Shown: positions 1-64,000 of the stretch, piece by piece | Layout: each line of letters starts with the position of its first letter | Numbering within the stretch: the stretch's first letter is position 1 | Sequence record: OR545507.1 | Direction: 5' to 3' (one strand) | Length of the DNA: 64,000 bases | Position numbers and translations under genes: made by a program | Notes under the pieces: model-generated | Seen by the model: only the letters and a program-made list of their open reading frames with translations | Told to the model about the DNA's origin: nothing | The model's database searches: none

Positions 1-112
1 CTGTATACAGCCTCTGTATCTGTATCCATAATCAAATCACCTTTGTTTAAATTACAAAAGTACTGATAACTGTGCTTAAAAGAATGTACTGATATTAAAA
101 AATCAAATTCCA

Positions 113-490
113 TCACACTTCCCCTAGATTGAAATGATTACAAAAATCATCTTCACCAGTACTGCACCAGATATCTATACATTCCCTGTGAATACATTTA
201 ATTCTACGCTGTAATTCAATCATCTCTTCTAATGTACAGATGTACTTCTTATCAAATACTAATGCCGCCTGAAACAGTGCAGCATCATCAAGTACTGTAT
301 AGTCCAACATCTCGGTTGCTTTACCCCTAAACCCAGTACTAAAATCCATCAAATAAAAGTCAGCATTCCAGTACTTTAAAATCTTGTCCCTAGCGTAGTT
401 TAAATCACCCTTGTATAAGTTAGAGTGCGTAACTAACTCACCAGTGTACATCCATGTCCTTGCACAAAATTCATTATATTTTATTTCCAT
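113..490 (-). CDS. hypothetical protein, FQxSLV-motif family
   Basis: ORF; likely start MEIKYNEF at 490 (track start is a TTG); motif DDAALFQAALVFD. Confidence 0.7.
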   Translation of the reverse strand: MEIKYNEFCARTWMYTGELVTHSNLYKGDLNYARDKILKYWNADFYLMDFSTGFRGKATEMLDYTVLDDAALFQAALVFDKKYICTLEEMIELQRRIKCIHRECIDIWCSTGEDDFCNHFNLGEV

Positions 491-688
491 CTTAATCTCT
501 ACTATAATTAATAAGGTAAACTCCAATATAAGGAGAACGTTCGGCGGCGGGGTATTTTTTGTTTCAAGAAACATGAACTGTACTCTGAAAAACACAATAT
601 AAAACTTTATATTAAACATATACCTTAGCATGTTTTTCAGCGGAAATTTTTTTGACCCCCCCCTGCGGCCTGTCAAAATGAAACGTCT

Positions 689-913
689 CTATTTATTCAG
701 CCTAGAAACCTTGATTTCTTCAATCCTTTTCATTGCACAAAGCCTTCGACTCGTCCTCTCGTATATATTCAATACTCGCTGTAATGCATTATCTGTATTA
801 TCTGCAACTGCAATCTGAACCAAATATGTATCCTTCAAAATAGAATCCATCATGAATTCAAAACCTTTCACACTAAAGCAATATGCCACTTCCGGCTCTT
901 CAAACGTAATCAT
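689..913 (-). CDS. hypothetical protein
   Basis: ORF in co-directional packed run. Confidence 0.65.
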   Translation of the reverse strand: MITFEEPEVAYCFSVKGFEFMMDSILKDTYLVQIAVADNTDNALQRVLNIYERTSRRLCAMKRIEEIKVSRLNK

Positions 914-1109
914 AATTCCAATCCCCTATTCCCTCTAACCTTCTAAGATATCTTGCGTAAATTATTTCGAAATATCTGTGCAACGAAATTACGGATTGCT
1001 CATAATCATCATTCCTGTACATTGTGCATGTCAGAAAATCATTTAACCCAAAATCTAAACTGCACTTGAACTTCTCCTTTGCAATATCACTATTACTTGC
1101 ACTTTTCAT
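900..1109 (-). CDS. hypothetical protein
   Basis: ORF overlapping neighbour; likely start MKSASN. Confidence 0.6.
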   Translation of the reverse strand: MKSASNSDIAKEKFKCSLDFGLNDFLTCTMYRNDDYEQSVISLHRYFEIIYARYLRRLEGIGDWNYDYV

Positions 1110-1269
1110 AATAAACCCTTTGTACCGCATTGGTGTACTGTGAACTCAGCACCACTAATAGGTAATCTATATTGTAAGCACGATTTCCTCGTTGACTAGC
1201 ACGGCTGGAATAAAGAATATTATCCACATATGTATTGAACTGATCTTCAAATAACTCTTTCATCAGCAT
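1093..1269 (-). CDS. small hypothetical protein (58 aa, not in ORF track)
   Basis: hand translation MLMKELFEDQFNTYVDN...YYEKCK fills the gap. Confidence 0.5.
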   Translation of the reverse strand: MLMKELFEDQFNTYVDNILYSSRASQRGNRAYNIDYLLVVLSSQYTNAVQRVYYEKCK

Positions 1270-1291
1270 TATACCATCACATAATCATACA

Positions 1292-1843
1292 TCATACATT
1301 AACAACTTTATCGATGTAATCTTCTAACATATCAATATATCTGGTATTGGTTCTAACTAAAAGGTATGCAAATCCAGAAAACTCCTGTGTATAATGCTTT
1401 ACAGCGTACATACAACGAAGCTTATCATTGTCATACATTGTACTGTACTGAAACAAACTCTCGTCTGATAGCTCTAATAACGCTTGGGCTTCACTTCTCG
1501 TGAACTTCATAGGGTCATGTACTGCATCACAAAAACAAACCTGTGTCTCGCTATTGAAACCCTGTGATAGATATATACCTTCACACTCTGAACGCACCGA
1601 TACTGCATTATAACTATGTGTTGCCCCCATCATATCTGAACTCAAAACTAAAATCAACCCATTTTTATTTTTAATCAACAAATCTGACTTAAGGGATTTG
1701 ATCTCCGTATGGGAAATATCACCAAATCTTCCTGGGACTTCAAACTTATCAACGTTGTATACAATCTTTTGTACTTGCTCTTTTAAACGCTTAATTGCAC
1801 TTCTGTCTTTTTCTAATGTATCTAATAAACTCATTGAACTCAT
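1292..1843 (-). CDS. hypothetical protein, FQxSLV-motif family
   Basis: motif DESLFQYSTMYD; likely start MSSMSLL. Confidence 0.75.
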   Translation of the reverse strand: MSSMSLLDTLEKDRSAIKRLKEQVQKIVYNVDKFEVPGRFGDISHTEIKSLKSDLLIKNKNGLILVLSSDMMGATHSYNAVSVRSECEGIYLSQGFNSETQVCFCDAVHDPMKFTRSEAQALLELSDESLFQYSTMYDNDKLRCMYAVKHYTQEFSGFAYLLVRTNTRYIDMLEDYIDKVVNV

Positions 1844-1853
1844 TGTACTTTCC

Positions 1854-2198
1854 TTACATATTTGTACCGAACAAAACGGAACTTTGAATGCCATTAATCG
1901 ACACTTCATGTACATATATATTTTGTCTGAACAAAGGAACTAATTGAACTAAACTCGTTTGCATAATAATATGCATATGTACATTGTCATATGCCGTTTC
2001 GTATTGGAATCGTGCAGCTTCATCTTCTATGAAATTCGGAACTTGGACTGGATTCTCAAAATTTGTCCTTGTACTGAACTGTACATCATTGTCCTGTACC
2101 TTAATACCATATGAATTATCATTGTTATCAACTACATCAAATTCAATTAAACTACCATCTTTACTGACGTTTACTATATAAACCGAAAATCGACTCAT
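1854..2198 (-). CDS. hypothetical protein, FQxSLV-motif family
   Basis: motif DEAARFQYETAYD. Confidence 0.7.
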   Translation of the reverse strand: MSRFSVYIVNVSKDGSLIEFDVVDNNDNSYGIKVQDNDVQFSTRTNFENPVQVPNFIEDEAARFQYETAYDNVHMHIIMQTSLVQLVPLFRQNIYVHEVSINGIQSSVLFGTNM

Positions 2199-2710
2199 AA
2201 ACCTATTTCCTCTAAATCTTTGACAAATGTATCATAATCCGATAATGACAAAAATATGTCTGTACTGATGTTTTGACGTAATGTATTAAACAAATTATGT
2301 ACCTGTAATAAATCAGGTGCATAAATCAGGGATTGCTGGAAATACGATTCTTCTGTATCTAATATATCCCTGCACTCAATTTCACGAACTCGTTGGTATA
2401 TTGAATTTAATAATACATTTTCATCTTTGAGCATTGGAAGGTATCGGATGTACATGTGCTCCATCAACTCATCCTGGATTGAACCCCTGAACTGCAACAC
2501 GTATTCAAAACACATCACTACATCTTGTAGGTAATTGGCACTGTAATTATTGCTGTAAACAATCTTATGACTTCTGAACTCATCATCATTTCTGAACCAA
2601 TTGTCACCTACTTTGGTGTACTTATGACTAAGCTTCCCATCCTCCAACGCTCGAATGAACTTCATAATGTTAATTGCAAAATCATATGAATGATGCTTGT
2701 GTTGATGCAT
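2195..2710 (-). CDS. hypothetical protein, FQxSLV-motif family
   Basis: motif EESYFQQSLIY; ATGA overlap. Confidence 0.75.
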   Translation of the reverse strand: MHQHKHHSYDFAINIMKFIRALEDGKLSHKYTKVGDNWFRNDDEFRSHKIVYSNNYSANYLQDVVMCFEYVLQFRGSIQDELMEHMYIRYLPMLKDENVLLNSIYQRVREIECRDILDTEESYFQQSLIYAPDLLQVHNLFNTLRQNISTDIFLSLSDYDTFVKDLEEIGL

Positions 2711-2718
2711 TTTTTACC

Positions 2719-2913
2719 TCAATTCTGTCCGAAAAAATAACCAAAATGTTTAAAGCAAGAAAGCATTACTATGTTCATCACTCTATCATCAAATTCATCT
2801 TGTGTTTCTGCACATAATGTTTCACAGATATTCAAATGTAATAATTCAAGCTGGAAACTGTCGGTGAACCAATCAAACTTACGGTATTTTTGTTTAACAT
2901 CAACTGTAAGCAT
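2719..2913 (-). CDS. hypothetical protein
   Basis: ORF in packed run. Confidence 0.6.
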   Translation of the reverse strand: MLTVDVKQKYRKFDWFTDSFQLELLHLNICETLCAETQDEFDDRVMNIVMLSCFKHFGYFFGQN

Positions 2914-2914
2914 A

Positions 2915-3538
2915 CTATATATCCAACCCTTTTACAACATCTACGAAATGTTCAAACACTTCTTTTGAAAAATAACCACCTTCACAAAAAAGCATACTAA
3001 ACGGTGGCAGCATGTCCGATAACTCTTTAGCTAAATTGATTTCTGCTCTTAACTCTTGAACATCAATGATATCATGTACTAAAGATAATTGAAACATGAA
3101 TGCATCTACATCTTCATTCATTTCTGAATTGTAATATAACTCTTCAGGGAATTTGTCGGTTTCGTAATAATAAAAAACTTTATTGTTGAACACACCACTA
3201 ATAGGAACATCATTTTCATCTTTCTTTGAAATGTTTGTTTCCCATGACTCTATATTATTAGGAACAAAAAAATCATAGGCTGATTTTGAACCCTGTACTG
3301 AATCCAACTTTATTCCATAATATTCCGTATCCATGTATTTCTGCTGTAATGTAATACCACGTGTACTGACATTCACTTGGAATATATCATCTTTATCTGG
3401 AACACTAAATGGAATACATAACACTGAATTCTCAGGGTATTTGGCAATGAATGCATCCAGCACTTTATTAAGCACCGGAATGGCAATTTTACTGTACTGC
3501 ATCAAATCATACATTTTAATTCTGGTCATATCATTCAC
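2915..3538 (-). CDS. hypothetical protein, FQxSLV-motif family
   Basis: motif DAFMFQLSLVHD. Confidence 0.75.
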   Translation of the reverse strand: MNDMTRIKMYDLMQYSKIAIPVLNKVLDAFIAKYPENSVLCIPFSVPDKDDIFQVNVSTRGITLQQKYMDTEYYGIKLDSVQGSKSAYDFFVPNNIESWETNISKKDENDVPISGVFNNKVFYYYETDKFPEELYYNSEMNEDVDAFMFQLSLVHDIIDVQELRAEINLAKELSDMLPPFSMLFCEGGYFSKEVFEHFVDVVKGLDI

Positions 3539-4070
3539 CTGTGTATGTTTTCACCCTTAGCGATTCAAAATCCCATACATCACTGATTGTACCATTGTGC
3601 CTGTAATCATAATATTCTACTAATACATTATACAATAACTTCAACGATACAAATTCATGATTCCACGGAGCTTTATTGTCATGAACACATTTGGTGATAT
3701 AAGGTATAATATATAAACTAAACAACACTAATGGTGAATGTATACATTGCATTTGAAAATATTCTTCTTCTTGCATACAATGTTCAGGAATAATTAGATC
3801 ATAATGTGTCTCAAATAAATGTAAACCTATTGTGGTTTTTTTCGTATCACATGCGTACCATATTGTACTATCCGAAATAAATGGAATGATACCATTATTG
3901 TTTGCAATGTACATCATATGGTAAGAGCGATTTGTCTTGTTAAATATCTCGATACTTTCGATATTACTACAAATCATGTATTCAAGGCAATCAATGATCT
4001 TATCTTTAAATGTACCAATTTCATTGAATGACATTGCTTTCTGTACTTTTGATACTGTTGTACTGCTCAT
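3531..4070 (-). CDS. hypothetical protein, FQxSLV-motif family
   Basis: motif EEEYFQMQCIH. Confidence 0.75.
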   Translation of the reverse strand: MSSTTVSKVQKAMSFNEIGTFKDKIIDCLEYMICSNIESIEIFNKTNRSYHMMYIANNNGIIPFISDSTIWYACDTKKTTIGLHLFETHYDLIIPEHCMQEEEYFQMQCIHSPLVLFSLYIIPYITKCVHDNKAPWNHEFVSLKLLYNVLVEYYDYRHNGTISDVWDFESLRVKTYTGE

Positions 4071-4579
4071 ATGTTCTCCTTAAAAAAATCCAAATACTCT
4101 TCATTGAAAGCATATGTATCATCTTTTATGTTATGCACCACATAATCATAAAGAGCTATGAATGCAGGGATTATGATCTTACATGATTTATTATTGTATT
4201 TGTACTGCTCCAAATCAACGGTGTTCAATTTAGCAATAAGCATAGCAGCAAAGATATCTTCATGGCGGTGTACTGTGCTGTACTGAAAATACTCATCCTC
4301 TCCAATATCGGGATGATATAACGGTATAACCAAATTATTACGAATTGACATTTTATATTTTTGTAATGCAGCTAAATGCATGAACCACAATCTATCTTCA
4401 TGGAAAGATGGAAAAATAATTTTGTCTGTGCTAATAAAAATTTCTTCATTTCGATTATTTGTCACAAGAGGTGCATACATTTTAATTTTTGCAGATTTAA
4501 TAATTAAATTAAAAATATAATGAATCTTATGAACTGCACTTGATGCATCTTCGTATGTACTTGGGATTATGAAACTCAC
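4067..4579 (-). CDS. hypothetical protein, FQxSLV-motif family
   Basis: AAGGAG RBS then GTG at 4579; motif EDEYFQYSTVH. Confidence 0.75.
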   Translation of the reverse strand: MSFIIPSTYEDASSAVHKIHYIFNLIIKSAKIKMYAPLVTNNRNEEIFISTDKIIFPSFHEDRLWFMHLAALQKYKMSIRNNLVIPLYHPDIGEDEYFQYSTVHRHEDIFAAMLIAKLNTVDLEQYKYNNKSCKIIIPAFIALYDYVVHNIKDDTYAFNEEYLDFFKENI

Positions 4580-4606
4580 TATATGTTCTCCTTTAAAATG
4601 AATACA

Positions 4607-4636
4607 CATGATAACAGCTTTGGTCTTCTATGTCAA
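4607..4636 (-). promoter_or_regulatory. sigma70-type promoter
   Basis: TTGACA-N17-TATCAT on minus strand upstream of the 4067 gene. Confidence 0.55.
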
Positions 4637-4661
4637 TACCAAAACGAAAAAAGCCCATATC

Positions 4662-5168
4662 TTACGATACAGGCGTTATGGGCATGTTGATTTGAATTTC
4701 ATTGTACAAATCATCAATATATAGACATGAAAAAAACACACTATCTTGTACTATATTGTTGTGATAAAGCATTTTAAATACTACATAAAAAAATAAATCA
4801 ATATCATCGTGGACTAAATTCTGCTGGAACCACCACTCGTCTGTTAAATCTTGTGCATTAAAATCATCAGGAACTTCAATGAACGACATATCACAATCTT
4901 CTTTGTACTCAAACCACATGTCGTCATTCGGATAACGTTCATGCTTCTCTGGGTAACAATTGCTGGGATTAAATGTTAAAATATTAAACCCCGTAGAGCA
5001 ACGTTCTTTATTTAAAAATGTATTATTCCATACCTGATATTTTTCACCAACATCAAGCTCTTCTGTTACTGATTTTATTGCACATAATGTACTGTATATT
5101 GTTTCTATCTTGTGAACATATTTAAATGCAGCATCTAAGCTGAACTCTAAATCATACATGTACTGCAT
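4662..5168 (-). CDS. hypothetical protein, FQxSLV-motif family
   Basis: motif DEWWFQQNLVHD. Confidence 0.75.
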   Translation of the reverse strand: MQYMYDLEFSLDAAFKYVHKIETIYSTLCAIKSVTEELDVGEKYQVWNNTFLNKERCSTGFNILTFNPSNCYPEKHERYPNDDMWFEYKEDCDMSFIEVPDDFNAQDLTDEWWFQQNLVHDDIDLFFYVVFKMLYHNNIVQDSVFFSCLYIDDLYNEIQINMPITPVS

Positions 5169-5488
5169 AAAATTACCTCAACTAAAGCAAGAACTGTATT
5201 AAATTCAACTATACTTGTAATTCCTTGAAGGTACATGTACTTTGCTACTACATATTTCTGTACTAAATTATAATTATTAAATTCCTCAAAATTGTAATTT
5301 AGAACAAAATCTGTACTCAAAAATATCTTATGCATCTCTAATGCACTTTGATAATACGCGTACAACTCACGGATATCAATACTGGTTAAATTATATTGTT
5401 CATATCTATGATACGGGATGGCTTCAATTTCAATACTATAAAACCATTCTCTTAACTTATTAATATCAAATGTATTATTCAGCTTCAT
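5147..5488 (-). CDS. hypothetical protein
   Basis: ORF overlapping neighbours. Confidence 0.65.
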   Translation of the reverse strand: MKLNNTFDINKLREWFYSIEIEAIPYHRYEQYNLTSIDIRELYAYYQSALEMHKIFLSTDFVLNYNFEEFNNYNLVQKYVVAKYMYLQGITSIVEFNTVLALVEVILCSTCMI

Positions 5489-6041
5489 AACTCAATACCT
5501 CCATTAAACACTCATACACACCATCAATCGCATAAGCACAAAAATTGAAATTAATTTTGTGATTCTTGTGTAATGGACTATTGTGTACTGTACTCATTAT
5601 GACATTATAAAATAACAAACGCACTGGTACAAGCATTGAACCTTGGAAAAATTCTTCCTCTGATTTATATGTATTGTACTCTATTGTTTTGTTCGTTTCT
5701 TTATCATATGTTACCATTACTAATGGGGAATTTTTATTATACCATGCGTACTCTAAATCATTCTTTCCAATAACAGCACCAGGTGCGAAATCCAAAAGAC
5801 CAATAACACTACGGGCATTTGGTATATCTGGTGTATTGAATCGTTTATCAAAATGACTCGTGCACGCAATATATGTATTGTACTTCGATGGAATAATACC
5901 AATACATTTGTGGAAATGACGCTTGTGATATTTCTGGGCATTATATAAGGATGCAACAATACAAGCTAACTTTTGTCCCATAAGGATTGCATTAGCGTAG
6001 GTGTACTGAATTTCATTGCTGGTACGGTACTTCGAGGTCAT
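5475..6041 (-). CDS. hypothetical protein, FQxSLV-motif family
   Basis: motif EEEFFQGSMLV. Confidence 0.75.
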   Translation of the reverse strand: MTSKYRTSNEIQYTYANAILMGQKLACIVASLYNAQKYHKRHFHKCIGIIPSKYNTYIACTSHFDKRFNTPDIPNARSVIGLLDFAPGAVIGKNDLEYAWYNKNSPLVMVTYDKETNKTIEYNTYKSEEEFFQGSMLVPVRLLFYNVIMSTVHNSPLHKNHKINFNFCAYAIDGVYECLMEVLSYEAE

Positions 6042-6324
6042 AATATTTCCTTTGCCATATCATGGGCTTAAAATCAATAACAGCTTTCTGTATCTTTTTT
6101 AATAATAAGACATCATAACCACCCGTGTCAATCACTAATTGCTGTTGGAACAATTCTTCATCGGATAATGTATTGAAATCTACAAAATAATCTGTAACTA
6201 TCGAATCATTTAAATGTGCCATGTACCAACCTGAACTTCTTGAATAAATCAAATTCCACCCATCGTCATCATCTTCTAATTCAACATAAATCATATCTGG
6301 GGTATACATCATTTTATACTTCAT
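6013..6324 (-). CDS. hypothetical protein, FQxSLV-motif family
   Basis: motif DEELFQQQLVID. Confidence 0.75.
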   Translation of the reverse strand: MKYKMMYTPDMIYVELEDDDDGWNLIYSRSSGWYMAHLNDSIVTDYFVDFNTLSDEELFQQQLVIDTGGYDVLLLKKIQKAVIDFKPMIWQRKYYDLEVPYQQ

Positions 6325-6862
6325 AACTATATCCTTGCATTAATAAATCATAAACTACATGGACTAAATTTAATTGAATATAAAATTTTAAACCTTTAAT
6401 TAATGAATTCAAATGCATTGTACTGAATAACATTAGATACATCATCTCATGCGGTTTTGTGATTAATGATTTTTGAAATACGCCAGCTTCATCATAAGGG
6501 TCTATGAACTGAAATTTGTCTTCATCATAATTTGTATTGGAATGCTGATATATAAAATAATCATCATTGGTATTGTACCACAAATATCCTTCGAATCCTG
6601 TACTAACATCTTTGGTCAATGGGGATGCTGATACTGGATTTGAACTGATTAATGCACCTACATCAACAATCCCCGTTGTATCATATTCGATTTCAACATC
6701 AATATCAATGTATTTCCTTGCGATATCTGCGTTTATGGACAAATATAAACTACCACCTGTCCTCTGACTCAGGATTCCATCTATATGCGATATAGGATGG
6801 TTGTTATTGAGGATAAGCATTATTGTACTTATCTTGTGTGCTAATAACTCTATCTCATTCAT
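6314..6862 (-). CDS. hypothetical protein, FQxSLV-motif family
   Basis: motif EAGVFQKSLIT. Confidence 0.75.
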   Translation of the reverse strand: MNEIELLAHKISTIMLILNNNHPISHIDGILSQRTGGSLYLSINADIARKYIDIDVEIEYDTTGIVDVGALISSNPVSASPLTKDVSTGFEGYLWYNTNDDYFIYQHSNTNYDEDKFQFIDPYDEAGVFQKSLITKPHEMMYLMLFSTMHLNSLIKGLKFYIQLNLVHVVYDLLMQGYSYEV

Positions 6863-7062
6863 AATTTACCTATCGATGGATACCTAGGATTTGTAGGATG
6901 TAAAATCCTGTCCTGTACTGAAAGGTGCTCAAATGTAATTAAACTCAAATAATAATCGTAATTATCAATACCACCCTTCAAATGTATATTGTAATACATC
7001 TTAATACTATCTAATAATGAATCCTGTAATGCATTTAATGTTATCGTATTAATCTTTTGCAT
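6859..7062 (-). CDS. hypothetical protein
   Basis: ORF, ATGA overlap. Confidence 0.6.
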   Translation of the reverse strand: MQKINTITLNALQDSLLDSIKMYYNIHLKGGIDNYDYYLSLITFEHLSVQDRILHPTNPRYPSIGKL

Positions 7063-7210
7063 TAATGTTCTTCTCTTAAAAATCGTTTGATAGCATAATC
7101 TAAATAAAATTCATAACACATGCTATCTCTGTTCTTTATCCATATTTTGTAATCGGATTTTATATTACGCAACAAATAATTTGTATTAATTGTGTAATAA
7201 TCTAATCGCC

Positions 7211-7603
7211 CTAATCTTTCCATTTAATAGGATACTCCTTTCCTTGTACTATATATGACAAAATCCATCCGTAATGAATAGGATGATTTTTGTCTGAATC
7301 AGGAATAAAATATAAAGCTGTACTTGGATTATGACTGAATAAATCTTTATTGTCAAATGTAAAATGTGATAATATAATTTTCCTTGCACTTGGACGAATA
7401 ACATTCTTAACACTGAACTCTGAACCTTTGTATTTCTCCGATAATTCAAATAATGCATCTGTAATTAAATCACTGATCTCTTGGATTACAAAATTCTGAT
7501 AAAATGCATTAATCTCTTTTAACTCTGTATACAATTCACTTCTGGTATTCAAAAGAAATATTACTTTTTTAAGATCCTGAACTATTTCTGGATTCATATT
7601 CAT
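7211..7603 (-). CDS. hypothetical protein
   Basis: ORF in packed run. Confidence 0.7.
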   Translation of the reverse strand: MNMNPEIVQDLKKVIFLLNTRSELYTELKEINAFYQNFVIQEISDLITDALFELSEKYKGSEFSVKNVIRPSARKIILSHFTFDNKDLFSHNPSTALYFIPDSDKNHPIHYGWILSYIVQGKEYPIKWKD

Positions 7604-7835
7604 TTATCTCATTCTGTAACTTAAGCATCAAAATTTGCATATTAATTTTTTGTAAAAGGTGCTTGATAAATTTCTGTGCCATTTCTTCTTGTTCTTTTGT
7701 ACCAAGATAAAATAACAGATTAAATTCTGATAATCGCAAAGAAAAATCTTCATCACCACCCTTTAAACAAAAATCCCTGTACTTTGTAGCGTACAAATAT
7801 TGGTTTACCTTTTTATAATACCCTGTGTTTTGCAT
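7569..7835 (-). CDS. GTxxQE-family small protein (outlier copy)
   Basis: LFYLGTKEQEE. Confidence 0.7.
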   Translation of the reverse strand: MQNTGYYKKVNQYLYATKYRDFCLKGGDEDFSLRLSEFNLLFYLGTKEQEEMAQKFIKHLLQKINMQILMLKLQNEINEYESRNSSGS

Positions 7836-8023
7836 ACTATCTCCGTTCGCAACGAATTTATATAATAATGAACAAATTGTTCTTGTGAACGTGTTCCAAG
7901 AAAAATAAACATATCAAACTCTGTTGTTTTTAAATTCAATGCATCTTTTGTAAAATTCCTGTTGAATTCCCTGTACTTTTGGGTCTTCCATTCTTGATTA
8001 ATTGTCTTGTATATCGATTTCAA
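7805..8023 (-). CDS. GTxxQE-family small protein (outlier copy)
   Basis: FIFLGTRSQEQ. Confidence 0.7.
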   Translation of the reverse strand: MKSIYKTINQEWKTQKYREFNRNFTKDALNLKTTEFDMFIFLGTRSQEQFVHYYINSLRTEIVCKTQGIIKR

Positions 8024-8324
8024 TGATTCTCCCTGATGTACCTTGTATTAGCTTATCATACATATCGAGCATCACTTTTTGAATACTAATTAGTACTGGC
8101 ATCGTGCAAATATCAATGTCGTATACTAAGCTGTACTGGAATAATTCATCTTCCTGCATTTGTACTAAATTAGGTAAAGGATAATTGTCTGCCTCTTCAT
8201 CCTGGTACTTGAAATGCATAACACCATCCTTTTTGTACAAAAGAATGTCAATATCACCTAACTCATCAGCATAACCAAAAATACATATACTCGATGTTTT
8301 TGCTATATTAAATTTCATCTCCAC
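7998..8324 (-). CDS. hypothetical protein, FQxSLV-motif family
   Basis: motif EDELFQYSLVYD. Confidence 0.75.
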   Translation of the reverse strand: MEMKFNIAKTSSICIFGYADELGDIDILLYKKDGVMHFKYQDEEADNYPLPNLVQMQEDELFQYSLVYDIDICTMPVLISIQKVMLDMYDKLIQGTSGRIIEIDIQDN

Positions 8325-8560
8325 CTCTCTCCGTCAGCACAAGAGTACTGGTACGTTGTCGTTAGGGTAGGGACCATGTTTGTAATGGGCATATTATTAA
8401 CAATAACGGTAACAGGCATAAGAATCGTCTCTACTCTACTCTGTCCTGTCCTTGTACAATTCATCTTCTGCATTTCATCTGAATCCATGAAATACAATAC
8501 AAATGGTGCAATCCCAAGAACAATACACAAGACGATAAGGAAATTTAAAAAATTTAACAT
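8315..8560 (-). CDS. small membrane-anchored protein
   Basis: hydrophobic N-terminus FLIVLCIVLGIAPFVLYF. Confidence 0.65.
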   Translation of the reverse strand: MLNFLNFLIVLCIVLGIAPFVLYFMDSDEMQKMNCTRTGQSRVETILMPVTVIVNNMPITNMVPTLTTTYQYSCADGERWR

Positions 8561-8586
8561 AATTTTTACCCTATGATTAACGTTAG

Positions 8587-8617
8587 TGTACTATATCAGT
8601 AATGAAAAGTACTGTCA
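8587..8617 (-). promoter_or_regulatory. sigma70-type promoter
   Basis: TTGACA-N17-TATAGT with AGTACT next to the -35; coordinates approximate. Confidence 0.65.
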
Positions 8618-8619
8618 AG

Positions 8620-9024
8620 CTAGTATTGCACTGTTCTAATGAAAGTACCTTTACTCATGGATTTAAGCTTATGAACCTCTTCCTGCATACCCTTAATTAA
8701 CCCTAAAGGTATAGGTAAATCATGTACTAAGCTGTACTGAAAGTATTCTTCTTCAGATAAAGTACTAACATCTGGAACGCCAATTTTAGTTATATAATCT
8801 TGATGTGTTGACCAATAAATTATATCTTCAGTACTATTGTACTCCCCATATACTGAACAATATTGATGAATATCTTTCCTGTACCCTTGAGCAATAAAGA
8901 ACTTATCTAATGCATTACCAGCATTAATAGAATTTACTTCGATTGTCACAGTACTTGAGCTTGTATAACTCTTAATATTATCAGTACTCTTAATACTCAA
9001 CGATGTGTTCTTCATAATCACCAT
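8620..9024 (-). CDS. hypothetical protein, FQxSLV-motif family
   Basis: motif EEEYFQYSLVHD. Confidence 0.75.
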   Translation of the reverse strand: MVIMKNTSLSIKSTDNIKSYTSSSTVTIEVNSINAGNALDKFFIAQGYRKDIHQYCSVYGEYNSTEDIIYWSTHQDYITKIGVPDVSTLSEEEYFQYSLVHDLPIPLGLIKGMQEEVHKLKSMSKGTFIRTVQY

Positions 9025-9334
9025 TAGGCTCCTGTTTAGATTCTTTCATTAGTACTATCATCTTATGTACTAATGGCATAGGGAACTCTAAATCCCATAC
9101 TAATGATTCCTGGAAGTATTCCTCTGGTGATAAAGTACTTAAATCTTTAATATCAACGTGCTTGTATATTTTATTTTCGTAATTAACAAATGATATATAT
9201 AAATCACTAACATAAGAATCATAGGTAATTGTGAATGGCTTACCCTTGTAATCCATTACATCTCTACATAGACTACTTTTGATATATGTATGTTCAAATG
9301 ATTTATATACCTTGAGTTGTATATTAGTTTTCAT
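8990..9334 (-). CDS. hypothetical protein, FQxSLV-motif family
   Basis: motif PEEYFQESLVWD; C-terminal part similar to 8620 gene. Confidence 0.75.
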   Translation of the reverse strand: MKTNIQLKVYKSFEHTYIKSSLCRDVMDYKGKPFTITYDSYVSDLYISFVNYENKIYKHVDIKDLSTLSPEEYFQESLVWDLEFPMPLVHKMIVLMKESKQEPNGDYEEHIVEY

Positions 9335-9599
9335 ATTTCTCTTTATTAGCTTGTTTGGTTTTATAGTGAATTAAATCTATTAATGTAATCAAGTACAACG
9401 TCAAATAGTACTCTTGTTGATCTGTACCTAATGATACAAAGAACTTGTGCTCATAGATTAAAACCTGTTTCTCTTCAAATGGACATTTAATCCTCTGTAT
9501 AGGCTTAAGTAAATGATAGTACTTATTAAATCTATGATACATTTCTAGTTCTGTCAGTACTTTCATATTAAACACATACTCCATTAGCTGTAGCATCAC
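9324..9599 (-). CDS. GTxxQE-family small protein
   Basis: SLGTDQQE. Confidence 0.75.
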   Translation of the reverse strand: MMLQLMEYVFNMKVLTELEMYHRFNKYYHLLKPIQRIKCPFEEKQVLIYEHKFFVSLGTDQQEYYLTLYLITLIDLIHYKTKQANKEKYEN

Positions 9600-9789
9600 G
9601 TAAAGCTGTCAAATACTTCTGTACGGCTTGCTCTTGCTTATTTGTACCTAAAAGTATATACATCCATAATTCACTGTAATGTACATCTTGTGTATAAGGG
9701 TCATTGTAACTTTTTGATAATATAGCATCAAATTCAGATGCATGAACCCTTGTGAACTTAAGAATATCTTGTTGTGTTATGATTCTCAT
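9568..9789 (-). CDS. GTxxQE-family small protein
   Basis: LLGTNKQE. Confidence 0.8.
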   Translation of the reverse strand: MRIITQQDILKFTRVHASEFDAILSKSYNDPYTQDVHYSELWMYILLGTNKQEQAVQKYLTALRDATANGVCV

Positions 9790-10001
9790 ATCTTTTCCTG
9801 TACAATCTGTATAAGAATACCTATGTGTGAATTAACAGTTCTCTCTTGATGCTGTGTTCCTAAGAGTGTCAGTACTATCATATCTGAACGCAAAAGATTT
9901 TTTTCAAGTTCACTTATATCAGTTCTTGAATCAAGTGCCATATATTTGTGATTATTCTTCCTGAATAGTGCCAAGTACTCTTGGTTTGATATTATCTTCA
10001 T
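9786..10001 (-). CDS. GTxxQE-family small protein
   Basis: LLGTQHQE. Confidence 0.8.
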   Translation of the reverse strand: MKIISNQEYLALFRKNNHKYMALDSRTDISELEKNLLRSDMIVLTLLGTQHQERTVNSHIGILIQIVQEKI

Positions 10002-10213
10002 AGTTTACTTTTAATTTCCATTAAAAGTGCTCTAATATGCTCATTGACAAATCGCTCTTGGGAATCTGTGTCTAGGGTGAGAAGCATTCTTAAATCGGAA
10101 CCTCTGATGGTATATTCTAAATCATTCTTTGATTCTCGCATAAGTTTCTGAAAGGATGAGAAGTGTAATCCCATGAGTTCAATGTATTCTGCTGTTCCTA
10201 GTGGTTTTGGCAT
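9998..10213 (-). CDS. GTxxQE-family small protein
   Basis: TLDTDSQE. Confidence 0.8.
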   Translation of the reverse strand: MPKPLGTAEYIELMGLHFSSFQKLMRESKNDLEYTIRGSDLRMLLTLDTDSQERFVNEHIRALLMEIKSKL

Positions 10214-10431
10214 TTTAGTTCAATAGCTCGTTTAAGTGTATTAATATAATCTTTAATGTCGTGTTCTTGATAGTTCGTTCCAAGGGTAGCTAGAACATAG
10301 ACTTCATTTCTCTTAATAATTTTATCCATATCTGGTATATCTGATGTGTTAATGACGAAGAGCTTCAAAAACAGTCCATTTATGATTGTTAGGTATTCTA
10401 CATCGGTAATGATTTTCATTTGCATTTGCAT
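10198..10431 (-). CDS. GTxxQE-family small protein
   Basis: TLGTNYQE. Confidence 0.8.
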   Translation of the reverse strand: MQMQMKIITDVEYLTIINGLFLKLFVINTSDIPDMDKIIKRNEVYVLATLGTNYQEHDIKDYINTLKRAIELKCQNH

Positions 10432-10637
10432 TTTCTCAGTACTGATTCTTTAAGTTCATTGATGTAGCACTCTACATATTCTTCTTGTAGGTTTGTTCCG
10501 ATATGTAACAGTACTCTTAAATCTGCTCTCAGTACTTCTTTGTCATCTTCATCTATATCAGACAGTGTTATGTTTAAGAATTTACTTGAACTCTCTATAA
10601 GTAATATTACTGAATCACCTTTGCTTAAAATTTTCAT
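10416..10637 (-). CDS. GTxxQE-family small protein
   Basis: HIGTNLQE. Confidence 0.8.
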   Translation of the reverse strand: MKILSKGDSVILLIESSSKFLNITLSDIDEDDKEVLRADLRVLLHIGTNLQEEYVECYINELKESVLRKCKCK

Positions 10638-10845
10638 AATCTCTTTTTGCTTTCCTCGCCAAAAGGTACATATACGATTCTTCGTATTGTGCTTGGTAGT
10701 TTGTGTTTAAGAGTCGAAACAACTTCTGTTCTGCTAGAACTAGTTGCTTATCTTCATAACAACGGTAGCGTATCAACTTTTTGTATTCGATGTTGATTAC
10801 ATCCATTACTATAAGCCCATGTTCATCATCTGTCAAGTGTTTCAT
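10615..10845 (-). CDS. GTxxQE-family small protein
   Basis: LLNTNYQA. Confidence 0.8.
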   Translation of the reverse strand: MKHLTDDEHGLIVMDVINIEYKKLIRYRCYEDKQLVLAEQKLFRLLNTNYQAQYEESYMYLLARKAKRDYENFKQR

Positions 10846-11084
10846 GCATTTTTTCTTTTTCTTATATGTTTAGTTAAAAGGTATATTAGTTTTCTGATGT
10901 ATTCTTCTTGATAGTTTGTTCCTAAGAGTGCAAGAAGTTTTGCTTCAACTAAAGCTAGTTGTCGTTCTTCGAATGTGTGTTCCAGTATGTACTTGGGGTT
11001 TGATTTTTTAGCGTAAGCACTATTAGTCTTCATTACAATCTTATGATATTCATTAGCTGTTAGGATTTTTAAATACTTGATCAT
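10842..11084 (-). CDS. GTxxQE-family small protein
   Basis: LLGTNYQE. Confidence 0.8.
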   Translation of the reverse strand: MIKYLKILTANEYHKIVMKTNSAYAKKSNPKYILEHTFEERQLALVEAKLLALLGTNYQEEYIRKLIYLLTKHIRKRKNA

Positions 11085-11304
11085 GTATCTTTTCCTTTAT
11101 AGAGAATTTAAGATATCGAAGCATACTTTCAATGTAATACTCTTGTCTGTCAGTGCCAAGAAAGTACATGAGTTGAATGTATAAAACTTCTGCACTCCTT
11201 TCCGCTGGAGACTTGTTTGTGTCGTTTGGAAGTTGATTTGTATGTTTTCTTGATTTAATTAGTCGTTCTTTTAACTCATCGTCTGTTAAGTATTTCATTT
11301 TCAT
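11053..11304 (-). CDS. GTxxQE-family small protein
   Basis: FLGTDRQE. Confidence 0.8.
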   Translation of the reverse strand: MKMKYLTDDELKERLIKSRKHTNQLPNDTNKSPAERSAEVLYIQLMYFLGTDRQEYYIESMLRYLKFSIKEKIHDQVFKNPNS

Positions 11305-11530
11305 TTACTTTTTCCTTAATAGTGATTTTAAGATATCTAATCATACGTGCAACATATTCCTCTTGTCTATCAGTTCCCAGAAGATATGGTAGTGATTGGA
11401 ATAATACTTCTGCACTCCTTTCTGCTGGGGTTTGGTTTAGGTCAATTGGACGTTTATTGGTATATCTCTTGGCACGAACTAATCTCTCGACGTATTCATT
11501 ATAGGTTAAGTATATCATTTCATTTTGCAT
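11276..11530 (-). CDS. GTxxQE-family small protein
   Basis: LLGTDRQE; close to 11053 and 11520 copies. Confidence 0.8.
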   Translation of the reverse strand: MQNEMIYLTYNEYVERLVRAKRYTNKRPIDLNQTPAERSAEVLFQSLPYLLGTDRQEEYVARMIRYLKITIKEKVNENEILNRR

Positions 11531-11750
11531 TTACTTTTTCCTTAATACTCATTATAAGATGTTCAATCATATTTTGAACCATAAATTCTTGTTTATCAGT
11601 TCCAAGAACGTATGGTAGCTTCTGAAACAATACATTTGCAGATACTTCAGATATTGATTGATTTGGAACGAACTTAAGAGTAATGTTTTTGGTTTTTAAC
11701 ATCTTCTCTTGAAATTCTTCATTCGTTAAGTATATCATTTCATTTTGCAT
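11520..11750 (-). CDS. GTxxQE-family small protein
   Basis: VLGTDKQE. Confidence 0.8.
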   Translation of the reverse strand: MQNEMIYLTNEEFQEKMLKTKNITLKFVPNQSISEVSANVLFQKLPYVLGTDKQEFMVQNMIEHLIMSIKEKVNAK

Positions 11751-11966
11751 TTACATTCTCTCATATATATTTTGGGTTAAAAGGTCAATCCAGATTTCCA
11801 CATATCGTTGTTGGTGTTGCGTCCCTAACAGTACACCCAACTTAGCTTCACACTCTAATAACAATCTGGTTTTGTATGGTAGACTTTGGAATCCTATAGT
11901 AGCATCTAATTTGGTAATTGCATAGTTGATTCGGATGAATCTTTCTTGCAATGTGATGTTGTTCAT
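11751..11966 (-). CDS. GTxxQE-family small protein
   Basis: LLGTQHQQ. Confidence 0.8.
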   Translation of the reverse strand: MNNITLQERFIRINYAITKLDATIGFQSLPYKTRLLLECEAKLGVLLGTQHQQRYVEIWIDLLTQNIYERM

Positions 11967-12253
11967 TTCTTAGTACACCTCAGTGGTTGGGTCATTTGAT
12001 AAAAGTACAGCTTACCTTTGATTTCCAGTAGTAACTCCGCGATTAAGCGATTTACTTCTGTATCTTGATAGTTTGTTCCTAAGAATACACCCATCTTTAA
12101 CTCACGCATCATAATCATTTTCTTACTGTGTTGAATTTCTGGGTTGTGATAGATTGTATTACGTTTGTGCGTAATTTTTGTCATACGCTCGGTATATTCA
12201 TCTTTACTTAAATTGATCATTTGCATGTTCATCAACCTCACATTTATTTTCAA
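11963..12253 (-). CDS. GTxxQE-family small protein
   Basis: FLGTNYQD. Confidence 0.8.
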   Translation of the reverse strand: MKINVRLMNMQMINLSKDEYTERMTKITHKRNTIYHNPEIQHSKKMIMMRELKMGVFLGTNYQDTEVNRLIAELLLEIKGKLYFYQMTQPLRCTKK

Positions 12254-12255
12254 TA

Positions 12256-12522
12256 CTATTCTTTAGTTTGTAGATATAGTTTTCTTCCAATGTATCTCTT
12301 AAGTGCGATTATGTATTCATCTACATAATACTCCTGATAGTTTGTTCCTATGAATGCACCCACCTTTAACTCAAGTTTCATAATCATCTTATTTCCGTGT
12401 TTAATGACTTCTCCGTGATGGATTTCATTAAGTCCAGGTGCAATTTTCACCAGGCGTTCTTTATATTTTGCTTGAGATAATTTAATCATTTTCATGTTAA
12501 TTACCCTTACATTTATTTTCAA
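12256..12522 (-). CDS. GTxxQE-family small protein
   Basis: FIGTNYQE. Confidence 0.8.
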   Translation of the reverse strand: MKINVRVINMKMIKLSQAKYKERLVKIAPGLNEIHHGEVIKHGNKMIMKLELKVGAFIGTNYQEYYVDEYIIALKRYIGRKLYLQTKE

Positions 12523-12727
12523 TACTATTCATGAGTTCTATAAGATAGTTTTCTACCTTACCTTCCTGATAGTTAGTCCCTAGGAAGTTGCACAACACGG
12601 CTTCTATGATTTTGATTTTCCTGATATCAGGCTTCAATCTTTTGTTATTGAATATTTGAATCCTTATATCTCTGGATGCATTTAAACGTTTTTGATATTC
12701 ATGGTAAGTTAAATGAATCATTTTCAT
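12497..12727 (-). CDS. GTxxQE-family small protein
   Basis: FLGTNYQE. Confidence 0.8.
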   Translation of the reverse strand: MKMIHLTYHEYQKRLNASRDIRIQIFNNKRLKPDIRKIKIIEAVLCNFLGTNYQEGKVENYLIELMNSIENKCKGN

Positions 12728-12942
12728 TTACGTTTAACCTCTCGCTGGAGGGCATCAATTAACATCAGTACAGCATTCTCTTGATAGTTTGTTCCTAAGA
12801 CTGAAAGCATCTTTATCTCATTTACTAAAATCAACTTCTTTGAGGGTTCAATAATGTGACTATCATAAACGGCCTTACGTGCTGGATAAGTTTTCGCCAG
12901 TATAACATAAAATTCGTCTTTACTTAAATTAATCATTTGCAT
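12724..12942 (-). CDS. GTxxQE-family small protein
   Basis: VLGTNYQE. Confidence 0.8.
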   Translation of the reverse strand: MQMINLSKDEFYVILAKTYPARKAVYDSHIIEPSKKLILVNEIKMLSVLGTNYQENAVLMLIDALQREVKRK

Positions 12943-13151
12943 TTACTTTTAACCTCTTTCTGTAGAGCGTCAATCCATAGATCTACATACATTTGTTGAT
13001 AGTTTGTGCCTAAGAGTGCACCTACATAGAGTTCAGTTACTAGTGCGTGCTTAAGGTTAGCTTGGATGCTCTTATCGCTTGATATCATTCTCCTTCTGCT
13101 TCCACATGTTTTCAGGAGTCTGATGTATTCAAAGCCTTGTAAATTTCTCAT
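12933..13151 (-). CDS. GTxxQE-family small protein
   Basis: LLGTNYQQ. Confidence 0.8.
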   Translation of the reverse strand: MRNLQGFEYIRLLKTCGSRRRMISSDKSIQANLKHALVTELYVGALLGTNYQQMYVDLWIDALQKEVKSKCK

Positions 13152-13363
13152 ATTTTGGATACCACCTTGTTACGTAAGGAACTTAATAATACGTCAGTGT
13201 AGATGTTTTGATAGTTTGTCCCTACGAATACACCCAACTTCATTTCAGCTATTATAACACATTTGTCCTCTTGTGCAATAGATTTGTTTAACACAATACT
13301 ATACACTTTTGATTTGATAGTTTGTAACCTCCAATGATACTGATACTCATTAAGGATTATCAT
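13148..13363 (-). CDS. GTxxQE-family small protein
   Basis: FVGTNYQN. Confidence 0.8.
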   Translation of the reverse strand: MIILNEYQYHWRLQTIKSKVYSIVLNKSIAQEDKCVIIAEMKLGVFVGTNYQNIYTDVLLSSLRNKVVSKI

Positions 13364-13598
13364 TCTCTTTCCTCCAGATTTCGGTTCTCATGTGTTGGCA
13401 GTGTGCATCAATATATTGCTCTATCGATCTGGCGATTGCTGTTTTATCAGTGCCTGTCATCAGTACAAGCATCTCGGCCTCACAGTGAAGTAAACGCATG
13501 ATATCATAGGGTAATATTTCAGATACCGTGTCATAGTGTTTCTGTGCCAGTGTCTGCAATAGTTTACAATACATTTTGTGATTTAGTCTTTGTCGCAT
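13350..13598 (-). CDS. GTxxQE-family small protein (divergent)
   Basis: EAEMLVLMTGTDK...IEQYIDA; motif has an insertion. Confidence 0.7.
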   Translation of the reverse strand: MRQRLNHKMYCKLLQTLAQKHYDTVSEILPYDIMRLLHCEAEMLVLMTGTDKTAIARSIEQYIDAHCQHMRTEIWRKENDNP

Positions 13599-13834
13599 TG
13601 TTTCTTCCATTCTCTTCTGGCTTGGCGGGTTTTATCTGATATTTCGTTTCTCAATGCAGAGATATATCGTAGAGTGAACAGTTCTTGATAGTTAGTCCCT
13701 ATGAATTTATTAAGATATACATCAGCGTTGACGATATCAGCTTCACGGGAATTATAAAGTTTATTGTTAGTGCGAAGGGTGTTTAGAAGAGAGAAGAGGG
13801 CAGTCTGATACTCAGTGCTTGATAAAGTTTTCAT
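13583..13834 (-). CDS. GTxxQE-family small protein
   Basis: FIGTNYQE. Confidence 0.8.
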   Translation of the reverse strand: MKTLSSTEYQTALFSLLNTLRTNNKLYNSREADIVNADVYLNKFIGTNYQELFTLRYISALRNEISDKTRQARREWKKQCDKD

Positions 13835-14069
13835 ATTTTTCCACAATTCGTTCATTTAGTTTTATCTGTATAAGATCCATTAGTTGTTCAAGATAATCGG
13901 TACAATATTTCTCTTGATATTGGGTTCCCACAAAGTACAGCAACCATAGCTCATGAACTTTAACTTTCATCTCGTTCCATGAAAGTGCATCGTCATCGTA
14001 GATTACTCTTGCTTCTGGGGTGAGCTTTCGAATTCTAAGTGAATATTCATCGTCCGTCAAGTGTTTCAT
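13812..14069 (-). CDS. GTxxQE-family small protein
   Basis: FVGTQYQE. Confidence 0.8.
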   Translation of the reverse strand: MKHLTDDEYSLRIRKLTPEARVIYDDDALSWNEMKVKVHELWLLYFVGTQYQEKYCTDYLEQLMDLIQIKLNERIVEKYENFIKH

Positions 14070-14224
14070 TTACATTTATCCCTTATTAGATTTGTGAGTG
14101 CAACTATGTGTTCATGGATATAAAAATTTTGATGAGAAGTTCCAAGAAAGTACAGCATCCATCCCTCACTCTGCTCGACTTCTAGTTTAGTATCGAGTTG
14201 GTCAGATATGTTAATGAAAACCAT
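14066..14224 (-). CDS. GTxxQE-family small protein (52 aa, not in ORF track)
   Basis: hand translation MVFINISDQLDTKLEVEQSEGWMLYFLGTSHQNFYIHEHIVALTNLIRDKCK; ATGA overlap. Confidence 0.75.
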   Translation of the reverse strand: MVFINISDQLDTKLEVEQSEGWMLYFLGTSHQNFYIHEHIVALTNLIRDKCK

Positions 14225-14448
14225 TAGTTCTTTTCCTTTCTTTCTATTTGTTTCATAAGAACATCGATATACTCACCCGCAAACCTATTCTGATACTGCG
14301 TCCCCATGAATTCCAACATCCATACTTCAGCAACCTTTTCTTCAATTTCAGTCCATTGTAAGTACATCATAGTGAAGTAAATGGTGTTCTCTTTTTTTCT
14401 GGCACTCTTAGCACGGGCCTCGTATTCAAAGTTATTAATGATGTTCAT
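14224..14448 (-). CDS. GTxxQE-family small protein
   Basis: FMGTQYQN. Confidence 0.8.
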   Translation of the reverse strand: MNIINNFEYEARAKSARKKENTIYFTMMYLQWTEIEEKVAEVWMLEFMGTQYQNRFAGEYIDVLMKQIERKEKN

Positions 14449-14662
14449 TACATTTGTCCATAATGTAATTCTTGAGTGCAACTATGTGTGCAATAACATA
14501 CTCTTCCTGGAAGTTCGTCCCCAGTACAGCCAACATGCGTACATCGGTGGTGTTTATCTTGTGTTCCAATCGAGTTAAACCTTTTATTTGTAAAAGGGTA
14601 TCGTATTTGTTTAATGCATCAATGATAATTCTCATCTTCTCAATATTACTTAAATGTTTCAT
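14435..14662 (-). CDS. GTxxQE-family small protein
   Basis: VLGTNFQE. Confidence 0.8.
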   Translation of the reverse strand: MKHLSNIEKMRIIIDALNKYDTLLQIKGLTRLEHKINTTDVRMLAVLGTNFQEEYVIAHIVALKNYIMDKCNEHH

Positions 14663-14871
14663 AGTTTACTCTTAATGTAGTTCTGAAGTTCAATTAAGTA
14701 TTTCCCTACATAATACTCCTGAAAGTCTGTATCCAAAAATGCACCCAAAAGTAAATCCTTCTCCATTGCCCTTGATAAGTTAAGGTCTGCATTTGAAAGG
14801 TATATAAGTAATATTTCAGTCTGGACAGAATTAAAACGTTTCTTATATTCTTCAGGTGTTAATATAATCAT
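14659..14871 (-). CDS. GTxxQE-family small protein
   Basis: FLDTDFQE. Confidence 0.8.
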   Translation of the reverse strand: MIILTPEEYKKRFNSVQTEILLIYLSNADLNLSRAMEKDLLLGAFLDTDFQEYYVGKYLIELQNYIKSKL

Positions 14872-15083
14872 AATTTGCTCCTGATGTATTTCTCAAGAGA
14901 TGACAAATACTTTTCCTCATAATACTCCTGATAGTCTGTTCCCAAGAATGCACCCATAAGTATTTCATTTTCCAATACCTCGGCTAAGTTTAAATCAGAC
15001 GTCTCTTCGTATATTATGAGGATTTCAAGTTGTCTGGCAGCGATGCGTTCAGTATATTGATATGAGTTTTCTATAATAATCAT
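14868..15083 (-). CDS. GTxxQE-family small protein
   Basis: FLGTDYQE. Confidence 0.8.
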   Translation of the reverse strand: MIIIENSYQYTERIAARQLEILIIYEETSDLNLAEVLENEILMGAFLGTDYQEYYEEKYLSSLEKYIRSKL

Positions 15084-15289
15084 ATTTTACTCTTAATATC
15101 TTCTATTAAAAATCGAATCCATTCTTCAACATAATCTTCCTGATGGTTTGTGTTCAGTACAGCCAACATGCGGATCTCTGCTCTTGCAACTTCAATTTCA
15201 GTTTTAGGCAGGTCTTTGCTGATATCCACCATTAAGTCCATGTATTTCAAGATAAGACCGTATGATTGGGTTCGTGTTATAGTTTTCAT
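15080..15289 (-). CDS. GTxxQE-family small protein
   Basis: VLNTNHQE. Confidence 0.8.
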   Translation of the reverse strand: MKTITRTQSYGLILKYMDLMVDISKDLPKTEIEVARAEIRMLAVLNTNHQEDYVEEWIRFLIEDIKSKI

Positions 15290-15486
15290 TGTTTCCTCGT
15301 GGACAATATTTTATTTTTCAATGTATCCATATATTGCCACACCCATCTACCCTGATAGTTTGTTCCCAATGTAATCAAAAGGTATAACTCCATTCGTTCT
15401 ACGTGTGTGTCTGTGTTGTAAATCTTTACGTAGTTTTTACGTAACAGTGATTGATATTCTTCTTTATTTAAAATACGCATTTTCAT
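15286..15486 (-). CDS. GTxxQE-family small protein
   Basis: TLGTNYQG. Confidence 0.8.
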   Translation of the reverse strand: MKMRILNKEEYQSLLRKNYVKIYNTDTHVERMELYLLITLGTNYQGRWVWQYMDTLKNKILSTRKQ

Positions 15487-15680
15487 AGTTTACTCGTTAT
15501 ATCTTCAATTAAATACCAAATCCAATCGTTGACATACCTTTCCTGAAAGTTAGTTCCAATGAATAGTGCCATAATTAATTCACGCTTATAGGCAATACCA
15601 CGGTCATGGGACTTATACATTATCATAGCCATGTTATTGATAAGTCTTTCGTGGTGCTGTTCTTTAGTTAAAATACGCAT
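15483..15680 (-). CDS. GTxxQE-family small protein (first of array)
   Basis: FIGTNFQE; AAGGGAG RBS before MRILTKE. Confidence 0.8.
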   Translation of the reverse strand: MRILTKEQHHERLINNMAMIMYKSHDRGIAYKRELIMALFIGTNFQERYVNDWIWYLIEDITSKL

Positions 15681-15710
15681 AGGGACTCCCTTAAAATTAA
15701 TATCAATCAT

Positions 15711-15739
15711 ATTTTATACGATTCATATAAAAAGTCAAT
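15711..15739 (-). promoter_or_regulatory. sigma70-type promoter for GTxxQE array
   Basis: TTGACT-N16-TAAAAT on minus strand. Confidence 0.55.
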
Positions 15740-15929
15740 AACATTTTATTCGTAATACCCCTTTATCGAAGTCGCTAAGGTTACCCGCCCTTTAGCCCCC
15801 TACGCATTTTGCCATAGTCCAATCCCTTTTATTTCAAAAAAGTCAAGGGATTACCTATGCATTTTTTTAACGCATAATTTTAAAAACGCCTTGACTTTTT
15901 TCTGAATCAGTACTAGATCCCTTTACGCA

Positions 15930-16139
15930 TTAATCCTTCGTTACGCTAACGATTATCTGTGTATCCCCGTAGTCCTGCCATACTTCCACGCCATCGGTCG
16001 CCCTGGTTAGTCGTGCTGTCATCTGCTTAATGGTCTTAGGCTTTAGTGGAACCTGTTGCAGTACTGTACGCATAGCATCATTGACGTTATCATGTACGCC
16101 TGCAATAGTACCTAGAACGCTGTATACTGTATAGAACAT
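15930..16139 (-). CDS. hypothetical early protein
   Basis: ORF with GGAGGG RBS. Confidence 0.7.
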   Translation of the reverse strand: MFYTVYSVLGTIAGVHDNVNDAMRTVLQQVPLKPKTIKQMTARLTRATDGVEVWQDYGDTQIIVSVTKD

Positions 16140-16162
16140 ATGTATGCCCTCCTGATATAGTT

Positions 16163-16183
16163 AAGGCCGCTACAAGGCGGCCT
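16163..16183. terminator. GC hairpin
   Basis: AGGCCGC-N-GCGGCCT stem. Confidence 0.5.
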
Positions 16184-16207
16184 ATGATGTTTGGTGATGT
16201 GTAACGC

Positions 16208-16609
16208 TTACAGTCCTAAGATAGTGCGTGCTTCGTTACGTTCCGTACACAGCTGCATGATGTGAGCAAGTAAGTCCTTGCTAATGTATCCGGTGTTCAT
16301 AGCTTCACGAATAGATACATCATACGCACCGAACCCCGTGCGAACGATACGCACATCATTCAGGTTAGTATTATAGATACCGCCGAGATCAACGGCTTCG
16401 AATACTACATCAACAGAATATTCATTGTTGCCATCGTGGAAGTTTTCCAGTGCAATAGTATTGGATACCGCCCAACGTTTGCAGTTTCCAATGATGCGGC
16501 ACTGTTCCGGTTGGATAGTACCATTACTTACAGCGTACTCCAGTGCATCTTTACCAAAAGTCCGAGCCAGTACTAAAACGTCAGCGAAGGAATTGATTGA
16601 GAAGGTCAT
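16208..16609 (-). CDS. hypothetical early protein
   Basis: ORF behind promoter-stem-loop; start MTFSINS. Confidence 0.75.
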   Translation of the reverse strand: MTFSINSFADVLVLARTFGKDALEYAVSNGTIQPEQCRIIGNCKRWAVSNTIALENFHDGNNEYSVDVVFEAVDLGGIYNTNLNDVRIVRTGFGAYDVSIREAMNTGYISKDLLAHIMQLCTERNEARTILGL

Positions 16610-16698
16610 GATAAAACTCCTTAATTTAGGAGGGAGAACCATTTCCCCCTCTCTATGTAAAACATTATACTTGATTCTAAGTACTATGCAAGTACTTT

Positions 16699-17031
16699 TT
16701 ACATTTTAATACCTGGATTCAGGTAGCGGTGAGATCCATATTCTGGATCGGTTTCGGTCCAGTACTGTAAATCGATAGTACCTTTCGCGTTAATCTTGTC
16801 TACCAGCTTATTCATCTTAGTGTATACTACGTCAGCATCGATGCGTTTAAAGCCAGTAGCTTTAGTGAAGTAGTAGTGATTTGCTTCACTATCATTAAGG
16901 ATATACCGAGCACCGTTTGCAGTCTGTGCGATAATGATTGAGTATTCTACTTCCCGATCCAGACCGTCGATGAATACAGATGAAACATTGGTACGGATGA
17001 AAGCTTTAACGATAGCGATTGAAGTACTCAT
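16699..17031 (-). CDS. hypothetical early protein
   Basis: ORF with own promoter and AGGAG RBS. Confidence 0.75.
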   Translation of the reverse strand: MSTSIAIVKAFIRTNVSSVFIDGLDREVEYSIIIAQTANGARYILNDSEANHYYFTKATGFKRIDADVVYTKMNKLVDKINAKGTIDLQYWTETDPEYGSHRYLNPGIKM

Positions 17032-17181
17032 TTTGAATCTCCTAACTTTGTGGGCCGTCGCACCATTGCCGCCCTACGAGATACATTATTGCAGTACTGA
17101 TATACTTTGTCAATACTTTTTTTATTAATAGTTTTCACCCCACCAGCAGATAGTTACTCACCGTTATTAACTATATATTTT

Positions 17182-17262
17182 AGATACACTCCTGCACCCA
17201 GTGGGCTAGTTTTTGTCTATGCGTATATAATAGCAAAGGGACTGACCGGAGTCAATCCCTTT
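17182..17262 (-). repeat. promoter-CCCANNGGGTGC element A (with terminator/promoter hairpin)
   Basis: GGGATTGAC-TCCG-GTCAGTCCC; TTGACT-N17-TATTAT; then GCCCACTGGGTGCAGGAGTGTATCT; no ORF. Confidence 0.8.
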
Positions 17263-17277
17263 TTTTATTCTTTTTTG

Positions 17278-17478
17278 TTAGATGATTCTCCAATCTTCTA
17301 CGATCATGGTAAGATAACGGACCATCGATTCAAGTGATTCGAATTCCCGATAGTCTGCCGCTCCACCAGCGGTACAAGTACAGCCGATTAAACCATTTTG
17401 TAATTCCTTAATCTGTACATCGATAAGGTTGGCTTTAGCTTCTTTCAGTACTTCAACCAGGGCGATAGCGATAGACAT
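17278..17478 (-). CDS. hypothetical early protein
   Basis: ORF behind promoter-stem-loop. Confidence 0.7.
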   Translation of the reverse strand: MSIAIALVEVLKEAKANLIDVQIKELQNGLIGCTCTAGGAADYREFESLESMVRYLTMIVEDWRII

Positions 17479-17567
17479 AATGTTTTACTCCAAACTATTG
17501 ACGGGAGAACTATTCCCCCGCTCTATGTAAAACATTATACATTACTGGTTAGTACTGTCAAATAGTT

Positions 17568-17825
17568 TTATGAAATATCTTCGATGTAGTCGGCCCATTT
17601 CATTTTTTCAGTACTGTCAATGGCTACCGGATTATTTGGATCAAACCATTCACCATTCCCGCAATACATACCCACGGCAACGGTTTTATATCCATCCTGT
17701 GCAGTACTCCACGACATAGCACGATAGATATGGCCTTTAACTGGTTGCAATACTGGTAATGTTTTATGGTCTTCTACGTAGGCCATAGCTTGAGGATTTA
17801 CCCGATATTGTGTGAACTGTTCCAT
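17568..17825 (-). CDS. hypothetical early protein
   Basis: ORF with own promoter and RBS. Confidence 0.7.
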   Translation of the reverse strand: MEQFTQYRVNPQAMAYVEDHKTLPVLQPVKGHIYRAMSWSTAQDGYKTVAVGMYCGNGEWFDPNNPVAIDSTEKMKWADYIEDIS

Positions 17826-17901
17826 TATGTTTCCCCTTGTAGTTAGTAAAGTTATTACATCAGTACTATCAAGCTATGTCAATAGTACTGAAATAAAACT
17901 T

Positions 17902-18126
17902 TTAGATTAGATTATTGATGCCGTTGATGGTAGACTCGCTTTCTTCTTTCTCCCATTGGCGGTAGTACTTCCATGCTTCATGATATGTGGCGATTAGTTC
18001 ATCTTTTTGATCCTGAGTACATGCCAGTACTGAATCACGGTGAGCGGTTTTATAGATAGAATCGAATGATTTCTTCTCTTCTGCCAGGTTAGCTACTTCC
18101 CGCATCAGTTCATCAAAGTTAGCCAT
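17902..18126 (-). CDS. hypothetical early protein
   Basis: ORF with GGAG RBS. Confidence 0.7.
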   Translation of the reverse strand: MANFDELMREVANLAEEKKSFDSIYKTAHRDSVLACTQDQKDELIATYHEAWKYYRQWEKEESESTINGINNLI

Positions 18127-18193
18127 TTTATTACTCCTTTTAGTGGGGGAGGATATCTCCCCCTATGCAAAACATTATACTTTGTTTTAGTTA

Positions 18194-18457
18194 TTATGCA
18201 AGTACTTTTTTCATATAAAGATTATATTCTACACCGCCGTAACCTTCTACGATGATATGTTTTGCGTTATCACGTTTGCACATAGTGAAACCGTTGTTGA
18301 TGTGTTCTGCATTTTCCAGGGCGACATCACCGATAGCGGCACATACGGCACTAATAACAGTATTCCGCAAAGTACTGGTATCATTAGCGGTCATAGTAGT
18401 TTGCAGTACTACGTTGTCGTATACGTGTGCATTGATAGTGATTTCGATAGTGTTCAT
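18194..18457 (-). CDS. hypothetical early protein
   Basis: ORF behind promoter-stem-loop. Confidence 0.7.
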   Translation of the reverse strand: MNTIEITINAHVYDNVVLQTTMTANDTSTLRNTVISAVCAAIGDVALENAEHINNGFTMCKRDNAKHIIVEGYGGVEYNLYMKKVLA

Positions 18458-18543
18458 GGTGTATCTCCTGGACTGGCGGGAGAACTATTCCCCCGCTCTA
18501 TGTAAAACATTATACGTTAATCTAACTACAATGCAAGTACTTT

Positions 18544-18735
18544 TTAAATTTTATTTCCGATATAGTCCGGTCTATTCTTTTCGGTCATACGCTTTGCTAA
18601 TGTTTGCATATGGCTTATTGCGTTTAATGTGTCTTCCTCCAGGGATGAATCAACATAATCAGGATCATTCTTCACCTTGCAATGATTATGATAGCGTAGT
18701 ACTGCCAGTACTTTTTTAACTTCTTCTACTGTCAT
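18544..18735 (-). CDS. hypothetical early protein
   Basis: ORF, ATGA overlap. Confidence 0.65.
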   Translation of the reverse strand: MTVEEVKKVLAVLRYHNHCKVKNDPDYVDSSLEEDTLNAISHMQTLAKRMTEKNRPDYIGNKI

Positions 18736-19004
18736 AATAAGTACCCCACTTCGTTAGCTTTCAGGTTAGTATCAATCATCAGTGGATTTTTGTAGTTCAC
18801 AAAACGATTAGTTTTCTCGATAGCGAATCCCATATAATCCAGCTTACTAACAGTACATTCATTCTTAAAAACTTCTTTCGCTGCATCGATGGCTGATTGC
18901 ATGGATAACCGACCATCTAAATTAATGTTTCCAAATGATCCACCAGCAGAAGTAGGATTACCGTTCATATCTTTAATGATCATAGTAGCGGAGTAGCTGG
19001 ACAT
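18732..19004 (-). CDS. hypothetical early protein
   Basis: ORF behind promoter-stem-loop. Confidence 0.7.
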   Translation of the reverse strand: MSSYSATMIIKDMNGNPTSAGGSFGNINLDGRLSMQSAIDAAKEVFKNECTVSKLDYMGFAIEKTNRFVNYKNPLMIDTNLKANEVGYLL

Positions 19005-19091
19005 AATTTTGTTTCCTTTTAGTATCGGGGAGAACTATTCTCCCCTTGATGTAAACTATTATACAGTACTGATATACTTTGTCAAATACTT

Positions 19092-19499
19092 TTATTCGCC
19101 CATATAGATTAAGTTATCATCGCCTACATAGGGATCGCAAACGTTGATTTCTTCGCAGTACTTCGTGAATACATCGCCATAGTGACCTAAACCACGATCC
19201 CAAAAACCAGTTCCGTGACCTTCGCGGGTAAGGAACAGATCATGACCAGCTTGCTCATAACCGTAATCAATAAACATACCGCGAACTACTTCCAGATCAT
19301 TACCGTGTTTCTCAATGAAGCGAGAACATGCAATCACCGCCGCTTGACGTGCTTCATCAGATAACTCATAATCTTCCAGGTAATCGCCGTTATCATTATG
19401 TACAGTACTGAATTGCATAGCTTCAATGTAAGCTACAACCATTGCAGCATGATTTTTATCGTTAGTGATGTTCCGAGCGAGATTAGTAGTAGTAGACAT
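19092..19499 (-). CDS. conserved phage hypothetical protein (GHD-F-LTR-GHG-GFWDRG motif)
   Basis: AGHDLFLTREGHGTGFWDRG; motif recalled from other phage early proteins, function unknown. Confidence 0.75.
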   Translation of the reverse strand: MSTTTNLARNITNDKNHAAMVVAYIEAMQFSTVHNDNGDYLEDYELSDEARQAAVIACSRFIEKHGNDLEVVRGMFIDYGYEQAGHDLFLTREGHGTGFWDRGLGHYGDVFTKYCEEINVCDPYVGDDNLIYMGE

Positions 19500-19582
19500 G
19501 ATTTTATTCCTTATTGTATTGGGGAGAACTATTCTCCCCTTGATGTAAACTATTATACAGTACTGATATACTTTGTCAATAC

Positions 19583-19804
19583 TTAATTACGTTTAAAATG
19601 ATATGTGCCTTTATCATCCTGTACGCCCCACACTGATTTACCATCAACACCAGTGAAACCGGATTGTAATTCAATATGGAAACCATTATTATCAACTACA
19701 AAAACTTTTTTATTTTCATCCCGATAACATTGATATTCTGAATCAACATTAAAGGCCGCATCATTCAGAAGATTGGAAGCGTAAATGCAAGTCATTGTAG
19801 TCAT
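19583..19804 (-). CDS. hypothetical early protein
   Basis: start MTTMTC after promoter-stem-loop. Confidence 0.7.
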   Translation of the reverse strand: MTTMTCIYASNLLNDAAFNVDSEYQCYRDENKKVFVVDNNGFHIELQSGFTGVDGKSVWGVQDDKGTYHFKRN

Positions 19805-19928
19805 GATTTTATTCCTTATTACCAGGGAGAACCATTTCCCCCTCTCTATGTAAAACATTATACTTGATTCTAAGTACAATGCAAGTACTTTTTATCAAAT
19901 AGTTTTCAGTACTGAATACTTATATAAT

Positions 19929-20012
19929 AGATACACTTCCGCACCCTATGGGTCAGTGAGTTATCTCTCAATGAATATATAATAGCAAAGGGACTGACCG
20001 GAGTCAATCCCT
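19929..20012 (-). repeat. promoter-CCCANNGGGTGC element B
   Basis: same terminator/promoter; GAG-AGATAA-CTC hairpin; ACCCATAGGGTGCGGAAGTGTATCT. Confidence 0.8.
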
Positions 20013-20025
20013 TTTTTAATCTTTT

Positions 20026-20610
20026 TTATCGTGTTACCTTACTTGCTTCTACATCACGCTTTTTATAGTACTGATTCCAGATATTGCGGGTTAAACCGTA
20101 ATCAAGTACTTTAATAAGGCCATTACGATCCTGGCCGATATTCTGTTTTCTGATATCTCTTATCGTTAGTGTTGATAATGTATCATCAACGTGTTGTAGT
20201 GCATCAGCAAAGCGGTGCTGGCGTTCAATGGCATTACGTTTAATATTGTACTTTAATTCATTGCACGCGTTTACGTGCTTTACACTGCCTTTACTTGCAG
20301 TACTCAACCGATCCATAACGATAAACATATTATCAGGATCGCATAAATGCATATGCACCTTTGCAAAGTACTGTTTCAATTGAGGGCGGTCATAATCTAA
20401 AAAATTCCATACCTTACATTCAGTTTCATTTTGTTCTACACCCGCATCACAATTCGCGACCTTGATCACTAACCGATCATTTAAAGCGAATACAATACGG
20501 GAAGAACCCGCACCGATGATCTCCAGACCAGCTAACCGACAAGCTGAAAGGATCTCTTTGTTGGTTTCCATTTCTGACAGGGTACGGATGAATTTAGTAT
20601 AATTACGCAT
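20026..20610 (-). CDS. minimal protein-kinase-like protein
   Basis: IGAGSSRIVF (Gly loop), LVIKVA, QNETE, RDIRKQN, VLDYG. Confidence 0.75.
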   Translation of the reverse strand: MRNYTKFIRTLSEMETNKEILSACRLAGLEIIGAGSSRIVFALNDRLVIKVANCDAGVEQNETECKVWNFLDYDRPQLKQYFAKVHMHLCDPDNMFIVMDRLSTASKGSVKHVNACNELKYNIKRNAIERQHRFADALQHVDDTLSTLTIRDIRKQNIGQDRNGLIKVLDYGLTRNIWNQYYKKRDVEASKVTR

Positions 20611-20641
20611 TGCATGTTCTCCTTGAGTTAATGAAACTATC

Positions 20642-20884
20642 TTACAGTACTTTACTATCAATGGCAACTACTTTTTTAACATTAACGGCGTGGATCACCT
20701 CCTTAGTGTTTTTAGTACTGAATACTTTCGCCGCCCCATTCACGACCGTGATACGATAGCGACCATTAACATCAACCATATTAATAAAGTCCGGCGTGCT
20801 GAATGGTGTTGTTTTACATTTGAGTACTGTTAACAATTCCACCAGCGATGTAGTTTCTTTGATACGTTTTTCTAAAGTAATCAT
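20642..20884 (-). CDS. hypothetical early protein
   Basis: ORF with TTGACA-N17-TACTAT promoter. Confidence 0.7.
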   Translation of the reverse strand: MITLEKRIKETTSLVELLTVLKCKTTPFSTPDFINMVDVNGRYRITVVNGAAKVFSTKNTKEVIHAVNVKKVVAIDSKVL

Positions 20885-20942
20885 TTTGTTTTTCCCCGTG
20901 TTGGTATGTACATATAGTACTAAAACATTTGAGTACTGTCAA

Positions 20943-21161
20943 TTAGATAATATTATATTTCTTAAAATAAAATGCGTCCTGTGTTGGTTGATACTCAATG
21001 CCATTGCCGTTATTGACTTCAACTAATAAACCTTTGTCAATAAGTTTTTTAATAGTACGATACCCTTGTTGAAAATTGGTAAAATGTGAATCATTACGAA
21101 AGGTATAACCGTGCTTAACTGCTTCATCAATAGTTTTCTTTTCGATTTTAGATAATTTCAT
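20943..21161 (-). CDS. hypothetical early protein
   Basis: start MKLSKIE; promoter duplicated from 20885 region. Confidence 0.7.
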   Translation of the reverse strand: MKLSKIEKKTIDEAVKHGYTFRNDSHFTNFQQGYRTIKKLIDKGLLVEVNNGNGIEYQPTQDAFYFKKYNII

Positions 21162-21214
21162 TTTGTTTCTCCCGTGTTGGTATATGTACATAGTACTAAA
21201 ACATTTGAGTACTG

Positions 21215-21469
21215 TCAACGTGATATTAGTTTTATTTTCTTATTATATTGTTGGTGTTCATATAGGTTTATCTTTCCTGTGTTCTCAATTACTATTCTGT
21301 TGTTAGTGTCCACATCGATTACACGCAGTTTCCCGTTGCTTAACTTCCTTGGTAATAGGTTACCATTAATAAACTCATTAGCAAGCTGTACGGCCTTTGT
21401 GATGATTCTCTTCGGTGCTTTATAGTGTACCCGTAAGATGTTATCTTTATATAGTTGAACCTTAATCAT
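21215..21469 (-). CDS. hypothetical early protein
   Basis: ORF. Confidence 0.65.
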   Translation of the reverse strand: MIKVQLYKDNILRVHYKAPKRIITKAVQLANEFINGNLLPRKLSNGKLRVIDVDTNNRIVIENTGKINLYEHQQYNKKIKLISR

Positions 21470-21486
21470 TTTGTTTGTCCTATAAA

Positions 21487-21509
21487 AAAGGCGGGAACTG
21501 ATCCCGCCG
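21487..21509 (-). terminator. rho-independent terminator
   Basis: GGCGGGA-N-TCCCGCC followed by TTTTT on minus strand. Confidence 0.65.
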
Positions 21510-21530
21510 TGTTGTTAGTACTGCAAGTTA

Positions 21531-21935
21531 TTAGATAACCTGGCGGCGTTTACTGAATACTGTTACACGATTACCCTTACGGTCGTGTCGGATCTCTTTC
21601 TGGTTGCGAATCAGTTCACTTGGACGCTTAAGGTTTGCCAGGTGATCCGCGTGAGTCCATGCGGTGTGGTTTACCTGTACTTTGATATCAGAATCAGCGA
21701 TAAACTCATCTTGTGCGTCAAGTATTGCCGCCAGCATATCCGCTCGTTTTAGTTCTGCTGCTGTCAGTACTGGCTCAGGTGAATTCACAATATCAGAGAT
21801 TTCTTTGAACTGTACGGCCCAGCGTTGACCTTTCGGTGCATCTTTGCCCATGTCTTTAAATGCTGCTCCTTCCTCGCGTGCAACAATACGGGCAGCTTCA
21901 CGGGTAGCGTAGAATTTAGTAATCATGGTATACAT
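21531..21935 (-). CDS. hypothetical early protein (paralogue of 33713)
   Basis: FYATREAARIVAR..FKDMG..RWA..DRKGNRVTV. Confidence 0.75.
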   Translation of the reverse strand: MYTMITKFYATREAARIVAREEGAAFKDMGKDAPKGQRWAVQFKEISDIVNSPEPVLTAAELKRADMLAAILDAQDEFIADSDIKVQVNHTAWTHADHLANLKRPSELIRNQKEIRHDRKGNRVTVFSKRRQVI

Positions 21936-22021
21936 CCTATTAGTTGAGATAGTACTACAAGTTAGAGTCTATTATAAAGTACTATCTGGGCAATGTCAAA
22001 TAGTACTTTAAATGGATTCTA

Positions 22022-22345
22022 TTACATGTCTTTCTTACGTTTTACATCGTAGTATCGAACTGTAATTTCTTTGTTGATCTCTTCCTCGATGCGGTGAATA
22101 ACTTTTTCTTTCGGGTTGAAACCTATAACGGTTTCTTTAATGATCTCCAAGCCCGTGTATTCGCCTTGTGTACCGTAACCGTATGTAAAGGTTTCGTGTC
22201 CCAGGTCTTCCCAGCGGTCGCCAATTAACGCTGACACGTAGCAAGAGTGGTAAGTATTGCCGTTCCGATCAGTCCAGCGATTAACTTTAATGTCAAAGGA
22301 GGTTACAATTTTCAGTTCTACTTTCTGGGTAAGGATCATAGCCAT
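22022..22345 (-). CDS. hypothetical early protein (paralogue of 28140)
   Basis: RWTDRNGNTYHSC..FTYGY..VKRKKDM. Confidence 0.75.
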   Translation of the reverse strand: MAMILTQKVELKIVTSFDIKVNRWTDRNGNTYHSCYVSALIGDRWEDLGHETFTYGYGTQGEYTGLEIIKETVIGFNPKEKVIHRIEEEINKEITVRYYDVKRKKDM

Positions 22346-22432
22346 TTTTATTTCTCTCTCTTTGTTAGGAGGGGAACCATTCCCCTCGCTTGATGTAAAC
22401 TATTATACAGTACTAAGATACTTTGTCAATAC

Positions 22433-22615
22433 TTATTTTTTGGAAAGTTTACGCATTAATTCTACGCTTTCTTGTGAACGTTTTGCTACCTGGCAAGCTG
22501 TATGGGCAGTAAACATTTTTGTATAGTCTGACGCTTTGCCACCAAACCGAGCGGCACGTTCACGGGCACTTGGAACTAATACTATTTCTTTCTTGCAGAT
22601 AGTGCACTTAGCCAT
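22433..22615 (-). CDS. small Cys/His-containing protein
   Basis: CxxC...HxxC; start MAKC. Confidence 0.7.
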   Translation of the reverse strand: MAKCTICKKEIVLVPSARERAARFGGKASDYTKMFTAHTACQVAKRSQESVELMRKLSKK

Positions 22616-22703
22616 TTTTATTTCTCTCTCTTTGTTAGGAGGGGAACCGTTTCCCCTCACTTGATGTAAACTATTATACAGTACTAAGATACTTTATCAA
22701 TAC

Positions 22704-22979
22704 TTAAGTATTGTAAATGTCGTGAATAGTGATAAAGTTTTTACGACCGTAAACCTGCAAATCAATATCAATGTAGTGCTTATCTAGTACATCCTCGACG
22801 CTTAACGCGGTGTCGTGGATATCTTCGTAGAATTGAGGATCTACAATCTTGCTTAAGTCATCCGGCGTTAACTTATCGTTAAGCCATTGAACCGCCTGGA
22901 TATCTGCTTCACGTTTCCAGTCTTCCAGGTTAGTAGTCAGTACTTGTTCGATTTCGTTAGCTGTCAGTAGAATCCGCAT
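22704..22979 (-). CDS. hypothetical early protein
   Basis: ORF with own promoter. Confidence 0.7.
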   Translation of the reverse strand: MRILLTANEIEQVLTTNLEDWKREADIQAVQWLNDKLTPDDLSKIVDPQFYEDIHDTALSVEDVLDKHYIDIDLQVYGRKNFITIHDIYNT

Positions 22980-23048
22980 TTTTATGTTTCCTTATCAGTG
23001 GTTGATGTAAGTATTATACTCGTTTACTTTCTATTGTCAAACTATTTT

Positions 23049-23126
23049 ATCAGGGGAGTTTTTCGTATGTCTTACTCCTGGACTACTTAACAGGGTTACT
23101 TATTTCGTTCCCCGTCCTGATGTAAA
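23049..23126 (-). ncRNA. candidate structured small RNA, copy 1
   Basis: consensus promoter, no ATG, near-identical copy at 33037, hairpins. Confidence 0.5.
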
Positions 23127-23202
23127 ACATTATACTTGATTCTAAGTACAATGCAAGTACTTTTTTAAAAATAGTTTTCAGTACTAGCCACCAGCAAACA
23201 AT

Positions 23203-23283
23203 AGATACATTTATGCACCCTGTGGGCTGATTTGTTTCTATGCGTATATAATAGCAAAGGGACTGACCGGAGTCAATCCCTTT
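23203..23283 (-). repeat. promoter-CCCANNGGGTGC element C
   Basis: same terminator/promoter; GCCCACAGGGTGCATAAATGTATCT. Confidence 0.8.
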
Positions 23284-23720
23284 TTCAAATATTTTTAAAC
23301 TTCTTTCGGGTTGCGATAGGTGATAGCGTTCGGGTACATTTGTTTAATGTTATTCCATGCCTGGTTAACATTATAACCACTTGAGCGAATCAGTTGGTTA
23401 CTACCGACACCTTGAAACACTACTTCGAATAAGAATTCTTTCATGCTTTCACCTCGCTATCTGCTTTACCTTTACGCCAGGACATTACTAATTGTTCGCG
23501 TTGCCATAAGTCGAGTGATACAAAAAGTTTTGCGGTATCACTTTTAGGATACTCGCCAGTAGTACCTAACCGATAAAACAGATCTTTCAGTACTGATAAT
23601 TCTACTTGAATCATTTTATTACTCCTGATTGCGTTAATACTTCTACTATTGCATGAATGATCATAAGTACAGCTAACACAATAATCATCGGATTCATTTG
23701 CATAAGCTGTACTCCTTATA

Positions 23721-23933
23721 TTAATCTTTCAGCCAATGATCTTGAATGAATTTTTCACCGTATCCCTGTTTCATGGATTCTAACAGGCGTTCGCGGTGAG
23801 CGGCGGCATATTGCTCAGTACTATGCGTTACGCCAGGCTGATAACGTGATACCCCATCCGGTCCGATGTATTGTACATCCCACGGTTTTTCGTTAGTATC
23901 AGACCATTTACGAACGATTAGTTGACCTTGCAT
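23721..23933 (-). CDS. hypothetical early protein
   Basis: ORF behind promoter-stem-loop. Confidence 0.7.
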   Translation of the reverse strand: MQGQLIVRKWSDTNEKPWDVQYIGPDGVSRYQPGVTHSTEQYAAAHRERLLESMKQGYGEKFIQDHWLKD

Positions 23934-24016
23934 TTTTCTTTCCTCTCAGTGGGGAGAATCATTTCTCCCCTTCATGTAACTTATTATACAGTACTAGATT
24001 ATCTTGTCAATAGTTT

Positions 24017-24340
24017 TTATTCACCTTGTTTGAATTTAGTTTTCTCCATTGATTCCATGATTGCAACCAATACGCTGTGGATCTCGCTTAACGCGGAATC
24101 ACTGAAAGCATTAATGAATAGTCGATCATTCTCGCGAATATTTTTAATGTACTTTTCAGCAGTAGTTGCGAATTCATTCAACGGTAGATCAAATGCTTTA
24201 TCCCATGATGGATGGCGTAATTGTAACAGTACTGGATTATCACGATCACCAGGGGAAAACGTACCAGTGATGAAACATACGCCCGGAATACTTTCGAACT
24301 GGCAACGGACTTCCTTTGTGATAGTAGTATGAATGTACAT
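24017..24340 (-). CDS. hypothetical early protein
   Basis: ORF with GAGG RBS. Confidence 0.7.
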   Translation of the reverse strand: MYIHTTITKEVRCQFESIPGVCFITGTFSPGDRDNPVLLQLRHPSWDKAFDLPLNEFATTAEKYIKNIRENDRLFINAFSDSALSEIHSVLVAIMESMEKTKFKQGE

Positions 24341-24367
24341 TTATTGTTATCCTCTATTAAATTAATA

Positions 24368-24562
24368 TTACAGTTTATGAATCAATTCTTTATCTAAGCG
24401 ATAGCGTACATTATTAATAGTAACGGCATTGTTTTTAATGCTACGCTGTACAGGTCCACCAGCAATAACAAATGTTGCTTTATTACCCCGAACAATGATA
24501 GCACTTCCAGGATTACCGAAATCATCTTGTACTAAAATACTTGATAAGTTTTCCATTTTCAT
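24368..24562 (-). CDS. hypothetical early protein
   Basis: ORF behind promoter-stem-loop. Confidence 0.7.
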   Translation of the reverse strand: MKMENLSSILVQDDFGNPGSAIIVRGNKATFVIAGGPVQRSIKNNAVTINNVRYRLDKELIHKL

Positions 24563-24637
24563 TTCCTCTTAGTAGGGGAAGATGTTTCCCCTTGATGTAA
24601 GTACTATAACACTACTGGATAGTACTGTCAATACTTT

Positions 24638-24895
24638 TTATCTCATAGATCTATGCCAACAATTACGCGGGGGACGTTTAAAAGTACTATCATGATCCTC
24701 CTGGCAAGTTATGCAGTACTTACATCCCTTAACAGCCTGGCGGCGATTCTCAGGGATTTTATCGCCACAGTCGAGGCAATGTATCAGTGATTCTATTTGT
24801 GCGTTAATTTGCTTTCTAGCGTGGTTTACGGCGGCCTGAATCACTGCGTTAATCTCGTCTTGTTCGGCCCCGTCTTTCGCGAATCCTACAGCCAT
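24638..24895 (-). CDS. TraR/DksA C4-type zinc finger protein (YbiI-like)
   Basis: MAVGFAKDGAEQDEI...CLDCGDKIPENRRQAVKGCKYCITCQE. Confidence 0.9.
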   Translation of the reverse strand: MAVGFAKDGAEQDEINAVIQAAVNHARKQINAQIESLIHCLDCGDKIPENRRQAVKGCKYCITCQEDHDSTFKRPPRNCWHRSMR

Positions 24896-25092
24896 TATTT
24901 TAACCTTTTTCTATCATTAATTAATGCTTTCAGTACTATACTAATAACTTGCAATGATTCATCAATGACTATAAAATTATTTTCTTTCATTAGATGATAG
25001 TTACCATTGATATTATATTCTAACGAGTACTGTTTACGTTTAATTTTTGATAATGTTTCTATTTGTTTTTGTACTGATTTCATGCTAATCAT
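24895..25092 (-). CDS. hypothetical protein
   Basis: ORF abutting TraR gene. Confidence 0.6.
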   Translation of the reverse strand: MISMKSVQKQIETLSKIKRKQYSLEYNINGNYHLMKENNFIVIDESLQVISIVLKALINDRKRLK

Positions 25093-25713
25093 TGTTAAAC
25101 GTCCTGTAACGCATTCTAACGAGATAAACGGTTTAGTACTGGCATTGTATAGGGTAATGAATTAAAGCCCACCAGCGTTAACCAGTGGGCTATAATCTTA
25201 CATCTTGCGGATAATCTTAACAGTATCTTTCACCGATTTACCGTCTTGCTGGCATTGCTCGATCATTGCGTATTGTTCTGCGGTCAGATCCTCGCCAGTT
25301 TTTGCCAGTACTGCGTCGATGAATGAATCCAGTGCGATCATTTTATTTCTCTCTTAGGTTAAGTTAACTACTGTTTATAAAACTTATTATACAGTACTAT
25401 CAAACGTTGTCAATATATTTAATAGTACTGGTAATATATTTTAGCGGTAATCGTCGTATGCTTTATTCACCTGGCGAATGTAACTTTCAAAGGCTTCGTC
25501 TACCGTTTCATACTCCCGAACATAATCACCATAGGAAACTACATACATACCTTTTTGATCTTCAAACGTCATGATGATAGAATCCAGACCAACGATTTCA
25601 GTTTTTGCGATGATAGCCATTTTTTTAATTCCTTAGTAGTGTAGTTGATAAAACTTATTATGCCAGTACTATCAATCATTGTCAATAGCTTTGATAGTAC
25701 TGTGATAATATTT

Positions 25714-25926
25714 TTAGTTAATGATAGTCAGTGTAAAATTGTAATCACCACAGCGATATAGCACGTTATTCCCAAATGTTCCAACTAATCGCACATCACA
25801 CAAAACGCCGGTTTTTTCTTTTACTTCCTTGATACTTGTAACTCCTGTAATATCTTTATTAAAGTATTCATGATCTGAAAATAAAACTTGTTTTGCATTT
25901 TTTAATTTCGACCGGATATTAGCCAT
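25714..25926 (-). CDS. hypothetical early protein
   Basis: ORF behind promoter-stem-loop. Confidence 0.7.
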   Translation of the reverse strand: MANIRSKLKNAKQVLFSDHEYFNKDITGVTSIKEVKEKTGVLCDVRLVGTFGNNVLYRCGDYNFTLTIIN

Positions 25927-26021
25927 TTTGTTTTCTCTCTGTTAGTGGGGAGAAGTTTTTCTCCCCTTGATGTAAACTATTATACAGTACTATAATCTAT
26001 TGTCAAACTATTTTTTTTATA

Positions 26022-26363
26022 TTATTCGAAATCTTCTGGACCGGACTGATAATCATCTTCACCGTATGCACTTTCTAACTTCTCGCCAGTGTGGTCATCA
26101 GTTAGTGAGTCATCCTCATAGTTCACGTCTACGCCAGTGATGTAAAACTGGCTATCGTCTGGATCATTGAAATTAATTTTCTGTATGTTTACAATAACTG
26201 TATTGATGCCCAGGACACCGCCATCAGCCGTTACAAAGTACTGATATTTTTCACAACCGCCTGAATTGAAACCGTAATTAATTTCGGCCCGACCATCATT
26301 TAAACGCAGTGCCTGAGCGATGATTTCATTTTCAAAGTTAGATTGAGCAATTGAGATAGTCAT
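26022..26363 (-). CDS. conserved acidic phage hypothetical protein
   Basis: YFVTADGGVL...VDVNYED...ESAYGE; motif recalled from other phages. Confidence 0.75.
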   Translation of the reverse strand: MTISIAQSNFENEIIAQALRLNDGRAEINYGFNSGGCEKYQYFVTADGGVLGINTVIVNIQKINFNDPDDSQFYITGVDVNYEDDSLTDDHTGEKLESAYGEDDYQSGPEDFE

Positions 26364-26485
26364 GATTTGTTTCCTTATTACCAGGGGAAACCGTTTCCCC
26401 TTTCGATGTAAAACATTATACGCTTATTGAGATAGTTTGCAAGTACTTTTTAAAAATAGTTTTCAGTACTCAAACATTATACAAT

Positions 26486-26572
26486 AGATACACTCCTGCA
26501 CCCTGTGGGCTAGTGAGCTATCTCTCAATGAATATATAATAGCAAAATGGCTGACCGAAGTCAACCACTTTT
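26486..26572 (-). repeat. promoter-CCCANNGGGTGC element D
   Basis: GTGGTTGAC-TTCG-GTCAGCCAT hairpin/promoter; GAG-AGATAG-CTC; GCCCACAGGGTGCAGGAGTGTATCT. Confidence 0.8.
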
Positions 26573-27250
26573 TTCATTTATTTTTAGCTTTTAGAATCGC
26601 CGCCTTTCGTGTCATTCCTTGTTTGATGTACTCCTTTACTTTCGCTTTTTTAGCGTTTACCTTGTCTGCTTTCGTTTTAGGAGTACTGTAAATTATACCG
26701 TTAGGATTCATTTAAATCACCATAAAGAATAGATAGGTTACTAACAACGCCGCGATCAATGCACCGACCAGGGCCGAACTATAGTAAGCTAATGTTTTCA
26801 TTTTTTAGCCTGAAAATAATGTTTAATTTGTGCGGCGGTCAATGCACAATTACGCAGGAAGTTTTCTGTATAACTGCGGCGAGTACTGAAAGAGAATTGA
26901 CCTTTGCCGTTGCCGATAGTAACATCAAACCGAGCGTTGTATTGTTTCATTTTGATTCTCCTTGTATCAGGGGAGAACCATTTCCCCCCCCTCTATGTAA
27001 ACAATTATACAGTACTGGAAACTAATTGCAAGTACTATTTTTTAGATTTACGCAAACTTTCTACCATCTCAGGAGTAAGGCCCGGCGGGTAGGAAACCAC
27101 TTCATCCACAAAACGCAAAGGGAATACCCCAGCGAAAGGTGAACGTGCTTTCTTGTTAGTACTCTTTTTTGATGCTTTCATTTCATATTCCTTAATTAGT
27201 GGGGAGAATCATTTCTCCCCTTCATGTAAAACATTATACAGTACTGAAAA

Positions 27251-27460
27251 CTAATTGCAAGTACTATTTGAAAGTAAATGCTCATACGCTGCATTAACTA
27301 CGTTTTCAATAACCGACTGTACAGAAAGATCCCCCACGTCCCGGCTATAGTAGAAATCGCTTACAGTGGTGTCATCGTATGCAAATACTTTACCAGGTAC
27401 GGCATCAATCACATACATATTAACCTTTAAGATGTCGATCTTATCCTGTACAGTAAGCAT
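27251..27460 (-). CDS. hypothetical early protein
   Basis: ORF. Confidence 0.65.
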   Translation of the reverse strand: MLTVQDKIDILKVNMYVIDAVPGKVFAYDDTTVSDFYYSRDVGDLSVQSVIENVVNAAYEHLLSNSTCN

Positions 27461-27465
27461 ATTAA

Positions 27466-27738
27466 TTAACCTTTTAAGTACTGGCTTAAGTAGTCTTGTT
27501 GATCTTCGGTGATTGCAGCCATCTTCCCTAGTACTGGATTGATGATATAATCCCCTGTAACGTCCTGTAACGCATTCTCAGGCGGTTTAACGGCTGGGGT
27601 AGCCATAGCCATTGCCTGGACTTGTTCGACGCTGTAACGCTCATAAAGGCGGCATTCTTCCGGTGTTAACATAGCATCAGTACGCTTCATCGGTTTAATG
27701 ATGCTTTCGATCTCATTCAGTACTTGATTAACGTTCAT
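27466..27738 (-). CDS. hypothetical early protein
   Basis: ORF. Confidence 0.7.
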   Translation of the reverse strand: MNVNQVLNEIESIIKPMKRTDAMLTPEECRLYERYSVEQVQAMAMATPAVKPPENALQDVTGDYIINPVLGKMAAITEDQQDYLSQYLKG

Positions 27739-27789
27739 GGTATAATCCCCAATATAAGCGGCCTGAATCGACCGCTAACGATGTTTTGA

Positions 27790-28059
27790 TTAATAGGTGT
27801 ATGGTTGACGTTCAAACAATGATTGCACGTTGTACGCCCCACTAATGGGCTTTGCTGGTAAATCAATTTTATATTGTTCACGCTTAAAGATAATAAAACG
27901 GCAATTGTTTTTTACATCAAAATTGATTGAACGTTCCAGGAGTTTTCCATCGTGTACAAATACAAGATAACCGCTTGCTACTTGTTTTGTAGTACTGGTT
28001 GCAACCATAGACCGACGAACATGCGTACCTGCATCGATTAAAGTACTGATATTTTTCAT
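27790..28059 (-). CDS. hypothetical early protein
   Basis: ORF with GAGG RBS. Confidence 0.7.
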   Translation of the reverse strand: MKNISTLIDAGTHVRRSMVATSTTKQVASGYLVFVHDGKLLERSINFDVKNNCRFIIFKREQYKIDLPAKPISGAYNVQSLFERQPYTY

Positions 28060-28139
28060 TATACGATCCTCTTAAGTTAATTTAATTTCTTTCCCCTATG
28101 CAGACACTATATCAAAGTATCTGCATAAAGTAAAGCTAA

Positions 28140-28463
28140 TTAAAGATCTTTTTTGCGTTTAACATTCTGTACAGTACAATGCAACGGGATATTAAGATCA
28201 TTGCACACACGAGTAAGGGAGGTTTCATCAGTATTAAGCCCGTCTACTGATTCCTTTAAGAGAGATAACGCCGTTTGTTGATATGCATCTTCATAGCCAT
28301 AAGTAAATGATTCAACCGCCAGATCATTCAAACCGTTATCCAGTTCAACGCTTACATGACAAGAATGATAAGTATTGCCATATGAATCAGTCCAACGTTT
28401 ACCGTCAACATTGATTGCACGGATTGCAGCCAGGGAAACGGTGTTAATGATAGTTTTAGCCAT
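28140..28463 (-). CDS. hypothetical early protein (paralogue of 22022)
   Basis: RWTDSYGNTYHSC..FTYGY..VKRKKDL. Confidence 0.75.
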   Translation of the reverse strand: MAKTIINTVSLAAIRAINVDGKRWTDSYGNTYHSCHVSVELDNGLNDLAVESFTYGYEDAYQQTALSLLKESVDGLNTDETSLTRVCNDLNIPLHCTVQNVKRKKDL

Positions 28464-28782
28464 TTTTGTATTCCTTAAATTAATATGTTGTCTTGATAAA
28501 ATCTATTATGCCAGTACTATCAAACTATGTCAATAGTACTGTGATAATATTTTTACTTACTTTTTGCTTTCTTTGCTGCTTCCACCTGGTCGGCCCATTC
28601 TTTACCCCATACTTGTAAATTATAATGGTACTGGCAAAGAGCAACGCCCCGCTTTAAACCCGTAATAGATTTCTGACCACATTGACAAGTTTTCATTTTA
28701 GTTTCCTTGTAGTGGGGAGAACCATTTCTCCCCTTGATGTAATGTATTATACTTTATTCGATTTACTTTGCAAGTACTTTTT

Positions 28783-29010
28783 TTAATTTAATTCATCCAG
28801 GCAAAGGATACGCTCAACGCCCAAATCAGTTAAACTAATCGACGGCACTTGATAGGTTTCAATGTATGCTACACTTGCCCACTGACCGAACTCATTAACG
28901 GCCCAGGTATTCATTGCATTTTGCAATTCCGCACCTTCCTTGTTGGTAATTACAGCAACAGTAGAAGAATTACCAGTAGTACCAGATACGCGAGTGATTA
29001 CGATAGCCAT
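28783..29010 (-). CDS. hypothetical early protein
   Basis: ORF with own promoter. Confidence 0.7.
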   Translation of the reverse strand: MAIVITRVSGTTGNSSTVAVITNKEGAELQNAMNTWAVNEFGQWASVAYIETYQVPSISLTDLGVERILCLDELN

Positions 29011-29445
29011 TTTTTAATTCCTATTCAGTAGTTGATGTATGTATTATGTCAGTACTTAAAACTATTGTCAAACTATTTTTTAAAGTTTATCAATGATTGA
29101 TGCCGTTTCATTGATAGTCTTGCCGTGTTTTGCACACGCGATAACTGCTTTAAATTCCTTTGATGACCAATCTTTCTTGCTGCATACTGACATTACTTGT
29201 AAAGTAAAACAATCCAGTTCATAAGTATTCATCTTTAAATCCTCAGTTAGTTAAGGTGTCTCGCCTTGATGTAATTAATTATACGCTAATCTCTTAATCG
29301 TGCAAGTACTTTTTATTACTTTTTGCAAAATACTTTAAACGCTCTCAATCGCATTCTAACGACCTTAACTCCACCAGCTAGGGCGATGTATCAGATAATC
29401 AGTTTAATGCGTTAGGCGGTGCTAGTGGACTGGAATACTATAGAC

Positions 29446-29488
29446 ACAAAAAAGCCCACTGTTTAAGGTGGGCTAGTGATTCAGTACT
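29446..29488 (-). terminator. terminator, 43-bp direct repeat copy 1
   Basis: AGCCCAC-CTTAAACA-GTGGGCT-TTTTT; identical copy at 30182. Confidence 0.75.
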
Positions 29489-29495
29489 TTAATTT

Positions 29496-29978
29496 TTATG
29501 CTTCAACTTTGCGATGAGCTTCGATCCATTCCTCGCGAGTCATACCGCTTTCTTTGATAGCGTCCAGTACTACCGCAATGCAGTTACCGCGTACAGGAAT
29601 CAAATGTTCTTCCCCGTTATCAAGTACTACCGCTACACGTTCCTGAATCCATTTTTTAGGCTTAGATTCCGGCTTATCTTCACCATACTTAACCGCCAGG
29701 GCTTTATGTGCCATTTCCACAACCACTTCCAGATCCAATCCAGACACTGCCGCCTGAATACTTTCAATTGTTGCTTGTAGTTCTGCTTCACGGGCTTTTT
29801 TCTGTTCTTCCAGTTCTGCTACCTTTTTGGCTTGCAGTTCTTTCGCAGTACTGTACGCAATGTTAAAATTGTTGCGTACCGCTTTCATGGTATCGCTATC
29901 CAGTTCAGCCAGGATTTCTGCCGCTACGTTAGTTTCATTTGCTACCAGTGCTTTGATGAATGATTTTACATTAGCCAT
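29496..29978 (-). CDS. H-NS/StpA-like protein (divergent)
   Basis: coiled-coil N-half; C-terminal VLDNGEEHLIPVRGNCIAVVLDAIKESGMTREEW aligns by eye with H-NS [34 protein letters not shown]. Confidence 0.55.
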   Translation of the reverse strand: MANVKSFIKALVANETNVAAEILAELDSDTMKAVRNNFNIAYSTAKELQAKKVAELEEQKKAREAELQATIESIQAAVSGLDLEVVVEMAHKALAVKYGEDKPESKPKKWIQERVAVVLDNGEEHLIPVRGNCIAVVLDAIKESGMTREEWIEAHRKVEA

Positions 29979-30181
29979 TTTATAAATCCTCAATTAAAGT
30001 TTAGTTTACGTTAGATAGTGTATCAAAGTTTTCTCGACGTGTCCAGTTTTTCGTTCGACTTACTGGCGGTCTACTTAGTGCTCCCCGTCTTGATGTAATA
30101 CATTCTACGCTTTTCTGTGGTAATGTCAACTACTTTTTTAAAACTATTTTTAAAGTATCTCAGTACTACGATACTACAAAA

Positions 30182-30224
30182 ACAAAAAAGCCCACTGTTT
30201 AAGGTGGGCTAGTGATTCAGTACT
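30182..30224 (-). terminator. terminator, 43-bp direct repeat copy 2
   Basis: identical to 29446-29488. Confidence 0.75.
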
Positions 30225-30227
30225 AGA

Positions 30228-30527
30228 TTATAAACAGTTAATTACTCCGGTGTGCGTTACTTTCTCAGTATCCATAACCGTGACCGATCCACGCTTAGTA
30301 CTGGCATCATAATAAATTGTGGTGCTACCGTTTTCGTCTTCTTCATGGAACGGGCCGTTTTTAAATGCTTCCGGCTGGATCTCTAAATCCTTTAATACAA
30401 TCTCGCCAGTTCTTTCATCGGTCATTGCAACAGTGCACTGAATGAATTTTTCATTACTTACATCTAATGACGCATTAACAGCGAAAGAGGAAACAGATAA
30501 AGCCAGGGCGATGATTGCAATTTTCAT
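30228..30527 (-). CDS. predicted exported protein
   Basis: Sec-type signal MKIAIIALALSVSSFAVNA. Confidence 0.7.
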   Translation of the reverse strand: MKIAIIALALSVSSFAVNASLDVSNEKFIQCTVAMTDERTGEIVLKDLEIQPEAFKNGPFHEEDENGSTTIYYDASTKRGSVTVMDTEKVTHTGVINCL

Positions 30528-30611
30528 TTGATTATCCTTAGTTACCAGGGGGAACCGCTCCCCCTTGCTATGTAAAATATTATACAGTACTAAAAACTAA
30601 TTGCAAGTACT

Positions 30612-30848
30612 TTATGATTTTTTATAAAACATTTCGGCAGTGATATTTTTACCCGTTGGCTGTACTTTATCCAGAATTTTTTGATGCCCTGGCCGTCCAA
30701 ATGAATATGATCCGTAAACCGTAAACCAGTAGTTACCCTCAGTGTTTACATGTACAGCACAATAGGGAACGCCCCGCGATTCATCACTAGTAAAGTGTGC
30801 TACCGTTCCCGTTACATTCGAAGTCGTTGATTTGATTTGTTCAAGCAT
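30612..30848 (-). CDS. hypothetical early protein
   Basis: ORF behind promoter-stem-loop. Confidence 0.7.
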   Translation of the reverse strand: MLEQIKSTTSNVTGTVAHFTSDESRGVPYCAVHVNTEGNYWFTVYGSYSFGRPGHQKILDKVQPTGKNITAEMFYKKS

Positions 30849-30955
30849 TTTCTTATTCCTTAGTTACCAGGGGAACCGCTCCCCTATGCAAAACATTATA
30901 CGCGTTTAAAAACTAATAGCAAGTATTTTAATAAAAAGTATTTGGAAAATAATTG

Positions 30956-31030
30956 TTGACAAGTGCATCCAGTACTGGCATAATTACTACATCAAGACGA
31001 AACAGTCACTAACCCACCGGGTGCATAGAT
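30956..31030 (+). repeat. promoter-CCCANNGGGTGC element F
   Basis: TTGACA-N17-CATAAT; GAC-GAAACA-GTC hairpin; ACCCACCGGGTGCA. Confidence 0.8.
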
Positions 31031-31062
31031 CCGTCTATTAAATGATTCAGTACTGAAAAAGT

Positions 31063-31090
31063 AACGGGGAGTTATTATCTCCCCGCGTTG
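31063..31090. terminator. hairpin between convergent transcripts
   Basis: CGGGGAG-TTATTAT-CTCCCCG. Confidence 0.65.
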
Positions 31091-31312
31091 TTATTTTGTA
31101 AGGTATAAACAGAAGTCACCTTTATTTGCTACGCCGCCAGTGTAACGCGATGAATAGTTAGAAATATCTTGTACTTCTGCTATTACCAGTGTATCATCAT
31201 TCATTTCGTCGCAGAAGCAAACGGCTGGATCTTTTACGCCGATATTGTCGGCATGTTCCCGCATAGATTTAACCAGTGCTTCCAGTTGAGAAAGAGTAGT
31301 GATATTAGCCAT
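31091..31312 (-). CDS. hypothetical early protein
   Basis: start MANITT after promoter-stem-loop. Confidence 0.7.
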   Translation of the reverse strand: MANITTLSQLEALVKSMREHADNIGVKDPAVCFCDEMNDDTLVIAEVQDISNYSSRYTGGVANKGDFCLYLTK

Positions 31313-31398
31313 TGTATTTTCCTCATTACCAGGGAGAACCATTTCTCCCCTCTATGTAAACTATTATACAGTACTGAAAACTAATTGCAAGTACTTTT

Positions 31399-31602
31399 TT
31401 AATTTAATTGCTTTAAAACATACTCAAAGACACCACGCACATCATTGATCATCGCCTGGCGGTTAGCAGGTAACGCATCAGGATCGCCACTATCCCAGGC
31501 ATTGATAAAACTCCCCAAATCATGATAGATTTTATTCTGTAAGCCGATTAACTGTAATTCTTTTTCTTCAAGCTCTTTGATGCGGTCGATTAAATCACTC
31601 AT
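31399..31602 (-). CDS. hypothetical early protein
   Basis: start MSDLIDR. Confidence 0.65.
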   Translation of the reverse strand: MSDLIDRIKELEEKELQLIGLQNKIYHDLGSFINAWDSGDPDALPANRQAMINDVRGVFEYVLKQLN

Positions 31603-31619
31603 TAGATAATCCTCAGTAC

Positions 31620-31904
31620 TTAACTGTAAGATCCGCAACGGTCGCAGTAGTGCCCGTCCTCGTCATCGTCAACGAATTGACCGACGAAATGATCTACTTT
31701 CGCTTTCAGGTTATTATAATCGTTTTCTACTTCATTTAAACGCTTCTGGTAGTATTCCAGTGCTTTAAGATATGCCGCATCAGCAGTTTTCTCCTGCATA
31801 GCTAAATTCATGCCACGCGTTTCATCGTACAGCCAAAAACCATCGGTGCACTGGCTAATAGATAATGACTTGCTTAGTACTGTATAGTTAATTACTTTAC
31901 CCAT
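31620..31904 (-). CDS. hypothetical early protein
   Basis: ORF; C-terminal CxxC. Confidence 0.7.
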   Translation of the reverse strand: MGKVINYTVLSKSLSISQCTDGFWLYDETRGMNLAMQEKTADAAYLKALEYYQKRLNEVENDYNNLKAKVDHFVGQFVDDDEDGHYCDRCGSYS

Positions 31905-31996
31905 TAGATAATCCTCAGTAAAGGCGGGAACTATTCCCCGCCTCGATATAAAGTATTATACGTTAATCTAACTACAATGCAAGTACTTTTTAAATT

Positions 31997-32263
31997 TTAT
32001 AATCCTTTTACTGCATCAGGTGCGACTACTCCATCAATGTATTGAACATCGTTTTCAACTTCACGGGCGGCATCATTCAGCAGATCAAAATTAAATTCCA
32101 TTTCTTCCAGATCATCGAAATCAGGCTCATAACCATTAATTGTTGAATAAGTCCAAGTACCTTTTTCATAAGTTACGACACTTACATCAGGGAAGAAATC
32201 TTGCACATGATCCATCGCATCCCGAACCAATTGATGTGCAGTTGTGATATTTAAAGTTTTCAT
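31997..32263 (-). CDS. acidic hypothetical early protein
   Basis: ORF behind promoter-stem-loop. Confidence 0.7.
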   Translation of the reverse strand: MKTLNITTAHQLVRDAMDHVQDFFPDVSVVTYEKGTWTYSTINGYEPDFDDLEEMEFNFDLLNDAAREVENDVQYIDGVVAPDAVKGL

Positions 32264-32356
32264 TTTGTTGCCCTTTTAGTGTGAGCGGGGAACCACTCCC
32301 CGCCTCGATGTAAAGTATTATACGCTTTTAAACTTAGTTTGCAAGTACTTTTTAAA

Positions 32357-32968
32357 TTAATATGCGATTGATTCTACTACGTCATCAATAACATTGAATT
32401 GATATTCGTTACCCTCAATCAGTGCCGTAATGTTTTCAGTAGTGAATTGATCCTCATATGCATTCTCTAAATCACGGTACAACTTGCGGGATAATTCACG
32501 AATAGTTTCAGTGAGTAGTTCCTCAAGCTCATTAACTAACGTTTCTTGTTTTGCGGTTAAATCAGTGTAAGCCGATTCAATGTACCCGCTTACAGTATTC
32601 TCATGCGAGTAGTGGGAGTGAGAACGCTTTACACTCATCGCCAAATCATCTTCATTCAGCAGGTGACGGATTGAGCGATACTTAGTTAATGCTCTTACCT
32701 TGCGTAAAAACTTCACTGCGTCAACGTGGTCAGTACTGATTGATGCACCGTCACCCTGGGACCAAAAACCACTGAATTGTATTTCAGCTTCATTAATGCC
32801 ATATTCCGGTAGTACTGTTTCTTTATAGTATTCAATTTCACTTTCAGAAAAATAATTGTCGTTTGAGTTTTTTTCACGTTCCCGAACCAGTTCGATAGCT
32901 GACGTTTTTTGTTCTGCGTTCAATTCAGAAAAATCCATAACGAAAGTAGTAGTAGTGATAGTTTTCAT
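32357..32968 (-). CDS. SGFWSQGDG-motif protein (family often labelled antitoxin-like in mobile elements)
   Basis: DFSELNAEQK...IQFSGFWSQGDGAS; family label recalled, not verified. Confidence 0.6.
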   Translation of the reverse strand: MKTITTTTFVMDFSELNAEQKTSAIELVREREKNSNDNYFSESEIEYYKETVLPEYGINEAEIQFSGFWSQGDGASISTDHVDAVKFLRKVRALTKYRSIRHLLNEDDLAMSVKRSHSHYSHENTVSGYIESAYTDLTAKQETLVNELEELLTETIRELSRKLYRDLENAYEDQFTTENITALIEGNEYQFNVIDDVVESIAY

Positions 32969-33036
32969 TTTGTAACCCTCATTCAGTAGTTGATGTAAGT
33001 ATTATACGCTTTTAAAAACATTTGTCAAACTATTTT

Positions 33037-33116
33037 ATCAGGGGAGTTTTTCGTGTGCCTTACTCCTGGGCTACTTAACGGGAAGTTACTTATTTCGTTC
33101 CCCGTCCTGATGTAAA
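33037..33116 (-). ncRNA. candidate structured small RNA, copy 2
   Basis: as 23049; stem variants keep pairing. Confidence 0.5.
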
Positions 33117-33191
33117 ACATTATACGCCTTTAAACATAGTTTGCAAGTACTTTTTAAAAATAGTTTTCAGTACTGAATATTTAAAAAAGTA

Positions 33192-33255
33192 TTGACAGCA
33201 TTATCAAGTACTGGCATAATATACCCCATGACAACAGCTAACCCACCGGGTGCAC
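33192..33255 (+). repeat. promoter-CCCANNGGGTGC element G
   Basis: TTGACA-N17-CATAAT; ACCCACCGGGTGCA; converges on E. Confidence 0.8.
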
Positions 33256-33286
33256 AATTGTAACTATACTAAACTACTTTTTCTAT

Positions 33287-33364
33287 AGATACACTCCCGC
33301 ACCCTATGGGCTACGGCTTATCTGCCAATGAATACATTATGCCAGTACTGACAAAATAAGTCAA
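33287..33364 (-). repeat. promoter-CCCANNGGGTGC element E
   Basis: TTGACT-N17-CATAAT; GGC-AGATAA-GCC; GCCCATAGGGTGCGGGAGTGTATCT. Confidence 0.8.
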
Positions 33365-33394
33365 TACCGGCAATTGTAAAGATTTGTAAACTGC

Positions 33395-33625
33395 TTATAC
33401 TGCAATCGCGTCCAGGCTATAATAATAATAAGTGCCGTATTGGTGTACTTTATTACCTTTTATTTCAGTACTGAATGAATCCGAACGGTTTGCATATGAT
33501 GTTAATTTAAAGTACTTTGATTTGCTGATACGTTGCCATACACCGCAGATCCGCTGTAAGTAAGTAGTTTTATTCGTGGTAGTATCTTTTACAGTTTTAA
33601 CTTCAGTCATATACATATTAGTCAT
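33395..33625 (-). CDS. hypothetical early protein
   Basis: ORF behind promoter-stem-loop. Confidence 0.7.
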   Translation of the reverse strand: MTNMYMTEVKTVKDTTTNKTTYLQRICGVWQRISKSKYFKLTSYANRSDSFSTEIKGNKVHQYGTYYYYSLDAIAV

Positions 33626-33712
33626 TTTTATTACTCCAGGTTATAGGCGGGAAGAGTTCCCGCTCTCGATGTAAAACATTATACGCCATTAAACATAGTT
33701 TGCAAGTACTTT

Positions 33713-33979
33713 TTATTCAAGTACTGCAATCTTTTTAGTACGGTACACGGTCACGCGGTTGCCCTTTCGGTCGAGCTTTATTTCTACCACTCGACGCGAT
33801 ACACTATCAGGACTTTTCAACGCCGCTAACCAGTACTGTAATGATCTGGCGGTACTACGCTTTATAATGGCCCAACGTTTACCACGTTCCGATTGTACGC
33901 CCATATCTTTAAACGTTGCCCCGTCCTGGCGTGCGGCGATCCGAGCTTGTTCACGCGTCGCAAAATACTTAATATTCAT
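33713..33979 (-). CDS. hypothetical early protein (paralogue of 21531)
   Basis: YFATREQARIAAR..FKDMG..RWA..DRKGNRVTV. Confidence 0.75.
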   Translation of the reverse strand: MNIKYFATREQARIAARQDGATFKDMGVQSERGKRWAIIKRSTARSLQYWLAALKSPDSVSRRVVEIKLDRKGNRVTVYRTKKIAVLE

Positions 33980-34064
33980 GCTGTTGCCCTTATCGTTGGT
34001 GTATGAATAAAACACTATTATAAAGTACTATCGCAAAAAATGATAGTACTTTAAATAAATTCTA

Positions 34065-34304
34065 TTACATTCCAACCATTGCAGCACGGATCGCAGTAGT
34101 GCTATATTTGAATCCGTCCGGCGTTTTATCTTGTCCAGTCTGTTCTAAAAATAACATCATATGACGGGCCGCATCATTACGATTAGTATTGGCGGCAATA
34201 AAGTCCTGGGCCAACCGGTATAATGATTCATCGTTATTAATCCAAAGGCTTACATTCCAATGAGTTTTGTTTTTGTGACCTAAGAACATTTTTGATTTAG
34301 CCAT
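34065..34304 (-). CDS. conserved phage hypothetical protein
   Basis: GHKNKTHWNVSLWINNDE...TPDG..YS...IRAAM; motif recalled from other phages. Confidence 0.75.
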   Translation of the reverse strand: MAKSKMFLGHKNKTHWNVSLWINNDESLYRLAQDFIAANTNRNDAARHMMLFLEQTGQDKTPDGFKYSTTAIRAAMVGM

Positions 34305-34397
34305 TTTTTTAATCCTCTTATATAGTGGGGAACTATTCCCCACCTGATGTAAAACATTATACGCTTTTAAACATAGTTTGCAAGTACTTTATTAAAC

Positions 34398-34760
34398 TTA
34401 TTCGTAAATTTTGCCACTGTCAGCCCATACCAGGAAACGAGGCATATTATCCCATGCATCTTGTTTTAAATTTAAACCGTGTAATACTTCTGTACTTTCC
34501 ATTCCTGGTACTGGTTTACTATACACCGCGAAATTTTCGCCCATATACTGATAAACCATCGTCAAATCACTGGCGATCATCTTATGGATCATCGCATCAA
34601 GCATCACGGTAGCGGCGTATTGTTCACGCTTAAGCGGCAACATTGTAATAAGTTCCCGATAAGCTGAAATGTGAATTTTTACCGTTTCAGCCGGAAGACC
34701 TTTCATCTCTTCACGGAAGTTGACCAGGTTAGAAATAATTTTATTGATTTGGGTCGCCAT
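34398..34760 (-). CDS. hypothetical early protein (first gene of the early run)
   Basis: start MATQINK after promoter-stem-loop. Confidence 0.7.
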   Translation of the reverse strand: MATQINKIISNLVNFREEMKGLPAETVKIHISAYRELITMLPLKREQYAATVMLDAMIHKMIASDLTMVYQYMGENFAVYSKPVPGMESTEVLHGLNLKQDAWDNMPRFLVWADSGKIYE

Positions 34761-35079
34761 CGTATTAATCTCTTTTAAAGTGTAGCGGGAAGTGTTCCCG
34801 CTCTCGATGTAAAACATTATACGCCTTTAAACATAGTTTGCAAGTACTTTCTACATGTACTTTTAAAATAGTTTTCTTTCTATATAGGGGAACTATCATT
34901 CAGTACTATTATTCAGTACTGAATCAACCAAATCACTACTACACCCCATAAAACGGCCTCAGACGCATTCTAACGCATTAATACACCTAAGCTATACATT
35001 TGCACCATTCCAATCATTCCAGGGCTTTACGGGCCGTTTAAACGCGTTAAATTATTTTCAATTATTTTGTTTTTAGCTA

Positions 35080-35167
35080 TTGACTCAGTACAGAAAAAGC
35101 GTATAATTACTACATAGACGCGAGAAAGCGGAAACCCCAGAGGGTGCGGAATTACGCCCAAAATTCA
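35080..35167 (+). repeat. promoter-CCCANNGGGTGC element H
   Basis: TTGACT-N16-TATAAT; CGC-GAGAAA-GCG; CCCCAGAGGGTGCGG. Confidence 0.8.
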
Positions 35168-35180
35168 AGATATAAAAAAA

Positions 35181-35262
35181 GGATACACTCCCGCACCCTA
35201 GCAGGTAAACGCACTTTCTCAGTACTGAAATATAGTACCATAGTCCGGCCCAGGATAGCAAG
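35181..35262 (-). repeat. promoter-GGGTGC element I (degenerate left arm)
   Basis: CTAGGGTGCGGGAGTGTATCC; TACTAT -10 upstream; converges on H. Confidence 0.7.
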
Positions 35263-35295
35263 CAAATTAATTAAAACTTTTTTGCTTCCAGGGTA

Positions 35296-35382
35296 TTGCT
35301 TTATTTTTTCAGTACTGTATAATAGTTCCATCAAGTCGAGAAAGACTCAAGCCCACCGGGTGCATAGTTACGCCCAAAATTC
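35296..35382 (+). repeat. promoter-CCCANNGGGTGC element J
   Basis: TTGCTT-N16-TATAAT; GTC-GAGAAA-GAC; GCCCACCGGGTGCA. Confidence 0.8.
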
Positions 35383-36710
35383 AGTACTGAAAAAATTTTT
35401 AAAAATATCCGTCCAGGCCGTTGACATTGCCCCCAGTTTATAAGATAATGATTCCAGATTCAGAAAAATCTAACTCCAGATACTGCGGGGAAACTATCCC
35501 CACGCGGTAGGGGAACTATTGGAAAAAACAAAATAAAATTTTGATTTAGCCGTCTATACTTCCAGACGTGTAACCATCTAGCCGTTTAGCCGTCCAAACG
35601 TCTAGCCATCCAGAAATCTAGCCGTCTAGATGGATAGCCATCTTTACTTCCAGACTTCTGGAGGGCTAGACATATCTACGCCCAAAATCCATCCAGGGTA
35701 ACTACACCCAAAATCCGTCAGTACTATACCATAGATCTATCTTTTGAAAGGGAGTATTCAGTACTGCCATCATAGCCCTCACTATGTTACCCTAGGAGGA
35801 TGAAGACCATCATGTAGTACTGAATACTGTTAGAGGGAATCCACCAGCACAAGCTGGTGGTATAATGCTTTAGATTAAAATCAGTACTGACACCATTCTG
35901 TTAATATCAGTACTGTTATTACGATTTTCATATGAGGTTCAAAAAGATGTACCACCACAGGAGGAACTATCTTTTCTGTACTGTCTCACGACAGGAGGTA
36001 GAGTAAATGAATTGTTCGCAGCAACTCATCACCCCTTGAAGCTATGTAGAACATTATACAGTACTGAATCATAATGTCAATAGCTTTCTTTCATTATTCA
36101 GTACTGATATTCTTGAGAACTACCCGACTACAAACATCATTATATCCCACAAATCATAAACGTCCCAACGTAAATTTCAACTTTCGAAGATCCAACTTTT
36201 ATTTCATAGGTACTCCAAAATTTTTAGGATCGAGATTTAGGATGGAGTACTAACCAACTTTTTGCTGGAGCCTCAAGGGGTAATTGAATTTTACCCCGAA
36301 GGGTAAAAGGGTAATTGTAATTAAGGTGAAAGTAATAATTCAGTACTAATCATTGCGTGATTACTTTTGATTACATTTGATGTAATTTGCAAAATGGAAA
36401 AGGAGCTTGGAAACTACAAAGTACGGCAGACTTCCTCTGCCTACTTAGTGGCATATCAGTACTGAATCATTCACACACATTTCCGTGCATTCTTGTCTAT
36501 ACTAATCAGTACTGAATCATATATAATCATTCTGTGATTCTACGGTGCTCATATAAATGTTTATATATGATTACTTATGACTACCTATGATTACGGGGTT
36601 TAGCCTGGGGAGAATCCTAGTGATCGCATTTGTCCAGGCTGAATTTTAACATATGCAACATATGTTAAAGCCTGTATAATGCTTCCACTACGGAGCTTCC
36701 CCTAGCTATA

Positions 36711-36902
36711 TTACTTCCTATATATAATCATTAAGATATAGTAGTACTGATTATACTGTACATTCTCTTTAATATTATAAGGGTCTATAGCAATCTCGGT
36801 ACATCTATTAAATGCATATCTATTAAATGCCAGTGGAATTATAGATCTAATCCATACTTGTTCATTTTCTTTTAGTTTACTTATATAGAAGTTTTTATAC
36901 AT
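36711..36902 (-). CDS. MHKEYY-family small protein
   Basis: MYKNFY...YYYILMIIYRK. Confidence 0.75.
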   Translation of the reverse strand: MYKNFYISKLKENEQVWIRSIIPLAFNRYAFNRCTEIAIDPYNIKENVQYNQYYYILMIIYRK

Positions 36903-36917
36903 AGTATTCTCTATTAA

Positions 36918-37100
36918 TTAATATGATAGTACTAGTGTTAGTACTGAGCACAATTGTTCTTTGTAGTTCTTAGGGTATATAGAATCTTTTATGCACTCAT
37001 TGAAGTGCCATAGGTATAATCTTGGGTCGCATTCTTTATATATTCTTACGGGGACGAATGTTAGTTTTCTTATATAGAATTCTTTATGTTCTTTATTCAT
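36918..37100 (-). CDS. MHKEYY-family small protein
   Basis: HKEFYI...VLTLVLSY. Confidence 0.75.
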   Translation of the reverse strand: MNKEHKEFYIRKLTFVPVRIYKECDPRLYLWHFNECIKDSIYPKNYKEQLCSVLTLVLSY

Positions 37101-37105
37101 ATTAG

Positions 37106-37291
37106 TTAGTGTCTGTATATAAGTAATAGTAAGAATACGTACTGCACATCTTCATCTTTAGTATTGAGTACTGTACGTATTGCGTCATGGAACAAGAATA
37201 TAGTACTTGGGTCATGAAAATTTAAAGGGGTTCTGGGTACGGCATGTTTGTAGTTCCCTTTAACAAATTGTGTGTAGTATTCTCTATGCAT
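37106..37291 (-). CDS. MHKEYY-family small protein
   Basis: MHREYY...YVFLLLIYRH. Confidence 0.75.
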   Translation of the reverse strand: MHREYYTQFVKGNYKHAVPRTPLNFHDPSTIFLFHDAIRTVLNTKDEDVQYVFLLLLIYRH

Positions 37292-37292
37292 A

Positions 37293-37478
37293 TTAGTACC
37301 TATATATTAGGGCGAGAATGTAGTACAATTCATATGGAATGTAATTTGGGGTGATCGCACACTGTGTATGGTAAATGAATTGTTCGGTATTTTTCTTATC
37401 CTTGATATCTATTGGGATTAGTGGTATAAGCATTTGGGAGTTTAGATCCAGATGGCTTAAGTAGAATTCTTTATGCAT
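37293..37478 (-). CDS. MHKEYY-family small protein
   Basis: MHKEFY...YYILALIYRY. Confidence 0.75.
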   Translation of the reverse strand: MHKEFYLSHLDLNSQMLIPLIPIDIKDKKNTEQFIYHTQCAITPNYIPYELYYILALIYRY

Positions 37479-37487
37479 ATTGTTCTC

Positions 37488-37676
37488 TTAGAATACGAAA
37501 GCTAGGTACAGGGTATGATACAGTACTCGATGGTAGCTGTCAAAATCTAGTATACATGCTTTAGTGCACATAGTAAAATACACTTTATCATTTTGTGCAT
37601 TGATACCGCGAGGTTTATCTAATAGATTAGTTCTGAGGTACATTGGGAAATATTTTGTGTAGTATTCTTTATGCAT
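37488..37676 (-). CDS. MHKEYY-family small protein
   Basis: MHKEYY...YHTLYLAFVF. Confidence 0.75.
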   Translation of the reverse strand: MHKEYYTKYFPMYLRTNLLDKPRGINAQNDKVYFTMCTKACILDFDSYHRVLYHTLYLAFVF

Positions 37677-37677
37677 G

Positions 37678-37860
37678 TTAGTACCTGAATATAAGTAGGA
37701 TAGTGTTATATAGCTGGTCATAACTACTACTATTTTCTATACTTCGTTCTATGCAGTTATTGAATCCCAGTACTGCCAAATCGTTATCCAGAGGGACTTT
37801 ATATCTGGCGTAGTGTACAAAAATGCTGGGGAGAAATTGTGTGTAGTATTCTTTGTGCAT
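37678..37860 (-). CDS. MHKEYY-family small protein
   Basis: MHKEYY...YNTILLIFRY. Confidence 0.75.
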   Translation of the reverse strand: MHKEYYTQFLPSIFVHYARYKVPLDNDLAVLGFNNCIERSIENSSSYDQLYNTILLIFRY

Positions 37861-37861
37861 A

Positions 37862-38053
37862 TTAGTACCTATATATTAGTAAAAGGATGTGATACAGTAC
37901 TCGATTATAGTCTTCAATATATATCGAGGATTTAGTGCACTGAATGAAGTAGTCTTTTTCGTAGTTTTTTTCTATACCCAATGGTTCTGTTGGTACAAGG
38001 TGTTGGAGATACATTGGGAGTTTCTCTATGTAGTATTCTTTGTGGTTATTCAT
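37862..38053 (-). CDS. MHKEYY-family small protein
   Basis: HKEYYI...YHILLLIYRY. Confidence 0.75.
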   Translation of the reverse strand: MNNHKEYYIEKLPMYLQHLVPTEPLGIEKNYEKDYFIQCTKSSIYIEDYNRVLYHILLLIYRY

Positions 38054-38054
38054 A

Positions 38055-38237
38055 TTAGTACCTGAATGTTAGCATTACTACGTAGTACAGCATATATGGA
38101 TTATCATCGTATATGAGCGTGTACTTAGTACATTGTTGGAACATTATCTTTGCGTGATCTTTTATTCCTATTGGTTCTGTTGGTATATGGTGCTGGAGAT
38201 GCATAGGGATTTTATCCCTGTAGTATTCTTTGTGCAT
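38055..38237 (-). CDS. MHKEYY-family small protein
   Basis: MHKEYY...YYVVMLTFRY. Confidence 0.75.
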   Translation of the reverse strand: MHKEYYRDKIPMHLQHHIPTEPIGIKDHAKIMFQQCTKYTLIYDDNPYMLYYVVMLTFRY

Positions 38238-38247
38238 GTTGTTCTCT

Positions 38248-38430
38248 TTAGTACTTATATATTAGGAGTAAAATGTTATAGTACTGGTTCATTGCGTCAT
38301 CATTTTCTATAGCACGTTTTACGCTATTCATGTAGTTAGATCGAGCGGCACGAGTTATGAGAAGAACTTTGTATGCAGCAAAGTATTTTTGCTGCACGGG
38401 TAGTTTAGAGATATAGTATTCTTTATACAT
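38248..38430 (-). CDS. MHKEYY-family small protein
   Basis: MYKEYY...YNILLLIYKY. Confidence 0.75.
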   Translation of the reverse strand: MYKEYYISKLPVQQKYFAAYKVLLITRAARSNYMNSVKRAIENDDAMNQYYNILLLIYKY

Positions 38431-39094
38431 AGTTTGTAATATACGTAATGAGGTGATGCATTTTCTTATTAGTACTGATAATTTCCTGTACATGTTTTGT
38501 CAGATTGTACGCGTTTTTATAGAGTACTGGATTATCGATTACAGTACTGTACATGAATAGTTCTTCTTCCTGTAGTTCTTTGTGTTCTAGTTCTTTGAGG
38601 AAATCTACAATTGATTTAGTTTCTTCTGAACGTTGTGCTTGCCAGAAGTGCATATTCTCGTGTACTTTTTCTGCATCAGTAGAGTATATGCCACCCATTT
38701 GGAATTGTGCTGTATTGACATCGTGGGAGGTGTTACAATTCCCGAAGAAGTATGTATTCCCGAAGTATAGCATTAAAGTGCACGGGGTATTATCCAACTG
38801 CATATTGATGATGAAGGATGCGTTCTTTAGTACCTTTGTGCTCGTATTAGTACTCAATACTTTTAAATCAGTATTATAGATATTCATATAATGAACAGCT
38901 ATATTATTTTTCTTCATGTACAATTCAAGGTTCTTTGATACGTTAACTCCATTTGTACTGGATTTTTCCTTTTTATTTCGTTTCTTTAGTACATTCGGGT
39001 GATACGTATATGCAGATGTAACTGATTCTGCCTGAATACTATTGAGGTACTTAAAGTGCTTAAGGTATTGTTTGCTGTGTGCATTAAGTTTCAT
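38423..39094 (-). CDS. hypothetical protein, FQxSLV-motif family
   Basis: EEELFMYSTVID; interrupts MHKEYY array. Confidence 0.75.
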   Translation of the reverse strand: MKLNAHSKQYLKHFKYLNSIQAESVTSAYTYHPNVLKKRNKKEKSSTNGVNVSKNLELYMKKNNIAVHYMNIYNTDLKVLSTNTSTKVLKNASFIINMQLDNTPCTLMLYFGNTYFFGNCNTSHDVNTAQFQMGGIYSTDAEKVHENMHFWQAQRSEETKSIVDFLKELEHKELQEEELFMYSTVIDNPVLYKNAYNLTKHVQEIISTNKKMHHLITYITNYV

Positions 39095-39104
39095 TTGGTT
39101 TCCT

Positions 39105-39284
39105 TTATATAGATGCCAGGGCGAGGATTTCCCTGTAGGGATTATCTTGTGTTAGTACAGCATAAATGCAGCTATTGAGATTAATATTTTTAGTACTTTT
39201 TGTTCCTAGTTTGTAGTACTTCACGAAGGTGTCGTACATGAAACGGTCTTTTATGGTTATACGTTCTCTATAGAATTGTTGCAT
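39105..39284 (-). CDS. MHKEYY-family small protein (59 aa, not in ORF track)
   Basis: hand translation MQQFYRERI...PYREILALASI. Confidence 0.7.
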   Translation of the reverse strand: MQQFYRERITIKDRFMYDTFVKYYKLGTKSTKNINLNSCIYAVLTQDNPYREILALASI

Positions 39285-39292
39285 AGTATTCC

Positions 39293-39475
39293 TTAAATAG
39301 CGATTAGTTTCATTACTTCTCTGTATGTGTACTTTTCGTTTTGTGCATCTCTTGTGACGACATATAGGAAGGTGTGTTTATCTTTTTTGTTCCCGCAATT
39401 GTAGAAAATATTGAACTTATTGAAGTTGAATCTTTCGGCGTGTTGTAGTTTAGTTAAATAGAATTCTATGTTCAT
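39293..39475 (-). CDS. MHKEYY-family small protein
   Basis: MNIEFY...YREVMKLIAI. Confidence 0.75.
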   Translation of the reverse strand: MNIEFYLTKLQHAERFNFNKFNIFYNCGNKKDKHTFLYVVTRDAQNEKYTYREVMKLIAI

Positions 39476-39483
39476 TTTCTTCC

Positions 39484-39669
39484 TTACATTTCAATAAGTT
39501 TAAGTACTGCTCGGTACGTGTACTTAGTTGTTAGTGCTTCTTTAATAGAAATGCAGAAGTAATGTTGTTTGTCTCTTATACTGCCGCGTTTGTAGTACCA
39601 CACATGGGAGTTGTGACTGTACTTGTCTCTGTCGGATAGTTGTTGGTAGTAGTAGCTTATATGATTCAT
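39484..39669 (-). CDS. MHKEYY-family small protein
   Basis: HISYYY...YRAVLKLIEM. Confidence 0.75.
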   Translation of the reverse strand: MNHISYYYQQLSDRDKYSHNSHVWYYKRGSIRDKQHYFCISIKEALTTKYTYRAVLKLIEM

Positions 39670-39878
39670 TATAATGTAATTAGCCTTACTATATTAAAGT
39701 ACTCGGTCCCTGGTGTACCTTGTAGTATATTACGCACGACATTTTTTTGGTGCTGGATGATTGCTGAAGGTGCGGTTCTTTTTAGTTTTTTTAAAGTACT
39801 GAATTCTTGTTTAAGTATGAACTGTACATCTTTAGGGAGAATATCTATGTAGTACTGATGAATGTTTGTAGTTTTCAT
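39669..39878 (-). CDS. MHKEYY-family small protein
   Basis: IHQYYI...YFNIVRLITL. Confidence 0.75.
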   Translation of the reverse strand: MKTTNIHQYYIDILPKDVQFILKQEFSTLKKLKRTAPSAIIQHQKNVVRNILQGTPGTEYFNIVRLITL

Positions 39879-39888
39879 ATAGCACCTT

Positions 39889-40083
39889 TTAGAACTTAAA
39901 GATGAGGTTCAGGATAGAGCGGTACTTAGTTTCAGGGAACTGATGTTCTATTGCATAACGTGTCGCCATCCTGAAATCGTAATTGTAATATAGATTATCC
40001 TTTCTCATAGGTGGTGCTAAAGAGAATGATAGCTGGTCTTGCTTGTGTAGTTTACTACCATAGAAATCTTTATGATTATTCAT
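39889..40083 (-). CDS. MHKEYY-family small protein
   Basis: HKDFY...YRSILNLIFKF. Confidence 0.75.
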   Translation of the reverse strand: MNNHKDFYGSKLHKQDQLSFSLAPPMRKDNLYYNYDFRMATRYAIEHQFPETKYRSILNLIFKF

Positions 40084-40285
40084 AGAAGTAGATTAGTCCT
40101 ATTAAACCTGAGTACATAATATTTTTGTTATTGCATTCGATTGCTTCTAGAGTACTACGTATACAATTATTAAAGCAATCTCTACCGAAGTGAGTATTGG
40201 TACTTACAGGTGATACACTCCTTAGAAACAATTGTTCTTCGTTGCTAAGGTATTTGGTGTAGAATTCTTTATGTTCAGTATTCAT
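40076..40285 (-). CDS. MHKEYY-family small protein
   Basis: HKEFY...YSGLIGLIYFYE. Confidence 0.75.
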   Translation of the reverse strand: MNTEHKEFYTKYLSNEEQLFLRSVSPVSTNTHFGRDCFNNCIRSTLEAIECNNKNIMYSGLIGLIYFYE

Positions 40286-40286
40286 A

Positions 40287-40490
40287 TTAGTACTCGATTA
40301 AAAGGGCAAGGATATAATAGTATTGCATACTTTCTGCCCCTTGTAAAGCATTTCTTATGATATTACTCCTGTACGAGTTCAGGAGTTTAGGACAACGTTT
40401 GTAGTGTATAAAAGTATTTTGTGTATACAGTAGGCTTTCTCGTAGACCTTTTGTTGGTAGTGCATCGATGTAGTACTGTTCAATGTTCAT
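40287..40490 (-). CDS. MHKEYY-family small protein
   Basis: MNIEQYY...YYYILALLIEY. Confidence 0.75.
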   Translation of the reverse strand: MNIEQYYIDALPTKGLRESLLYTQNTFIHYKRCPKLLNSYRSNIIRNALQGAESMQYYYILALLIEY

Positions 40491-40714
40491 ATAGATAGCA
40501 GTACTAAGATTTTTGATAATTGTTTATTGCTATCCCCGCAGATGTTGCTGTGTAAAATACTCACAATGAGGGTATCAATTGCATTGTTCATCATAAGGGT
40601 GCATCTTGGACTATTATAATTTTTTAGCTCAATTAGCCACGAACTATCCGAGAGAAATTCCCCGTACTCTAGTTCATTTAGAGTATTGAGGTAGTACTTA
40701 AGAGTATTTGTCAT
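40487..40714 (-). CDS. MHKEYY-family small protein (first of array)
   Basis: LKYYLN...KILVLLSI; GGAG RBS. Confidence 0.7.
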   Translation of the reverse strand: MTNTLKYYLNTLNELEYGEFLSDSSWLIELKNYNSPRCTLMMNNAIDTLIVSILHSNICGDSNKQLSKILVLLSI

Positions 40715-40739
40715 GTGTAGTTCTCCTTATATTCCTTCT

Positions 40740-40770
40740 ATAGTACACCAGTACTGAAAGGATGTCAAGG
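40740..40770 (-). promoter_or_regulatory. sigma70-type promoter for MHKEYY array
   Basis: TTGACA-N17-TACTAT with AGTACT in spacer. Confidence 0.7.
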
Positions 40771-40816
40771 GTTTTCTTTATGGGGTAAATATGATATAAT
40801 GAATAAGGAGGGATTT

Positions 40817-41953
40817 ATGTTACCTTTTGTTAGAATGTTAAATTATGGGAACGTAGCACCAGAAAAACTAAAAGTTCGTGATATTGTTGCAGGTGCTAAT
40901 TCATTATTACTAATAACCGAGGATAATGAATTATGGGTGCGTGGTAATAATTCGTATGGCAAATTAGGTATAGGAACTGATACTATAGTGAATGTAACCG
41001 AGTGGACTAAAGTTAGAGATGATGTTAAGTTTGCTTGTGCTAGTAATTTAGTATGCGTTGTATTAACTGTAGATAATAAAATTTTCTACTGTGGTGATGA
41101 ATGGTTTGAATCTGGTGGTTCGACAAGTTCTAAAGTTGTTACATGGAAAGATGTTACGACACAATTTAGTGCAGTGAATCTAAGCACAGTACGTGAAATG
41201 AAAATGACTTCTTATTGTGTAGGATTACTTACAAATGATAATAGATTATATGCTAAAGGATATGATAATAACCAATCATTTGGTGGTTCAACAAGCAAAG
41301 TTAATGCTGTATTAGTTGCGTCAAATGTTTCAAAATTCTACACTTCTCTATCTGGTACTATATATTCTAGTACTACTGGTGGTTACTACCGCTGTGGTAT
41401 AAGCAATACTGGAGCATTGGGTACTAGCACAAATTTAACTTCTTATAATTTGTACTCTGCTCCCGAATTTGCATCCGAATGTGCAGTTGGTATGTCAACA
41501 TTAAACTCTGGTATATTATATTATGATACTAATGGTAGCACTAGATATGTTATAGCAGGTCAAAATAGATATTATCAACTAGGTAATTCTTCTTCAAATA
41601 CCACAAACGTATATTCGTATACAGAATTAACCGGATATAGAGGCAGGTTTAGGGATTTGTGGAGTGATATGAATAACTCTGTTCTTTCTTTTGCTATAAG
41701 CACAGATGGCAATACTTTATATTATGCTGGTACTAACACTACACTATCTTCTGGTGACCCTGGTGTTGAATATTCATCTACATTTAAAGAAGTACCACAC
41801 GGGTTTAATGATATAACAAAGGCGGCATCGTTAGCCTATCTATCTATAGTGCAAGATTCAACGGGATGGTATTATTCTGGAAATGCAACTACGTTATATG
41901 GTTTGCCATCGAGTGATGAATTTATACCATTACCATTACCAACAATAATTTAA
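40817..41953 (+). CDS. MLPF-leader RCC1/BLIP-II-like beta-propeller protein 1 (putative virion fibre/appendage protein)
   Basis: MLPFVRMLNYGNVAP; G-N-YGKLG-G repeats. Confidence 0.8.
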   Translation: MLPFVRMLNYGNVAPEKLKVRDIVAGANSLLLITEDNELWVRGNNSYGKLGIGTDTIVNVTEWTKVRDDVKFACASNLVCVVLTVDNKIFYCGDEWFESGGSTSSKVVTWKDVTTQFSAVNLSTVREMKMTSYCVGLLTNDNRLYAKGYDNNQSFGGSTSKVNAVLVASNVSKFYTSLSGTIYSSTTGGYYRCGISNTGALGTSTNLTSYNLYSAPEFASECAVGMSTLNSGILYYDTNGSTRYVIAGQNRYYQLGNSSSNTTNVYSYTELTGYRGRFRDLWSDMNNSVLSFAISTDGNTLYYAGTNTTLSSGDPGVEYSSTFKEVPHGFNDITKAASLAYLSIVQDSTGWYYSGNATTLYGLPSSDEFIPLPLPTII

Positions 41954-42024
41954 ATACAGGCCAGTACTTGATACTGGCTTTTCTTTTTTGTATTAAATAT
42001 AGTATAATGAATAAGGAGGGAAAT

Positions 42025-43227
42025 ATGTTACCTTTTGGAAGAATGGTTAAGTACGCAAATATTGCACCAGGTCCAGAACCTGTAGAGTTCTCAGATGTTT
42101 TACAACAACATTATACAAACTGTATGTATCTCCATAACCCAACTAATACTTTATATGGTTATGGTAGTAATAACTTTTACCAATTTGGTCTTGGGAATTC
42201 AGCAGCAGTTTCGTCATTTACAGTACTTGCAAGGAACTGTGCAGCCTTTTGGCTTGGTGTTCAAGGTTCATTGATGATTGATTTGGATAATAAAATATAC
42301 TACACTGGGTCGGTTGGTGCATTTTCTGATTATGGAGATGCAACACCTGTTAATGGTTATTTGACAACATGGACTGATGTTACTGTTGCATTTAATAAAA
42401 TAGGTGTTATGGCTAATATGATCAAGAGTGTATATATAGGTGAAAGTACTAGAATATTATTAACCGATGGTAGAGTAATTGCGTGTGGAAGAAATACTAA
42501 TGGTGAATGTGGCTCTGGTAATAAAAATTCCATCCCTACACTCACAGTTATGACTAATATGGGTGAAGTTACACATATGGCATGTTCATTACAAGGAACG
42601 CACTATATCAAATCAAATAAAGATGCATGGTTTTGTGGTAAGGATAACTTTGGTGAAAGTGGATGTGGTGGTAGTTTTGTTGTATATTTGAACAAATTCG
42701 TGATTAGTAATGTAGAACATATTAGTACTACATACGATGTTACTTGGTGGTTTACTACTGGTGGGCCTGTATATTATAGCGGGGCTAACAGTTCTGGACA
42801 AGCTGGTAATGGTACGACTACATCGGTAAATCAGCTAACACCAATTAGGAACACATCGGTCACGGTTGATGTAAGTAAGTACAGTACTTTTATTTGTCCA
42901 AGTAATATGGGAAATGCATCAATTGGTGCACCTATGGCACAATACGCACCATATGTTAGAAGTAGTGGTGCTAACTCATATGGTCAAGAAGGTAATGGAA
43001 CTAATACATTAGTTAGAACTTGGAATATTTTTAATCTTAGTGCAATAAGTGGTGGTTATGACAATGTTCTTATGGCATCTAAAGATTGGAGCAGAACCAT
43101 AATAATTACTAAAGATTATAAATTATATGCATGTGGTGGCTGGAATGGTAGTGGTGGTAGATTACCTGATGGCACTTATAGTATTACTACACTAACATTA
43201 ATGCCAACGCAGTTATGGCAACAATAG
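42025..43227 (+). CDS. MLPF-leader beta-propeller protein 2
   Basis: MLPFGRMVKYANIAP; GRNTNGECG, GANSYGQEG repeats. Confidence 0.8.
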   Translation: MLPFGRMVKYANIAPGPEPVEFSDVLQQHYTNCMYLHNPTNTLYGYGSNNFYQFGLGNSAAVSSFTVLARNCAAFWLGVQGSLMIDLDNKIYYTGSVGAFSDYGDATPVNGYLTTWTDVTVAFNKIGVMANMIKSVYIGESTRILLTDGRVIACGRNTNGECGSGNKNSIPTLTVMTNMGEVTHMACSLQGTHYIKSNKDAWFCGKDNFGESGCGGSFVVYLNKFVISNVEHISTTYDVTWWFTTGGPVYYSGANSSGQAGNGTTTSVNQLTPIRNTSVTVDVSKYSTFICPSNMGNASIGAPMAQYAPYVRSSGANSYGQEGNGTNTLVRTWNIFNLSAISGGYDNVLMASKDWSRTIIITKDYKLYACGGWNGSGGRLPDGTYSITTLTLMPTQLWQQ

Positions 43228-43235
43228 GAGGGAAT

Positions 43236-44345
43236 ATGTTACCTTTTGGAAGAATGATTAGGTATGGAAATATTGTCCCTGGTCCTAAAAAAATAATTAA
43301 AGTTGGTGCTTCTACCCAAGGCCAATTCTTATTGACTGATTCACATGATTTATATTACATAGGTAGAAATCAAGGTGGTGAATCTGGAAATGGTAATACC
43401 AACACGGTGTCTTCGTGGACATTAGTAAGTGCAGATGTTTCTAATTTTTTCGTGGGTGATCGTACACTTGTTATTATTAAAAATGATAATACGATATGGA
43501 CATCAGGTCAAACGTACTGGTTCTCATCTTCTACAACTACTTCTTACAGTACTGTATTAGTTGAAAGAACTAATTGGTTTACCAATGCTATACCAGTAAG
43601 TGAAATTGCTAATATTGTATGCACAAATGGTTTAATATTTGTACTTAGCACTAATTCAGTACTCTATGGTGCAGGAGATAATGGATATCGTGGTTCTTTG
43701 GGTATTGGTTCATCATCAATTTACACATTAACTCAATGTGCTACGAACGTTCGTAAAGTAATGACCAATGCGAATGATAGTATGTATCTTACATTAGATA
43801 ATAAGCTATATAGTTCTGGATGGAATAGTAGTGGGCAGCATGGTACGGGGAACCAAACACAAATTAACACTTGGGGATTGCGTAGTTCTGGTGTAATCGA
43901 TGCAGCCATTGGTGGTAATGCATTAAATTACTATAATGGTACATCATATTTCGTATGTGGTCAAACTCCAAACTTTCTTAGTTCAGGTACGACTACATTC
44001 CGTGCAGTTCCTTTAAGTACTTTGCCTAATAGTTCTCCATTGTTTATGACGAATTCACCTGCCTTAAATACTGCTACACAAATGGTAATTACTAGTACAT
44101 ATCAGAAGGGTGTTGGGGCGAACCGTGGTTTGGGATTAAACAATTCTCAAACTGGTGCTATATATAGTGCTACCAATTTACAATTACCCGTTGAAGTTAG
44201 TGAGATTAGGGATGTTCTTTTTAGTGATGGTTTGACATCGATATTAACCAAAAATGGAGACGTGTATAGTACTGGATCGTATTACGCCATTCCAGGTGCA
44301 ATCGAGGATGTTGCAGTCTTTACTAAAATTGATTTACCAAAATAA
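43236..44345 (+). CDS. MLPF-leader beta-propeller protein 3
   Basis: MLPFGRMIRYGNIVP; GWNSSGQHG repeats. Confidence 0.8.
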   Translation: MLPFGRMIRYGNIVPGPKKIIKVGASTQGQFLLTDSHDLYYIGRNQGGESGNGNTNTVSSWTLVSADVSNFFVGDRTLVIIKNDNTIWTSGQTYWFSSSTTTSYSTVLVERTNWFTNAIPVSEIANIVCTNGLIFVLSTNSVLYGAGDNGYRGSLGIGSSSIYTLTQCATNVRKVMTNANDSMYLTLDNKLYSSGWNSSGQHGTGNQTQINTWGLRSSGVIDAAIGGNALNYYNGTSYFVCGQTPNFLSSGTTTFRAVPLSTLPNSSPLFMTNSPALNTATQMVITSTYQKGVGANRGLGLNNSQTGAIYSATNLQLPVEVSEIRDVLFSDGLTSILTKNGDVYSTGSYYAIPGAIEDVAVFTKIDLPK

Positions 44346-44415
44346 CATAATGCCAGTACTCTGTACTGGCTTTCTTATTTGTATTAAATATAGTATAATG
44401 AATAAAGGAGGGAAT

Positions 44416-45585
44416 ATGTTACCTTTTGGAAGAATGATTAAGTACGGAAATATTGCACCTGCTAAACCAAATATTAAAAAAATACTTGCTAACAACTATA
44501 ATGTTGCTGTTTTAACAAACAGTGGTGATTTATATGTGCGTGGTGAGAATGCAAATGGTCTTTTGGGTTTAGGTCACAAAAATACTGTTACTACATGGAC
44601 TTATAGTACTTCTGGTGTTCAAGATTTTTGGATGGGAGCCACGACGATAGTTCTTAAGAAAAGCAATGATGAAATATGGTACAGTGGAAGTTCAACAACT
44701 GTTGGTATGAAAGGGGCAGCAGTATCAATATGGACTTCTGCTATGCCAACATTCGATACATTAACATTACCAATATTAGATATAGCAGTTAGTTATCAGA
44801 CTACAAGTGTGTTACTGTCAGACCAAACAATATGGAGTACTGGAGTGGGGTCAGATGGTCAGTTGGGTGATGGGACAACAACTAACAATATTGCTGGTAA
44901 ATTCGTCAAAAGTACTGTTCCGGCCGCAGCAAATCAATTACCTGTTAAATTGTTTGCAAGTAATTTAATGCACGGTTATGTTACAAACCAAGGATGGCTA
45001 TTTTATACAGGAAGAGTAAATGCAGTTACAAGTTCAGGAAGTAAGTTATATACTATATATTATGGTGCTCCTACCAGCTTAAGAAATACAATTAATATCA
45101 AGTACTACACGGAGAATGGTACTTCAATGGCAATGGCAATTGGTACTGATCCAAATGGAAAAACCATCATCGCAAATGGCGGTTCGAGAATATTTGGTGC
45201 ACAAGCAGATGGGACAAATGGTTCTCTCAATGATTATAGAGCATTTGAGGTTCAAACTGCTTCACTAATGCCACCCGGTGATGTAGTAAGCATTGCTAAC
45301 AATACTTCATATTATAACCAAGTTATTGCTACAACAGATGGTATATATTGTTGCGGCTACAATCAATCTTCAGAAGCTGGTATGTTAGGTATTGGTACAT
45401 CTACCAATGCATTGGTATATACCAAAGCAATCGTGCCTGATGGGTTTGATTATAGTAAGTCGCAGATGGCAGGTGGGTATAACCGAACTTATATAACTGA
45501 TGGTAATTTTGTATATAGCACAGGGACAAATGTCACATATGGTGGCGTTAGTAGCTTAGAATTTGTATTAGATTCACCAGTTTAA
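44416..45585 (+). CDS. MLPF-leader beta-propeller protein 4
   Basis: MLPFGRMIKYGNIAP; GENANGLLG, GSDGQLG. Confidence 0.8.
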   Translation: MLPFGRMIKYGNIAPAKPNIKKILANNYNVAVLTNSGDLYVRGENANGLLGLGHKNTVTTWTYSTSGVQDFWMGATTIVLKKSNDEIWYSGSSTTVGMKGAAVSIWTSAMPTFDTLTLPILDIAVSYQTTSVLLSDQTIWSTGVGSDGQLGDGTTTNNIAGKFVKSTVPAAANQLPVKLFASNLMHGYVTNQGWLFYTGRVNAVTSSGSKLYTIYYGAPTSLRNTINIKYYTENGTSMAMAIGTDPNGKTIIANGGSRIFGAQADGTNGSLNDYRAFEVQTASLMPPGDVVSIANNTSYYNQVIATTDGIYCCGYNQSSEAGMLGIGTSTNALVYTKAIVPDGFDYSKSQMAGGYNRTYITDGNFVYSTGTNVTYGGVSSLEFVLDSPV

Positions 45586-45656
45586 ATATATGCCAGTACT
45601 CTGTACTGGCATTCTTATTTGTATTAAATATAGTATAATGAATAAAGGAGGGAAAT

Positions 45657-46805
45657 ATGTTACCTTTTGCAAGAATGATGAATTATGGGAATATTGCCCC
45701 TGGTAAGGATAGGCGTTTTAAAATATATTCAAGTGATTCTATGTATCTTCATGATACTTATACTAATAAGTTGTATGCATCTTCTGCGACGAATTGGGGT
45801 ACTGGAACAGGTGTAGCATCGAGTAAATTTATTCTTTGTGCAGAGAATGTTAAACGAGTTCTATTGGAAGATAACAGTAGTAGTTGTCAATTGTATGAAG
45901 AGAAAGGTACTGGAAAAGTTTTTATCACTGGTAACACGAAGGCATTCACTGGTGTAACTGATACAAAAACTTTGTGGACGGACTGTACTACGTGGATAAC
46001 ATCAGGTGGTATTAATGTTTCTGATATAAAATACATGAGTAGTTTTAATGATATGAAGGTGAATTTGATAACAAACGATGGTACGTTGTATTGTTGTGGA
46101 GTTAACAATAACTCGAACCTATCATCATTTGGTGATGGTACAAACATTAATTCTTTTAACACATTCAAAAGGGTAGATACTATAACTTCGGTTAAAAAGG
46201 CAGTTGGTAACATATACCTAAAAGAAGATAATACTTTATGGGGTTGTGGTTTTAACTATTACTATCAGTTAGGTACAGGTAATCAAACTTCTATTACTGG
46301 GGTGACGATGATTGCTTCGGATGTTATAGATTTTGATGTAAGTTATCAAAGTACATTTTTTATTAAATCGGATAATAATTTGTACGCTTGTGGTAAACAG
46401 TTCGGTGCACAATACGGGAACGAATTTGGCACAGGTGGTACTTCTTCATCTACCGATATACAATACAAAACTCCGACATTATTGAGTTCAGGAGTTTATA
46501 CTCTATATACTTGTGTTAGTAACATGGCATCACATATAGCTAAAGGTGATGAAGTTCTATACGCATCTGGGTCGAATGGATTTGGTCAATTAGGTGTTGG
46601 TAATAATATTAATCAGTACTCATATACTCCTTCGTATACTTCGTTTAATAGTTCGTGTAATTTGGTACGCACTCCATCTGGTTCACTTATACTTACGGAC
46701 ACTGAGCAATTATATTATTGTGGGTATGCTATGGTAGTAATGGGGGGAATTGCTGGACAAAACATTCTTAGTTATACAGAAGTTGATATGTCATTTATAC
46801 AATGA
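45657..46805 (+). CDS. MLPF-leader beta-propeller protein 5
   Basis: MLPFARMMNYGNIAP; GFNYYYQLG, GSNGFGQLG. Confidence 0.8.
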   Translation: MLPFARMMNYGNIAPGKDRRFKIYSSDSMYLHDTYTNKLYASSATNWGTGTGVASSKFILCAENVKRVLLEDNSSSCQLYEEKGTGKVFITGNTKAFTGVTDTKTLWTDCTTWITSGGINVSDIKYMSSFNDMKVNLITNDGTLYCCGVNNNSNLSSFGDGTNINSFNTFKRVDTITSVKKAVGNIYLKEDNTLWGCGFNYYYQLGTGNQTSITGVTMIASDVIDFDVSYQSTFFIKSDNNLYACGKQFGAQYGNEFGTGGTSSSTDIQYKTPTLLSSGVYTLYTCVSNMASHIAKGDEVLYASGSNGFGQLGVGNNINQYSYTPSYTSFNSSCNLVRTPSGSLILTDTEQLYYCGYAMVVMGGIAGQNILSYTEVDMSFIQ

Positions 46806-46876
46806 TTTAATGCCAGTACACTGTACTGGCTTTCTTATTTGTATTAAATATAGTATAATGAATAAAGGAGGAATTT

Positions 46877-48019
46877 ATGTTACCTTTTGCAAGAATGATG
46901 AATTATGGGAATATTGCACCAGAACCAAAACCTCTATTTAAAAATAGATTACAAGCAAATTATAATACTCGTTTTTATTTGCATGTTAATGGTGACTTGT
47001 ACTGGTATGGTTCATCTTCATTTGGACAAGGTGGTAATGGTTCATTACAATCATCCACCGTATGGACCCGTGTGAATAATAATATTGAACGTTACTGGGG
47101 TGGTGTTCTTGGTTCCATTGCCATTAAGAATGATGGAACTATTTGGTTCACAGGTGCTAGTATAGTAATGCCACAAATCGGAACAAATACAAATGGGGTT
47201 TGGATTGATGTAACCCAGTACTTCACTGATTTTGGTGTCAGTGCTGATGATATTGATGGTATTGCTGTTGGGCAGAATTTGCGTGTATTTTTAAAAAATG
47301 GAAAATGGTTCTACTGTGGTACTGGCGAAGCTGGTGTATTTGGTAACGCGTCAACAGCTAATGTCACATCGTTCAGATACAGCACTATAGAAAATGTTAA
47401 AAGTTATGGCTGTTCTTTGCTCAGTACTGGGTTAGTACTTGATGATGGCTCCTATTGGTATGCAGGAAATACTGTTGCTCCTGGTAGTACAAAAACATCA
47501 AATATATTAAGTTTTACAAAAGACAATACGATCACCAATGCTATACAAGCTGTAAATACATACCGTACTTCATATATATTTCTTAATGATGGTTCAGTGA
47601 AGGTTGCTTCACCAAATGCATATGGTCAAGCTGGTGTAGGTACAGTATCAGCAGTACCAATGAGTACATTAATTCCCAATTTATCATTCCAAGGTGAAAT
47701 AGAGTTGGTGGGTGGTTTATCCAACAACGAAGGGAATGGATGTGTTGTTAAAAATAATAATAAGTTATATACTTGTGGTCGAAATACCTATGGTCTATGT
47801 GGTGTTAATCAAACATCCGAAAATATACTAACTTTCACCGAAATGGTTCTTGATGCATTAGAAGGAAGACGAATTTCAGGCTTCGTAAATGATAATTTCT
47901 ATTCAATGATAATTGATGAAAATAACAATTTGTATATGTGTGGTTTGGCTGAACTTGGAAATGTTCCAGTCAATAGAGTTCCAACAAGGGTTCCTGATTC
48001 ACTTCTACCGTGGAAATAA
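46877..48019 (+). CDS. MLPF-leader beta-propeller protein 6
   Basis: MLPFARMMNYGNIAP; GRNTYGLCG. Confidence 0.8.
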   Translation: MLPFARMMNYGNIAPEPKPLFKNRLQANYNTRFYLHVNGDLYWYGSSSFGQGGNGSLQSSTVWTRVNNNIERYWGGVLGSIAIKNDGTIWFTGASIVMPQIGTNTNGVWIDVTQYFTDFGVSADDIDGIAVGQNLRVFLKNGKWFYCGTGEAGVFGNASTANVTSFRYSTIENVKSYGCSLLSTGLVLDDGSYWYAGNTVAPGSTKTSNILSFTKDNTITNAIQAVNTYRTSYIFLNDGSVKVASPNAYGQAGVGTVSAVPMSTLIPNLSFQGEIELVGGLSNNEGNGCVVKNNNKLYTCGRNTYGLCGVNQTSENILTFTEMVLDALEGRRISGFVNDNFYSMIIDENNNLYMCGLAELGNVPVNRVPTRVPDSLLPWK

Positions 48020-48089
48020 TATAATGCCAGTATCAAGTACTGGCATTTCTTTTTGATTAAATATAGTATAACAAATAAAGGAGGGAATT

Positions 48090-49277
48090 ATGTTACCTTT
48101 TGCAAGAATGATGAATTATGGGAATATTGCCCCAGTACCACTTCAAATTAAGAAAATAATCCCAACTGATTTAGATGTTGTGGTTCTGTATACGGATGGT
48201 CAACTATATGCACGTGGGAATAATAGTTTTGGGAAATTCGGTAGAGGAAACAACACTGCATTAAAATCATGGACATTAATTAGAGAAAACGTTAACGATT
48301 GCTGGCTTACACAAGGAACTTTATTAGTAAAAGACAATGACTCAAATTATTATTACTGTGGATATGGTAGTCATATTGGTTTATCAACTAGTACTACTAC
48401 GTTTTTAAGTTATAACCAATATATTCAAAATTTGTACACACAAAGTTCAAGTACTTCAATTAAACAGATGTATGGAGGTACTACGTGGTTTACTTTCTTA
48501 ATGGACAATAATACAATATGGAGTACAGGGTGGAACAGTGCTAGACAATTCGCCGATGGAACGGGAACTACTTATGAAATAACCGATGGTTCATTTGTAA
48601 AAGCGGTCACACCTAATGTTGATATTGCACAAATACAGTCAACAAATAACTGTGTATTGTTGTTTGATAAACAAAATAATTTATATATTGGTGGTGTTAC
48701 ATCCGGTATAAGTTCCGCGACTACATGGACTTCATATAATCAATATACTTTATATCAACCAAATACAACATACACAAAAACGTTACAATACACAGGATGC
48801 TCAACTGGTGCAGTAAGTGCTTTAGTTGAAAATCCAAATACAGGAGCACGTCAGTTCCTTGTCGGTGGGTTAGCTAATAATGGGGCATGGGGAAATAACA
48901 CTACATCTAGCTCTGTTAATGGAGTTTTAGGAAATAACAGTACGACGTTACCACCCGGTACTTTGTATTCAATTCATACTGGATACCCACCACAATCTAG
49001 TATACTAATTACGAGTACTGGTGTATATGCAACTGGTTTAAATGCCAGTAGTTATGCTGGTTCATTGGGTATTGGTACTAGTGCAACTGTTGGTAAGTTT
49101 ACTGCATGTCCAATGCCTACACAAATAACATATTCTATGTATGATAAAATAAAAATATATAGAGGTTCATATCGTACATTTCTAACTGATATGAAAAATA
49201 TATATTCAACCGGAACTTATGATGATGGTGGTCCTAGTACAACTAGATATGTACTAGATACACCCCGACAATTATAA
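48090..49277 (+). CDS. MLPF-leader beta-propeller protein 7
   Basis: MLPFARMMNYGNIAP; GNNSFGKFG. Confidence 0.8.
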   Translation: MLPFARMMNYGNIAPVPLQIKKIIPTDLDVVVLYTDGQLYARGNNSFGKFGRGNNTALKSWTLIRENVNDCWLTQGTLLVKDNDSNYYYCGYGSHIGLSTSTTTFLSYNQYIQNLYTQSSSTSIKQMYGGTTWFTFLMDNNTIWSTGWNSARQFADGTGTTYEITDGSFVKAVTPNVDIAQIQSTNNCVLLFDKQNNLYIGGVTSGISSATTWTSYNQYTLYQPNTTYTKTLQYTGCSTGAVSALVENPNTGARQFLVGGLANNGAWGNNTTSSSVNGVLGNNSTTLPPGTLYSIHTGYPPQSSILITSTGVYATGLNASSYAGSLGIGTSATVGKFTACPMPTQITYSMYDKIKIYRGSYRTFLTDMKNIYSTGTYDDGGPSTTRYVLDTPRQL

Positions 49278-49349
49278 TATAATAGCCAGTACTCAGTACT
49301 GGCTTTTCTTTTTGTATTAAATATATTATAATGAATAAAGGAGGGAATT

Positions 49350-50087
49350 ATGTTACCTTTTGGAAGAATGATTAAGTACGGGAATGAAATTGAATATAAG
49401 CCACATGGTGAACAATTAATCACGACAATAGGAACAACACAATTTACAGTTCCTGCTGGCGTTACCGAAATATCAGTATGTGTTATTTCGCCGGGTGGTC
49501 AACGTGGTGCTGGCGGCGGCTTATCGTGGCGTAATAATATTCCGGTTACTAGTGGTGAGTACTTAAGTGTTTCTCTTACGCATACCAACACTACTACACC
49601 AGTTGAAAACGGTTTATATCGTGGAACTGAAAAACTATGTGTTAGCTTCACTGGTGCATATACGGTTGGTGGACTAGGTGGAAAAGCTGCTAACGCTATT
49701 AATGATGGTGGTGGTAATGGTGGCAATACTGGTGTAAGTGGTGGTGCAGTCATTGGTGGTGGTGCTGGTGGCTACACAGGTAAAGGTGGTAACGGAGATG
49801 CAATCACTGGTGAAAATGGTGCTGGCGGCGGCGGGGGCGGTGGTACATTCTATAATACCTCGTTCATTGGTACGGGTGGTGGTACTGGTATCATTGTTCA
49901 AGGTGCTAATGGTATTGGTGGTAGCTACGGTGGTTCATATAATGGTGGTGCTGGTAGTGGTGGTGCTGGTAAGATGTATGGTGGTGGTGGTAGTATATGG
50001 GATAATTCTTCTTATACGGCTGCTGGTGGTGGTGCTGTGCGAATAATATGGGGAAATGGGAGATATTATCCTAACAATTCAGTATAA
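49350..50087 (+). CDS. MLPF-leader glycine-rich protein (fibre-like)
   Basis: same leader followed by FTVPAGVTEISV and GGGAGG-rich domain, no RCC1 repeats. Confidence 0.75.
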   Translation: MLPFGRMIKYGNEIEYKPHGEQLITTIGTTQFTVPAGVTEISVCVISPGGQRGAGGGLSWRNNIPVTSGEYLSVSLTHTNTTTPVENGLYRGTEKLCVSFTGAYTVGGLGGKAANAINDGGGNGGNTGVSGGAVIGGGAGGYTGKGGNGDAITGENGAGGGGGGGTFYNTSFIGTGGGTGIIVQGANGIGGSYGGSYNGGAGSGGAGKMYGGGGSIWDNSSYTAAGGGAVRIIWGNGRYYPNNSV

Positions 50088-50157
50088 AATATAGGCCAGT
50101 ACAGAGTACTGGCTTTTCTTTTTGATTAAATATAGTATAATGAATAAAGGAGGAAAT

Positions 50158-51333
50158 ATGTTACCTTTTGCAAGAATGGTTAAGTATGGAAATATTAAAC
50201 CTGCACCTTCTGGTGTATTAAAGATTAGTACATCGTCATCACATATGGGTATGTTATTTGATAGTGGTAACTTATATCTACGTGGAAGTGGTGCACATTA
50301 TAGGCTAGGAAATAATAGTACGGAGTATGTACAAAATGGGTGGGTACAGTGTCCATATAAAGTTTCTAATGTTTGGTGTTTATTCGCAGGGACAATTATA
50401 CTTACGACTGACGGAGAATTTTACTTAGCAGGGCAAATGAACTATGTCGGTGTATCTGCATCACCTGTTCCCGGATGGACTAATATTACATCTATATTGT
50501 CTACAATTCCAAGCCTTACTACAGTTCAAGATATAGCTTCTACCGAAACTACCGCATCCAATGGTTCTTTGTTAATTCTGTTAAGTGATGGTAACTTATA
50601 TGGGATAGGCCGTAATGCTGGGGGTGAATTGGGTGTTACTGGAATAAAATCAACACCTATTTTGATTAACACGGGTGTTACTTTAATCGCAGGAACACAG
50701 TCGGGTGGTGCTTTCCATTTTGTAAAAAATGGACAATATTACAGATGTGGTAATAATGCAAGTTATAACCTAGGTTCAAGTTCATCTAAACTATCCACAT
50801 TTACAGTAAGTACTGATATATCTGGAACAGTTATTGGTATTTCATGTACTCCTGAAACCACTTCAGTACTTACATCCAATAGAAATAAGATTAATGTATA
50901 TACTGCTGGAAAAAACACTGATTATTGTTTAGGAATAGGGTATGGCGACACTACTATTATCATGAGTCCATTTAGTACCACTCCTGTAATTAGTGGTATT
51001 ATACCAGATGCTGGGTCGATGAACAATCACAGTTTGAATTATTTTATAATGGCAATGACACAGAATGGTAAACTTTATACATGTGGTAGTGGTGTTCCTC
51101 TTGGTTGGCCTGTTACTACTGCATCAGAAAGATCTTATTACCACCAGGTACAATATGAGGATATGGATGTTGCACCAGATGTTAATGCATTTTCAGTACA
51201 AGGTGGTTCTGGTGTGTTATACGCGTTAGTAGGGACTAATGAGGTGTACTGGTGTGGTAACGGGTCTATGTTTCAGGAACAGAGTCCAGGTACACAACAA
51301 GTTAAAATGAAGAAAATGATTTTACCAGAATAG
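50158..51333 (+). CDS. MLPF-leader beta-propeller protein 9
   Basis: MLPFARMVKYGNIKP; GRNAGGELG. Confidence 0.8.
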   Translation: MLPFARMVKYGNIKPAPSGVLKISTSSSHMGMLFDSGNLYLRGSGAHYRLGNNSTEYVQNGWVQCPYKVSNVWCLFAGTIILTTDGEFYLAGQMNYVGVSASPVPGWTNITSILSTIPSLTTVQDIASTETTASNGSLLILLSDGNLYGIGRNAGGELGVTGIKSTPILINTGVTLIAGTQSGGAFHFVKNGQYYRCGNNASYNLGSSSSKLSTFTVSTDISGTVIGISCTPETTSVLTSNRNKINVYTAGKNTDYCLGIGYGDTTIIMSPFSTTPVISGIIPDAGSMNNHSLNYFIMAMTQNGKLYTCGSGVPLGWPVTTASERSYYHQVQYEDMDVAPDVNAFSVQGGSGVLYALVGTNEVYWCGNGSMFQEQSPGTQQVKMKKMILPE

Positions 51334-51341
51334 GAGTGAAT

Positions 51342-52484
51342 ATGTTACCTTTTGGAAGAATGGTTAAGTACGGGAATATTATAATCCCACTTGATATAAA
51401 AAAAGTGGATTTAACAATAAATGGTTGTATAATACTTACAAGTGATGGTAAATTATATGCAAGTGGGACTCAATCAGCAGGTCAATTTGGATTAGGAAAT
51501 AGAACAACACTTACAGTACGTACATTAATAGCCGAAAATGTGGTTAATTTTTGGTTTAGTCAGTCTGGATTAACTATTTTAAAAAATGATAGTTCATATT
51601 GGTTTAGTGGAGCAGCATATGCCTATGGAGATAGTGGTAATGTTTTTATTAACATTGATAGTTTAATCAAAGACAAATTTGACAATGCGAGTGAAATATA
51701 TGTTGCACGTGATCATGCAACTATTATTGTAAACTCAGATGGTTCAGTTTGGGTTTTAGGTTCTAATTTATATAGTATGATTGGGTTAGCAAGTACTACA
51801 ACAAACGCCCCTACATGGACACAAAATACAAACCTTACTGGTGTTTCTAAAATGCAATTTGGTCATCTGAACGCATGTGGAATAAGATCGAATGGCGACG
51901 TTGTTGCGTGGGGTGAGAACAGATTCAACTGCTTCACAACTGTGGGCGGTACTGGTTACCTGACACCAAGAGTAGTTAAGTCAAATGTGATTGATTTTTA
52001 TTTAACTGCAACATCTTGTTTTATGTGGAGTGATGCTACTTCTGTTTATTTTAGTGGCTATACTGGGGACACTGGATTATTAAATTCTGCGGCTGGTACT
52101 ACCTTTCAGTCATACAATATATACAGTGTAGCTCAACCGGAAACATATGTAAGTTCAGAGTTTCGTTTTATAAAGCATACAAACTACAACTATGGTAATG
52201 CTGTTAACTTACCAGTATACGTTAAATTTAGAATTAATGGTGAAGTTTATAGTAGTGGATATAACTTAAGTAGTAGTTTGGGGGTAAATTCCGTTTCCAC
52301 CAGCGTAAAAAATACAACTTTAGTTCCAGGTGCATCAAAAATGACATCGTGGGTGGCTGGTGATACTAATGTTAAATTAGCTACTATTGATGGTAGTTTA
52401 TATGGTGCAGGTAACGTACAATATATTTTAGATAAACCAAGTCAAGAAATTTATCCCACATATCAAAATTTAAATATAATATAA
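51342..52484 (+). CDS. MLPF-leader beta-propeller protein 10
   Basis: MLPFGRMVKYGNII; GTQSAGQFG. Confidence 0.8.
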   Translation: MLPFGRMVKYGNIIIPLDIKKVDLTINGCIILTSDGKLYASGTQSAGQFGLGNRTTLTVRTLIAENVVNFWFSQSGLTILKNDSSYWFSGAAYAYGDSGNVFINIDSLIKDKFDNASEIYVARDHATIIVNSDGSVWVLGSNLYSMIGLASTTTNAPTWTQNTNLTGVSKMQFGHLNACGIRSNGDVVAWGENRFNCFTTVGGTGYLTPRVVKSNVIDFYLTATSCFMWSDATSVYFSGYTGDTGLLNSAAGTTFQSYNIYSVAQPETYVSSEFRFIKHTNYNYGNAVNLPVYVKFRINGEVYSSGYNLSSSLGVNSVSTSVKNTTLVPGASKMTSWVAGDTNVKLATIDGSLYGAGNVQYILDKPSQEIYPTYQNLNII

Positions 52485-52494
52485 AGGAGGGAAT

Positions 52495-53674
52495 ATGTTA
52501 CCTTTTTCTAGAATGGTTAAGTACGGGAATATAGCACCTGTATATGAATCTAGTGTGATTAAAATGCAAGCACCATCAGCTTTTACCAACAACACATTGA
52601 TGATTCTGTATAAGAACGGTGATTTGTGGGGTATTGGCGGTAACAATGCTGGTATATTCGGTCTTGGAAATACAACGACACAGACCAAATGGGGTCGCTT
52701 AATGCAAAATGTGAAAAATTTTTGGTGCACAAGGAATGCTTCATATAGCTTAGTTCAGACCAATGATAATAAATTTTATTATGCAGGTTGGAACCTTTGG
52801 ACTGGTACATCTAGTGCAGTTCAAAGTACTACATTTGTTGATTGTACGTCTTATTTTTCAGGTTTTAATGTGGATAATATCAAGGAGATATATCCAAATG
52901 TTCGTAATATGTTTTTACTAACAAATGATAGTGTTCTTTACGCAATAGGTGATAATTCGACCTATGAGTTGGGTAGTAGTTCATCTACACTTACATCATT
53001 TACACAGGTTAATATTAATGTTAAAAAGGTTAGTTCATTTTTCAATAGTCCGACTTGGATAATTAAAAATGATAATTCAGTATGGCGATGTGGTAAAACT
53101 AGTACTGGTACATTGTTAACTGGTTCTGCTACTGATACGTTGACGATTTGGACAAAGTATAGTTTTCCTACAGGACAGTACCCCGTTGATATAATTTCAT
53201 ATAACAATATGTTGGGTATAGTTCTTAATGTAGATAATACTTATCCGCTATATGGTGTAGGGTCACAAAATTCACGGACAATTAGGAAATGGTGTTCTAT
53301 CTAATACTAATAAGATATCTTTAACGCCACAAAGTACTTATTTACAATTAACTAATGTTTCCGATTTTGAATTTATACAAACATATTCACAAAATCCTAG
53401 GGGATTATTATATAGAAATGGAAGTCGTATTTTTGGAACAGGGTATAATAATTATGGACAGCTTGGTAACAATTCATCTAATAATGCTTCAATTTTCGTC
53501 CAAGCACAATTTCCAAATTCTGTAGTTTATGATCCGTCAACATCGTTGGTTGCTGCGAATGACAATGCATTATTTGCATATGTGAATGGGAAATTATACT
53601 ACACTGGTATGTCTCCAGTAGGGACAGTTGTTGGTACATGGACTTTAACTGAATACCAATTGCCACAAATTTAA
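52495..53674 (+). pseudogene. MLPF-leader beta-propeller protein 11, frameshifted near 53275
   Basis: ORF stops at 53304, but the shifted frame continues GQLGNG...GYNNYGQLGNN...EYQLPQI to a stop at 53674. Confidence 0.75.
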
Positions 53675-53684
53675 GGAGAAAATT

Positions 53685-54854
53685 ATGTTACCTTTTGGAA
53701 GAATGTTAAAGTACGGAAATATTAAACCAACTCTTCCTGAAATAAAGAAATTGGATGGTAGTCAATTACATGTCGGATTACTTTATAGTACAGGGAATAT
53801 GTACATGCGTGGTTCTGGTTCGAACTATAAATTAGGTACAGGGGATGCTAGTGATGTATTAGGTGGTTGGGTACATGTACCCTATGAAGTTGATGATTTT
53901 TGGGCGTGTGTATCCGGTACATTAATAAAGACTGTTGATAATAAATTATATTGTGCAGGTCTATACATGGGTGGATATTTTGGGGCTAGTGGTTCATATG
54001 TTAACTGGACTGAAGTAACTTCATTATTTGTAGGTATTGACGTGTCGCAAATAAAGAATATAGAATTTACGTCAGCGGGTACTTCCGGTAGTACACTAAT
54101 ATTGATGTTAGATGGTCGTTTATATGGGTTCGGTATGAACAGTAGATCTGAGTTAGGTGTTAATAACAAAGTTGTATCTCCCATTCTTATAGATACTGGG
54201 GTAAGTGCAATAGGAGCACATAAGTTAGGCGGTTCATCGTTCCATTATATAAAAGGCGGTAAGTACTACAGATGTGGAACATCGGTTGGTAGTAATATTG
54301 GAAGTTCTTCTTTAACTACTTTTACGGTATTGAGTATTCCTGATAACGTTATATCTATGCAAATATTATATGACAACGTACAGTTATTATGTTTAGGAAG
54401 TTCTGGATATAGTATCTATATGGCTGGTTCTAATGATTATGGTGGAAGAGGTGTTGGCGGTTCTACGGTTTATACTACATTCAGGAAAATAGATCTTACA
54501 GGATTTGGTGTTGTTCCCAGTGAAATACTATTTGAAAATGCTGGAAATGGTTATGTTAATATATCAACTGATAGTACTGGAGTATATACATGTGGTGGTG
54601 GAGCGGGTGTTAACGGTTTAGGTAGACCAACTAATGTAATACCAAGTTCACAGTTGGGAGTAGTTCAGTTCAGTACTGGAGTAGAACAATCAAATATAAG
54701 TCGTGTGTATTCACAGAGTTCGAGTTCTGTTATATATTGTATAGTCAATAATGAATTGTACTGGGCTGGTAGTAATTCATATTTTACTGATCAAACCACA
54801 AATACTGGTACACAATTTTCATTTATTAAGATGAAGGATATGCCTTCTGCTTAG
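53685..54854 (+). CDS. MLPF-leader beta-propeller protein 12
   Basis: MLPFGRMLKYGNIKP; similar to copy 9. Confidence 0.8.
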   Translation: MLPFGRMLKYGNIKPTLPEIKKLDGSQLHVGLLYSTGNMYMRGSGSNYKLGTGDASDVLGGWVHVPYEVDDFWACVSGTLIKTVDNKLYCAGLYMGGYFGASGSYVNWTEVTSLFVGIDVSQIKNIEFTSAGTSGSTLILMLDGRLYGFGMNSRSELGVNNKVVSPILIDTGVSAIGAHKLGGSSFHYIKGGKYYRCGTSVGSNIGSSSLTTFTVLSIPDNVISMQILYDNVQLLCLGSSGYSIYMAGSNDYGGRGVGGSTVYTTFRKIDLTGFGVVPSEILFENAGNGYVNISTDSTGVYTCGGGAGVNGLGRPTNVIPSSQLGVVQFSTGVEQSNISRVYSQSSSSVIYCIVNNELYWAGSNSYFTDQTTNTGTQFSFIKMKDMPSA

Positions 54855-54925
54855 ATTTTATGCCAGTGCCTTGTACTGGCATTTTTTGTCCTAAATATAA
54901 TAACGATTTACATTTGGAGGATACA

Positions 54926-55331
54926 ATGCTACCCTTTCGAAGAATTATCACATCATCAAAAAAGAACATACAACCTTCTGTTACAAAAATAGCTTCATCT
55001 GATAAGACAGTTTTTGCCCTTATGTCAGATGGTACGTTGTACAGTAGAGGTTCTCAATAGTTTGGGTTATTAATATTTTTCTAATCATATTATAACTTTA
55101 TTAGGTGTTTACTCAACTGGTTATAACACAAGACAATTAGGTATAGGTACACAAACCGATGCGTCGGCCTATACCAAATGTGTACTACCAATAGAGATGA
55201 ATAACGTATATGTTACAGCAACTTTATACAGAACTTACTTAACCGATGGTATACAAATTTACAGTACTGGACAAAATATTACAGACGGTGGAGTTGCCAG
55301 TACTGTATTTGTCAAAGATTCACCATTTTAG
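54926..55331 (+). pseudogene. MLPF-family remnant (N- and C-termini only)
   Basis: MLPFRRI...YSRGSQ* then TGYNTRQLGIG...YRTYLTDGIQIYSTG...KDSPF, like the C-termini of copies 4 and 7. Confidence 0.7.
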
Positions 55332-55974
55332 GAATATTGTACAGAGTGTATGCAGTTATTTTAGAACTCTTTTTAAATTCATCATAGAGAAAATTCAAAA
55401 TTCTGGAGCATTCAATATACTTTTCAATATCTTTATGGATTAATGAGTACTGAAACATTAAATCAGATGATATATTGTAGGTACTACCTTTTAAACTGTT
55501 TAAAATATCACAGATTTCAGGGTTTACGGGTACTTCGTCAAAATTATCATCTAAAACATTTATTTCAAAATCAAAGCCATCTTTGTTTTTGATTAATTTG
55601 ATAATAGAATCACCATAAACATTATATTGTTTTAATGGATTTACTACAATGTTAAAAAGATTGGATGTATTACAATCAATATCCATAAAGTATGTATTAT
55701 CATTGTACTTAATATTGAAACATCCGTACTCAATAAAATCACCAGGAGTTATTGATGAGTTTCTTCTCGTTTCAACATAAGAAGCTTTAATTTTGTTTTT
55801 ATGTAAAAGAGTAATAAATTTCTTAGACTGTTTAGCACCAGCTAAGTAAGTATTATAACTTGGTCTTTTAAAGATTATAGGACTAGACTTCTCGCCAGAG
55901 AAATATTTTTTTATAAATTTACGTTGTTTAAAAAAATAGTTTTTATAAAACAAACCTAATTTTGATTTCATCAT
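55312..55974 (-). CDS. hypothetical protein, FQxSLV-motif family
   Basis: SDLMFQYSLIH. Confidence 0.75.
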   Translation of the reverse strand: MMKSKLGLFYKNYFFKQRKFIKKYFSGEKSSPIIFKRPSYNTYLAGAKQSKKFITLLHKNKIKASYVETRRNSSITPGDFIEYGCFNIKYNDNTYFMDIDCNTSNLFNIVVNPLKQYNVYGDSIIKLIKNKDGFDFEINVLDDNFDEVPVNPEICDILNSLKGSTYNISSDLMFQYSLIHKDIEKYIECSRILNFLYDEFKKSSKITAYTLYNIPKMVNL

Positions 55975-55986
55975 AACTCCTTATAC

Positions 55987-56014
55987 ATCCAGTACTTAAT
56001 AGTACTGGATTTTT
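55987..56014. terminator. AGTACT-containing hairpin
   Basis: ATCCAGTACT-TAAT-AGTACTGGAT-TTTT. Confidence 0.6.
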
Positions 56015-56015
56015 A

Positions 56016-56387
56016 TTATGACATACGCTTATTATGAATGGAATTATGAATGGATTTTAAATAATTATATAATTTTATCAATCCACTACCAGTAGCTACA
56101 AACAGTAGTGCTGTTGGTATCATACATCCAAACATGGTTATTAATTCATGTATTTCCATACCATCACTATTTGGTCCCACATCAAATATAACAACCAAAA
56201 CAACACCTAAAATGCTTAGACAATAATATCCCATAAAGACCATAAAAGTGATATATCCGGCACTTGATTTAATATTACATAACATATTATACACTGGATT
56301 AATACAGAAGAAGTATAATAACCATACCAGTGTTCCAGTACTGAACATAATAATTGAAATAATGGAAAATATCTCACGGTAACTCAT
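56016..56387 (-). CDS. small multi-pass membrane protein
   Basis: three hydrophobic segments, basic C-terminus. Confidence 0.75.
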   Translation of the reverse strand: MSYREIFSIISIIMFSTGTLVWLLYFFCINPVYNMLCNIKSSAGYITFMVFMGYYCLSILGVVLVVIFDVGPNSDGMEIHELITMFGCMIPTALLFVATGSGLIKLYNYLKSIHNSIHNKRMS

Positions 56388-56388
56388 A

Positions 56389-56751
56389 TTATTTCCTCAT
56401 ACCCAAACGTTGGTGGATTTCAGAGATCTTTATATACAATAGTACCACAAGGTGCAGTACTAAACAACATATAATTACGGCTAATACCAATGAACATATC
56501 ATAAGACCGAAGGTTATTGTATTCAAAGAGGATGTGAACAGTCCAATTATTAATACAATAAAACCAAAATTGAATACTGTACCCAACACAGTATATGCTG
56601 GACTATATCTCTTTTGGATTACATCATATATATTTGATAATGGTCGCTTATGGAAGTACTTCCCAATGCACACGAATGCATTCAGTGAGAAGATAAATGT
56701 ATACGCCATTACTAGTAATTGACCAACGAAAGATAATTCTATCCCGTTCAT
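56389..56751 (-). CDS. small multi-pass membrane protein
   Basis: three hydrophobic segments; start MNGIEL. Confidence 0.75.
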   Translation of the reverse strand: MNGIELSFVGQLLVMAYTFIFSLNAFVCIGKYFHKRPLSNIYDVIQKRYSPAYTVLGTVFNFGFIVLIIGLFTSSLNTITFGLMICSLVLAVIICCLVLHLVVLLYIKISEIHQRLGMRK

Positions 56752-56752
56752 A

Positions 56753-57121
56753 CTAACCTCGTTTACGTTTTTTAATTGTACTGTGCATCTTTTCGAAATA
56801 GGGAACCAAAACATATTGAACAGTTTGCCAGATAACCATTAGATTATGCACTGCACCACCAAGGATACCAAACACTAGAACAATAATTGCCATAATAGGA
56901 TCACCGTCTACCATACCCCATTTAAAGATATGTAAAATCCAAGCAATGACTAGACAAAATAAACTAAGCCAATACGTAATGAAAAATCCGGCTTGTAATT
57001 CATAATCATCAGCAATTTCATCGTATACCGTTTCTAAAAATGATACACAAAAGAATTTACCAATTATAACCACAGTACTAATAAACAGCATAGCAGTTAA
57101 GATAATAAGAGCAATTTCCAT
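56753..57121 (-). CDS. small multi-pass membrane protein
   Basis: three hydrophobic segments, ends KKRKRG. Confidence 0.75.
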   Translation of the reverse strand: MEIALIILTAMLFISTVVIIGKFFCVSFLETVYDEIADDYELQAGFFITYWLSLFCLVIAWILHIFKWGMVDGDPIMAIIVLVFGILGGAVHNLMVIWQTVQYVLVPYFEKMHSTIKKRKRG

Positions 57122-57435
57122 TACATCCCTCGTTTACGCTTTTGATTGCGTCTAAATTCTGTTAGTCCACGGCTAATCGGCGGCATCAGACTACATAAAA
57201 AAGTAACAGTTGTTGGTAGTAACATCAAGTCAATCATTGCTGTATTATCAGGTGGATCACATACCAAATAATACAAACAAGTAATACTAATAATGGTTGA
57301 CCCAATAAAAGGAATACAAAATTCTTTTATCTGTTTTTCAACATAATCAAACATCTTCAGTACAAATAAAAATCCAACCCAACACATAATGAAATAGAAT
57401 GAATACAACGTGTAAATCAATGTTACGATATCCAT
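57121..57435 (-). CDS. small multi-pass membrane protein
   Basis: three hydrophobic segments, ends KRKRGM. Confidence 0.75.
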   Translation of the reverse strand: MDIVTLIYTLYSFYFIMCWVGFLFVLKMFDYVEKQIKEFCIPFIGSTIISITCLYYLVCDPPDNTAMIDLMLLPTTVTFLCSLMPPISRGLTEFRRNQKRKRGM

Positions 57436-57773
57436 TAGTACCTCGCATCAGGAACTTTAGCACGTAATTTATGAACGACTGGGAACAACAACAAACTTAC
57501 ATATGCAATAGTTGAACCCCAATAGAATACTAATACAATTGGTTCACCATTAGAACGGAAACCTCTACTAATCATTGAGTAGTGAATAATAGGCATAATC
57601 ATCGCCATACCAAACCATGCGTGTAATTTTAATTGCAGCATGTTATCAGCGATGAATACTGAAATTGGTCGTTTGAAGAACCACATCAGAAAGTAGAATC
57701 CAGCACTAATAATATAGTACAAAGTACTAACTTTCATATACCACGGCAGTAAATCAATAAAGTACTCCATCAT
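57435..57773 (-). CDS. small multi-pass membrane protein
   Basis: WFFKR after first segment. Confidence 0.75.
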   Translation of the reverse strand: MMEYFIDLLPWYMKVSTLYYIISAGFYFLMWFFKRPISVFIADNMLQLKLHAWFGMAMIMPIIHYSMISRGFRSNGEPIVLVFYWGSTIAYVSLLLFPVVHKLRAKVPDARY

Positions 57774-58117
57774 TCCTCCGGTATCTTATTTCGAAGTTCA
57801 ATCATAACACAACAAATTTTAATGGTCAATATAAAAGTTAAACATATCATCCCAAGTGTGCCGTAAACTGCGGAAAAAGCTGGTAGTACCTTTCCTGTGA
57901 GTGTTGCTACAATACATGCAATCAATGTTGATGCAAACAACGATTGATTAATGACAGAATTCATAAAATCTTCACCATTACGTTTATAGAATTGTCGTTT
58001 AAAATACCATCCTAGAAACATAACTACCCAAAATGATACATAAGTTGTTAGAATAATCCCTGCAAGTGAATGTGCAACTGGACTACTCCTTAAAAACTCA
58101 AGATAAGCTTCAAACAT
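57770..58117 (-). CDS. small multi-pass membrane protein
   Basis: WYFKR after first segment. Confidence 0.75.
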   Translation of the reverse strand: MFEAYLEFLRSSPVAHSLAGIILTTYVSFWVVMFLGWYFKRQFYKRNGEDFMNSVINQSLFASTLIACIVATLTGKVLPAFSAVYGTLGMICLTFILTIKICCVMIELRNKIPEE

Positions 58118-58455
58118 TAGAAGTCTCCGCGAATTTTATCTCTACCATGAATAATGAGATGGATTAAGTATACAACTAACCAAATGAACAACCCAAAGAA
58201 TACAATATATTGTGAGATTGAGTTCAAGTGAGGATTAGCACAATAAATTAAGTGTGCCATAAGACCAACAATTGCAAACAAACCTTGAACAAGTGTGTAA
58301 AGAACTAGTGATGAATTCCTCACTGGATACAGTTTAAAAACAATTTTCTTTTTAAAATACCATAGTACTACAACTAGTGCATGATAAAAGAAAAAACCAA
58401 ACAGATAAATCAAAGTAATACTAATCATTGTATCTGATTTAAAAAATTCTAACAT
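58117..58455 (-). CDS. small multi-pass membrane protein
   Basis: WYFKK; close paralogue of 58455. Confidence 0.75.
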   Translation of the reverse strand: MLEFFKSDTMISITLIYLFGFFFYHALVVVLWYFKKKIVFKLYPVRNSSLVLYTLVQGLFAIVGLMAHLIYCANPHLNSISQYIVFFGLFIWLVVYLIHLIIHGRDKIRGDF

Positions 58456-58796
58456 TAGAATCCCCATTTAAAGTTATTACGAGCTTTAATAATAAAGTAC
58501 ATAGTACACACCAATAACCAGACGATTAGTCCTGAAAACACAACATATTGTGTAATGTGTGGTGTGTTATCAATTTGTAACATGTAAATCACATATGTCA
58601 TCACACCAAATAAAATAAACCCACCTTGTATAATGCTATATACAACTAAGAATACATTATCATACGAATACAATTTAAAAACAACTTTCCTTTTAAAATA
58701 CCAAAGACTAATTACAATTGAATGATAAAACAAGAATACAAACATGTATATCAGTGTAATACCAAGCATTATATTAGATTCAAAAAACTCACGCAT
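58455..58796 (-). CDS. small multi-pass membrane protein
   Basis: WYFKR; close paralogue of 58117. Confidence 0.75.
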   Translation of the reverse strand: MREFFESNIMLGITLIYMFVFLFYHSIVISLWYFKRKVVFKLYSYDNVFLVVYSIIQGGFILFGVMTYVIYMLQIDNTPHITQYVVFSGLIVWLLVCTMYFIIKARNNFKWGF

Positions 58797-58824
58797 TGGG
58801 TGTCTCCAGTGATTAAACTTTTGT

Positions 58825-58855
58825 TATAGTACTACACATTGTTAGTACTGTCAAT
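58825..58855 (-). promoter_or_regulatory. sigma70-type promoter
   Basis: TTGACA-N17-TACTAT with two AGTACT. Confidence 0.7.
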
Positions 58856-58861
58856 ATTGAA

Positions 58862-59632
58862 TTAAATTTTCTCAAGGAACAAGTTTTCGCACTGTTCTTC
58901 CCAATCGTATGGGTTGTTGTTATATACTGCCGAAATCAACAGTGGCATACGCAGTGAAGGTGAACGAAGAGAATCTTCATGTTTTAACATCCAGTTCAGA
59001 ATTGCTTTACTACCGTTACTGTTAACACCTTTAGATGCAAGGATATTAGTCTTAGTCATTACATTTTCAATATGAATCATGATATCACTTTTAGTCTGAA
59101 TCTGTAAATCCACGTACACAGAACGAGACATAAGAGCAGCATAATGAGCAGACATTTTAGTTTTAGCTTTAGCATCTAACGCTAAATCTTTGTTAGTAAT
59201 GAATACGATGCGACCATTAAAATCAAAGCTATTAGGAATTCCGTTAGTGCTCAAGTACTTAGAGCTAGTCATATAAGACACGGTACGCTTACCACTATCC
59301 AGTACTGCTTTGAGCAGGTTCATACCGTCTTCAGAATCAAAAATACTGTCCATATCGTCCAGTACTAACACGTTGGTGCTGTGACGATTCTTGTACAGAA
59401 CTTCGTACAGAGCCAGTGTAGTCATCTTACCACTGATAGTAGCTACGTTCCATTCTGCTGCGTCATGAGCCTTCTGGAGACGTTGGGACAAGGTGTAAGT
59501 CTTACCAACACCAGGAGCACCACTGACAACCATACTTTTTACAGTACTGCTATCATCGAGCAAACACTCAAGAGCAACCATCATGGAGTTGAAGTTTTTC
59601 TGAATTTGAATGCTGCGTGCTTCTCTGGTCAT
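58862..59632 (-). CDS. AAA+ family P-loop ATPase
   Basis: Walker A GAPGVGKT, Walker B VLVLDD, sensor-like VFITN, SRS. Confidence 0.85.
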   Translation of the reverse strand: MTREARSIQIQKNFNSMMVALECLLDDSSTVKSMVVSGAPGVGKTYTLSQRLQKAHDAAEWNVATISGKMTTLALYEVLYKNRHSTNVLVLDDMDSIFDSEDGMNLLKAVLDSGKRTVSYMTSSKYLSTNGIPNSFDFNGRIVFITNKDLALDAKAKTKMSAHYAALMSRSVYVDLQIQTKSDIMIHIENVMTKTNILASKGVNSNGSKAILNWMLKHEDSLRSPSLRMPLLISAVYNNNPYDWEEQCENLFLEKI

Positions 59633-59649
59633 TTCTTTACCCTCTTCAG

Positions 59650-59697
59650 TTGATGAAATGATTATAGCAAAAAGGGCTGACCGAAGTCAACCCTTTT
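59650..59697 (-). promoter_or_regulatory. fused UUCG terminator / sigma70 promoter
   Basis: GGGTTGAC-TTCG-GTCAGCCC-TTTTT; TTGACT-N18-TATAAT. Confidence 0.75.
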
Positions 59698-59700
59698 GTT

Positions 59701-60819
59701 TTAGATAATTTGTACTTCACCATAGATCTGCACGATTTGCTTTCCTGGATTCTCTTCAATGAGTTTAAGGAAAGATTTCAATGCTCCAATATGGTCTTCA
59801 TAATACGCAATACGAATGAAGTTATATCCATTTTTTATTGCGTATTCTGTTTTGATTTTATCGTGTTTTTTCCTCATAAGTCCGTTTCCCCATCCTGATT
59901 CACGTTCTTCAAAGTGATTACTACCATCATATTCAAATAACGTATTAATATCACGAATATAAAAATCATATGGAAGTTTTGATTTATTTTTTAAATCAGG
60001 AAATGTTTTCTCTCTTTCAGTAACAAACATTCCTCTCAAAAACTCTTTACAATCATTATGACCAAATGAGTGTGTTTCTAATTGGGAACAACATCCACAC
60101 TTTTGTGCTTGTTTACTAGTAAACGCATAATAGTCTTGATTACACTCGTGTCCTTTATCACATATATATTTTACATAATAACGACCATTTGATTTCTTGT
60201 AAACTTCTTTTAATGTATATCCTAGTTCATTACAGCGTGTGTTAGCAATTGTTTCACGCATTTCAGGTGTTATAAAATATCTAACGTTCATTGATGTTTT
60301 TGTAATTATATCATTTATTCTTCGTGGTTGTGTAAATCCATCGGAATATGTGAATTTAATATATGACATTATCCCATTGTCTAAATGTTCATTTTCATAT
60401 ATATAGCATCCTCTTTCCTCAAGAGAACCCAATTTGGTTACATAGTAATAATAATTTTCATCTGTATAGGTAAATGATGGCTTGAATTTATTGTTTGTTA
60501 TTTTTTCAAGCTTTGTTTTTAAACCAGTTATTTTATAATTATCATACAATACCCCATTATACATAATCAGTAAATTGTTATTACTATTTCCGTTTTTACC
60601 AAACTCACGTGATGATTTAACTGATAATCCAATAATAGTAATATTGTCAATATCTTTGTTTTTTAATTTTGCTTCTATGTCATCAACATGATCCTTAGCA
60701 GTGAGTCCTTTTGAAACCCTTTTTATATCTTCAGGCTTCATCCATTCAAAACGCATACCAAGTTCTTCATGAAAATAAACTTTTTCACCATCTTCATTTA
60801 AATAATACTGTTCAAACAT
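59701..60819 (-). CDS. putative homing-endonuclease-like protein (PD-(D/E)xK/DUF559-like C-terminus, Zn-binding motif)
   Basis: CDKGH...KCGCC; EKTFPDLKNKSKLPYDFYI...FEYDGSNH...KTEYAIKNGYNFIRI. Confidence 0.7.
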   Translation of the reverse strand: MFEQYYLNEDGEKVYFHEELGMRFEWMKPEDIKRVSKGLTAKDHVDDIEAKLKNKDIDNITIIGLSVKSSREFGKNGNSNNNLLIMYNGVLYDNYKITGLKTKLEKITNNKFKPSFTYTDENYYYYVTKLGSLEERGCYIYENEHLDNGIMSYIKFTYSDGFTQPRRINDIITKTSMNVRYFITPEMRETIANTRCNELGYTLKEVYKKSNGRYYVKYICDKGHECNQDYYAFTSKQAQKCGCCSQLETHSFGHNDCKEFLRGMFVTEREKTFPDLKNKSKLPYDFYIRDINTLFEYDGSNHFEERESGWGNGLMRKKHDKIKTEYAIKNGYNFIRIAYYEDHIGALKSFLKLIEENPGKQIVQIYGEVQII

Positions 60820-61048
60820 TACTTAATACTCCTTTCCAGTACTGAACCCGTCCAGCACCATTAATCTTAGCTTTAATCTTATCTTTTTCGACAAGACCTT
60901 CTTTGAAATCGATGGAAGTATTATCGCACTGAATTACATCTAAGTCAAGTACTTCTTGTGTACTTAATGAAGTATTATCTGCAATTTGTTGTAAAGTAAT
61001 TACATCAGTACCGAAGAATTCAGCTAATCGTATAAAAGATAGTTTCAT
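60812..61048 (-). CDS. hypothetical protein
   Basis: ORF with GAGG RBS and promoter. Confidence 0.7.
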   Translation of the reverse strand: MKLSFIRLAEFFGTDVITLQQIADNTSLSTQEVLDLDVIQCDNTSIDFKEGLVEKDKIKAKINGAGRVQYWKGVLSNV

Positions 61049-61065
61049 TTGTTACCTCTTGTGTT

Positions 61066-61110
61066 GATGAAATAATTATAGCAAAAAGGGCTGACCGAAG
61101 TCAACCCTTT
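61066..61110 (-). promoter_or_regulatory. fused UUCG terminator / sigma70 promoter
   Basis: near-identical to 59650-59697. Confidence 0.75.
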
Positions 61111-61113
61111 ATG

Positions 61114-61473
61114 TTATTCTAATTCACTCATAGTACTAATAGTTAATCCCATTTCTTCTGCAATGTTGCATAACATACCAACTGCATTACGAAGAATATC
61201 AGTGTTGTCCACCGATAATGATGAGTTTTCATTTACAGTTGAAGACTCAATGTAGTACTCAAAATAACGAGAAGTTGAACGCACAACTTTAACACCTTCA
61301 TAGTTCTGTAGTTCAGAGTTGATACGCTCGATGAGCGAATCTTCCAGTACTCGATAGTCACCATTCATTCCACGTTTCCATCCATCAGCAGGACGGAAAT
61401 AAAAAGTTTTTGTACGTTGAATTGTTGAGATTGTTAGTGGGTTGTATTCTGCGATTTCACTTAAAGATGCCAT
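61114..61473 (-). CDS. hypothetical protein
   Basis: ORF with GAGG RBS. Confidence 0.7.
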   Translation of the reverse strand: MASLSEIAEYNPLTISTIQRTKTFYFRPADGWKRGMNGDYRVLEDSLIERINSELQNYEGVKVVRSTSRYFEYYIESSTVNENSSLSVDNTDILRNAVGMLCNIAEEMGLTISTMSELE

Positions 61474-61579
61474 GTTGTATTCCTCATTTGGTGATGTACA
61501 TAATACAGAAAGATAGAACAGGTGTCAATGTTTATATATCAAATATCCAAATACTTTGGTGTATCACATACTACATCAA

Positions 61580-61774
61580 CTAATCCTCGCTGAAGACAAC
61601 AAGAAGGAATGACACGAACAATGCCGCATAACAAGGAGCTATCTTCATGTACCACGGGACTTCATAATACCATGTACCTAATTCATCCCACGAAAAGAGT
61701 ATACTCAAACCGAAGCCGATTAGCGATAGTACAATAAAAGAAATCCAGAAACGCGTTGAATATACTAATAACAT
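61580..61774 (-). CDS. small membrane protein
   Basis: two hydrophobic segments. Confidence 0.6.
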   Translation of the reverse strand: MLLVYSTRFWISFIVLSLIGFGLSILFSWDELGTWYYEVPWYMKIAPCYAALFVSFLLVVFSED

Positions 61775-61812
61775 GTTATGTTCCTTTGTGTAACCGAAGT
61801 CAACCCTTTCCT

Positions 61813-62328
61813 TTAATAATTATTCATTTCATCTTTGATTTGTTCTTCAATTTCGTCGAACATATCAGTACTAGATTCGTTCTTACTACTTACGTTCTGC
61901 ATATCTTTAACGTACTGTGGACATTCAACATCAGTAAACTTATACCACGTAGGCTTCATCTGGAGCTTCTCAATCAAACGATCACGAGACATTTTAATCT
62001 CTGACTCCGTTGGTACGTAGTCATTACAAAACTCAGTAGGGAAGCCGCTAATGTCGTTTACTTCAGTGTTTTGAATCTTCATACCACGACGCAGACATTC
62101 GTTGACAATATCAATATGACGCTTCTGTAAGTACAATAACTTGTCGTAAAAGAATGTCACATGACCTGAACCTAACAGATAAGTACTATTAATTTTGAAA
62201 TCACGTACACGCTTACGTGCTTGAACGTGTTTTTGTACAGCACCAAATACACGTGGGAGTTCACGATATTCAGCCATCAGATGTTGGTCAGCAAGTTCTT
62301 TAACGTGTACTAAGTTAATGCGTGTCAT
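61813..62328 (-). CDS. denV: pyrimidine-dimer DNA glycosylase / endonuclease V
   Basis: [25 protein letters not shown]...[16 protein letters not shown]...KP.WY matches T4 endonuclease V. Confidence 0.95.
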
Positions 62329-62347
62329 GTATTCATCCTCTCGTCTT

Positions 62348-62394
62348 GATGAAATAATTATAGCAAAAAGGGCTGACCGAAGTCAACCCTTTTC
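62348..62394 (-). promoter_or_regulatory. fused UUCG terminator / sigma70 promoter
   Basis: near-identical to 59650-59697. Confidence 0.75.
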
Positions 62395-62395
62395 T

Positions 62396-62665
62396 TTATT
62401 CAATGATCCCCAACTTCACAATCTCATACCCGTCCAGATAGCCGTAGGAACACTCAGGTGTTTCATAAGATGAACCATCATGGATGCCCTGGCATTGACT
62501 TTTGGAATTCTCAAGCAATCGTTGCAGTACTGATACGTCATCAAGAACGTAATACAAGTTAGCATATAGGTCAGTTACAATACAGTACTCCAACATATCA
62601 AATGTATCAATCGAAATTTCAACCTTAGCAAATCGTTTCTTTTCTTTATTATACAGTGCGTACAT
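62396..62665 (-). CDS. hypothetical protein
   Basis: ORF with GGAG RBS. Confidence 0.7.
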   Translation of the reverse strand: MYALYNKEKKRFAKVEISIDTFDMLEYCIVTDLYANLYYVLDDVSVLQRLLENSKSQCQGIHDGSSYETPECSYGYLDGYEIVKLGIIE

Positions 62666-62666
62666 A

Positions 62667-63038
62667 TTAATCTCCATAATCAAGTTTAACTAACTTACCA
62701 CCCAGATACCCAAAGTTTTCTGGCTTCGCATCTGAATAGAAGAAGTCAGTACTTAACTCTGAATTCAATGCTAAAGCACACAACTCCACCCAAAATAAAC
62801 CCCTATGTTGAACTGGCTTACAACGTTTCTGTACAGTTACTAGTCCAGTACATGATGACCACAACGTAGGACAGATACTACTATCACTACGATTGGAGTA
62901 CTGCATCCACGAACGTTCATTGAGGTTAGCTATCATCCCTGTTAAGAATAGCTTCCAACTTTTAAAGGTTGGAATCTTGATAGCATATTCCCCAATGAGG
63001 ATAACAGTTCGTGTTGCACCTTTCAAATCTATATTCAT
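62667..63038 (-). CDS. minimal protein-kinase-like protein
   Basis: GATRTV, YAIKIP, NLNE, SDAKPENFG, KLDYG at the C-terminus. Confidence 0.65.
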   Translation of the reverse strand: MNIDLKGATRTVILIGEYAIKIPTFKSWKLFLTGMIANLNERSWMQYSNRSDSSICPTLWSSCTGLVTVQKRCKPVQHRGLFWVELCALALNSELSTDFFYSDAKPENFGYLGGKLVKLDYGD

Positions 63039-63046
63039 ATTTTTAA

Positions 63047-63298
63047 TTAGAAGAACACAAACCAAGTCCAGAACAAATTCCACATTACAAATAAAGACAT
63101 AGTGGTTTTATGTACAATATCAGCAGTACTGGTCCATCCTCCACCGTGTCCTATTCCATTTATGAATAGAACTAAGAACAAGATACCATTTACTACAATA
63201 GTACATACTAAGTACACAAATACATTCCATGCAAGTCCAGGGGATACTAAAGTAAATGGTAAAACTATTAGTAGTATTAGAACTAATAATATTTTCAT
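63047..63298 (-). CDS. small membrane protein
   Basis: three hydrophobic segments. Confidence 0.65.
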   Translation of the reverse strand: MKILLVLILLIVLPFTLVSPGLAWNVFVYLVCTIVVNGILFLVLFINGIGHGGGWTSTADIVHKTTMSLFVMWNLFWTWFVFF

Positions 63299-63337
63299 TT
63301 ATCGCCTCACTTAATTAACGTGACATATCACGTAATA

Positions 63338-63514
63338 TTAGTACGAATCAGATTCCCAGTACTCGATTGCTTCTTTCAGCAATTCTTTAGCACGTTGTTT
63401 TGCAATGCGAGCGGGGAACTGATATGTGTACATTAACTGACGCTTCACTTCATTCAGTGAAAGCTGTTCATGGTACAGTGCATCCATCAGTCGATTACGA
63501 GTACGTAGTTTCAT
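63338..63514 (-). CDS. small hypothetical protein (58 aa, not in ORF track)
   Basis: hand translation MKLRTRNRLMDALYHEQ...EYWESDSY; AAGGA RBS. Confidence 0.6.
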   Translation of the reverse strand: MKLRTRNRLMDALYHEQLSLNEVKRQLMYTYQFPARIAKQRAKELLKEAIEYWESDSY

Positions 63515-63525
63515 ATAAGTTATCC

Positions 63526-64000
63526 TTATTTCAAAGAATCATAGTAAGCAGTGTCAAAGATTGGAGTCATAATAACATAGTCAATACGGTCAATGTAAGT
63601 TGAACTCCACATTTCTGGTTTGTCATATAACTGACGCTCGCGTTCATTCATACGAGTCAGTACTTCTTCCAATTTACTACGTGAATCCATCAATGTATTA
63701 CTCGAACCATAAGTGAAGTACTCAGTCCAATGATATTCATATTCAGTACTGATAGATTGAATAGTACCATCTTTGAAATGAGCTAAGGCATAACCTTTCT
63801 CTACAAAGTTATCAGGTGGAAGAACACCATCTGGATTAGTTTTCAATGCTTGTGCTAACTTTTCTTTAATTTCATTTAACGTGCATACTGAACGAATGTT
63901 CTTCAGGTTTGATACTTGAAAATCACTGTACTTTCCAAAGAAAAAGACACGCCAATCTTTAGGTTCATTATCAGATACGGTAGCATCAGGGTGATGGGCG
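63526..64000 (-). CDS. hypothetical protein, 5' end outside window
   Basis: frame of 63526-63846 stays open to the window edge. Confidence 0.65.
   Translation of the reverse strand, partial: AHHPDATVSDNEPKDWRVFFFGKYSDFQVSNLKNIRSVCTLNEIKEKLAQALKTNPDGVLPPDNFVEKGYALAHFKDGTIQSISTEYEYHWTEYFTYGSSNTLMDSRSKLEEVLTRMNERERQLYDKPEMWSSTYIDRIDYVIMTPIFDTAYYDSLK

Follow-up and report, generated by a model that had tools for sequence, protein, structure and literature searches.

Polar Chi sites concentrated in the direct terminal repeat of the jumbo phage Sharanji

Why the Chi octamer of enteric bacteria should be crowded into one part of the genome of a virulent phage is the question raised by the stretch of DNA analysed here (the window), which comprises bases 1–64000 of Escherichia phage Sharanji (OR545507.1), an Asteriusvirus jumbo phage with a genome of 350 kb. 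By exact search, the window contains 13 copies of GCTGGTGG, whereas dinucleotide-preserving shuffles yield 0.58 on average and never more than 3. Recognition of this octamer by RecBCD of enteric bacteria is well established (PMC13181404), and the hosts of the phages compared here are E. coli K-12, Salmonella and Klebsiella. An earlier, sequence-only reading had counted eight minus-strand copies at 17.1–35.9 kb, and had proposed that the module containing them is the terminal repeat of a linear genome or, alternatively, that a replication origin lies near 35–36 kb. The cluster is borne out by the exact search, and the count is not: there are nine minus-strand copies, the one in a Chi palindrome apparently having been counted apart.

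The proposal of a terminal repeat proves to be correct, in that positions 15778–36445 are the direct terminal repeat (DTR) of Sharanji's linear virion DNA. The record of G17, an identical phage, carries a copy of the repeat at either end, with 0 mismatches between the two, and this copy maps to 15778–36445; the Sharanji paper obtained a DTR of 20,668 bp with PhageTerm, the terminal repeat of G17 was put at about 20 kb by coverage, and phage fEgEco12 has a DTR of 20,993 bp whose ends were confirmed by restriction digestion. Both boundaries match annotated DTR ends or record ends in vB_Ec-M-J, fEgEco12, CRJP21 and E9.1, several records terminate exactly at window position 15778 or 36445, and in four runs of related isolates the contig depth is about 1.7–2.1 times higher inside the repeat than in the contig entering it from outside. 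The repeat is organized as follows.

15778–36445, unstranded: direct terminal repeat, 20,668 bp, harbouring some 50 small early genes that all lie on the minus strand
16664–34848, minus strand: sigma-70 early promoter array of 18 consensus promoters, AGTACTTGCA-N17-TATAAT, nine of them followed by a conserved leader hairpin
34818–36445, unstranded: non-coding right edge of the repeat, with the Chi palindrome, an array of 8-bp periodicity at 35545–35672 and many CAGTACTG motifs

The cassettes of promoter and leader recur throughout the repeat, which is 35% non-coding and has a GC content of 38.4%, against 33.8% in the rest of the genome. The repeat sequence has no match among 5,426 E. coli genomes and is therefore not host-derived. 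None of the 50 repeat-encoded proteins matched Gam, Abc2, gp5.9 or an end-protector family, and 49 of them have no known function.

Ten of the Chi copies lie within the DTR, nine on the minus strand and one on the plus strand, at 35853. According to the Sharanji annotation five of the minus-strand copies are intergenic, as had been noted earlier (those starting at 17140, 23188, 25169, 29371 and 35841), and four are coding (17363, 18940, 20839 and 24456), with two reading frames in use. The three other copies in the window, at 49764 and 50022 on the plus strand and at 52297 on the minus strand, are outside the cluster, and the first two of these are within Gly-rich coding repeats (GGT-GCT-GGT-GG). 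The sites of the repeat that are not part of the structures described further below are these, together with one decayed copy.

17140–17147, minus strand: Chi, intergenic; the first met from the left end
17363–17370, minus strand: Chi, coding, in gp055, GCT-GGT-GGA (Ala-Gly-Gly)
18940–18947, minus strand: Chi, coding, in gp060, GCT-GGT-GGA
20839–20846, minus strand: Chi, coding, in gp064, CTG-GTG (Leu-Val)
23188–23195, minus strand: Chi, intergenic, just upstream of an early-promoter motif (minus-strand 5' end at 23161)
24456–24463, minus strand: Chi, coding, in gp076, GCT-GGT-GGA
29371–29378, minus strand: Chi, intergenic; in relatives it forms the left half of another inverted pair of Chi
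29421–29428, plus strand: decayed Chi, GCTAGTGG, where relatives L011, L012 and L014 have GCTGGTGG

We applied the rule that RecBCD coming from a double-strand end must approach the octamer from its 3' side (as in Subramaniam and Smith). With ends at 15778 and 36445, the nine minus-strand sites all face the left end and the plus-strand site faces the right end, and RecBCD entering at the left end would encounter its first correctly oriented Chi after 1,362 bp, that entering at the right end after 585 bp. The polarity deduced in the sequence-only reading, which placed one DNA end to the left of the minus copies and another to the right of the plus copy, thus agrees with the mapped termini.

The same reading had allowed that Chi might be equally dense throughout the genome, or might simply follow the codons for Ala-Gly-Gly; a genome-wide count against permuted octamers and codon expectation finds that the density is non-uniform and that the codon expectation is exceeded. 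The DTR holds 10 of the 29 Chi sites of the genome in 5.9% of its length (P = 3.6e-6), a density of 0.48 per kb; over the remaining 329 kb the figure is 0.058 per kb, and for E. coli 0.217 per kb has been quoted. No segment of 20.7 kb elsewhere in the genome holds more than four. On the minus strand of the repeat the nine copies compare with 0.11–0.33 expected under Markov models of orders 0–4, in keeping with the earlier rough expectation of well below 1, and among the 168 permutations of its letters none but Chi itself exceeds two copies, the runner-up occurring twice. Enrichment in the repeat is not seen for two related octamers, GGTGCTGG and GGTGGTGC, which match or exceed Chi in frequency over the rest of the genome, and outside the repeat Chi itself (9 plus and 10 minus copies) shows no excess over related octamers. 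One-mismatch variants number only four in the repeat, against ten perfect sites, and the flanks of the ten have no common sequence. Four coding copies are present where 0.45 are expected, none of 2000 synonymous-codon shuffles reaches four, and each of the three Ala-Gly-Gly tripeptides is encoded by a Chi sequence; six intergenic copies stand against 0.023 expected, and the non-coding 35% of the repeat contains more sites than its coding part. The strand bias of 9:1 in Sharanji alone is not significant against a compositional expectation of about 74% minus, and pooling the distinct sites in three lineages gives about 26:3 (P = 0.036), a polarity that is confounded with the direction of transcription and with the G-rich sense strand.

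Evolutionary maintenance of the sites is evident from comparison with related phages, in which substituted columns make up 12 of 337 in the octamers and 563 of 7279 in their flanks (P = 0.0015). The site at 17140 is kept in vB_Ec-M-J, SD-15_S21, 121Q, TH47 and EJP2, even where the flanks are 79–90% identical, and that at 23188 is kept in every relative examined, EJP2 included; the site at 17363 is lost in 121Q, and no alignable homologue of it was found in TH47. The divergent relative EJP2 has seven minus-strand Chi and one plus-strand Chi, three of the seven aligning with Sharanji sites and the rest lying in sequence that either cannot be aligned or aligns elsewhere. Salmonella phage SE_PL has 14 minus and 1 plus, and Klebsiella phage fENko-Kae01 has 12 minus and 2 plus; the DTR of the latter was mapped by PhageTerm, its Chi cluster is bounded by the mapped repeat, and the two ends each have a correctly oriented site nearby, at distances of 483 bp and 375 bp. 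The pattern is therefore common to EJP2 and to the other lineage (SE_PL and fENko-Kae01), mostly at non-homologous positions. In the latter two phages Chi occupies places that can accommodate it, namely the spacers of promoters, the hairpin of a terminator and coding sequence, and three of the promoter-spacer copies end 2 nt before the -10 hexamer.

Two structures that incorporate Chi, both recognized in the sequence-only reading, are present as it described them.

25166–25191, minus strand: terminator-like hairpin with an 11-bp stem, whose 3' arm holds the Chi at 25169–25176
35841–35860, unstranded: Chi palindrome, exactly CCACCAGC-ACAA-GCTGGTGG, with a minus-strand Chi at 35841–35848 and a plus-strand Chi at 35853–35860

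The first of these folds with -21.8 kcal/mol (z = -4.4) and is annotated as a terminator in G17; in SE_PL and fENko-Kae01 its loop and its Chi are unchanged and the stem carries compensatory changes. Within the palindrome, the minus-strand Chi is the last one for RecBCD arriving from the left end, and the plus-strand Chi is the first one met from the right end. The palindrome is kept in vB_Ec-M-J, SD-15_S21, TH47 and 121Q, and occurs with the loop TTAA in SE_PL and fENko-Kae01; in EJP2 its place is taken by two Chi on opposite strands, plus and minus, with 95 bp between them. It folds with -16.1 kcal/mol, and a role as an intrinsic terminator was considered and rejected, there being no T-run after the hairpin on either strand and EJP2 retaining both Chi without the hairpin.

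Judged from sequence comparison, the ten octamers are likely to be true Chi sites that selection has maintained in the DTR; they would convert RecBCD there and so shield the unique genome and promote recombination between the repeats, as has been suggested for P1 and LLS. That the excess arises by chance or composition, because the repeat is richer in GC, encodes Ala-Gly-Gly or contains a cassette in repeated copies, is scarcely credible; the GC difference and the many promoter and leader cassettes do lend themselves to such an account, but all of the null models fail by more than tenfold, and together with the unrelated flanks and the unenriched related octamers they already refute it. On the E. 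coli chromosome Chi is found on the leading strand of each replichore, along its length, and is largely tied to coding sequence. Sharanji shares with it the octamer and a strand switch at one point, and differs in that the pattern is confined to 20.7 kb and that more of its sites are non-coding than coding. A bidirectional origin near 35–36 kb, with leading-strand Chi on both arms rescuing collapsed forks as on that chromosome, would account for the coincidence of the Chi strand switch at 35841/35853 with a switch in gene strand and GC skew, and for its position within a 1.6-kb non-coding stretch containing an iteron-like array of 8-bp periodicity. We nevertheless regard such an origin as quite unlikely and do not retain the earlier proposal. 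Minus-strand enrichment ends within the repeat, at its left boundary, and does not run on along a replichore; going left from 15778, the next Chi comes only after 39 kb and is on the plus strand, and to the right of the repeat there is none for 13 kb, the next being the plus copies in Gly-rich codon repeats. The sign of the GC skew tracks the gene-strand blocks, flipping at each of them (36–56, 198–218 and 225–237 kb), and so does not mark an origin, and the cluster of fENko-Kae01 is bounded by its mapped repeat.

It is very unlikely that the octamer is a site or structure for a factor other than RecBCD, such as an early-transcription regulator or the stem of a terminator, with its identity to Chi being coincidental. 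The sites are co-oriented with transcription, one is in the terminator-like hairpin, the annotators of G17 labelled the palindrome a terminator, several SE_PL and fENko-Kae01 sites fall in promoter spacers, and palindromes are typical for dimeric DNA-binding proteins; against this, the 8-mer is exactly the Chi sequence of the host genera Escherichia, Salmonella and Klebsiella, it is in none of the 18 Sharanji early promoters, its placement relative to genes, promoters and terminators varies (four coding copies in two reading frames among them), the palindrome has no following U-tract, and EJP2, with two separate Chi in place of the palindrome, has kept the octamer and not the hairpin. CRISPR spacers are taken up from the interval between a free DNA end and the first Chi in the proper orientation, and the geometry seen here would be expected to cut that interval to 0.6–1.4 kb. 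Selection might accordingly have acted mainly to limit RecBCD fragments from the injected end, and hence spacer acquisition, with survival and recombination not the main driver; this is unlikely, given that the CRISPR systems of many E. coli hosts are silent. Such an effect is compatible with the sites being genuine Chi that act in protection and recombination, and does not exclude it.

If the octamers are indeed Chi sites maintained for their effect on RecBCD, the course of events at the ends of injected DNA can be envisaged. Host RecBCD could load at either end; from the left it would meet nine correctly oriented minus-strand Chi, the first after 1.4 kb, and from the right one plus-strand Chi after 0.6 kb. 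Upon recognition of Chi it would turn from degradation to the formation of a RecA-coated 3' tail, and this tail could invade or anneal with the other copy of the repeat, because the sequence beyond each Chi exists at the opposite end. The repeat would then be an expendable, repairable buffer that holds RecBCD off the unique genome, and the recombination started between the two repeats could give rise to circles or concatemers for replication. Protection of the right end would be weak, since it has one active Chi and a second that has decayed in Sharanji. We infer that RecBCD acts at the ends and recognizes Chi there, and that the benefit under selection may be protection, recombination or the limiting of CRISPR spacer uptake. 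In the searchable literature we found no description of a Chi cluster in these phages and no experiment linking RecBCD to them.

The closest parallels are phages with Chi toward the ends of their virion DNA. P1, P7 and D6 have terminally redundant virion DNA, and their Chi sites are concentrated near its ends (Subramaniam and Smith; Zheng et al. 2025, PMC12315714); in P1, which is known to need RecA and RecBCD, Chi is about twice as dense as in E. coli and common in non-coding DNA, and recombination of the terminal repeats by RecBCD, Chi and RecA has been proposed to circularize the injected DNA. The Sharanji sites are likewise dense, located at the ends of the virion DNA and frequent in non-coding DNA. 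However, P1 is temperate and packages by a headful mechanism that gives variable ends, and the orientation of its Chi sites is near-random, whereas Sharanji is virulent, a jumbo phage of 350 kb whose ends are fixed, and has a cluster confined to the 20.7-kb repeat with a polarity of 9:1, a Chi palindrome and a recombinase of its own. End-clustered Chi have also been described in the lambdoid phage LLS, in the 'no Rec module, many Chi' lambdoid phages and in Pseudomonas phage MD8 (Zheng et al. 2025, PMC12315714). In LLS they lie near one genome end, are mostly active for RecBCD coming from that end and exceed the host in density, which has been read as positive selection; this phage has cohesive ends, carries neither recombination genes nor an inhibitor of RecBCD, and grows measurably better with RecBCD (PMC12315714). 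Sharanji resembles LLS in having Chi at a density above that of its host and oriented to the ends, and differs in that the terminal repeat holding the sites is duplicated and serves both ends, and that recombination proteins are encoded. The 'no Rec module, many Chi' rule is not applicable to Sharanji, because its annotation includes a recombinase A (RecA/UvsX-like), an SbcD-like exonuclease subunit and a RecD-like helicase.

In its general organization the repeat is similar to that of T5, which also has a long direct terminal repeat containing the earliest genes, with host-type promoters and transcription toward the left end. At their inner edges both repeats have a non-coding portion rich in repeated sequence, and in Sharanji this portion parallels the T5 injection-stop region by analogy only, the array at 35545–35672 being analogous to the injection stop signal in position alone; two-step injection is a feature of T5 that is not known for Asteriusvirus, and the PHROG matches of the 50 repeat-encoded proteins include no A1, A2 or DNA-transfer annotation. 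How the first-entering end of T5 escapes RecBCD is an acknowledged open question. The T5 terminal repeat contains only two Chi, both facing the right end and none the left end, which enters first, and such a cluster is therefore not general to phages with long repeats.

The sequence-only reading had suggested that the phage mimics self-marks of its host and may thereby be protected; the work on P1 and LLS speaks no less strongly for recombination of the terminal repeats, stimulated by Chi, than for such passive protection. Since Chi sites face both ends of its DNA, Sharanji probably uses the RecBCD of its host to save or to join those ends.

Megablast of part of the region returned 100% identity to Escherichia phages Sharanji (OR545507.1) and vB_EcoM_G17 (MK327931.1), and the window is identical to bases 1-64000 of the 350,079 bp Sharanji genome. 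Sharanji, a virulent jumbo myovirus, belongs to the genus Asteriusvirus and has E. coli K-12 MG1655 among its hosts (PMC11895373). The G17 record carries 20,668 bp at both of its ends with no mismatches, and this sequence maps to window 15778-36445; PhageTerm analysis of Sharanji gave a direct terminal repeat of exactly 20,668 bp (PMC11895373), and a terminal redundancy of ~20 kb had been estimated for G17 from coverage (PMC6563267). These data bear out the proposal of the sequence-only reading that the Chi-bearing module is the terminal repeat of a linear genome. Relatives have similar repeats, annotated as 21,525 bp in vB_Ec-M-J, with a left boundary shared with that of Sharanji, and reported as 20,993 bp in fEgEco12, where restriction digestion confirms it (PMC13070987). 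When the repeat was aligned against GenBank phages, window 15778 corresponded to the last base of the annotated fEgEco12 and vB_Ec-M-J repeats, and window 36445 to base 1 of the CRJP21 and E9.1 records. In four public runs of related isolates the contig depth inside the repeat (17.2-19 kb) was 1.7-2.1 times that of the contig entering from outside, a comparison of assembled contigs that fits the published termini and is too coarse to place the boundary itself. A host origin was sought in 5,426 complete E. coli genomes, none of which matched the repeat.

An exact search of the window found 13 copies of Chi (GCTGGTGG), the recognition sequence of RecBCD, where dinucleotide-preserving shuffles gave a mean of 0.58 and a maximum of 3. 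Given the boundary evidence from G17, PhageTerm and the relatives, ten of these sites sit within the direct terminal repeat of the virion.

Chi sites within the terminal repeat
17140, minus strand, Chi
17363, minus strand, Chi
18940, minus strand, Chi
20839, minus strand, Chi
23188, minus strand, Chi
24456, minus strand, Chi
25169, minus strand, Chi in a hairpin
29371, minus strand, Chi
35841, minus strand, Chi, left half of the palindrome
35853, plus strand, Chi, right half of the palindrome

The minus-strand copies number nine, one more than the sequence-only reading had counted, and its placement of five of them in intergenic DNA agrees with the annotation (five of nine intergenic, four coding). 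Both structures that it described are present: the Chi at 25169 is the 3' arm of an 11-bp stem (-21.8 kcal/mol, z = -4.4), and 35841-35860 is a perfect inverted repeat, CCACCAGC-ACAA-GCTGGTGG.

The genome as a whole contains 29 Chi sites, so that the repeat, at 5.9% of its length, holds ten of them (binomial P = 3.6e-6), a density of 0.48 per kb versus 0.058 per kb in the other 329 kb; the figure quoted for E. coli is 0.217 per kb, and no other 20.7-kb window of the phage genome holds more than four. The minus strand of the repeat has nine copies where Markov models of orders 0 to 4 predict 0.11-0.33, and among 168 permutations of the Chi letters none besides Chi itself occurs there more than twice. 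Chi is among the 20 most over-represented octamers of the repeat, nearly all of those ranked above it being parts of a promoter cassette or of the CAGTACTG motif. Outside the repeat there are nine plus-strand and ten minus-strand copies, with no strand bias and no greater frequency than GGTGCTGG; the genome-wide, strand-specific count against permuted octamers that had been suggested as a check thus places the excess in the repeat only. Neither a uniform density nor codon usage, both named by the sequence-only reading as refuting conditions, accounts for it: synonymous-codon shuffles of the 50 repeat genes gave a mean of 0.45 Chi and never reached four, all three Ala-Gly-Gly tripeptides of these genes are spelled GCT-GGT-GG, and the 7.25 kb of intergenic DNA holds six Chi against 0.023 expected. 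Only four one-mismatch variants accompany the ten perfect copies, whereas chance predicts far more near-misses than perfect copies. No sequence is shared among the flanks of the ten sites, so the sites are not copies of a single cassette. Explanations of the excess by composition, permutation, codons or a cassette were rejected on the null models and the unlike flanks, and chance or composition is excluded as the source of the cluster.

RecBCD binds double-strand ends and degrades DNA up to Chi, after which it makes a 3' tail and loads RecA. An enzyme moving rightward from the left end (15778) reads minus-strand Chi and encounters one after 1,362 bp, the first of nine chances inside the repeat, of which the last is the minus half of the palindrome; one entering at the right end (36445) meets the plus-strand Chi after 585 bp. 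The minus copies thus face the left end and the plus copy the right, matching the geometry first drawn from the sequence. A composition model (G-rich sense strand) predicts ~74% minus-strand copies, so that the 9:1 bias of Sharanji alone is not significant; for distinct sites pooled over three lineages the ratio is ~26:3 (P = 0.036). The strong strand asymmetry suggests greater exposure of the left end, and by analogy with T5 the repeat may enter the cell left end first.

Comparison with relatives, using loci taken from GenBank phage records, indicates how these sites have evolved. All ten positions are kept in vB_Ec-M-J and Salmonella phage SD-15_S21, and 121Q and TH47 retain most of them, including sites with flanks just 84-90% identical. 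Across six relatives, changes affected 12 of 337 cells in octamer columns versus 563 of 7279 flanking cells (Fisher P = 0.0015), a result that is indicative only, since the six are not independent. A second plus-strand Chi, ~60 bp rightward of 29371, is present in vB_Ec-M-J, SD-15_S21 and TH47, and GCTAGTGG at 29421 is its decayed counterpart in Sharanji. EJP2, a divergent Asteriusvirus, has the repeat in scattered blocks only, and its equivalent region has seven minus-strand and one plus-strand Chi where at most 0.3 are expected; three of the minus-strand copies align with Sharanji Chi, and the remainder are in sequence that does not align or aligns elsewhere. Its right edge has no palindrome, with a plus and a minus Chi 95 bp apart. 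Outside the genus, only ~3% of the repeat aligns with Salmonella phage SE_PL, the early region of which has 14 minus-strand and one plus-strand Chi, with none in the 7.3 kb to its left. Klebsiella phage fENko-Kae01 has a PhageTerm-mapped repeat of 19,736 bp with 14 Chi inside (12 on the sense strand) and two in the next 25 kb, and the distances from its two ends to a correctly oriented Chi are 483 bp and 375 bp. Both of these phages have the Chi palindrome with a loop of TTAA instead of ACAA, and Chi is also found in promoter spacers and in a terminator hairpin whose loop and Chi are kept while the stem is altered by compensatory substitutions. Individual positions turn over, yet the octamer persists, stays confined to the repeat and retains its polarity, a pattern that, on these comparisons, is the signature of selection acting on Chi itself. 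An IMG/VR search for related loci with a repeat-encoded protein returned 121Q only, and the palindrome with any 4-nt loop was found there in 46 contigs, roughly the chance level by a rough estimate, 121Q being the only related one.

Two other accounts of the cluster have to be weighed. A replication origin at 35-36 kb, which the sequence-only reading had offered as an alternative, would give Chi a replichore-type polarity, but the enrichment ends at the repeat boundary and GC skew tracks gene strand at several places in the genome, and we disfavour it. Another protein may bind the same octamer, although this needs a coincidence with the Chi of the hosts and fits poorly with the copies in coding sequence and with their variable placement relative to promoters.

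The account that we prefer assigns the sites to RecBCD. The host enzyme would load on either injected end and be converted by Chi inside the repeat, and the Chi-primed, RecA-coated tail would pair with the other repeat copy; the sequence beyond each Chi is duplicated at the opposite end, so that such a tail has a homologous partner. The repeat would thereby be an expendable buffer that spares the unique genome from RecBCD, and a recombination substrate for circles or concatemers, and the palindrome would most simply provide, at one location, an active Chi for RecBCD from both directions. It is possible, if rather doubtful, that throughout this clade of ~350-kb virulent jumbo phages (Asteriusvirus and the SE_PL/fENko-Kae01 lineage) the 20-kb repeat is a Chi-armed, self-repairing buffer in which RecBCD is converted and a RecA filament joins the repeats, that the first step of infection needs host RecBCD, Chi and RecA despite the phage recombinase, and that the 9:1 ratio reveals the first-exposed end. 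Recombination between the repeats after entry was guessed at by the authors of the fEgEco12 study, with Chi unmentioned (PMC13070987).

End-proximal, oriented Chi clusters are known already in P1-like and some lambdoid phages. For P1, a phage that depends on RecA and RecBCD, the Chi-dense ends have been proposed to act in terminal-repeat recombination (Subramaniam and Smith; Zheng et al. 2025, PMC12315714), and a similar role has been proposed in the lambdoid phage LLS, whose Chi are clustered terminally (Zheng et al. 2025, PMC12315714). Unlike the lambdoid phages described as having no Rec module and many Chi, Sharanji has annotated genes for a recombinase of its own, together with an SbcD-like nuclease and a RecD-like helicase. 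In T5, the 10.2-kb terminal repeat resembles that of Sharanji in its leftward pre-early genes and non-coding inner edge, but its two Chi (8127 and 8689, both on the plus strand) face the right end and none faces the first-entering left end; such a cluster is therefore not general to long-repeat phages, and how the first T5 end to enter escapes RecBCD is still an open question in the literature. Among open-access papers and bioRxiv we found no description of such Chi clusters in Asteriusvirus, in other jumbo phages or in fixed long terminal repeats. New, on that coverage, is Chi confined to a defined repeat, strongly polar and with a conserved palindrome, in virulent phages that encode a recombinase.

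The repeat is the early region, and each of its ~50 small genes is on the minus strand; it also has 18 near-consensus sigma-70 promoters. A conserved leader stem-loop, GGGGAGAA-AUAG-UUCUCCCC, lies a few bases past the -10 box and directly 5' of the ribosome-binding site at nine promoters, and its 3' arm (GTTCTCCC, minus strand) has nine occurrences in the repeat against a single one in the remaining 329 kb.

Promoters with the leader hairpin
16632, minus strand, promoter with leader hairpin
17503, minus strand, promoter with leader hairpin
18478, minus strand, promoter with leader hairpin
19028, minus strand, promoter with leader hairpin
19522, minus strand, promoter with leader hairpin
19825, minus strand, promoter with leader hairpin
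26971, minus strand, promoter with leader hairpin
28715, minus strand, promoter with leader hairpin
31332, minus strand, promoter with leader hairpin

PHROGs searches with all 50 repeat-encoded proteins recognised no known RecBCD inhibitor or end protector, although such searches would miss a novel inhibitor; 49 are without known function, the sole named product being a DksA-like zinc-finger protein. The 350-kb genome contains 199 copies of the palindromic octamer CAGTACTG, 33 of them in the repeat (1.6 per kb versus 0.5 per kb elsewhere; ~4 expected in the repeat under an order-3 Markov model). The copies are in coding and intergenic DNA alike, and the octamer could be the site of a phage DNA-binding protein. 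The right edge of the repeat is a 1.6-kb non-coding stretch. Within it, 35545-35672 is an array of ~16 units (8-bp periodicity, consensus near TCTAGCCG), separated from the Chi palindrome by ~170 bp, for which an iteron, a packaging signal and an element like an injection stop are all conceivable identities. A 79-nt element is present twice on the plus strand (35101-35179 and 35317-35395; the copies are 71% identical), each time immediately after a promoter-like TTGNNN-N16-17-TATAAT of that strand, and its copies are candidate small RNAs transcribed against the early genes; no Rfam family matched them or any other part of 15-41 kb. Short parts of the repeat have 81-90% DNA identity to phages of ~137-155 kb in other genera (muut, tuntematon, W70, A73, ECGD1, PHB05 and others), matches that suggest exchange of early genes between unrelated coliphages.

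Left of the repeat, minus-strand ORFs of ~70 aa follow one another back to back over 9300-15710, their stops and starts overlapping; this long run, which contains no Chi, looks like a paralogous small-gene array. Adjoining the repeat on the right, 36446-40800 holds a tandem family of ~61 aa ORFs in units ~190 bp apart, with positive GC skew despite their minus-strand annotation. Beyond it, 40817-55060 contains more than ten paralogous plus-strand genes of ~380 aa, one annotated as an RCC1-repeat protein; the plus-strand Chi at 49764 and 50022 come from Gly-rich runs (GGT-GCT-GGT-GG) in at least one of these genes and are codon-driven. The homologous arrays of SE_PL and EJP2 have plus-strand Chi too.

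For long-repeat phages with exposed ends, T5 included, survival of RecBCD during the first seconds of infection is still unexplained, and the Asteriusvirus-type phages offer a sequence-level answer that, since Sharanji grows on MG1655, is directly testable in E. coli K-12 rec mutants. In practice, the Chi cluster can also be used to locate the terminal repeat in related genomes, many of which were deposited with their ends unmapped. If the proposal is true, Chi-driven recombination of terminal repeats would extend beyond temperate P1-like and lambdoid phages to virulent jumbo phages with recombinases of their own, the large terminal repeat would gain a function besides gene dosage, and the recurring palindrome would be explained as a single site for RecBCD arriving from either direction. 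It would also imply a host dependency that matters when these phages are used against E. coli, Salmonella and Klebsiella.

Follow-up and report, generated by a model that had tools for sequence, protein, structure and literature searches.

What do ten short, promoter-driven elements do in the terminal repeat of a jumbo phage, and do they act as RNA or as DNA? We addressed this question in the leading 64 kb (the window) of Escherichia phage Sharanji, a Rak2-like jumbo phage with a whole genome of 350,079 bp. All ten copies lie in the direct terminal repeat (DTR; 15778..36445, unstranded), whose length of 20,668 bp was determined by PhageTerm in the Sharanji paper. In the G17 record (record coordinate = window coordinate - 15777), the opening 20,668 bp are repeated at the record end. 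The DTR has a GC content of 0.38-0.41, compared to 0.30-0.35 outside it, is rich in terminators and repeated promoter-terminator modules, and contains no plus-strand genes. Chi sites in the proper orientation are enriched in the DTR, with two directly 3' of element copies; an 8-bp-period iteron-like array occupies 35545-35672 within a 1.9-kb non-coding stretch, and a GC-skew switch near 36 kb is a mere consequence of gene orientation.

The sequence CCCANNGGGTGC has nine exact matches in the window, compared to 0.04 expected from shuffles, and these lie where the earlier note had placed them: on the minus strand at 17194, 19941, 23215, 26498 and 33299, and on the plus strand at 31013, 33242, 35136 and 35352. 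The tenth element, at 35181, is a variant, and the RGRAGTGTATCY continuation of the minus copies was also present. A covariance model run with filters off matched only the ten DTR copies in the window, and only these ten over the full 350,079-bp Sharanji genome. The probability that 10/10 copies fall in the DTR by chance is 5e-13, and with ten copies per DTR a packaged genome therefore carries 20.

Copy 1 (17179..17255, minus; 36.4 bits in the covariance model) is a short form without a real P1 stem, the first hairpin of the element. Its element spans 17221-17179 with the core at 17205-17194, and its TG-extended promoter (TTGACT-17-TATTAT, 17255-17227) lies within a terminator-like hairpin (17262-17235); downstream are a Chi site (17147-17140), a promoter (17113-17085) and a gene (17031-16699). 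Copy 2 (19926..20007, minus; promoter 20007-19979, core 19952-19941, 61.6 bits) has P1 UGAG-AGAUAA-CUCA and the 3' hairpin GGGUGCG-GAAG-UGUAUCU, with a further promoter downstream, ahead of a gene that starts at 19804. Copy 3 (23200..23276, minus; promoter 23276-23248, core 23226-23215, 36.3 bits) is another short form, with a Chi site (23195-23188) immediately 3' and more promoters before a gene start at 22979. Copy 4 (26483..26564, minus; promoter 26564-26536, core 26509-26498, P1 UGAG-AGAUAG-CUCA, 57.8 bits) precedes a second promoter (26442-26415) and a gene start at 26363. Copy 5 (30956..31085, plus; promoter 30956-30984, core 31013-31024, P1 GAC-GAAACA-GUC, 52.9 bits) is antisense to genes and ends in a bidirectional intrinsic terminator (31065-31085), giving a predicted RNA of ~95 nt.

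Copies 6 and 7 are convergent. The former (33192..33268, plus; promoter 33192-33220, core 33242-33253, 31.9 bits) is a short form, and 33 nt past its 3' hairpin lies the anti-core of its partner (33284..33364, minus; promoter 33364-33336, core 33310-33299, P1 UGGC-AGAUAA-GCCG, 49.6 bits); transcripts across the pair would form a long predicted hairpin (-39.7 kcal/mol, z -6). Copy 8 (35080..35162, plus; promoter 35080-35107, core 35136-35147, P1 CGC-GAGAAA-GCG, 3' hairpin GGGUG/CGCCC, 45.9 bits) is likewise convergent with copy 9 (35173..35261, minus). Only the 3' part of copy 9 was matched by the covariance model (16.2 bits, E 0.07), and the rest was read directly from the sequence: a promoter-like TTGCTA-18-TACTAT (35261-35232), P1 ACU-GAGAA-AGU (35223-35213), a second hairpin, P2, CCU-GCU-AGG (35205-35197), and the 3' hairpin AGGGUGCG-GGAG-UGUAUCCU (35199-35180), which is followed by U7 and was flagged as terminator-like; the predicted RNA is ~55 nt. 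The earlier note had called the left arm at 35181 degenerate, but by direct reading (CCU-GCU-AGG-GUGC) it is a compensated variant, in which the loop-closing C-G becomes U-A and one additional G is present. Copy 10 (35296..35378, plus; core 35352-35363, P1 AGUC-GAGAAA-GACU, 48.9 bits) has its promoter at 35296-35323 (TTGCTT-16-TATAAT), and the next promoter (35421-35449) is aimed into the 8-bp-period repeat array.

The sigma70 promoters held up on inspection: eight copies match at 10-11/12 positions and the 35296 copy at 10/12 by eye, while the 35181 copy is weaker, with 8/12 by eye. Related phages supplied 131 distinct copies; 119 of these reach >= 9/12 matching positions, where shuffled sequences average 6.35, and in 91 the -10 hexamer ends 5 nt upstream of a conserved CAT, the A of which is probably the transcription start. 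The spacing between the -10 hexamer and the core ranges over 21-31 nt, and a terminator-like hairpin covers the -35 hexamer in four copies. The claim that none of the elements runs into an ORF is right for the four plus copies, the DTR having no plus-strand gene, but fails for the minus copies at 17.2, 19.9, 23.2 and 26.5 kb. At ~45-110 nt downstream of each of these lies another sigma70 promoter, which precedes a gene on the same strand, and no intrinsic terminator was found between these four copies and the gene starts (17031, 19804, 22979 and 26363). Terminator-bearing copies face an antisense gene in a ratio of 17:3, and copies with a second promoter have a sense gene next in a ratio of 34:2 (Fisher p = 1.7e-9). 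A canonical terminator is present in only about a quarter of copies, and many copies would form the 5' part of longer transcripts. The sequence 3' of the element is AT-rich.

The module is ~50 nt long and consists, after the sigma70 promoter, of 5'-AU, P1, a YUR linker, P2 and the 3' hairpin. P1 is a 3-5 bp hairpin with a free stem sequence and an A-rich loop of 6-8 nt, and is missing from short-form copies. The six stems listed earlier (GAG/CTC twice, GGC/GCC, GAC/GTC, CGC/GCG, GTC/GAC) were all found, extending to 4 bp in several copies; among 124 distinct sequences the inner pairs of P1 show 33-61 double-sided changes and are seldom unpaired, and pairing is kept across at least 14 distinct stem sequences. 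An alignment-free hairpin search scored 4.04 compared to 3.25 +/- 0.16 in shuffles, above every shuffle. P2 (R-CCC-AYN-GGG-U) is a near-invariant mini-hairpin that is 98.6% paired, with a loop of 3 nt (4 nt in some copies); its outer pair is A-U in 64 and G.U in 53 of the 124 sequences, and four copies (L019:7802, L028:6357, L006:4522 and window copy 9) carry U-A instead of the inner C-G. RNAalifold predicted P1 and P2 unaided. These compensatory changes and the variable loop length suggest that the invariant block is a structure rather than a linear seed.

Downstream of P2 come GC, a purine-rich loop and a 3' strand of UGUAUCY or CCGUCY, which either pairs back to GGGUGC, excluding P2, or makes a small hairpin beside P2. 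The GGGU is common to both hairpins, which are mutually exclusive in about half the copies; the CCGUCY subtype can form both at once. The 3' hairpin is 89-90% paired, compared to 28-61% when slid, and shows compensations from C-G to U-A, C-G to G-C and G.U to A-U. G.U wobbles make up 46% of its pairs. On the opposite strand each would read as a C.A mismatch, and pairing of this kind is therefore open to the sense RNA alone, which identifies the sense RNA as the functional strand. Conservation stops ~26 nt past the core start, the 3' hairpin is heterogeneous between copies, and P2 has only 4 bp (about -3.7 kcal/mol); convergent pairs apart, individual copies fold no better than shuffles (z -0.7 to -2.2). 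The massive covariation in P1 and the wobbles in the 3' hairpin support the proposal of a conserved short structured RNA, while the extruded DNA hairpin proposed alongside it is unlikely with stems of 3-5 bp that are rich in wobbles.

Rak2-like phages from eight enterobacterial genera each carry ~7-13 copies of the module in their genome; the 65 phage records that carry it are all Rak2-like and 310-386 kb in size. Matches fall under annotated terminal-repeat features in Muenster, CBB and fENko-Kae01, copies from IMG/VR and metagenomes lie on jumbo-phage-like contigs only, and 5,426 E. coli genomes gave no match. An element cassette in 121Q is missing at the matching site of the window, the window copy most similar to it being elsewhere and in the opposite orientation. 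The suspicion that this was not a described family was borne out, as an Rfam search was empty both at the gathering score and at E<=5, and the element goes unmentioned in the Sharanji, fEgEco12 and CBB papers.

We consider it probable that transcription from these promoters yields the element as a functional structured RNA. Each module would have a strong sigma70 promoter to itself and form the 5' end of the resulting transcript, and the product would be an autonomous, very abundant immediate-early small RNA; we infer its transcription, size and abundance, and the binding of a protein to P2, from sequence. The P2 mini-hairpin may be the recognition site of one conserved partner, a putative host or phage protein, which the RNA would sequester or recruit. 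The 3' end would be fixed by the downstream context, whether an intrinsic terminator, its own 3' hairpin and U-tract, a convergent twin, or read-through into the promoter of the next gene. Among the roles suggested in the earlier note, a decoy or protein-binding RNA appears to fit this anatomy best, and we favor this mechanism tentatively, at somewhat under even odds. No RNA-binding domain was found in ten mostly basic DTR-encoded proteins, and no N-like arginine-rich peptide was seen.

Less probable is a cis-acting leader, a module for promoter-proximal pausing, attenuation or antitermination that targets the very RNA polymerase transcribing it. P2 would be the pause or anti-terminator hairpin and the overlapping 3' hairpin the terminator or attenuator, with a factor on P1/P2 choosing between them, by analogy with lambda nut, HK022 put, BglG-type antiterminator sites and his-type pause hairpins. 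The module would always be 5'-terminal in transcripts from early promoters in a terminator-dense region, P1 is boxB-sized with purine-rich loops, and the mutual exclusion of P2 and the 3' hairpin has compensatory support on both sides; it does not extend, however, to the CCGUCY subtype. A U-run directly follows the 3' hairpin in window copy 9 and in several copies from other phages but is missing in most. The position table shows a U-G/C-Y|R step 10 nt past the P2 base with an invariant G ten nt upstream, which we take to resemble the elemental pause consensus and his-type hairpin spacing. The placement of canonical terminators directly after copies that face an opposite-strand gene would make no sense for constitutive antitermination, the downstream genes have their own promoters, and a boxA-like sequence is absent.

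Two further explanations are each improbable. The transcripts may be primers or R-loop RNAs that initiate DTR replication or recombination by T4 ori(uvsY)/ColE1 RNA II logic, in keeping with the relation of these phages to T4-type phages, the T4-like replisome of CBB, the RNase HI and RecA annotated in Sharanji, the AT-rich DNA downstream, the plus copies at 35.1-35.4 kb and promoter 35421 aimed at the iteron-like array, and the enriched Chi sites. Ten origins within 20 kb, mostly between small genes, are nevertheless unparsimonious; known R-loop origins depend on a promoter together with an unwinding element and need no invariant mini-hairpin, and the skew switch is explained by gene orientation. 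Alternatively, the element may be chiefly a DNA-level feature, either an operator or other protein-binding site that follows a class of promoters, or a promoter cassette like the PeSLs (promoter-early stem-loop cassettes) that recombination keeps alike, with a functionless RNA. The 12-bp core is nearly invariant, as a protein site would be, the DTR is full of promoter-terminator modules, four copies have a PeSL-like hairpin over the -35, and the 121Q cassette is missing at the matching window site, as described above. Against this stand the survival of P1 pairing through its many stem sequences, the frequent wobbles (53/124 at the P2 outer pair, and those in the 3' hairpin), and an orientation invariably tied to the promoter without, given the variable -10-to-core distance, any fixed phasing with it. 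Gene conversion should also homogenise flanks, yet conservation is limited to a 30-nt block across eight host genera.

Known systems resemble the element in part. Qrr1-5 and CsrB/RsmZ-type sRNAs and sponges are paralogues with their own promoters and one invariant motif in a variable RNA, and such a structured repeated motif suggests protein binding. Their sequence is unrelated, and the element, which is phage-encoded and restricted to the terminal repeat, carries its motif just once per RNA instead of many times and often lacks its own terminator. T4 ori(uvsY)/ori(34) and ColE1 RNA II share a promoter, an untranslated transcript and AT-rich DNA downstream, but are independent of an invariant mini-hairpin, whereas the element has ten copies scattered between genes. 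Also shared is the setting, a phage with a T4-like replisome, described for CBB (CBB paper), and an RNase H of its own. Like the element, lambda nut (boxA + boxB) and HK022 put are short structured RNAs near early promoters in a terminator-rich region, and P1 resembles lambda boxB in being a small hairpin whose loop is purine-rich. The element differs in its ten copies, in having neither a boxA-like sequence nor an N-like protein found, in the immediate terminators by which several copies would protect opposite-strand genes, and in downstream genes with their own promoters. The PeSLs of T4-type phages (PMC2839356, PMC4122927) are also near-identical modules of a strong sigma70 promoter and a stem-loop set between very small genes without known function, in an early region of high plasticity where cassettes vary among close relatives. 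The PeSL stem-loop, however, surrounds the promoter and has terminator function, with a Shine-Dalgarno sequence and start codon closing the cassette, whereas the conserved part of the element would be transcribed, 50 nt long and gene-less, with an invariant core and a covarying hairpin.

Non-coding RNAs are present in the long terminal repeat of a distant relative in the same jumbo-phage clade, Pseudomonas phage PA5oct, where ncRNA001 and ncRNA002 are highly expressed, at 2-5% of phage reads (PMC7318152). They differ in length (236 and 451 nt; PMC7318152), and the first 40 kb of PA5oct contain no CCCANNGGGTGC-type core. The element appears to represent a previously undescribed ncRNA family, made very early and confined to the DTR of Rak2-like jumbo phages.

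Nine exact matches to the core CCCANNGGGTGC were found in the window, against 0.04 expected, and all lie at coordinates given in the earlier note. A covariance model trained on 16 copies and run over the window with its filters off recovered the nine core copies and the 3' part of a tenth, with no further match in the 64 kb, and over the complete Sharanji genome it returned the same ten copies only. The left arm of the minus-strand copy at 35181 had been described as degenerate, but direct reading of the sequence gives a core hairpin (P2) of CCU-GCU-AGG, in which the closing pair is compensated. This copy has a weak promoter (TTGCTA-18-TACTAT), an upstream hairpin (P1) of ACU-GAGAA-AGU and a 3' hairpin followed by U7. 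A regular-expression match to the core at 286.6 kb was rejected as a member, being a palindromic bidirectional terminator, GCACCCAATGGGTGC, with neither a promoter nor a covariance model match.

All ten copies lie inside the direct terminal repeat (DTR). The G17 record has the physical genome ends. Subtracting 15777 from a window position gives the G17 position, and the opening 20,668 bp of the record are repeated at its end; a DTR of 20,668 bp was determined with PhageTerm in the Sharanji paper, and we therefore place the repeat at window 15778-36445. The window corresponds to the first 64 kb of Escherichia phage Sharanji (OR545507.1), a 350-kb Asteriusvirus of the Rak2/PBECO4/121Q-like jumbo phages; the annotated Sharanji CDS coordinates are those of the window ORFs. 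The DTR contains approximately 55 tiny minus-strand ORFs, mostly with their own consensus sigma70 promoter, together with many terminators. Since the DTR makes up 5.9% of the genome, the probability that ten of ten copies fall inside it by chance is 5e-13.

To collect the family, pattern scans of IMG/VR and of JGI/ENA metagenomes were followed by covariance model searches, yielding 150 aligned matches, 124 of them distinct. Real matches were confined to contigs of about 345-378 kb or to metagenome fragments carrying several copies; isolated 16-mer matches on non-jumbo viral contigs, and most metagenome matches, had no covariance model support and were attributed to chance. The earlier note had proposed searches of Rfam and of phage genomes. 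A search of INPHARED with one 48-nt copy returned 65 records, all phages of 310-386 kb, which places the family in Rak2-like phages of eight host genera (Escherichia, Klebsiella, Salmonella, Erwinia, Serratia, Cronobacter, Pectobacterium and Yersinia), and in the records with annotated termini the match lies inside the terminal repeat. Rfam 15 gave no match in the 64-kb window at the gathering threshold, and at E<=5 over 16.5-36.5 kb only three weak, unrelated matches, none at the element copies, which rejects a known RNA family and agrees with the earlier view that the element belongs to no described one. ARAGORN found no tRNA or tmRNA gene in the window, and the absence of any match among 5,426 complete E. 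coli genomes speaks against host mimicry. Published genome descriptions of Sharanji, fEgEco12 and CBB cover RpoD-like promoters or the repeat and make no mention of the element. In PA5oct, a distant relative, two abundant ncRNAs were detected in the terminal repeat by RNA-seq (PMC7318152); the core is missing from the first 40 kb of PA5oct, and homology with those RNAs was rejected. The element defines a family of structured RNA motifs that is real and statistically solid, is apparently undescribed, and is confined to the terminal repeats of Rak2-like jumbo phages.

The predicted RNA has three hairpins. P1 has a stem of 3-5 bp, with at least 14 different stem sequences, and an A-rich loop of 6-8 nt (AGAUAA, GAGAAA, GCGAAA or AGAACAA); in the short forms, about one quarter of the copies, the A-rich run is retained without a real P1 stem. 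Each of the three inner pairs shows 33-61 double-sided changes across 124 sequences in an alignment fitted to the model; an alignment-free hairpin search placed P1 above every shuffle, and RNAalifold predicted it unaided. P2 (R-CCC-AYN-GGG-U) is 98.6% paired, its outer pair being A-U in 64 sequences and G.U in 53. In four copies from different phages, U-A takes the place of the inner C-G, and some copies have a 4-nt loop (UAGA, UAUA, UUUA or UCAA) instead of 3 nt; these compensatory changes and loop lengths argue that the invariant block is a hairpin, and rule out a linear base-pairing seed.

In the 3' hairpin, a purine-rich tetraloop separates GGGUGCR from its pairing partner UGYRYCY, and 89-90% of positions are paired, compared to 28-61% when the partner is slid. 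Changes are mostly of the kind G.U to G-C and U-A to U.G; full compensations are rare, and were seen in other phages as U-A (L028:2058), as G-C (L020:676 and L002:2777) and as A-U (L035:359, where P2 is broken). Wobbles make up 46% of the pairs, and the structure can therefore form only on the transcribed strand. The minimum-free-energy fold of the UGUAUCY copies, about half of the total, is the 3' hairpin (-4.4 to -8.6 kcal/mol, against -3.7 kcal/mol for P2); as GGGU is shared by the two hairpins, P2 is then excluded. Copies of the CCGUCY/CUGUCY subtype fold best into P2 with a small adjoining hairpin. Positional conservation ends about 26 nt past the core start, and the conserved block reads CUAR-CCCAYAGGGUGC-RGARR-UGUAUCUAUA.

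As in a small-RNA gene, the covarying structure is accompanied by no conserved ORF, inspection of the copies giving no consistent start codon or frame. A mini-ORF after the GGAG-like loop was rejected: NTG is present in many copies, but its spacing is too short, CCG, CTG or GCG stands there in others, and the frames end after 3 codons or are not conserved. A pseudoknot joining AGAUA in the P1 loop to UAUCU in the 3' strand was also rejected: it fits only copies with the AGAUAA loop and, on inspection, does not covary in those with GAGAAA, GCGAAA or AGAACAA loops. A CsrA-type GGA-loop sponge was rejected as well, since GGA occurs in the loop of only about two thirds of the copies.

The element also has a promoter of its own, a further mark of a small-RNA gene. 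A consensus sigma70 promoter matching at least 9 of 12 positions precedes 119 of the 131 distinct copies at a fixed distance, whereas shuffled sequences average 6.35, and the -10 hexamer is TG-extended in 74. Because this hexamer ends 5 nt before a conserved CAT in 91 of the 131, the putative transcription start was placed at the A of CAT. Four of the ten window promoters carry a terminator-like hairpin of 12 bp with a UCCG/UUCG loop (AAAGGGATTGAC-TCCG-GTCAGTCCCTTT) over the -35 hexamer, at 17235-17262, 19987-20014, 23256-23283 and 26544-26571; the other six do not. These -35-spanning hairpins are predicted composite terminator-promoters of the PeSL type, the promoter-early stem-loop cassette of T4-type phages, whose stem-loop at or around the promoter terminates transcription arriving from upstream (PMC2839356, PMC4122927). 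The promoter-terminator modules of the DTR resemble PeSL, and the element, like PeSL, has an AT-rich region upstream of a strong sigma70-like early promoter. The PeSL cassette, however, ends in a Shine-Dalgarno sequence and start codon of the downstream gene, while what lies 3' of the element is a terminator, a convergent copy or a second promoter; a start codon directly 3' of the element was found in a single copy from another phage (L023:12601).

These three downstream contexts are all present in the window. A canonical intrinsic terminator may lie 21-28 nt downstream, giving a predicted RNA of about 100 nt (30956-31085); a convergent twin may follow, its anti-core at a fixed 33, 44 or 51 nt (33192/33364 and 35080/35261); or a second sigma70 promoter leads into a same-strand gene (17.2, 19.9, 23.2 and 26.5 kb). 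Of 121 contexts, about 21 have a canonical terminator within about 120 nt and 36 have a convergent twin; the remainder continue into a promoter or other sequence. Copies with a terminator point at an opposite-strand gene 17:3, and those with a second promoter lie ahead of a sense gene 34:2 (Fisher p = 1.7e-9). As context tracks orientation, the 5' module behaves as an autonomous unit, with read-through blocked only where it would be antisense. Phage 121Q has an extra 318-bp element cassette (L010 3645-3963) at the equivalent of window position ~24.9 kb, where Sharanji has none; its nearest window copy, at 30956, is 85% alike and oppositely oriented relative to the genes, suggesting that the cassettes move. 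A Fur-box-like palindrome, AATGATAATCATT, lies between convergent pairs with 44- or 51-nt spacers in other phages (L002 8050-8136, L005 1248-1334, L018, and L023 6060-6139) and is not present in the convergent pairs of the window.

Other features of the DTR were recorded. Small minus-strand proteins with Pfam matches are encoded at 21215-21469, 24638-24895 and 20026-20610; two of these are to a ParE-like toxin domain (E 5e-11) and to a DksA/TraR C4 zinc finger (E 1e-11), and the remaining one, to a protein kinase, is weak and falls under the gathering score. The Chi sequence GCTGGTGG occurs 13 times in the window (0.58 expected), ten of them in the DTR between 17140 and 35860, or 0.48 per kb compared to 0.058 per kb elsewhere. 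Nine of the ten have the minus-strand orientation, in which Chi acts on RecBCD that enters at the left end, and the first of them is 1.4 kb inside; the plus-strand site at 35853 is 0.6 kb from the right end. This arrangement fits a protection of both physical genome ends. An inverted Chi pair (CCACCAGC-acaa-GCTGGTGG, 35841-35860) forms a hairpin and is annotated as a terminator in G17, and Chi is also found within element promoter spacers in other phages. The palindrome CAGTACTG occurs 53 times in the window (0.68 expected), densely at 16-36.5 kb, and 199 times genome-wide (1.6 per kb in the DTR and 0.5 per kb elsewhere); AGTACT has 903 occurrences. The palindrome lies in promoter spacers, where it provides the TG of the extended -10, and 8-17 nt past the 3' hairpin of the element, and it may be a site for a DNA-binding factor. 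The repeat TACGCCCAAAATYC occurs at 35152, 35368, 35676 and 35702, twice as the 3' strand of element 3' hairpins and twice alone, and related YCCAAAATTCAGTACTG runs lie 3' of elements in CBB and GAP32.

We tentatively favor the reading, at somewhat less than even confidence, that the element encodes a small RNA that binds a protein, either sequestering or recruiting it. Such an RNA, with 20 promoters per packaged genome, would be produced abundantly as soon as infection begins, and a single conserved partner would recognize its invariant mini-hairpin. A leader-like position and a boxB-like P1 recall the nut and put sites. In lambda-type nut sites, a boxA consensus (CGCUCUUA / UGCUCUUUAACAA) stands beside boxB, whose GNRA-like purine pentaloop is bound by the arginine-rich N protein. 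P1 has a stem of boxB size, but its loops of 6-8 nt vary within one genome, no boxA-like run was found in the conserved block, and no N-like arginine-rich peptide was seen among the DTR ORFs, nor an RNA-binding domain in ten mostly basic DTR proteins. The put RNA of HK022, about 70 nt with two stem-loops side by side, works in cis to render polymerase terminator-resistant; the context of the element argues against constitutive antitermination, and since read-through is blocked only where antisense, a stand-alone product was ranked above such a leader.

It is possible, if doubtful, that the element acts in cis as a pause or attenuation module, as suggested by the competition between P2 and the 3' hairpin, the U-tract that follows the latter in some copies and a pause-like U-G-Y|R step 10 nt past P2, but the terminators directly after antisense-facing copies fit this poorly. 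At R-loop origins of the T4 ori or ColE1 type, a persistent RNA-DNA hybrid at an unwinding element is processed into a primer. A primer role for the element seems unlikely, even though it would suit the plus-strand copies aimed at the iteron-like array near 35.5 kb. This array (35545-35672) comprises about 12 units with an 8-bp period (TCTAGCCG, TTTAGCCG, TCCAAACG and others) in the 1.9-kb non-coding right end of the DTR, downstream of a promoter at 35421 and two plus-strand elements, and the region is a candidate origin, packaging site or injection-stop-like region. A GC-skew switch at 36 kb was discounted as an origin signal: the positive skew over 38-55 kb is explained by a plus-strand block at 40799-54854 (40.8-54.9 kb), a tandem array of about twelve paralogue-like ORFs, mostly of ~380-440 aa. 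As unlikely as the primer role is a DNA-level site or recombination cassette, against which the wobble pairs and the covariation argue.

A bolder reading, which we regard as speculative, is a new phage riboregulator: a two-state RNA in which the invariant P2 competes with the overlapping 3' hairpin. With some 20 strong promoters in each genome, this RNA would be expressed within minutes of the onset of infection, and would either trap a conserved host factor, for example an Enterobacterales-wide defence or RNA-metabolism protein, or reprogramme the polymerase by which it is transcribed. It would constitute an RNA-based host-takeover device in the terminal repeat of all Rak2-like jumbo phages. 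If functional, the alternative pairing would amount to a natural RNA switch of unusually small size.

Jumbo phages of the Rak2-like group are common candidates for therapy against E. coli, Klebsiella, Salmonella and plant pathogens, and the annotation of their 20-kb terminal repeats consists only of hypothetical proteins in a row. About 2 kb of the DTR, unannotated or occasionally under spurious ORFs, is here predicted to be structured regulatory RNA, and a conserved, multi-copy, promoter-bearing RNA motif in the repeat would represent a new Rfam-type family. The element RNA would probably be among the most abundant early transcripts, and it would offer a concrete handle on how Rak2-like phages take over the cell.

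Follow-up and report, generated by a model that had tools for sequence, protein, structure and literature searches.

A candidate pseudoknot RNA element behind early promoters in the terminal repeat of a jumbo coliphage, with a homologous core in the T7 A1–A2 leader

The window analysed here, a 64,000-nucleotide stretch of sequence record OR545507.1, comes from an Asteriusvirus jumbo coliphage and matches Sharanji and G17 at every one of the 401 bases compared. It carries an array of more than 30 early cassettes, each composed of a sigma70 promoter, a short leader hairpin of the GGGGAGAA/UUCUCCCC type, a ribosome-binding site and a small ORF, with at least 24 repeat copies of promoter plus hairpin between 16.6 and 36 kb. 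The hairpins lack a U-tract and start about 8 nt beyond the predicted +1. The array is a mosaic, promoters having been swapped between cassettes, and it lies inside the inferred direct terminal repeat (DTR), which the Sharanji paper reports as 20,668 bp. Within this repeat lie three copies of an RNA element distinct from the ordinary cassettes (Table 1). All three are present twice in the G17 record (370,817 bp), 350,149 bp apart; with three copies per terminal repeat, a virion DNA that contains both repeats would carry six.

An earlier note had described two of these copies, 10 kb apart, as a duplicated structured RNA; both are found where it placed them, and the third, diverged copy had gone unnoticed. 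Copies 1 and 2 are RNAs of the minus strand, each beginning at the predicted +1 of a promoter (P1) and stopping just before a second promoter (P2), which is followed by the ribosome-binding site and start codon (ATG) of a small gene on the minus strand. The +1 positions are estimates, derived from the location of the –10 box and by analogy with T7 A1. The consensus promoter claimed ahead of each copy lies directly upstream, so that by sequence match both have a predicted promoter of their own. The P1 module of copy 1 also drives ordinary cassettes at 19857 and 16664, and that of copy 2 recurs at 33678, 34356 and 34816. Likewise as claimed, the copies lack an ATG: AUG, GUG and UUG are all absent from the RNA strand, and the one ATG close by shares bases with the –10 box (TATAATG), ahead of the predicted start. 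Copies 1 and 2 share about 93% identity across the element, whereas the spacers of their flanking promoters differ almost wholly, these promoters resembling those of other cassettes rather than each other. This pattern of conservation reflects selection on the element, not on its neighbours.

Table 1. Features of the terminal repeat and of the three element copies (positions in the window)
Feature	Position	Strand	Details
Early cassette array	16600..36100	(-)	repeat families D1-D8; promoter list with downstream sequences
Direct terminal repeat, 20,668 bp	~15,778-36,445		inferred
Copy 1 RNA element, ~73 nt	23049..23121	(-)	predicted +1 = A at 23121
Copy 1 promoter P1	23129..23156	(-)	TTGCAT-16-TATAAT
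Copy 1 closing helix	23116-23121 with 23049-23054	(-)	AUCAGG with CCUGAU
Copy 1 arm 1	23090-23115	(-)	
Copy 1 pseudoknot core (predicted)	23055..23089	(-)	covariance model 55.4 bits, E 3.7e-11; helix covariation
Copy 1 core, UAAGUAG	23083-23089		
Copy 1 core, A-rich loop	23060-23068		AUACGAAAA
Copy 1 S1	23081-23083 with 23069-23071		GUC with GAC
Copy 1 S2	23074-23078 with 23055-23059		GGAGU with ACUCC
Copy 1 promoter P2	23013..23040	(-)	TTGACA-16-TATAAT; drives 91-aa gene 22704-22979 (PHROG 14947)
Copy 2 RNA element, ~75 nt	33037..33111	(-)	
Copy 2 promoter P1	33119..33146	(-)	TTGCAA-16-TATAAT
Copy 2 pseudoknot core (predicted)	33043-33077	(-)	covariance model 53.8 bits; S1 = GCC/GGC
Copy 2 promoter P2	33001..33028	(-)	TTGACA-16-TATAAT; drives 203-aa gene 32357-32968 (PHROG 5162)
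Copy 3 element, diverged	30036..30094	(-)	
Copy 3 core (predicted)	30043-30077	(-)	covariance model 52.7 bits; S1 GAC/GUC, S2 CCAGU/ACUGG
Copy 3 promoter	30102..30129	(-)	TTGACA-16-TAGAAT; directly downstream of terminator 30189-30210

Copy 3 is built differently. It lacks arm 1, may be closed by a helix of GACG (30086-30089) with CGUC (30036-30039), and forms the 5′ leader of a 160-aa gene (29496-29978; PHROG 27871); its P2 is a degenerate TTGATA-17-TAAACT. The gene ends at a terminator (29453-29474) identical to the one upstream of the copy 3 promoter. In copies 1 and 2, a scan for intrinsic terminators found none before the next gene begins; the tail leads directly into P2. The proposal that the locus encodes a phage sRNA holds as far as a promoter-driven, structured RNA without an ORF is concerned; with no terminator, a discrete sRNA would require processing. 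Metatranscriptome contigs, as assembled, break at the repeats and carry no information on strand, start or end.

The three helices proposed from the sequence (AUCAGG/CCUGAU, ACGGGG with CCCUGU or UUCCCGU, and GGAGU/ACUCC) make up the minimum-free-energy fold of each copy, albeit with modest energy z-scores of –2.1 (copy 1) and –1.7 (copy 2); the plus strand folds no better than its own shuffles. These helices differ in their evolutionary record. The closing helix is invariant in the type represented by copies 1 and 2, and in other types is no better than in shuffled tails. Arm 1 had been thought to keep its pairing with different sequence; its changes prove to be one-sided only (G-C to G-U), with no compensatory pairs. 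The arm AGGAGU/ACUCC, by contrast, is backed by covariation (GGAG/CUCC, CCAG/CUGG, CCUG/CAGG, CUUG/CAAG) and corresponds to helix S2 of a conserved core. We define this core as UAAGUAG followed by S1 (G-N-C...G-N′-C), interlocking with a 4–6-bp S2 around the loop UAAG-N-C-NN-ACGAAAA. Among 22 distinct sequences, S2 is 92% paired and four of its five pairs have changed on both sides (CG/GC, UA/AU), while sliding the 3′ partners by 1–3 columns leaves at most 46% of cells paired. The middle pair of S1 is A-U in 15 of these sequences, C-G in three, U-A in three and mismatched in one, with the minor pair types occurring in both jumbo-type and T7-type lineages. Retrieval by the model alone added further S2 variants, ACUUG/CAAGU in LTH01 and CCAG/CUGG in Munch. 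As judged from these alignments, the 5-bp S2 crossed by the 3-bp S1 could form an H-type pseudoknot, or the two helices could be alternative states. UAAGUAG and the loop words are conserved across the family, partly by construction because the retrieval pattern fixed them; members retrieved by the model alone differ at ACG (AUG, AAG) and at GAAAA (GAAAG).

All three window copies satisfy the core definition and keep its pairs. Run over the 64-kb window, the core covariance model returned 23052-23090, 33040-33078 and 30040-30078 at E ~1e-10, the next match lying at E 2.2, and the core pattern matched three times compared with none in 100 shuffles. At 52.7–55.4 bits, the window copies score as high as other phage members (47–56 bits). 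The earlier note had held that a lack of conservation in relatives, together with no CsrA binding, would speak against its proposal; the core is in fact found across phage lineages. A T3-type query located it in 506 phage records; Vequintavirinae, Justusliebigvirus and other jumbo phages carry it too. The whole P1–element–P2 arrangement recurs at 88–93% identity in Justusliebigvirus muut, EmilieFrey and outra and in the Vequintavirinae A73, W70, A7_1 and A5-4, ahead of different genes. In EmilieFrey, A73 and LTH01, P2 has its own canonical leader hairpin, making the downstream cassette complete without the element. Munch-type jumbo phages likewise hold the element between two promoters, and in fENko-Kae01 it lies inside the annotated DTR. 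Two fragments, L033 (from IMG/VR) and L020, carry it with no adjacent P2; in L033 it makes up a gene's 5′ leader, with a perfect boxA 16 nt further on. In copies 1–3, T7, Munch, LTH01, L057, L033 and L020, the transcribed strand carries the element, at most about 100 nt away from a strong early promoter of sigma70 type. Neither of the two queries used matched any of 5,426 complete E. coli genomes, and Rfam returned no family match over the 64 kb at gathering score and none at E up to 10 over 22900-23300.

The T7 homologue of the core lies at nt 551-581, between the host promoters A1 (498) and A2 (626). It shares UAAGUAG, the G-N-C/G-N′-C S1, a 5-bp S2 and the loop UAAG-N-C-NN-ACGAAAA, and it likewise follows a strong early sigma70 promoter, usually with a second one right behind it. 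In the T7-group early leader (T7 nt ~530–600), 20 sequences agree on four helices that are 93% paired, with 11 of 18 pairs compensatory, compared with at most 35% paired in slid structures. The T7-likes differ from the window in a 4-bp hairpin before the core. Its loop forms pairs, in four different sequence versions, with the tail on the 3′ side of S2 (the A2 –35 hexamer as RNA); the tail's partner in the jumbo and myovirus forms appears to be the 5′ flank. The T7 record annotates no feature at this core, and our literature search found no paper giving it a function. These comparisons of sequence define a family, here named the T7 A1–A2 leader pseudoknot motif.

Several known phage systems offer comparisons. 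The array consists of PeSL-like promoter–hairpin–ORF cassettes: as in the PeSL cassettes of T4-like phages (Arbiol et al. 2010, PMC2839356; Comeau et al. 2014, PMC4122927), small ORFans in a plastic region are bordered by repeated early promoters, each near the sigma70 consensus and next to a stem-loop, and promoter parts are mosaic between cassettes. The stem-loop of the PST and nt-1 PeSLs lies just upstream of the promoter, and T4-like PeSL stem-loops act as terminators in all cases (PMC2839356, PMC4122927). Here, by contrast, the hairpins neither precede nor overlap their promoters and are not of the terminator type, being situated downstream of the –10 box, within the transcript and with no U-tract. 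The combination of promoter and stem-loop is found in the array and in P1 with arm 1, not in the pseudoknot core, which is cargo between two such promoters rather than a cassette boundary. The pseudoknot in the leader of T2/T4 gene 32 mRNA, a protein-binding site, precedes one autoregulated gene and has the phage's own gp32 as its ligand. The window element resembles it in its compact H-type fold, in a first loop of one nucleotide and in its position close to the 5′ end of a phage transcript, and differs in being portable, multi-copy and bound to no single gene. HK022 put RNAs are cis-acting antiterminators of two stem-loops and no pseudoknot. They too are short multi-helix RNAs just downstream of early promoters in a phage that uses host RNA polymerase; promoter-proximal position is the only trait in common with the pseudoknot-bearing element, and comparison without a put model detected no sequence relation.

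The anatomy, homology, covariation and copy number of the element are established here, and our best guess at its role is that, as an early RNA present in abundance, it binds a host factor. We tentatively envision an autonomous, ORF-less early RNA module whose pseudoknot RNA titrates a non-CsrA host factor or a defence protein. In such a module, the standard early sigma70 promoter P1 would transcribe a closed RNA domain of ~73 nt while the cassette behind keeps its own P2. The domain would comprise a 5′-terminal closing helix, an ordinary leader-type hairpin (arm 1) and the core, where S2 and the crossing S1 would combine into an H-type pseudoknot whose loop is A-rich; the conserved, single-stranded UAAGUAG would flank the core. 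The core would have moved horizontally among at least five lineages of virulent enterobacterial phages, in each presumably keeping a strong early host-RNAP promoter directly ahead of it. During the first minutes of infection the RNA would be produced abundantly and be released from read-through transcripts by processing in its A/U-rich tail; its conserved unpaired nucleotides may then bind and titrate a host factor or defence protein common to enterobacteria, other than CsrA. As a point against a role in trans, a discrete small RNA is an assumption where there is no intrinsic terminator.

The function first suggested for the element, a compact CsrA sponge, drew on the motifs CAGGACG and CAGGAG, which are indeed present in copies 1 and 2. 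CsrA binds GGA exposed in loops, and CsrB and CsrC carry many such motifs (~9–22), mostly in hairpin loops. The element resembles them as a non-coding RNA proposed to titrate a protein, but its two or three GGA per copy all sit within the closing helix, arm 1 or S2 of the predicted fold; both CAGGA motifs fall in helices, and S2, the helix of GGAG, is supported by covariation. Nor is GGA conserved in copy 3-type and T7-type members, the latter having it in stems only, and LTH01 has none. The CsrB and CsrC models of Rfam gave no match over the 64 kb at gathering score, nor at E ≤ 10 over 22900-23300. Since GGA is paired and unconserved across the family, the data do not support a CsrA sponge, a function that we regard as extremely improbable. 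Scarcely more credible is that the RNA has no function at all, the element being a scar left by recombination among promoter cassettes, or an UP-like upstream region of P2 that acts as DNA. The mosaic array, with promoters clearly swapped among cassettes, and the A-tracts upstream of the P2 –35 hexamer would suit this idea, yet compensatory changes preserve two to four helices, which argues against a DNA site or scar; the element moreover occurs with no adjacent P2 in L033 and L020 and is better conserved than the surrounding promoter spacers.

Two further alternatives would keep the RNA acting on its own transcript. As a 5′-end stabiliser or insulator, the closed 5′ domain would only shield read-through mRNA from 5′-end-dependent decay; the closing helix begins at the predicted +1, every other cassette has a leader hairpin at the same place and the T7 A1 RNA also starts with a hairpin. 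The short hairpins of neighbouring cassettes may act likewise. We consider simple shielding improbable, as it explains neither a covarying pseudoknot with loop words conserved across five phage lineages nor the downstream gene's own P2, which yields transcripts lacking the element. The main rival, less likely than not by a wider measure than titration yet clearly ahead of shielding, is cis action on transcription, in which the leader alters the transcribing host RNA polymerase so that polymerases started at P1 read further, whether by put-like processive antitermination, anti-Rho action or an anti-backtracking "ratchet" just before P2. The element is never more than about 100 nt from a strong early promoter and stands at the start of a transcription unit; copies 1 and 3 come after terminators, and in T7 the first of the early promoters is A1; a perfect boxA lies 16 nt after the element in L033, T7 has a boxA after A3, and the two-helix put RNAs of HK022, downstream of early promoters, are known to act in cis. 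Because copy 3 and the L033 element are plain 5′ leaders of genes, a cis role fits them equally. Against it, polymerases started at A2, A3 and P2 must cross the same DNA although their transcripts do not contain the element, the copy 3 unit stops at a strong terminator right after one gene, the cassettes behind copies 1 and 2 have their own promoters, the window contains no boxA, and a mere anti-backtracking structure needs no conserved unpaired nucleotides.

Returning to titration by an early RNA, its fullest form, a mobile pseudoknot RNA gene that is expressed from the first host-polymerase transcripts and neutralises, by means of RNA, either an anti-phage defence or a host factor, is a rather unlikely prospect. 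If true, T7-group phages and several large virulent enterobacterial phages would counter the host before any phage protein exists, by means of a horizontally mobile RNA gene that is multi-copy in jumbo-phage terminal repeats.

Three copies of the element lie in the window, all on the minus strand. The earlier note had described copies 1 and 2, each directly after a consensus promoter and lacking any ATG, and we find both as described, with no start codon on the RNA strand; its count of two had to be raised, as the core pattern and a covariance model located three sites in the 64 kb. All three score E values of about 1e-10 and the next-best match in the window 2.2, on the rough scale that a home-made model affords. 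Copies 1 and 2 each lie between a sigma70 promoter (P1) and a second promoter (P2) that drives a small gene, and no terminator was found 3' of either element. The two copies are about 93% identical, but their P1 and P2 spacers are scrambled relative to each other and match the promoters of other cassettes, so promoters have been exchanged around a conserved cargo. Copy 3 is without arm 1, the first hairpin of the other two; it is preceded by a terminator and then a TTGACA-16-TAGAAT promoter, and forms the leader of a 160-aa gene that ends in an identical terminator. These 22-nt terminator hairpins (AGCCCACC...GGUGGGCU, then a U-run; 30189-30210 and 29453-29474, minus strand) bracket copy 3 and its gene, which together look like a portable unit between direct repeats. 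The genes downstream of the three copies gave no Pfam match above threshold and fall into three unrelated PHROGs of unassigned function, with other genes in that position in relatives; the element is thus not tied to a gene. Assembled contigs over 21000-26900, from wastewater metatranscriptomes and similar sources, break at the promoter repeats and come without strand or ends.

Features of the element in the window and in T7 (predicted starts by analogy with T7 A1)
Feature	Position	Strand	Remark
Copy 1 P1	23129-23156	minus	
Copy 1 predicted +1	23121	minus	A
Copy 1 core	23052-23090	minus	
Copy 1 RNA element end	23049	minus	
Copy 1 P2	23013-23040	minus	
Copy 1 next-gene ATG	22979	minus	
Copy 2 P1	33119-33146	minus	
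Copy 2 predicted +1	33111	minus	A
Copy 2 core	33040-33078	minus	
Copy 2 RNA element end	33037	minus	
Copy 2 P2	33001-33028	minus	
Copy 2 next-gene ATG	32968	minus	
Copy 3 core	30040-30078	minus	
Cassette array, >30 units	16.6-36 kb	minus	near-consensus sigma70 promoter, hairpin, RBS, small ORF
T7 core	nt 551-581		between E. coli promoters A1 (498) and A2 (626)

The 401-bp stretch around copy 1 is 100% identical in the Escherichia phages Sharanji (at the same coordinates) and vB_EcoM_G17, both Asteriusvirus jumbo phages of 350-370 kb, and recurs in 43 further related records. It belongs to an array of small-gene cassettes in which a short G-rich/C-rich hairpin follows a few bases into each transcript, ahead of the RBS and small ORF. 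In the G17 record (370,817 bp) each element discussed here is present twice, the copies 350,149 bp apart, which implies a terminal repeat of 20,668 bp, precisely the size published for the direct terminal repeat of Sharanji (PMC11895373). The array (about 15,778-36,445 in the window) is therefore the direct terminal repeat, whose DNA is probably the first to enter the cell. The Sharanji record as deposited is apparently permuted, the repeat beginning at about 15.8 kb, and promoters and RNAs are not discussed in that paper. The array fits the PeSL idea of T4-like phages (PMC2839356, PMC4122927), except that here the hairpins lie inside the transcripts and the element is a cargo, not a cassette boundary.

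Other features stand out in the window. Good sigma70-like promoters on the plus strand (30956-30984, 33192-33220, 35080-35107 and 35421-35449) lie within the otherwise minus-strand array and would yield antisense or convergent transcription. A separate repeated ORF-less unit (17173-17275, 19920-20027, 23194-23296, 26477-26571, 33278-33313 and 35172-35207), which adjoins copies 1 and 2 directly upstream, consists of a terminator-like hairpin overlapping a TTGACT-17-TATTAT promoter and then a conserved GCCCAC-N3-GGGUGC word. Outside the array, the interval 40779-53731 contains a tandem series of eleven genes with the same RBS and a common MLPF... N-terminus; every one is preceded by a hairpin terminator and by a -10-like box (repeat families D6, D9 and D14).

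Conservation in relatives extends well beyond the jumbo phages, as the core occurs across podoviruses, myoviruses and jumbo phages. The type represented by copies 1 and 2, with both promoters and 88-93% identity, is found in the Justusliebigvirus phages muut, EmilieFrey and outra and in the Vequintavirinae A73, W70, A7_1 and A5-4, within the same kind of small-gene array and with different genes behind. EmilieFrey, A73 and LTH01 have their own standard leader hairpin after P2, so that the downstream cassette is complete without the element. Single copies, again flanked by two promoters, occur in Munch-type jumbo phages of Salmonella and Klebsiella and in a jumbo contig of 366 kb; the copy in fENko-Kae01 lies within the annotated terminal repeat. 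Copy 3 as a query gave an unexpected match to the left ends of T7-like Yersinia phages and led to T7 itself, where the A2 -35 hexamer lies directly 3' of the core. The unannotated T7 A1-A2 leader is the element's sole true relative. Of the 32 loci that a pattern scan of IMG/VR brought up, almost all lie in 37-45-kb T7-like genomes or fragments thereof, and contigs that start at the genome left end match within about 1 kb of it; a few chance matches of the first pattern (L005 and L007, at 14.5 bits) were discarded. A T3-type query retrieved 506 records from phages of Escherichia, Klebsiella, Salmonella, Yersinia, Enterobacter, Shigella, Citrobacter and Serratia. Enterobacterial phages are over-represented in the phage and IMG/VR collections. 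In 5,426 complete E. coli genomes no match, host or prophage, was obtained with either the T7 form or copy 1. In one unverified record (CMSTMSU, 406-480), S2, the 5-bp helix described below, has lost three bases of its 5' strand and one of its 3' strand, leaving a 4-bp GAGU/ACUC helix; this may be a genuine short form or reflect an error in the sequence.

Single-sequence folds reproduce the three helices proposed in the earlier note, with modest z-scores (-2.1 and -1.7), and the opposite strand folds no better than its own shuffles. Across 22 distinct core sequences from all lineages, the second of these arms, S2, is paired in 92% of cells, and four of its five pairs have changed on both sides (CCUG/CAGG, CUUG/CAAG, CCAG/CUGG, GGAG/CUCC); when the 3' partners are slid by 1-3 columns, pairing reaches at most 46%. 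S2 is thereby supported by covariation, as part of a proposed pseudoknot with S1, a 3-bp helix between the G-N-C after UAAGUA and a G-N'-C in the arm-2 loop. The middle pair of S1 is A-U in 15 sequences, C-G in three, U-A in three and mismatched in one, and since U-A and C-G each occur in both the jumbo/myovirus type and T7-like contigs, they have arisen more than once. S1 crosses S2, and the two either form an H-type pseudoknot, whose first loop is a single base and whose last loop is A-rich, or represent alternative states. Only UAAGUAG and the loop words were fixed in the retrieval pattern, and the paired positions were left free, so the covariation is not a search artefact; members found by the model alone vary even at the fixed words (AUG or AAG for ACG, GAAAG for GAAAA).

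Two further helices are supported in the T7-like set (20 sequences): a 4-bp hairpin directly before UAAGUAG, and a pairing of its loop with 5-6 bases 3' of S2, in four versions, GUCAA/UUGAC, GAUUAG/CUAAUC, GUCGGU/ACCGAC and GUCAUC/GAUGAC. Taken together, the four helices of this set are paired in 93% of cells and show compensatory change at 11 of 18 pairs; with the 3' partners slid, pairing reaches at most 35%. T7 (153-221 of its locus) has GUCAA/UUGAC, and three variants (L020, L026, L044) alter both partners together; the UUGAC of the tail is the A2 -35 hexamer read as RNA. In jumbo and myovirus forms it is apparently the 5' flank, in place of a hairpin loop, that pairs with the tail. The closing helix (AUCAGG/CCUGAU) and first arm of the earlier note do appear in the folds and are plausible candidates: the former is invariant within the copy-1/2 type, and the latter shows only G-C to G-U changes and loop indels. 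Closing helices sought outside that type (GACG/CGUC, GACGG/CCGUC, GCGGC/GUCGC, CGGC/GCCG) are at most possible, shuffled tails giving helices at least as long in 25-85% of trials. We are confident that this domain is a genuine RNA structure under selection. The transcribed strand carries it directly 3' of strong early promoters of the host type; the domain can move from one phage lineage to another, and the window phage has three copies per terminal repeat.

Known identities gave no match. Over the whole window nothing in Rfam reached a gathering score, and at E up to 10 the element drew nothing but chance hits to unrelated families, each falling far short of its gathering score; the T7 leader returned nothing and L033, an IMG/VR fragment, only chance-level matches. 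Family membership was compared by model against Rfam alone, with a negative outcome. A ToxI-like pseudoknot of a type III antitoxin and the known small riboswitches or ribozymes with a pseudoknot were set aside, since no Rfam model matched beyond chance at E up to 10 and no expression platform lies downstream. A plus-strand micro-ORF opposite the element (7 codons, ATG in copy 1 and GTG in copy 2, behind GGGGAG) has no conserved counterpart in T7 and would be read against the direction of the entire array; it was rejected for these reasons. Literature searched by sequence word yielded only papers printing T7 template or guide sequences, and by keyword nothing on the element, in a coverage that leaves out most older subscription T7 papers, which might have noted the structure.

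What, then, might the RNA do? The CsrA sponge suggested in the earlier note took its cue from CAGGA motifs, which lie inside helices, are absent from copy-3-type and T7-type cores and altogether from LTH01, and are unrelated to the conserved parts of the element; this role is now hardly credible. The element could also be a scar or DNA site, or mere upstream region of P2, beside which it usually sits, but compensatory changes preserve its helices and it occurs with no adjacent P2 in L033 and L020, making such a reading very improbable. Our tentative preference is for an RNA made early and in abundance that titrates a host factor. Because the cassette behind it retains a promoter and a leader of its own, P1 plus the element resembles an independent RNA gene inserted between cassettes. 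The presence of three copies per repeat, like the strength of A1-type promoters, speaks for a role in trans that depends on dosage; the conserved unpaired words speak for a specific ligand, and the restriction to virulent enterobacterial phages for a host partner. We envision that the RNA would bind and titrate a host factor or defence protein, and that processing in the A/U-rich tail, or in T7 an RNase III cut before gene 0.3, may free it from the read-through transcript.

Action in cis on the transcribing polymerase, as put-like antitermination, anti-Rho or anti-backtracking before P2, is the main rival, and somewhat less likely. The nearest systems by mechanism, with no shared sequence, are the HK022 put RNAs, the gene 32 leader pseudoknot and protein-sponge RNAs. 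A boxA/Nus link was rejected, the jumbo phage window having no boxA; a perfect boxA (CGCUCUUUAACAA) does stand 16 nt after the pseudoknot in L033 (4112-4190), and is also present in T7, after promoter A3 (434-446 of the T7 locus). That the fold is a plain 5' stabiliser we consider improbable. In kind the element belongs with the structured phage RNAs found close to promoters, and it could well turn out to be more than that.

Few phages are as familiar as T7, the textbook example, and innumerable transcription experiments have made use of its A1-A3 promoter region. To meet in the A1 transcript a conserved pseudoknot fold with covarying pairs, for which we found no annotation, Rfam family or function, would be a surprise. 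Podoviruses, two subfamilies of myoviruses and two jumbo phage groups have exchanged this core among themselves, and in each it stands behind a strong early promoter. This exchange between lineages, the early-promoter position and the three copies in the terminal repeat point to an overlooked RNA-level step in host take-over or early transcription control, and an ORF-less 'gap' in the early array of a jumbo phage also gains meaning.
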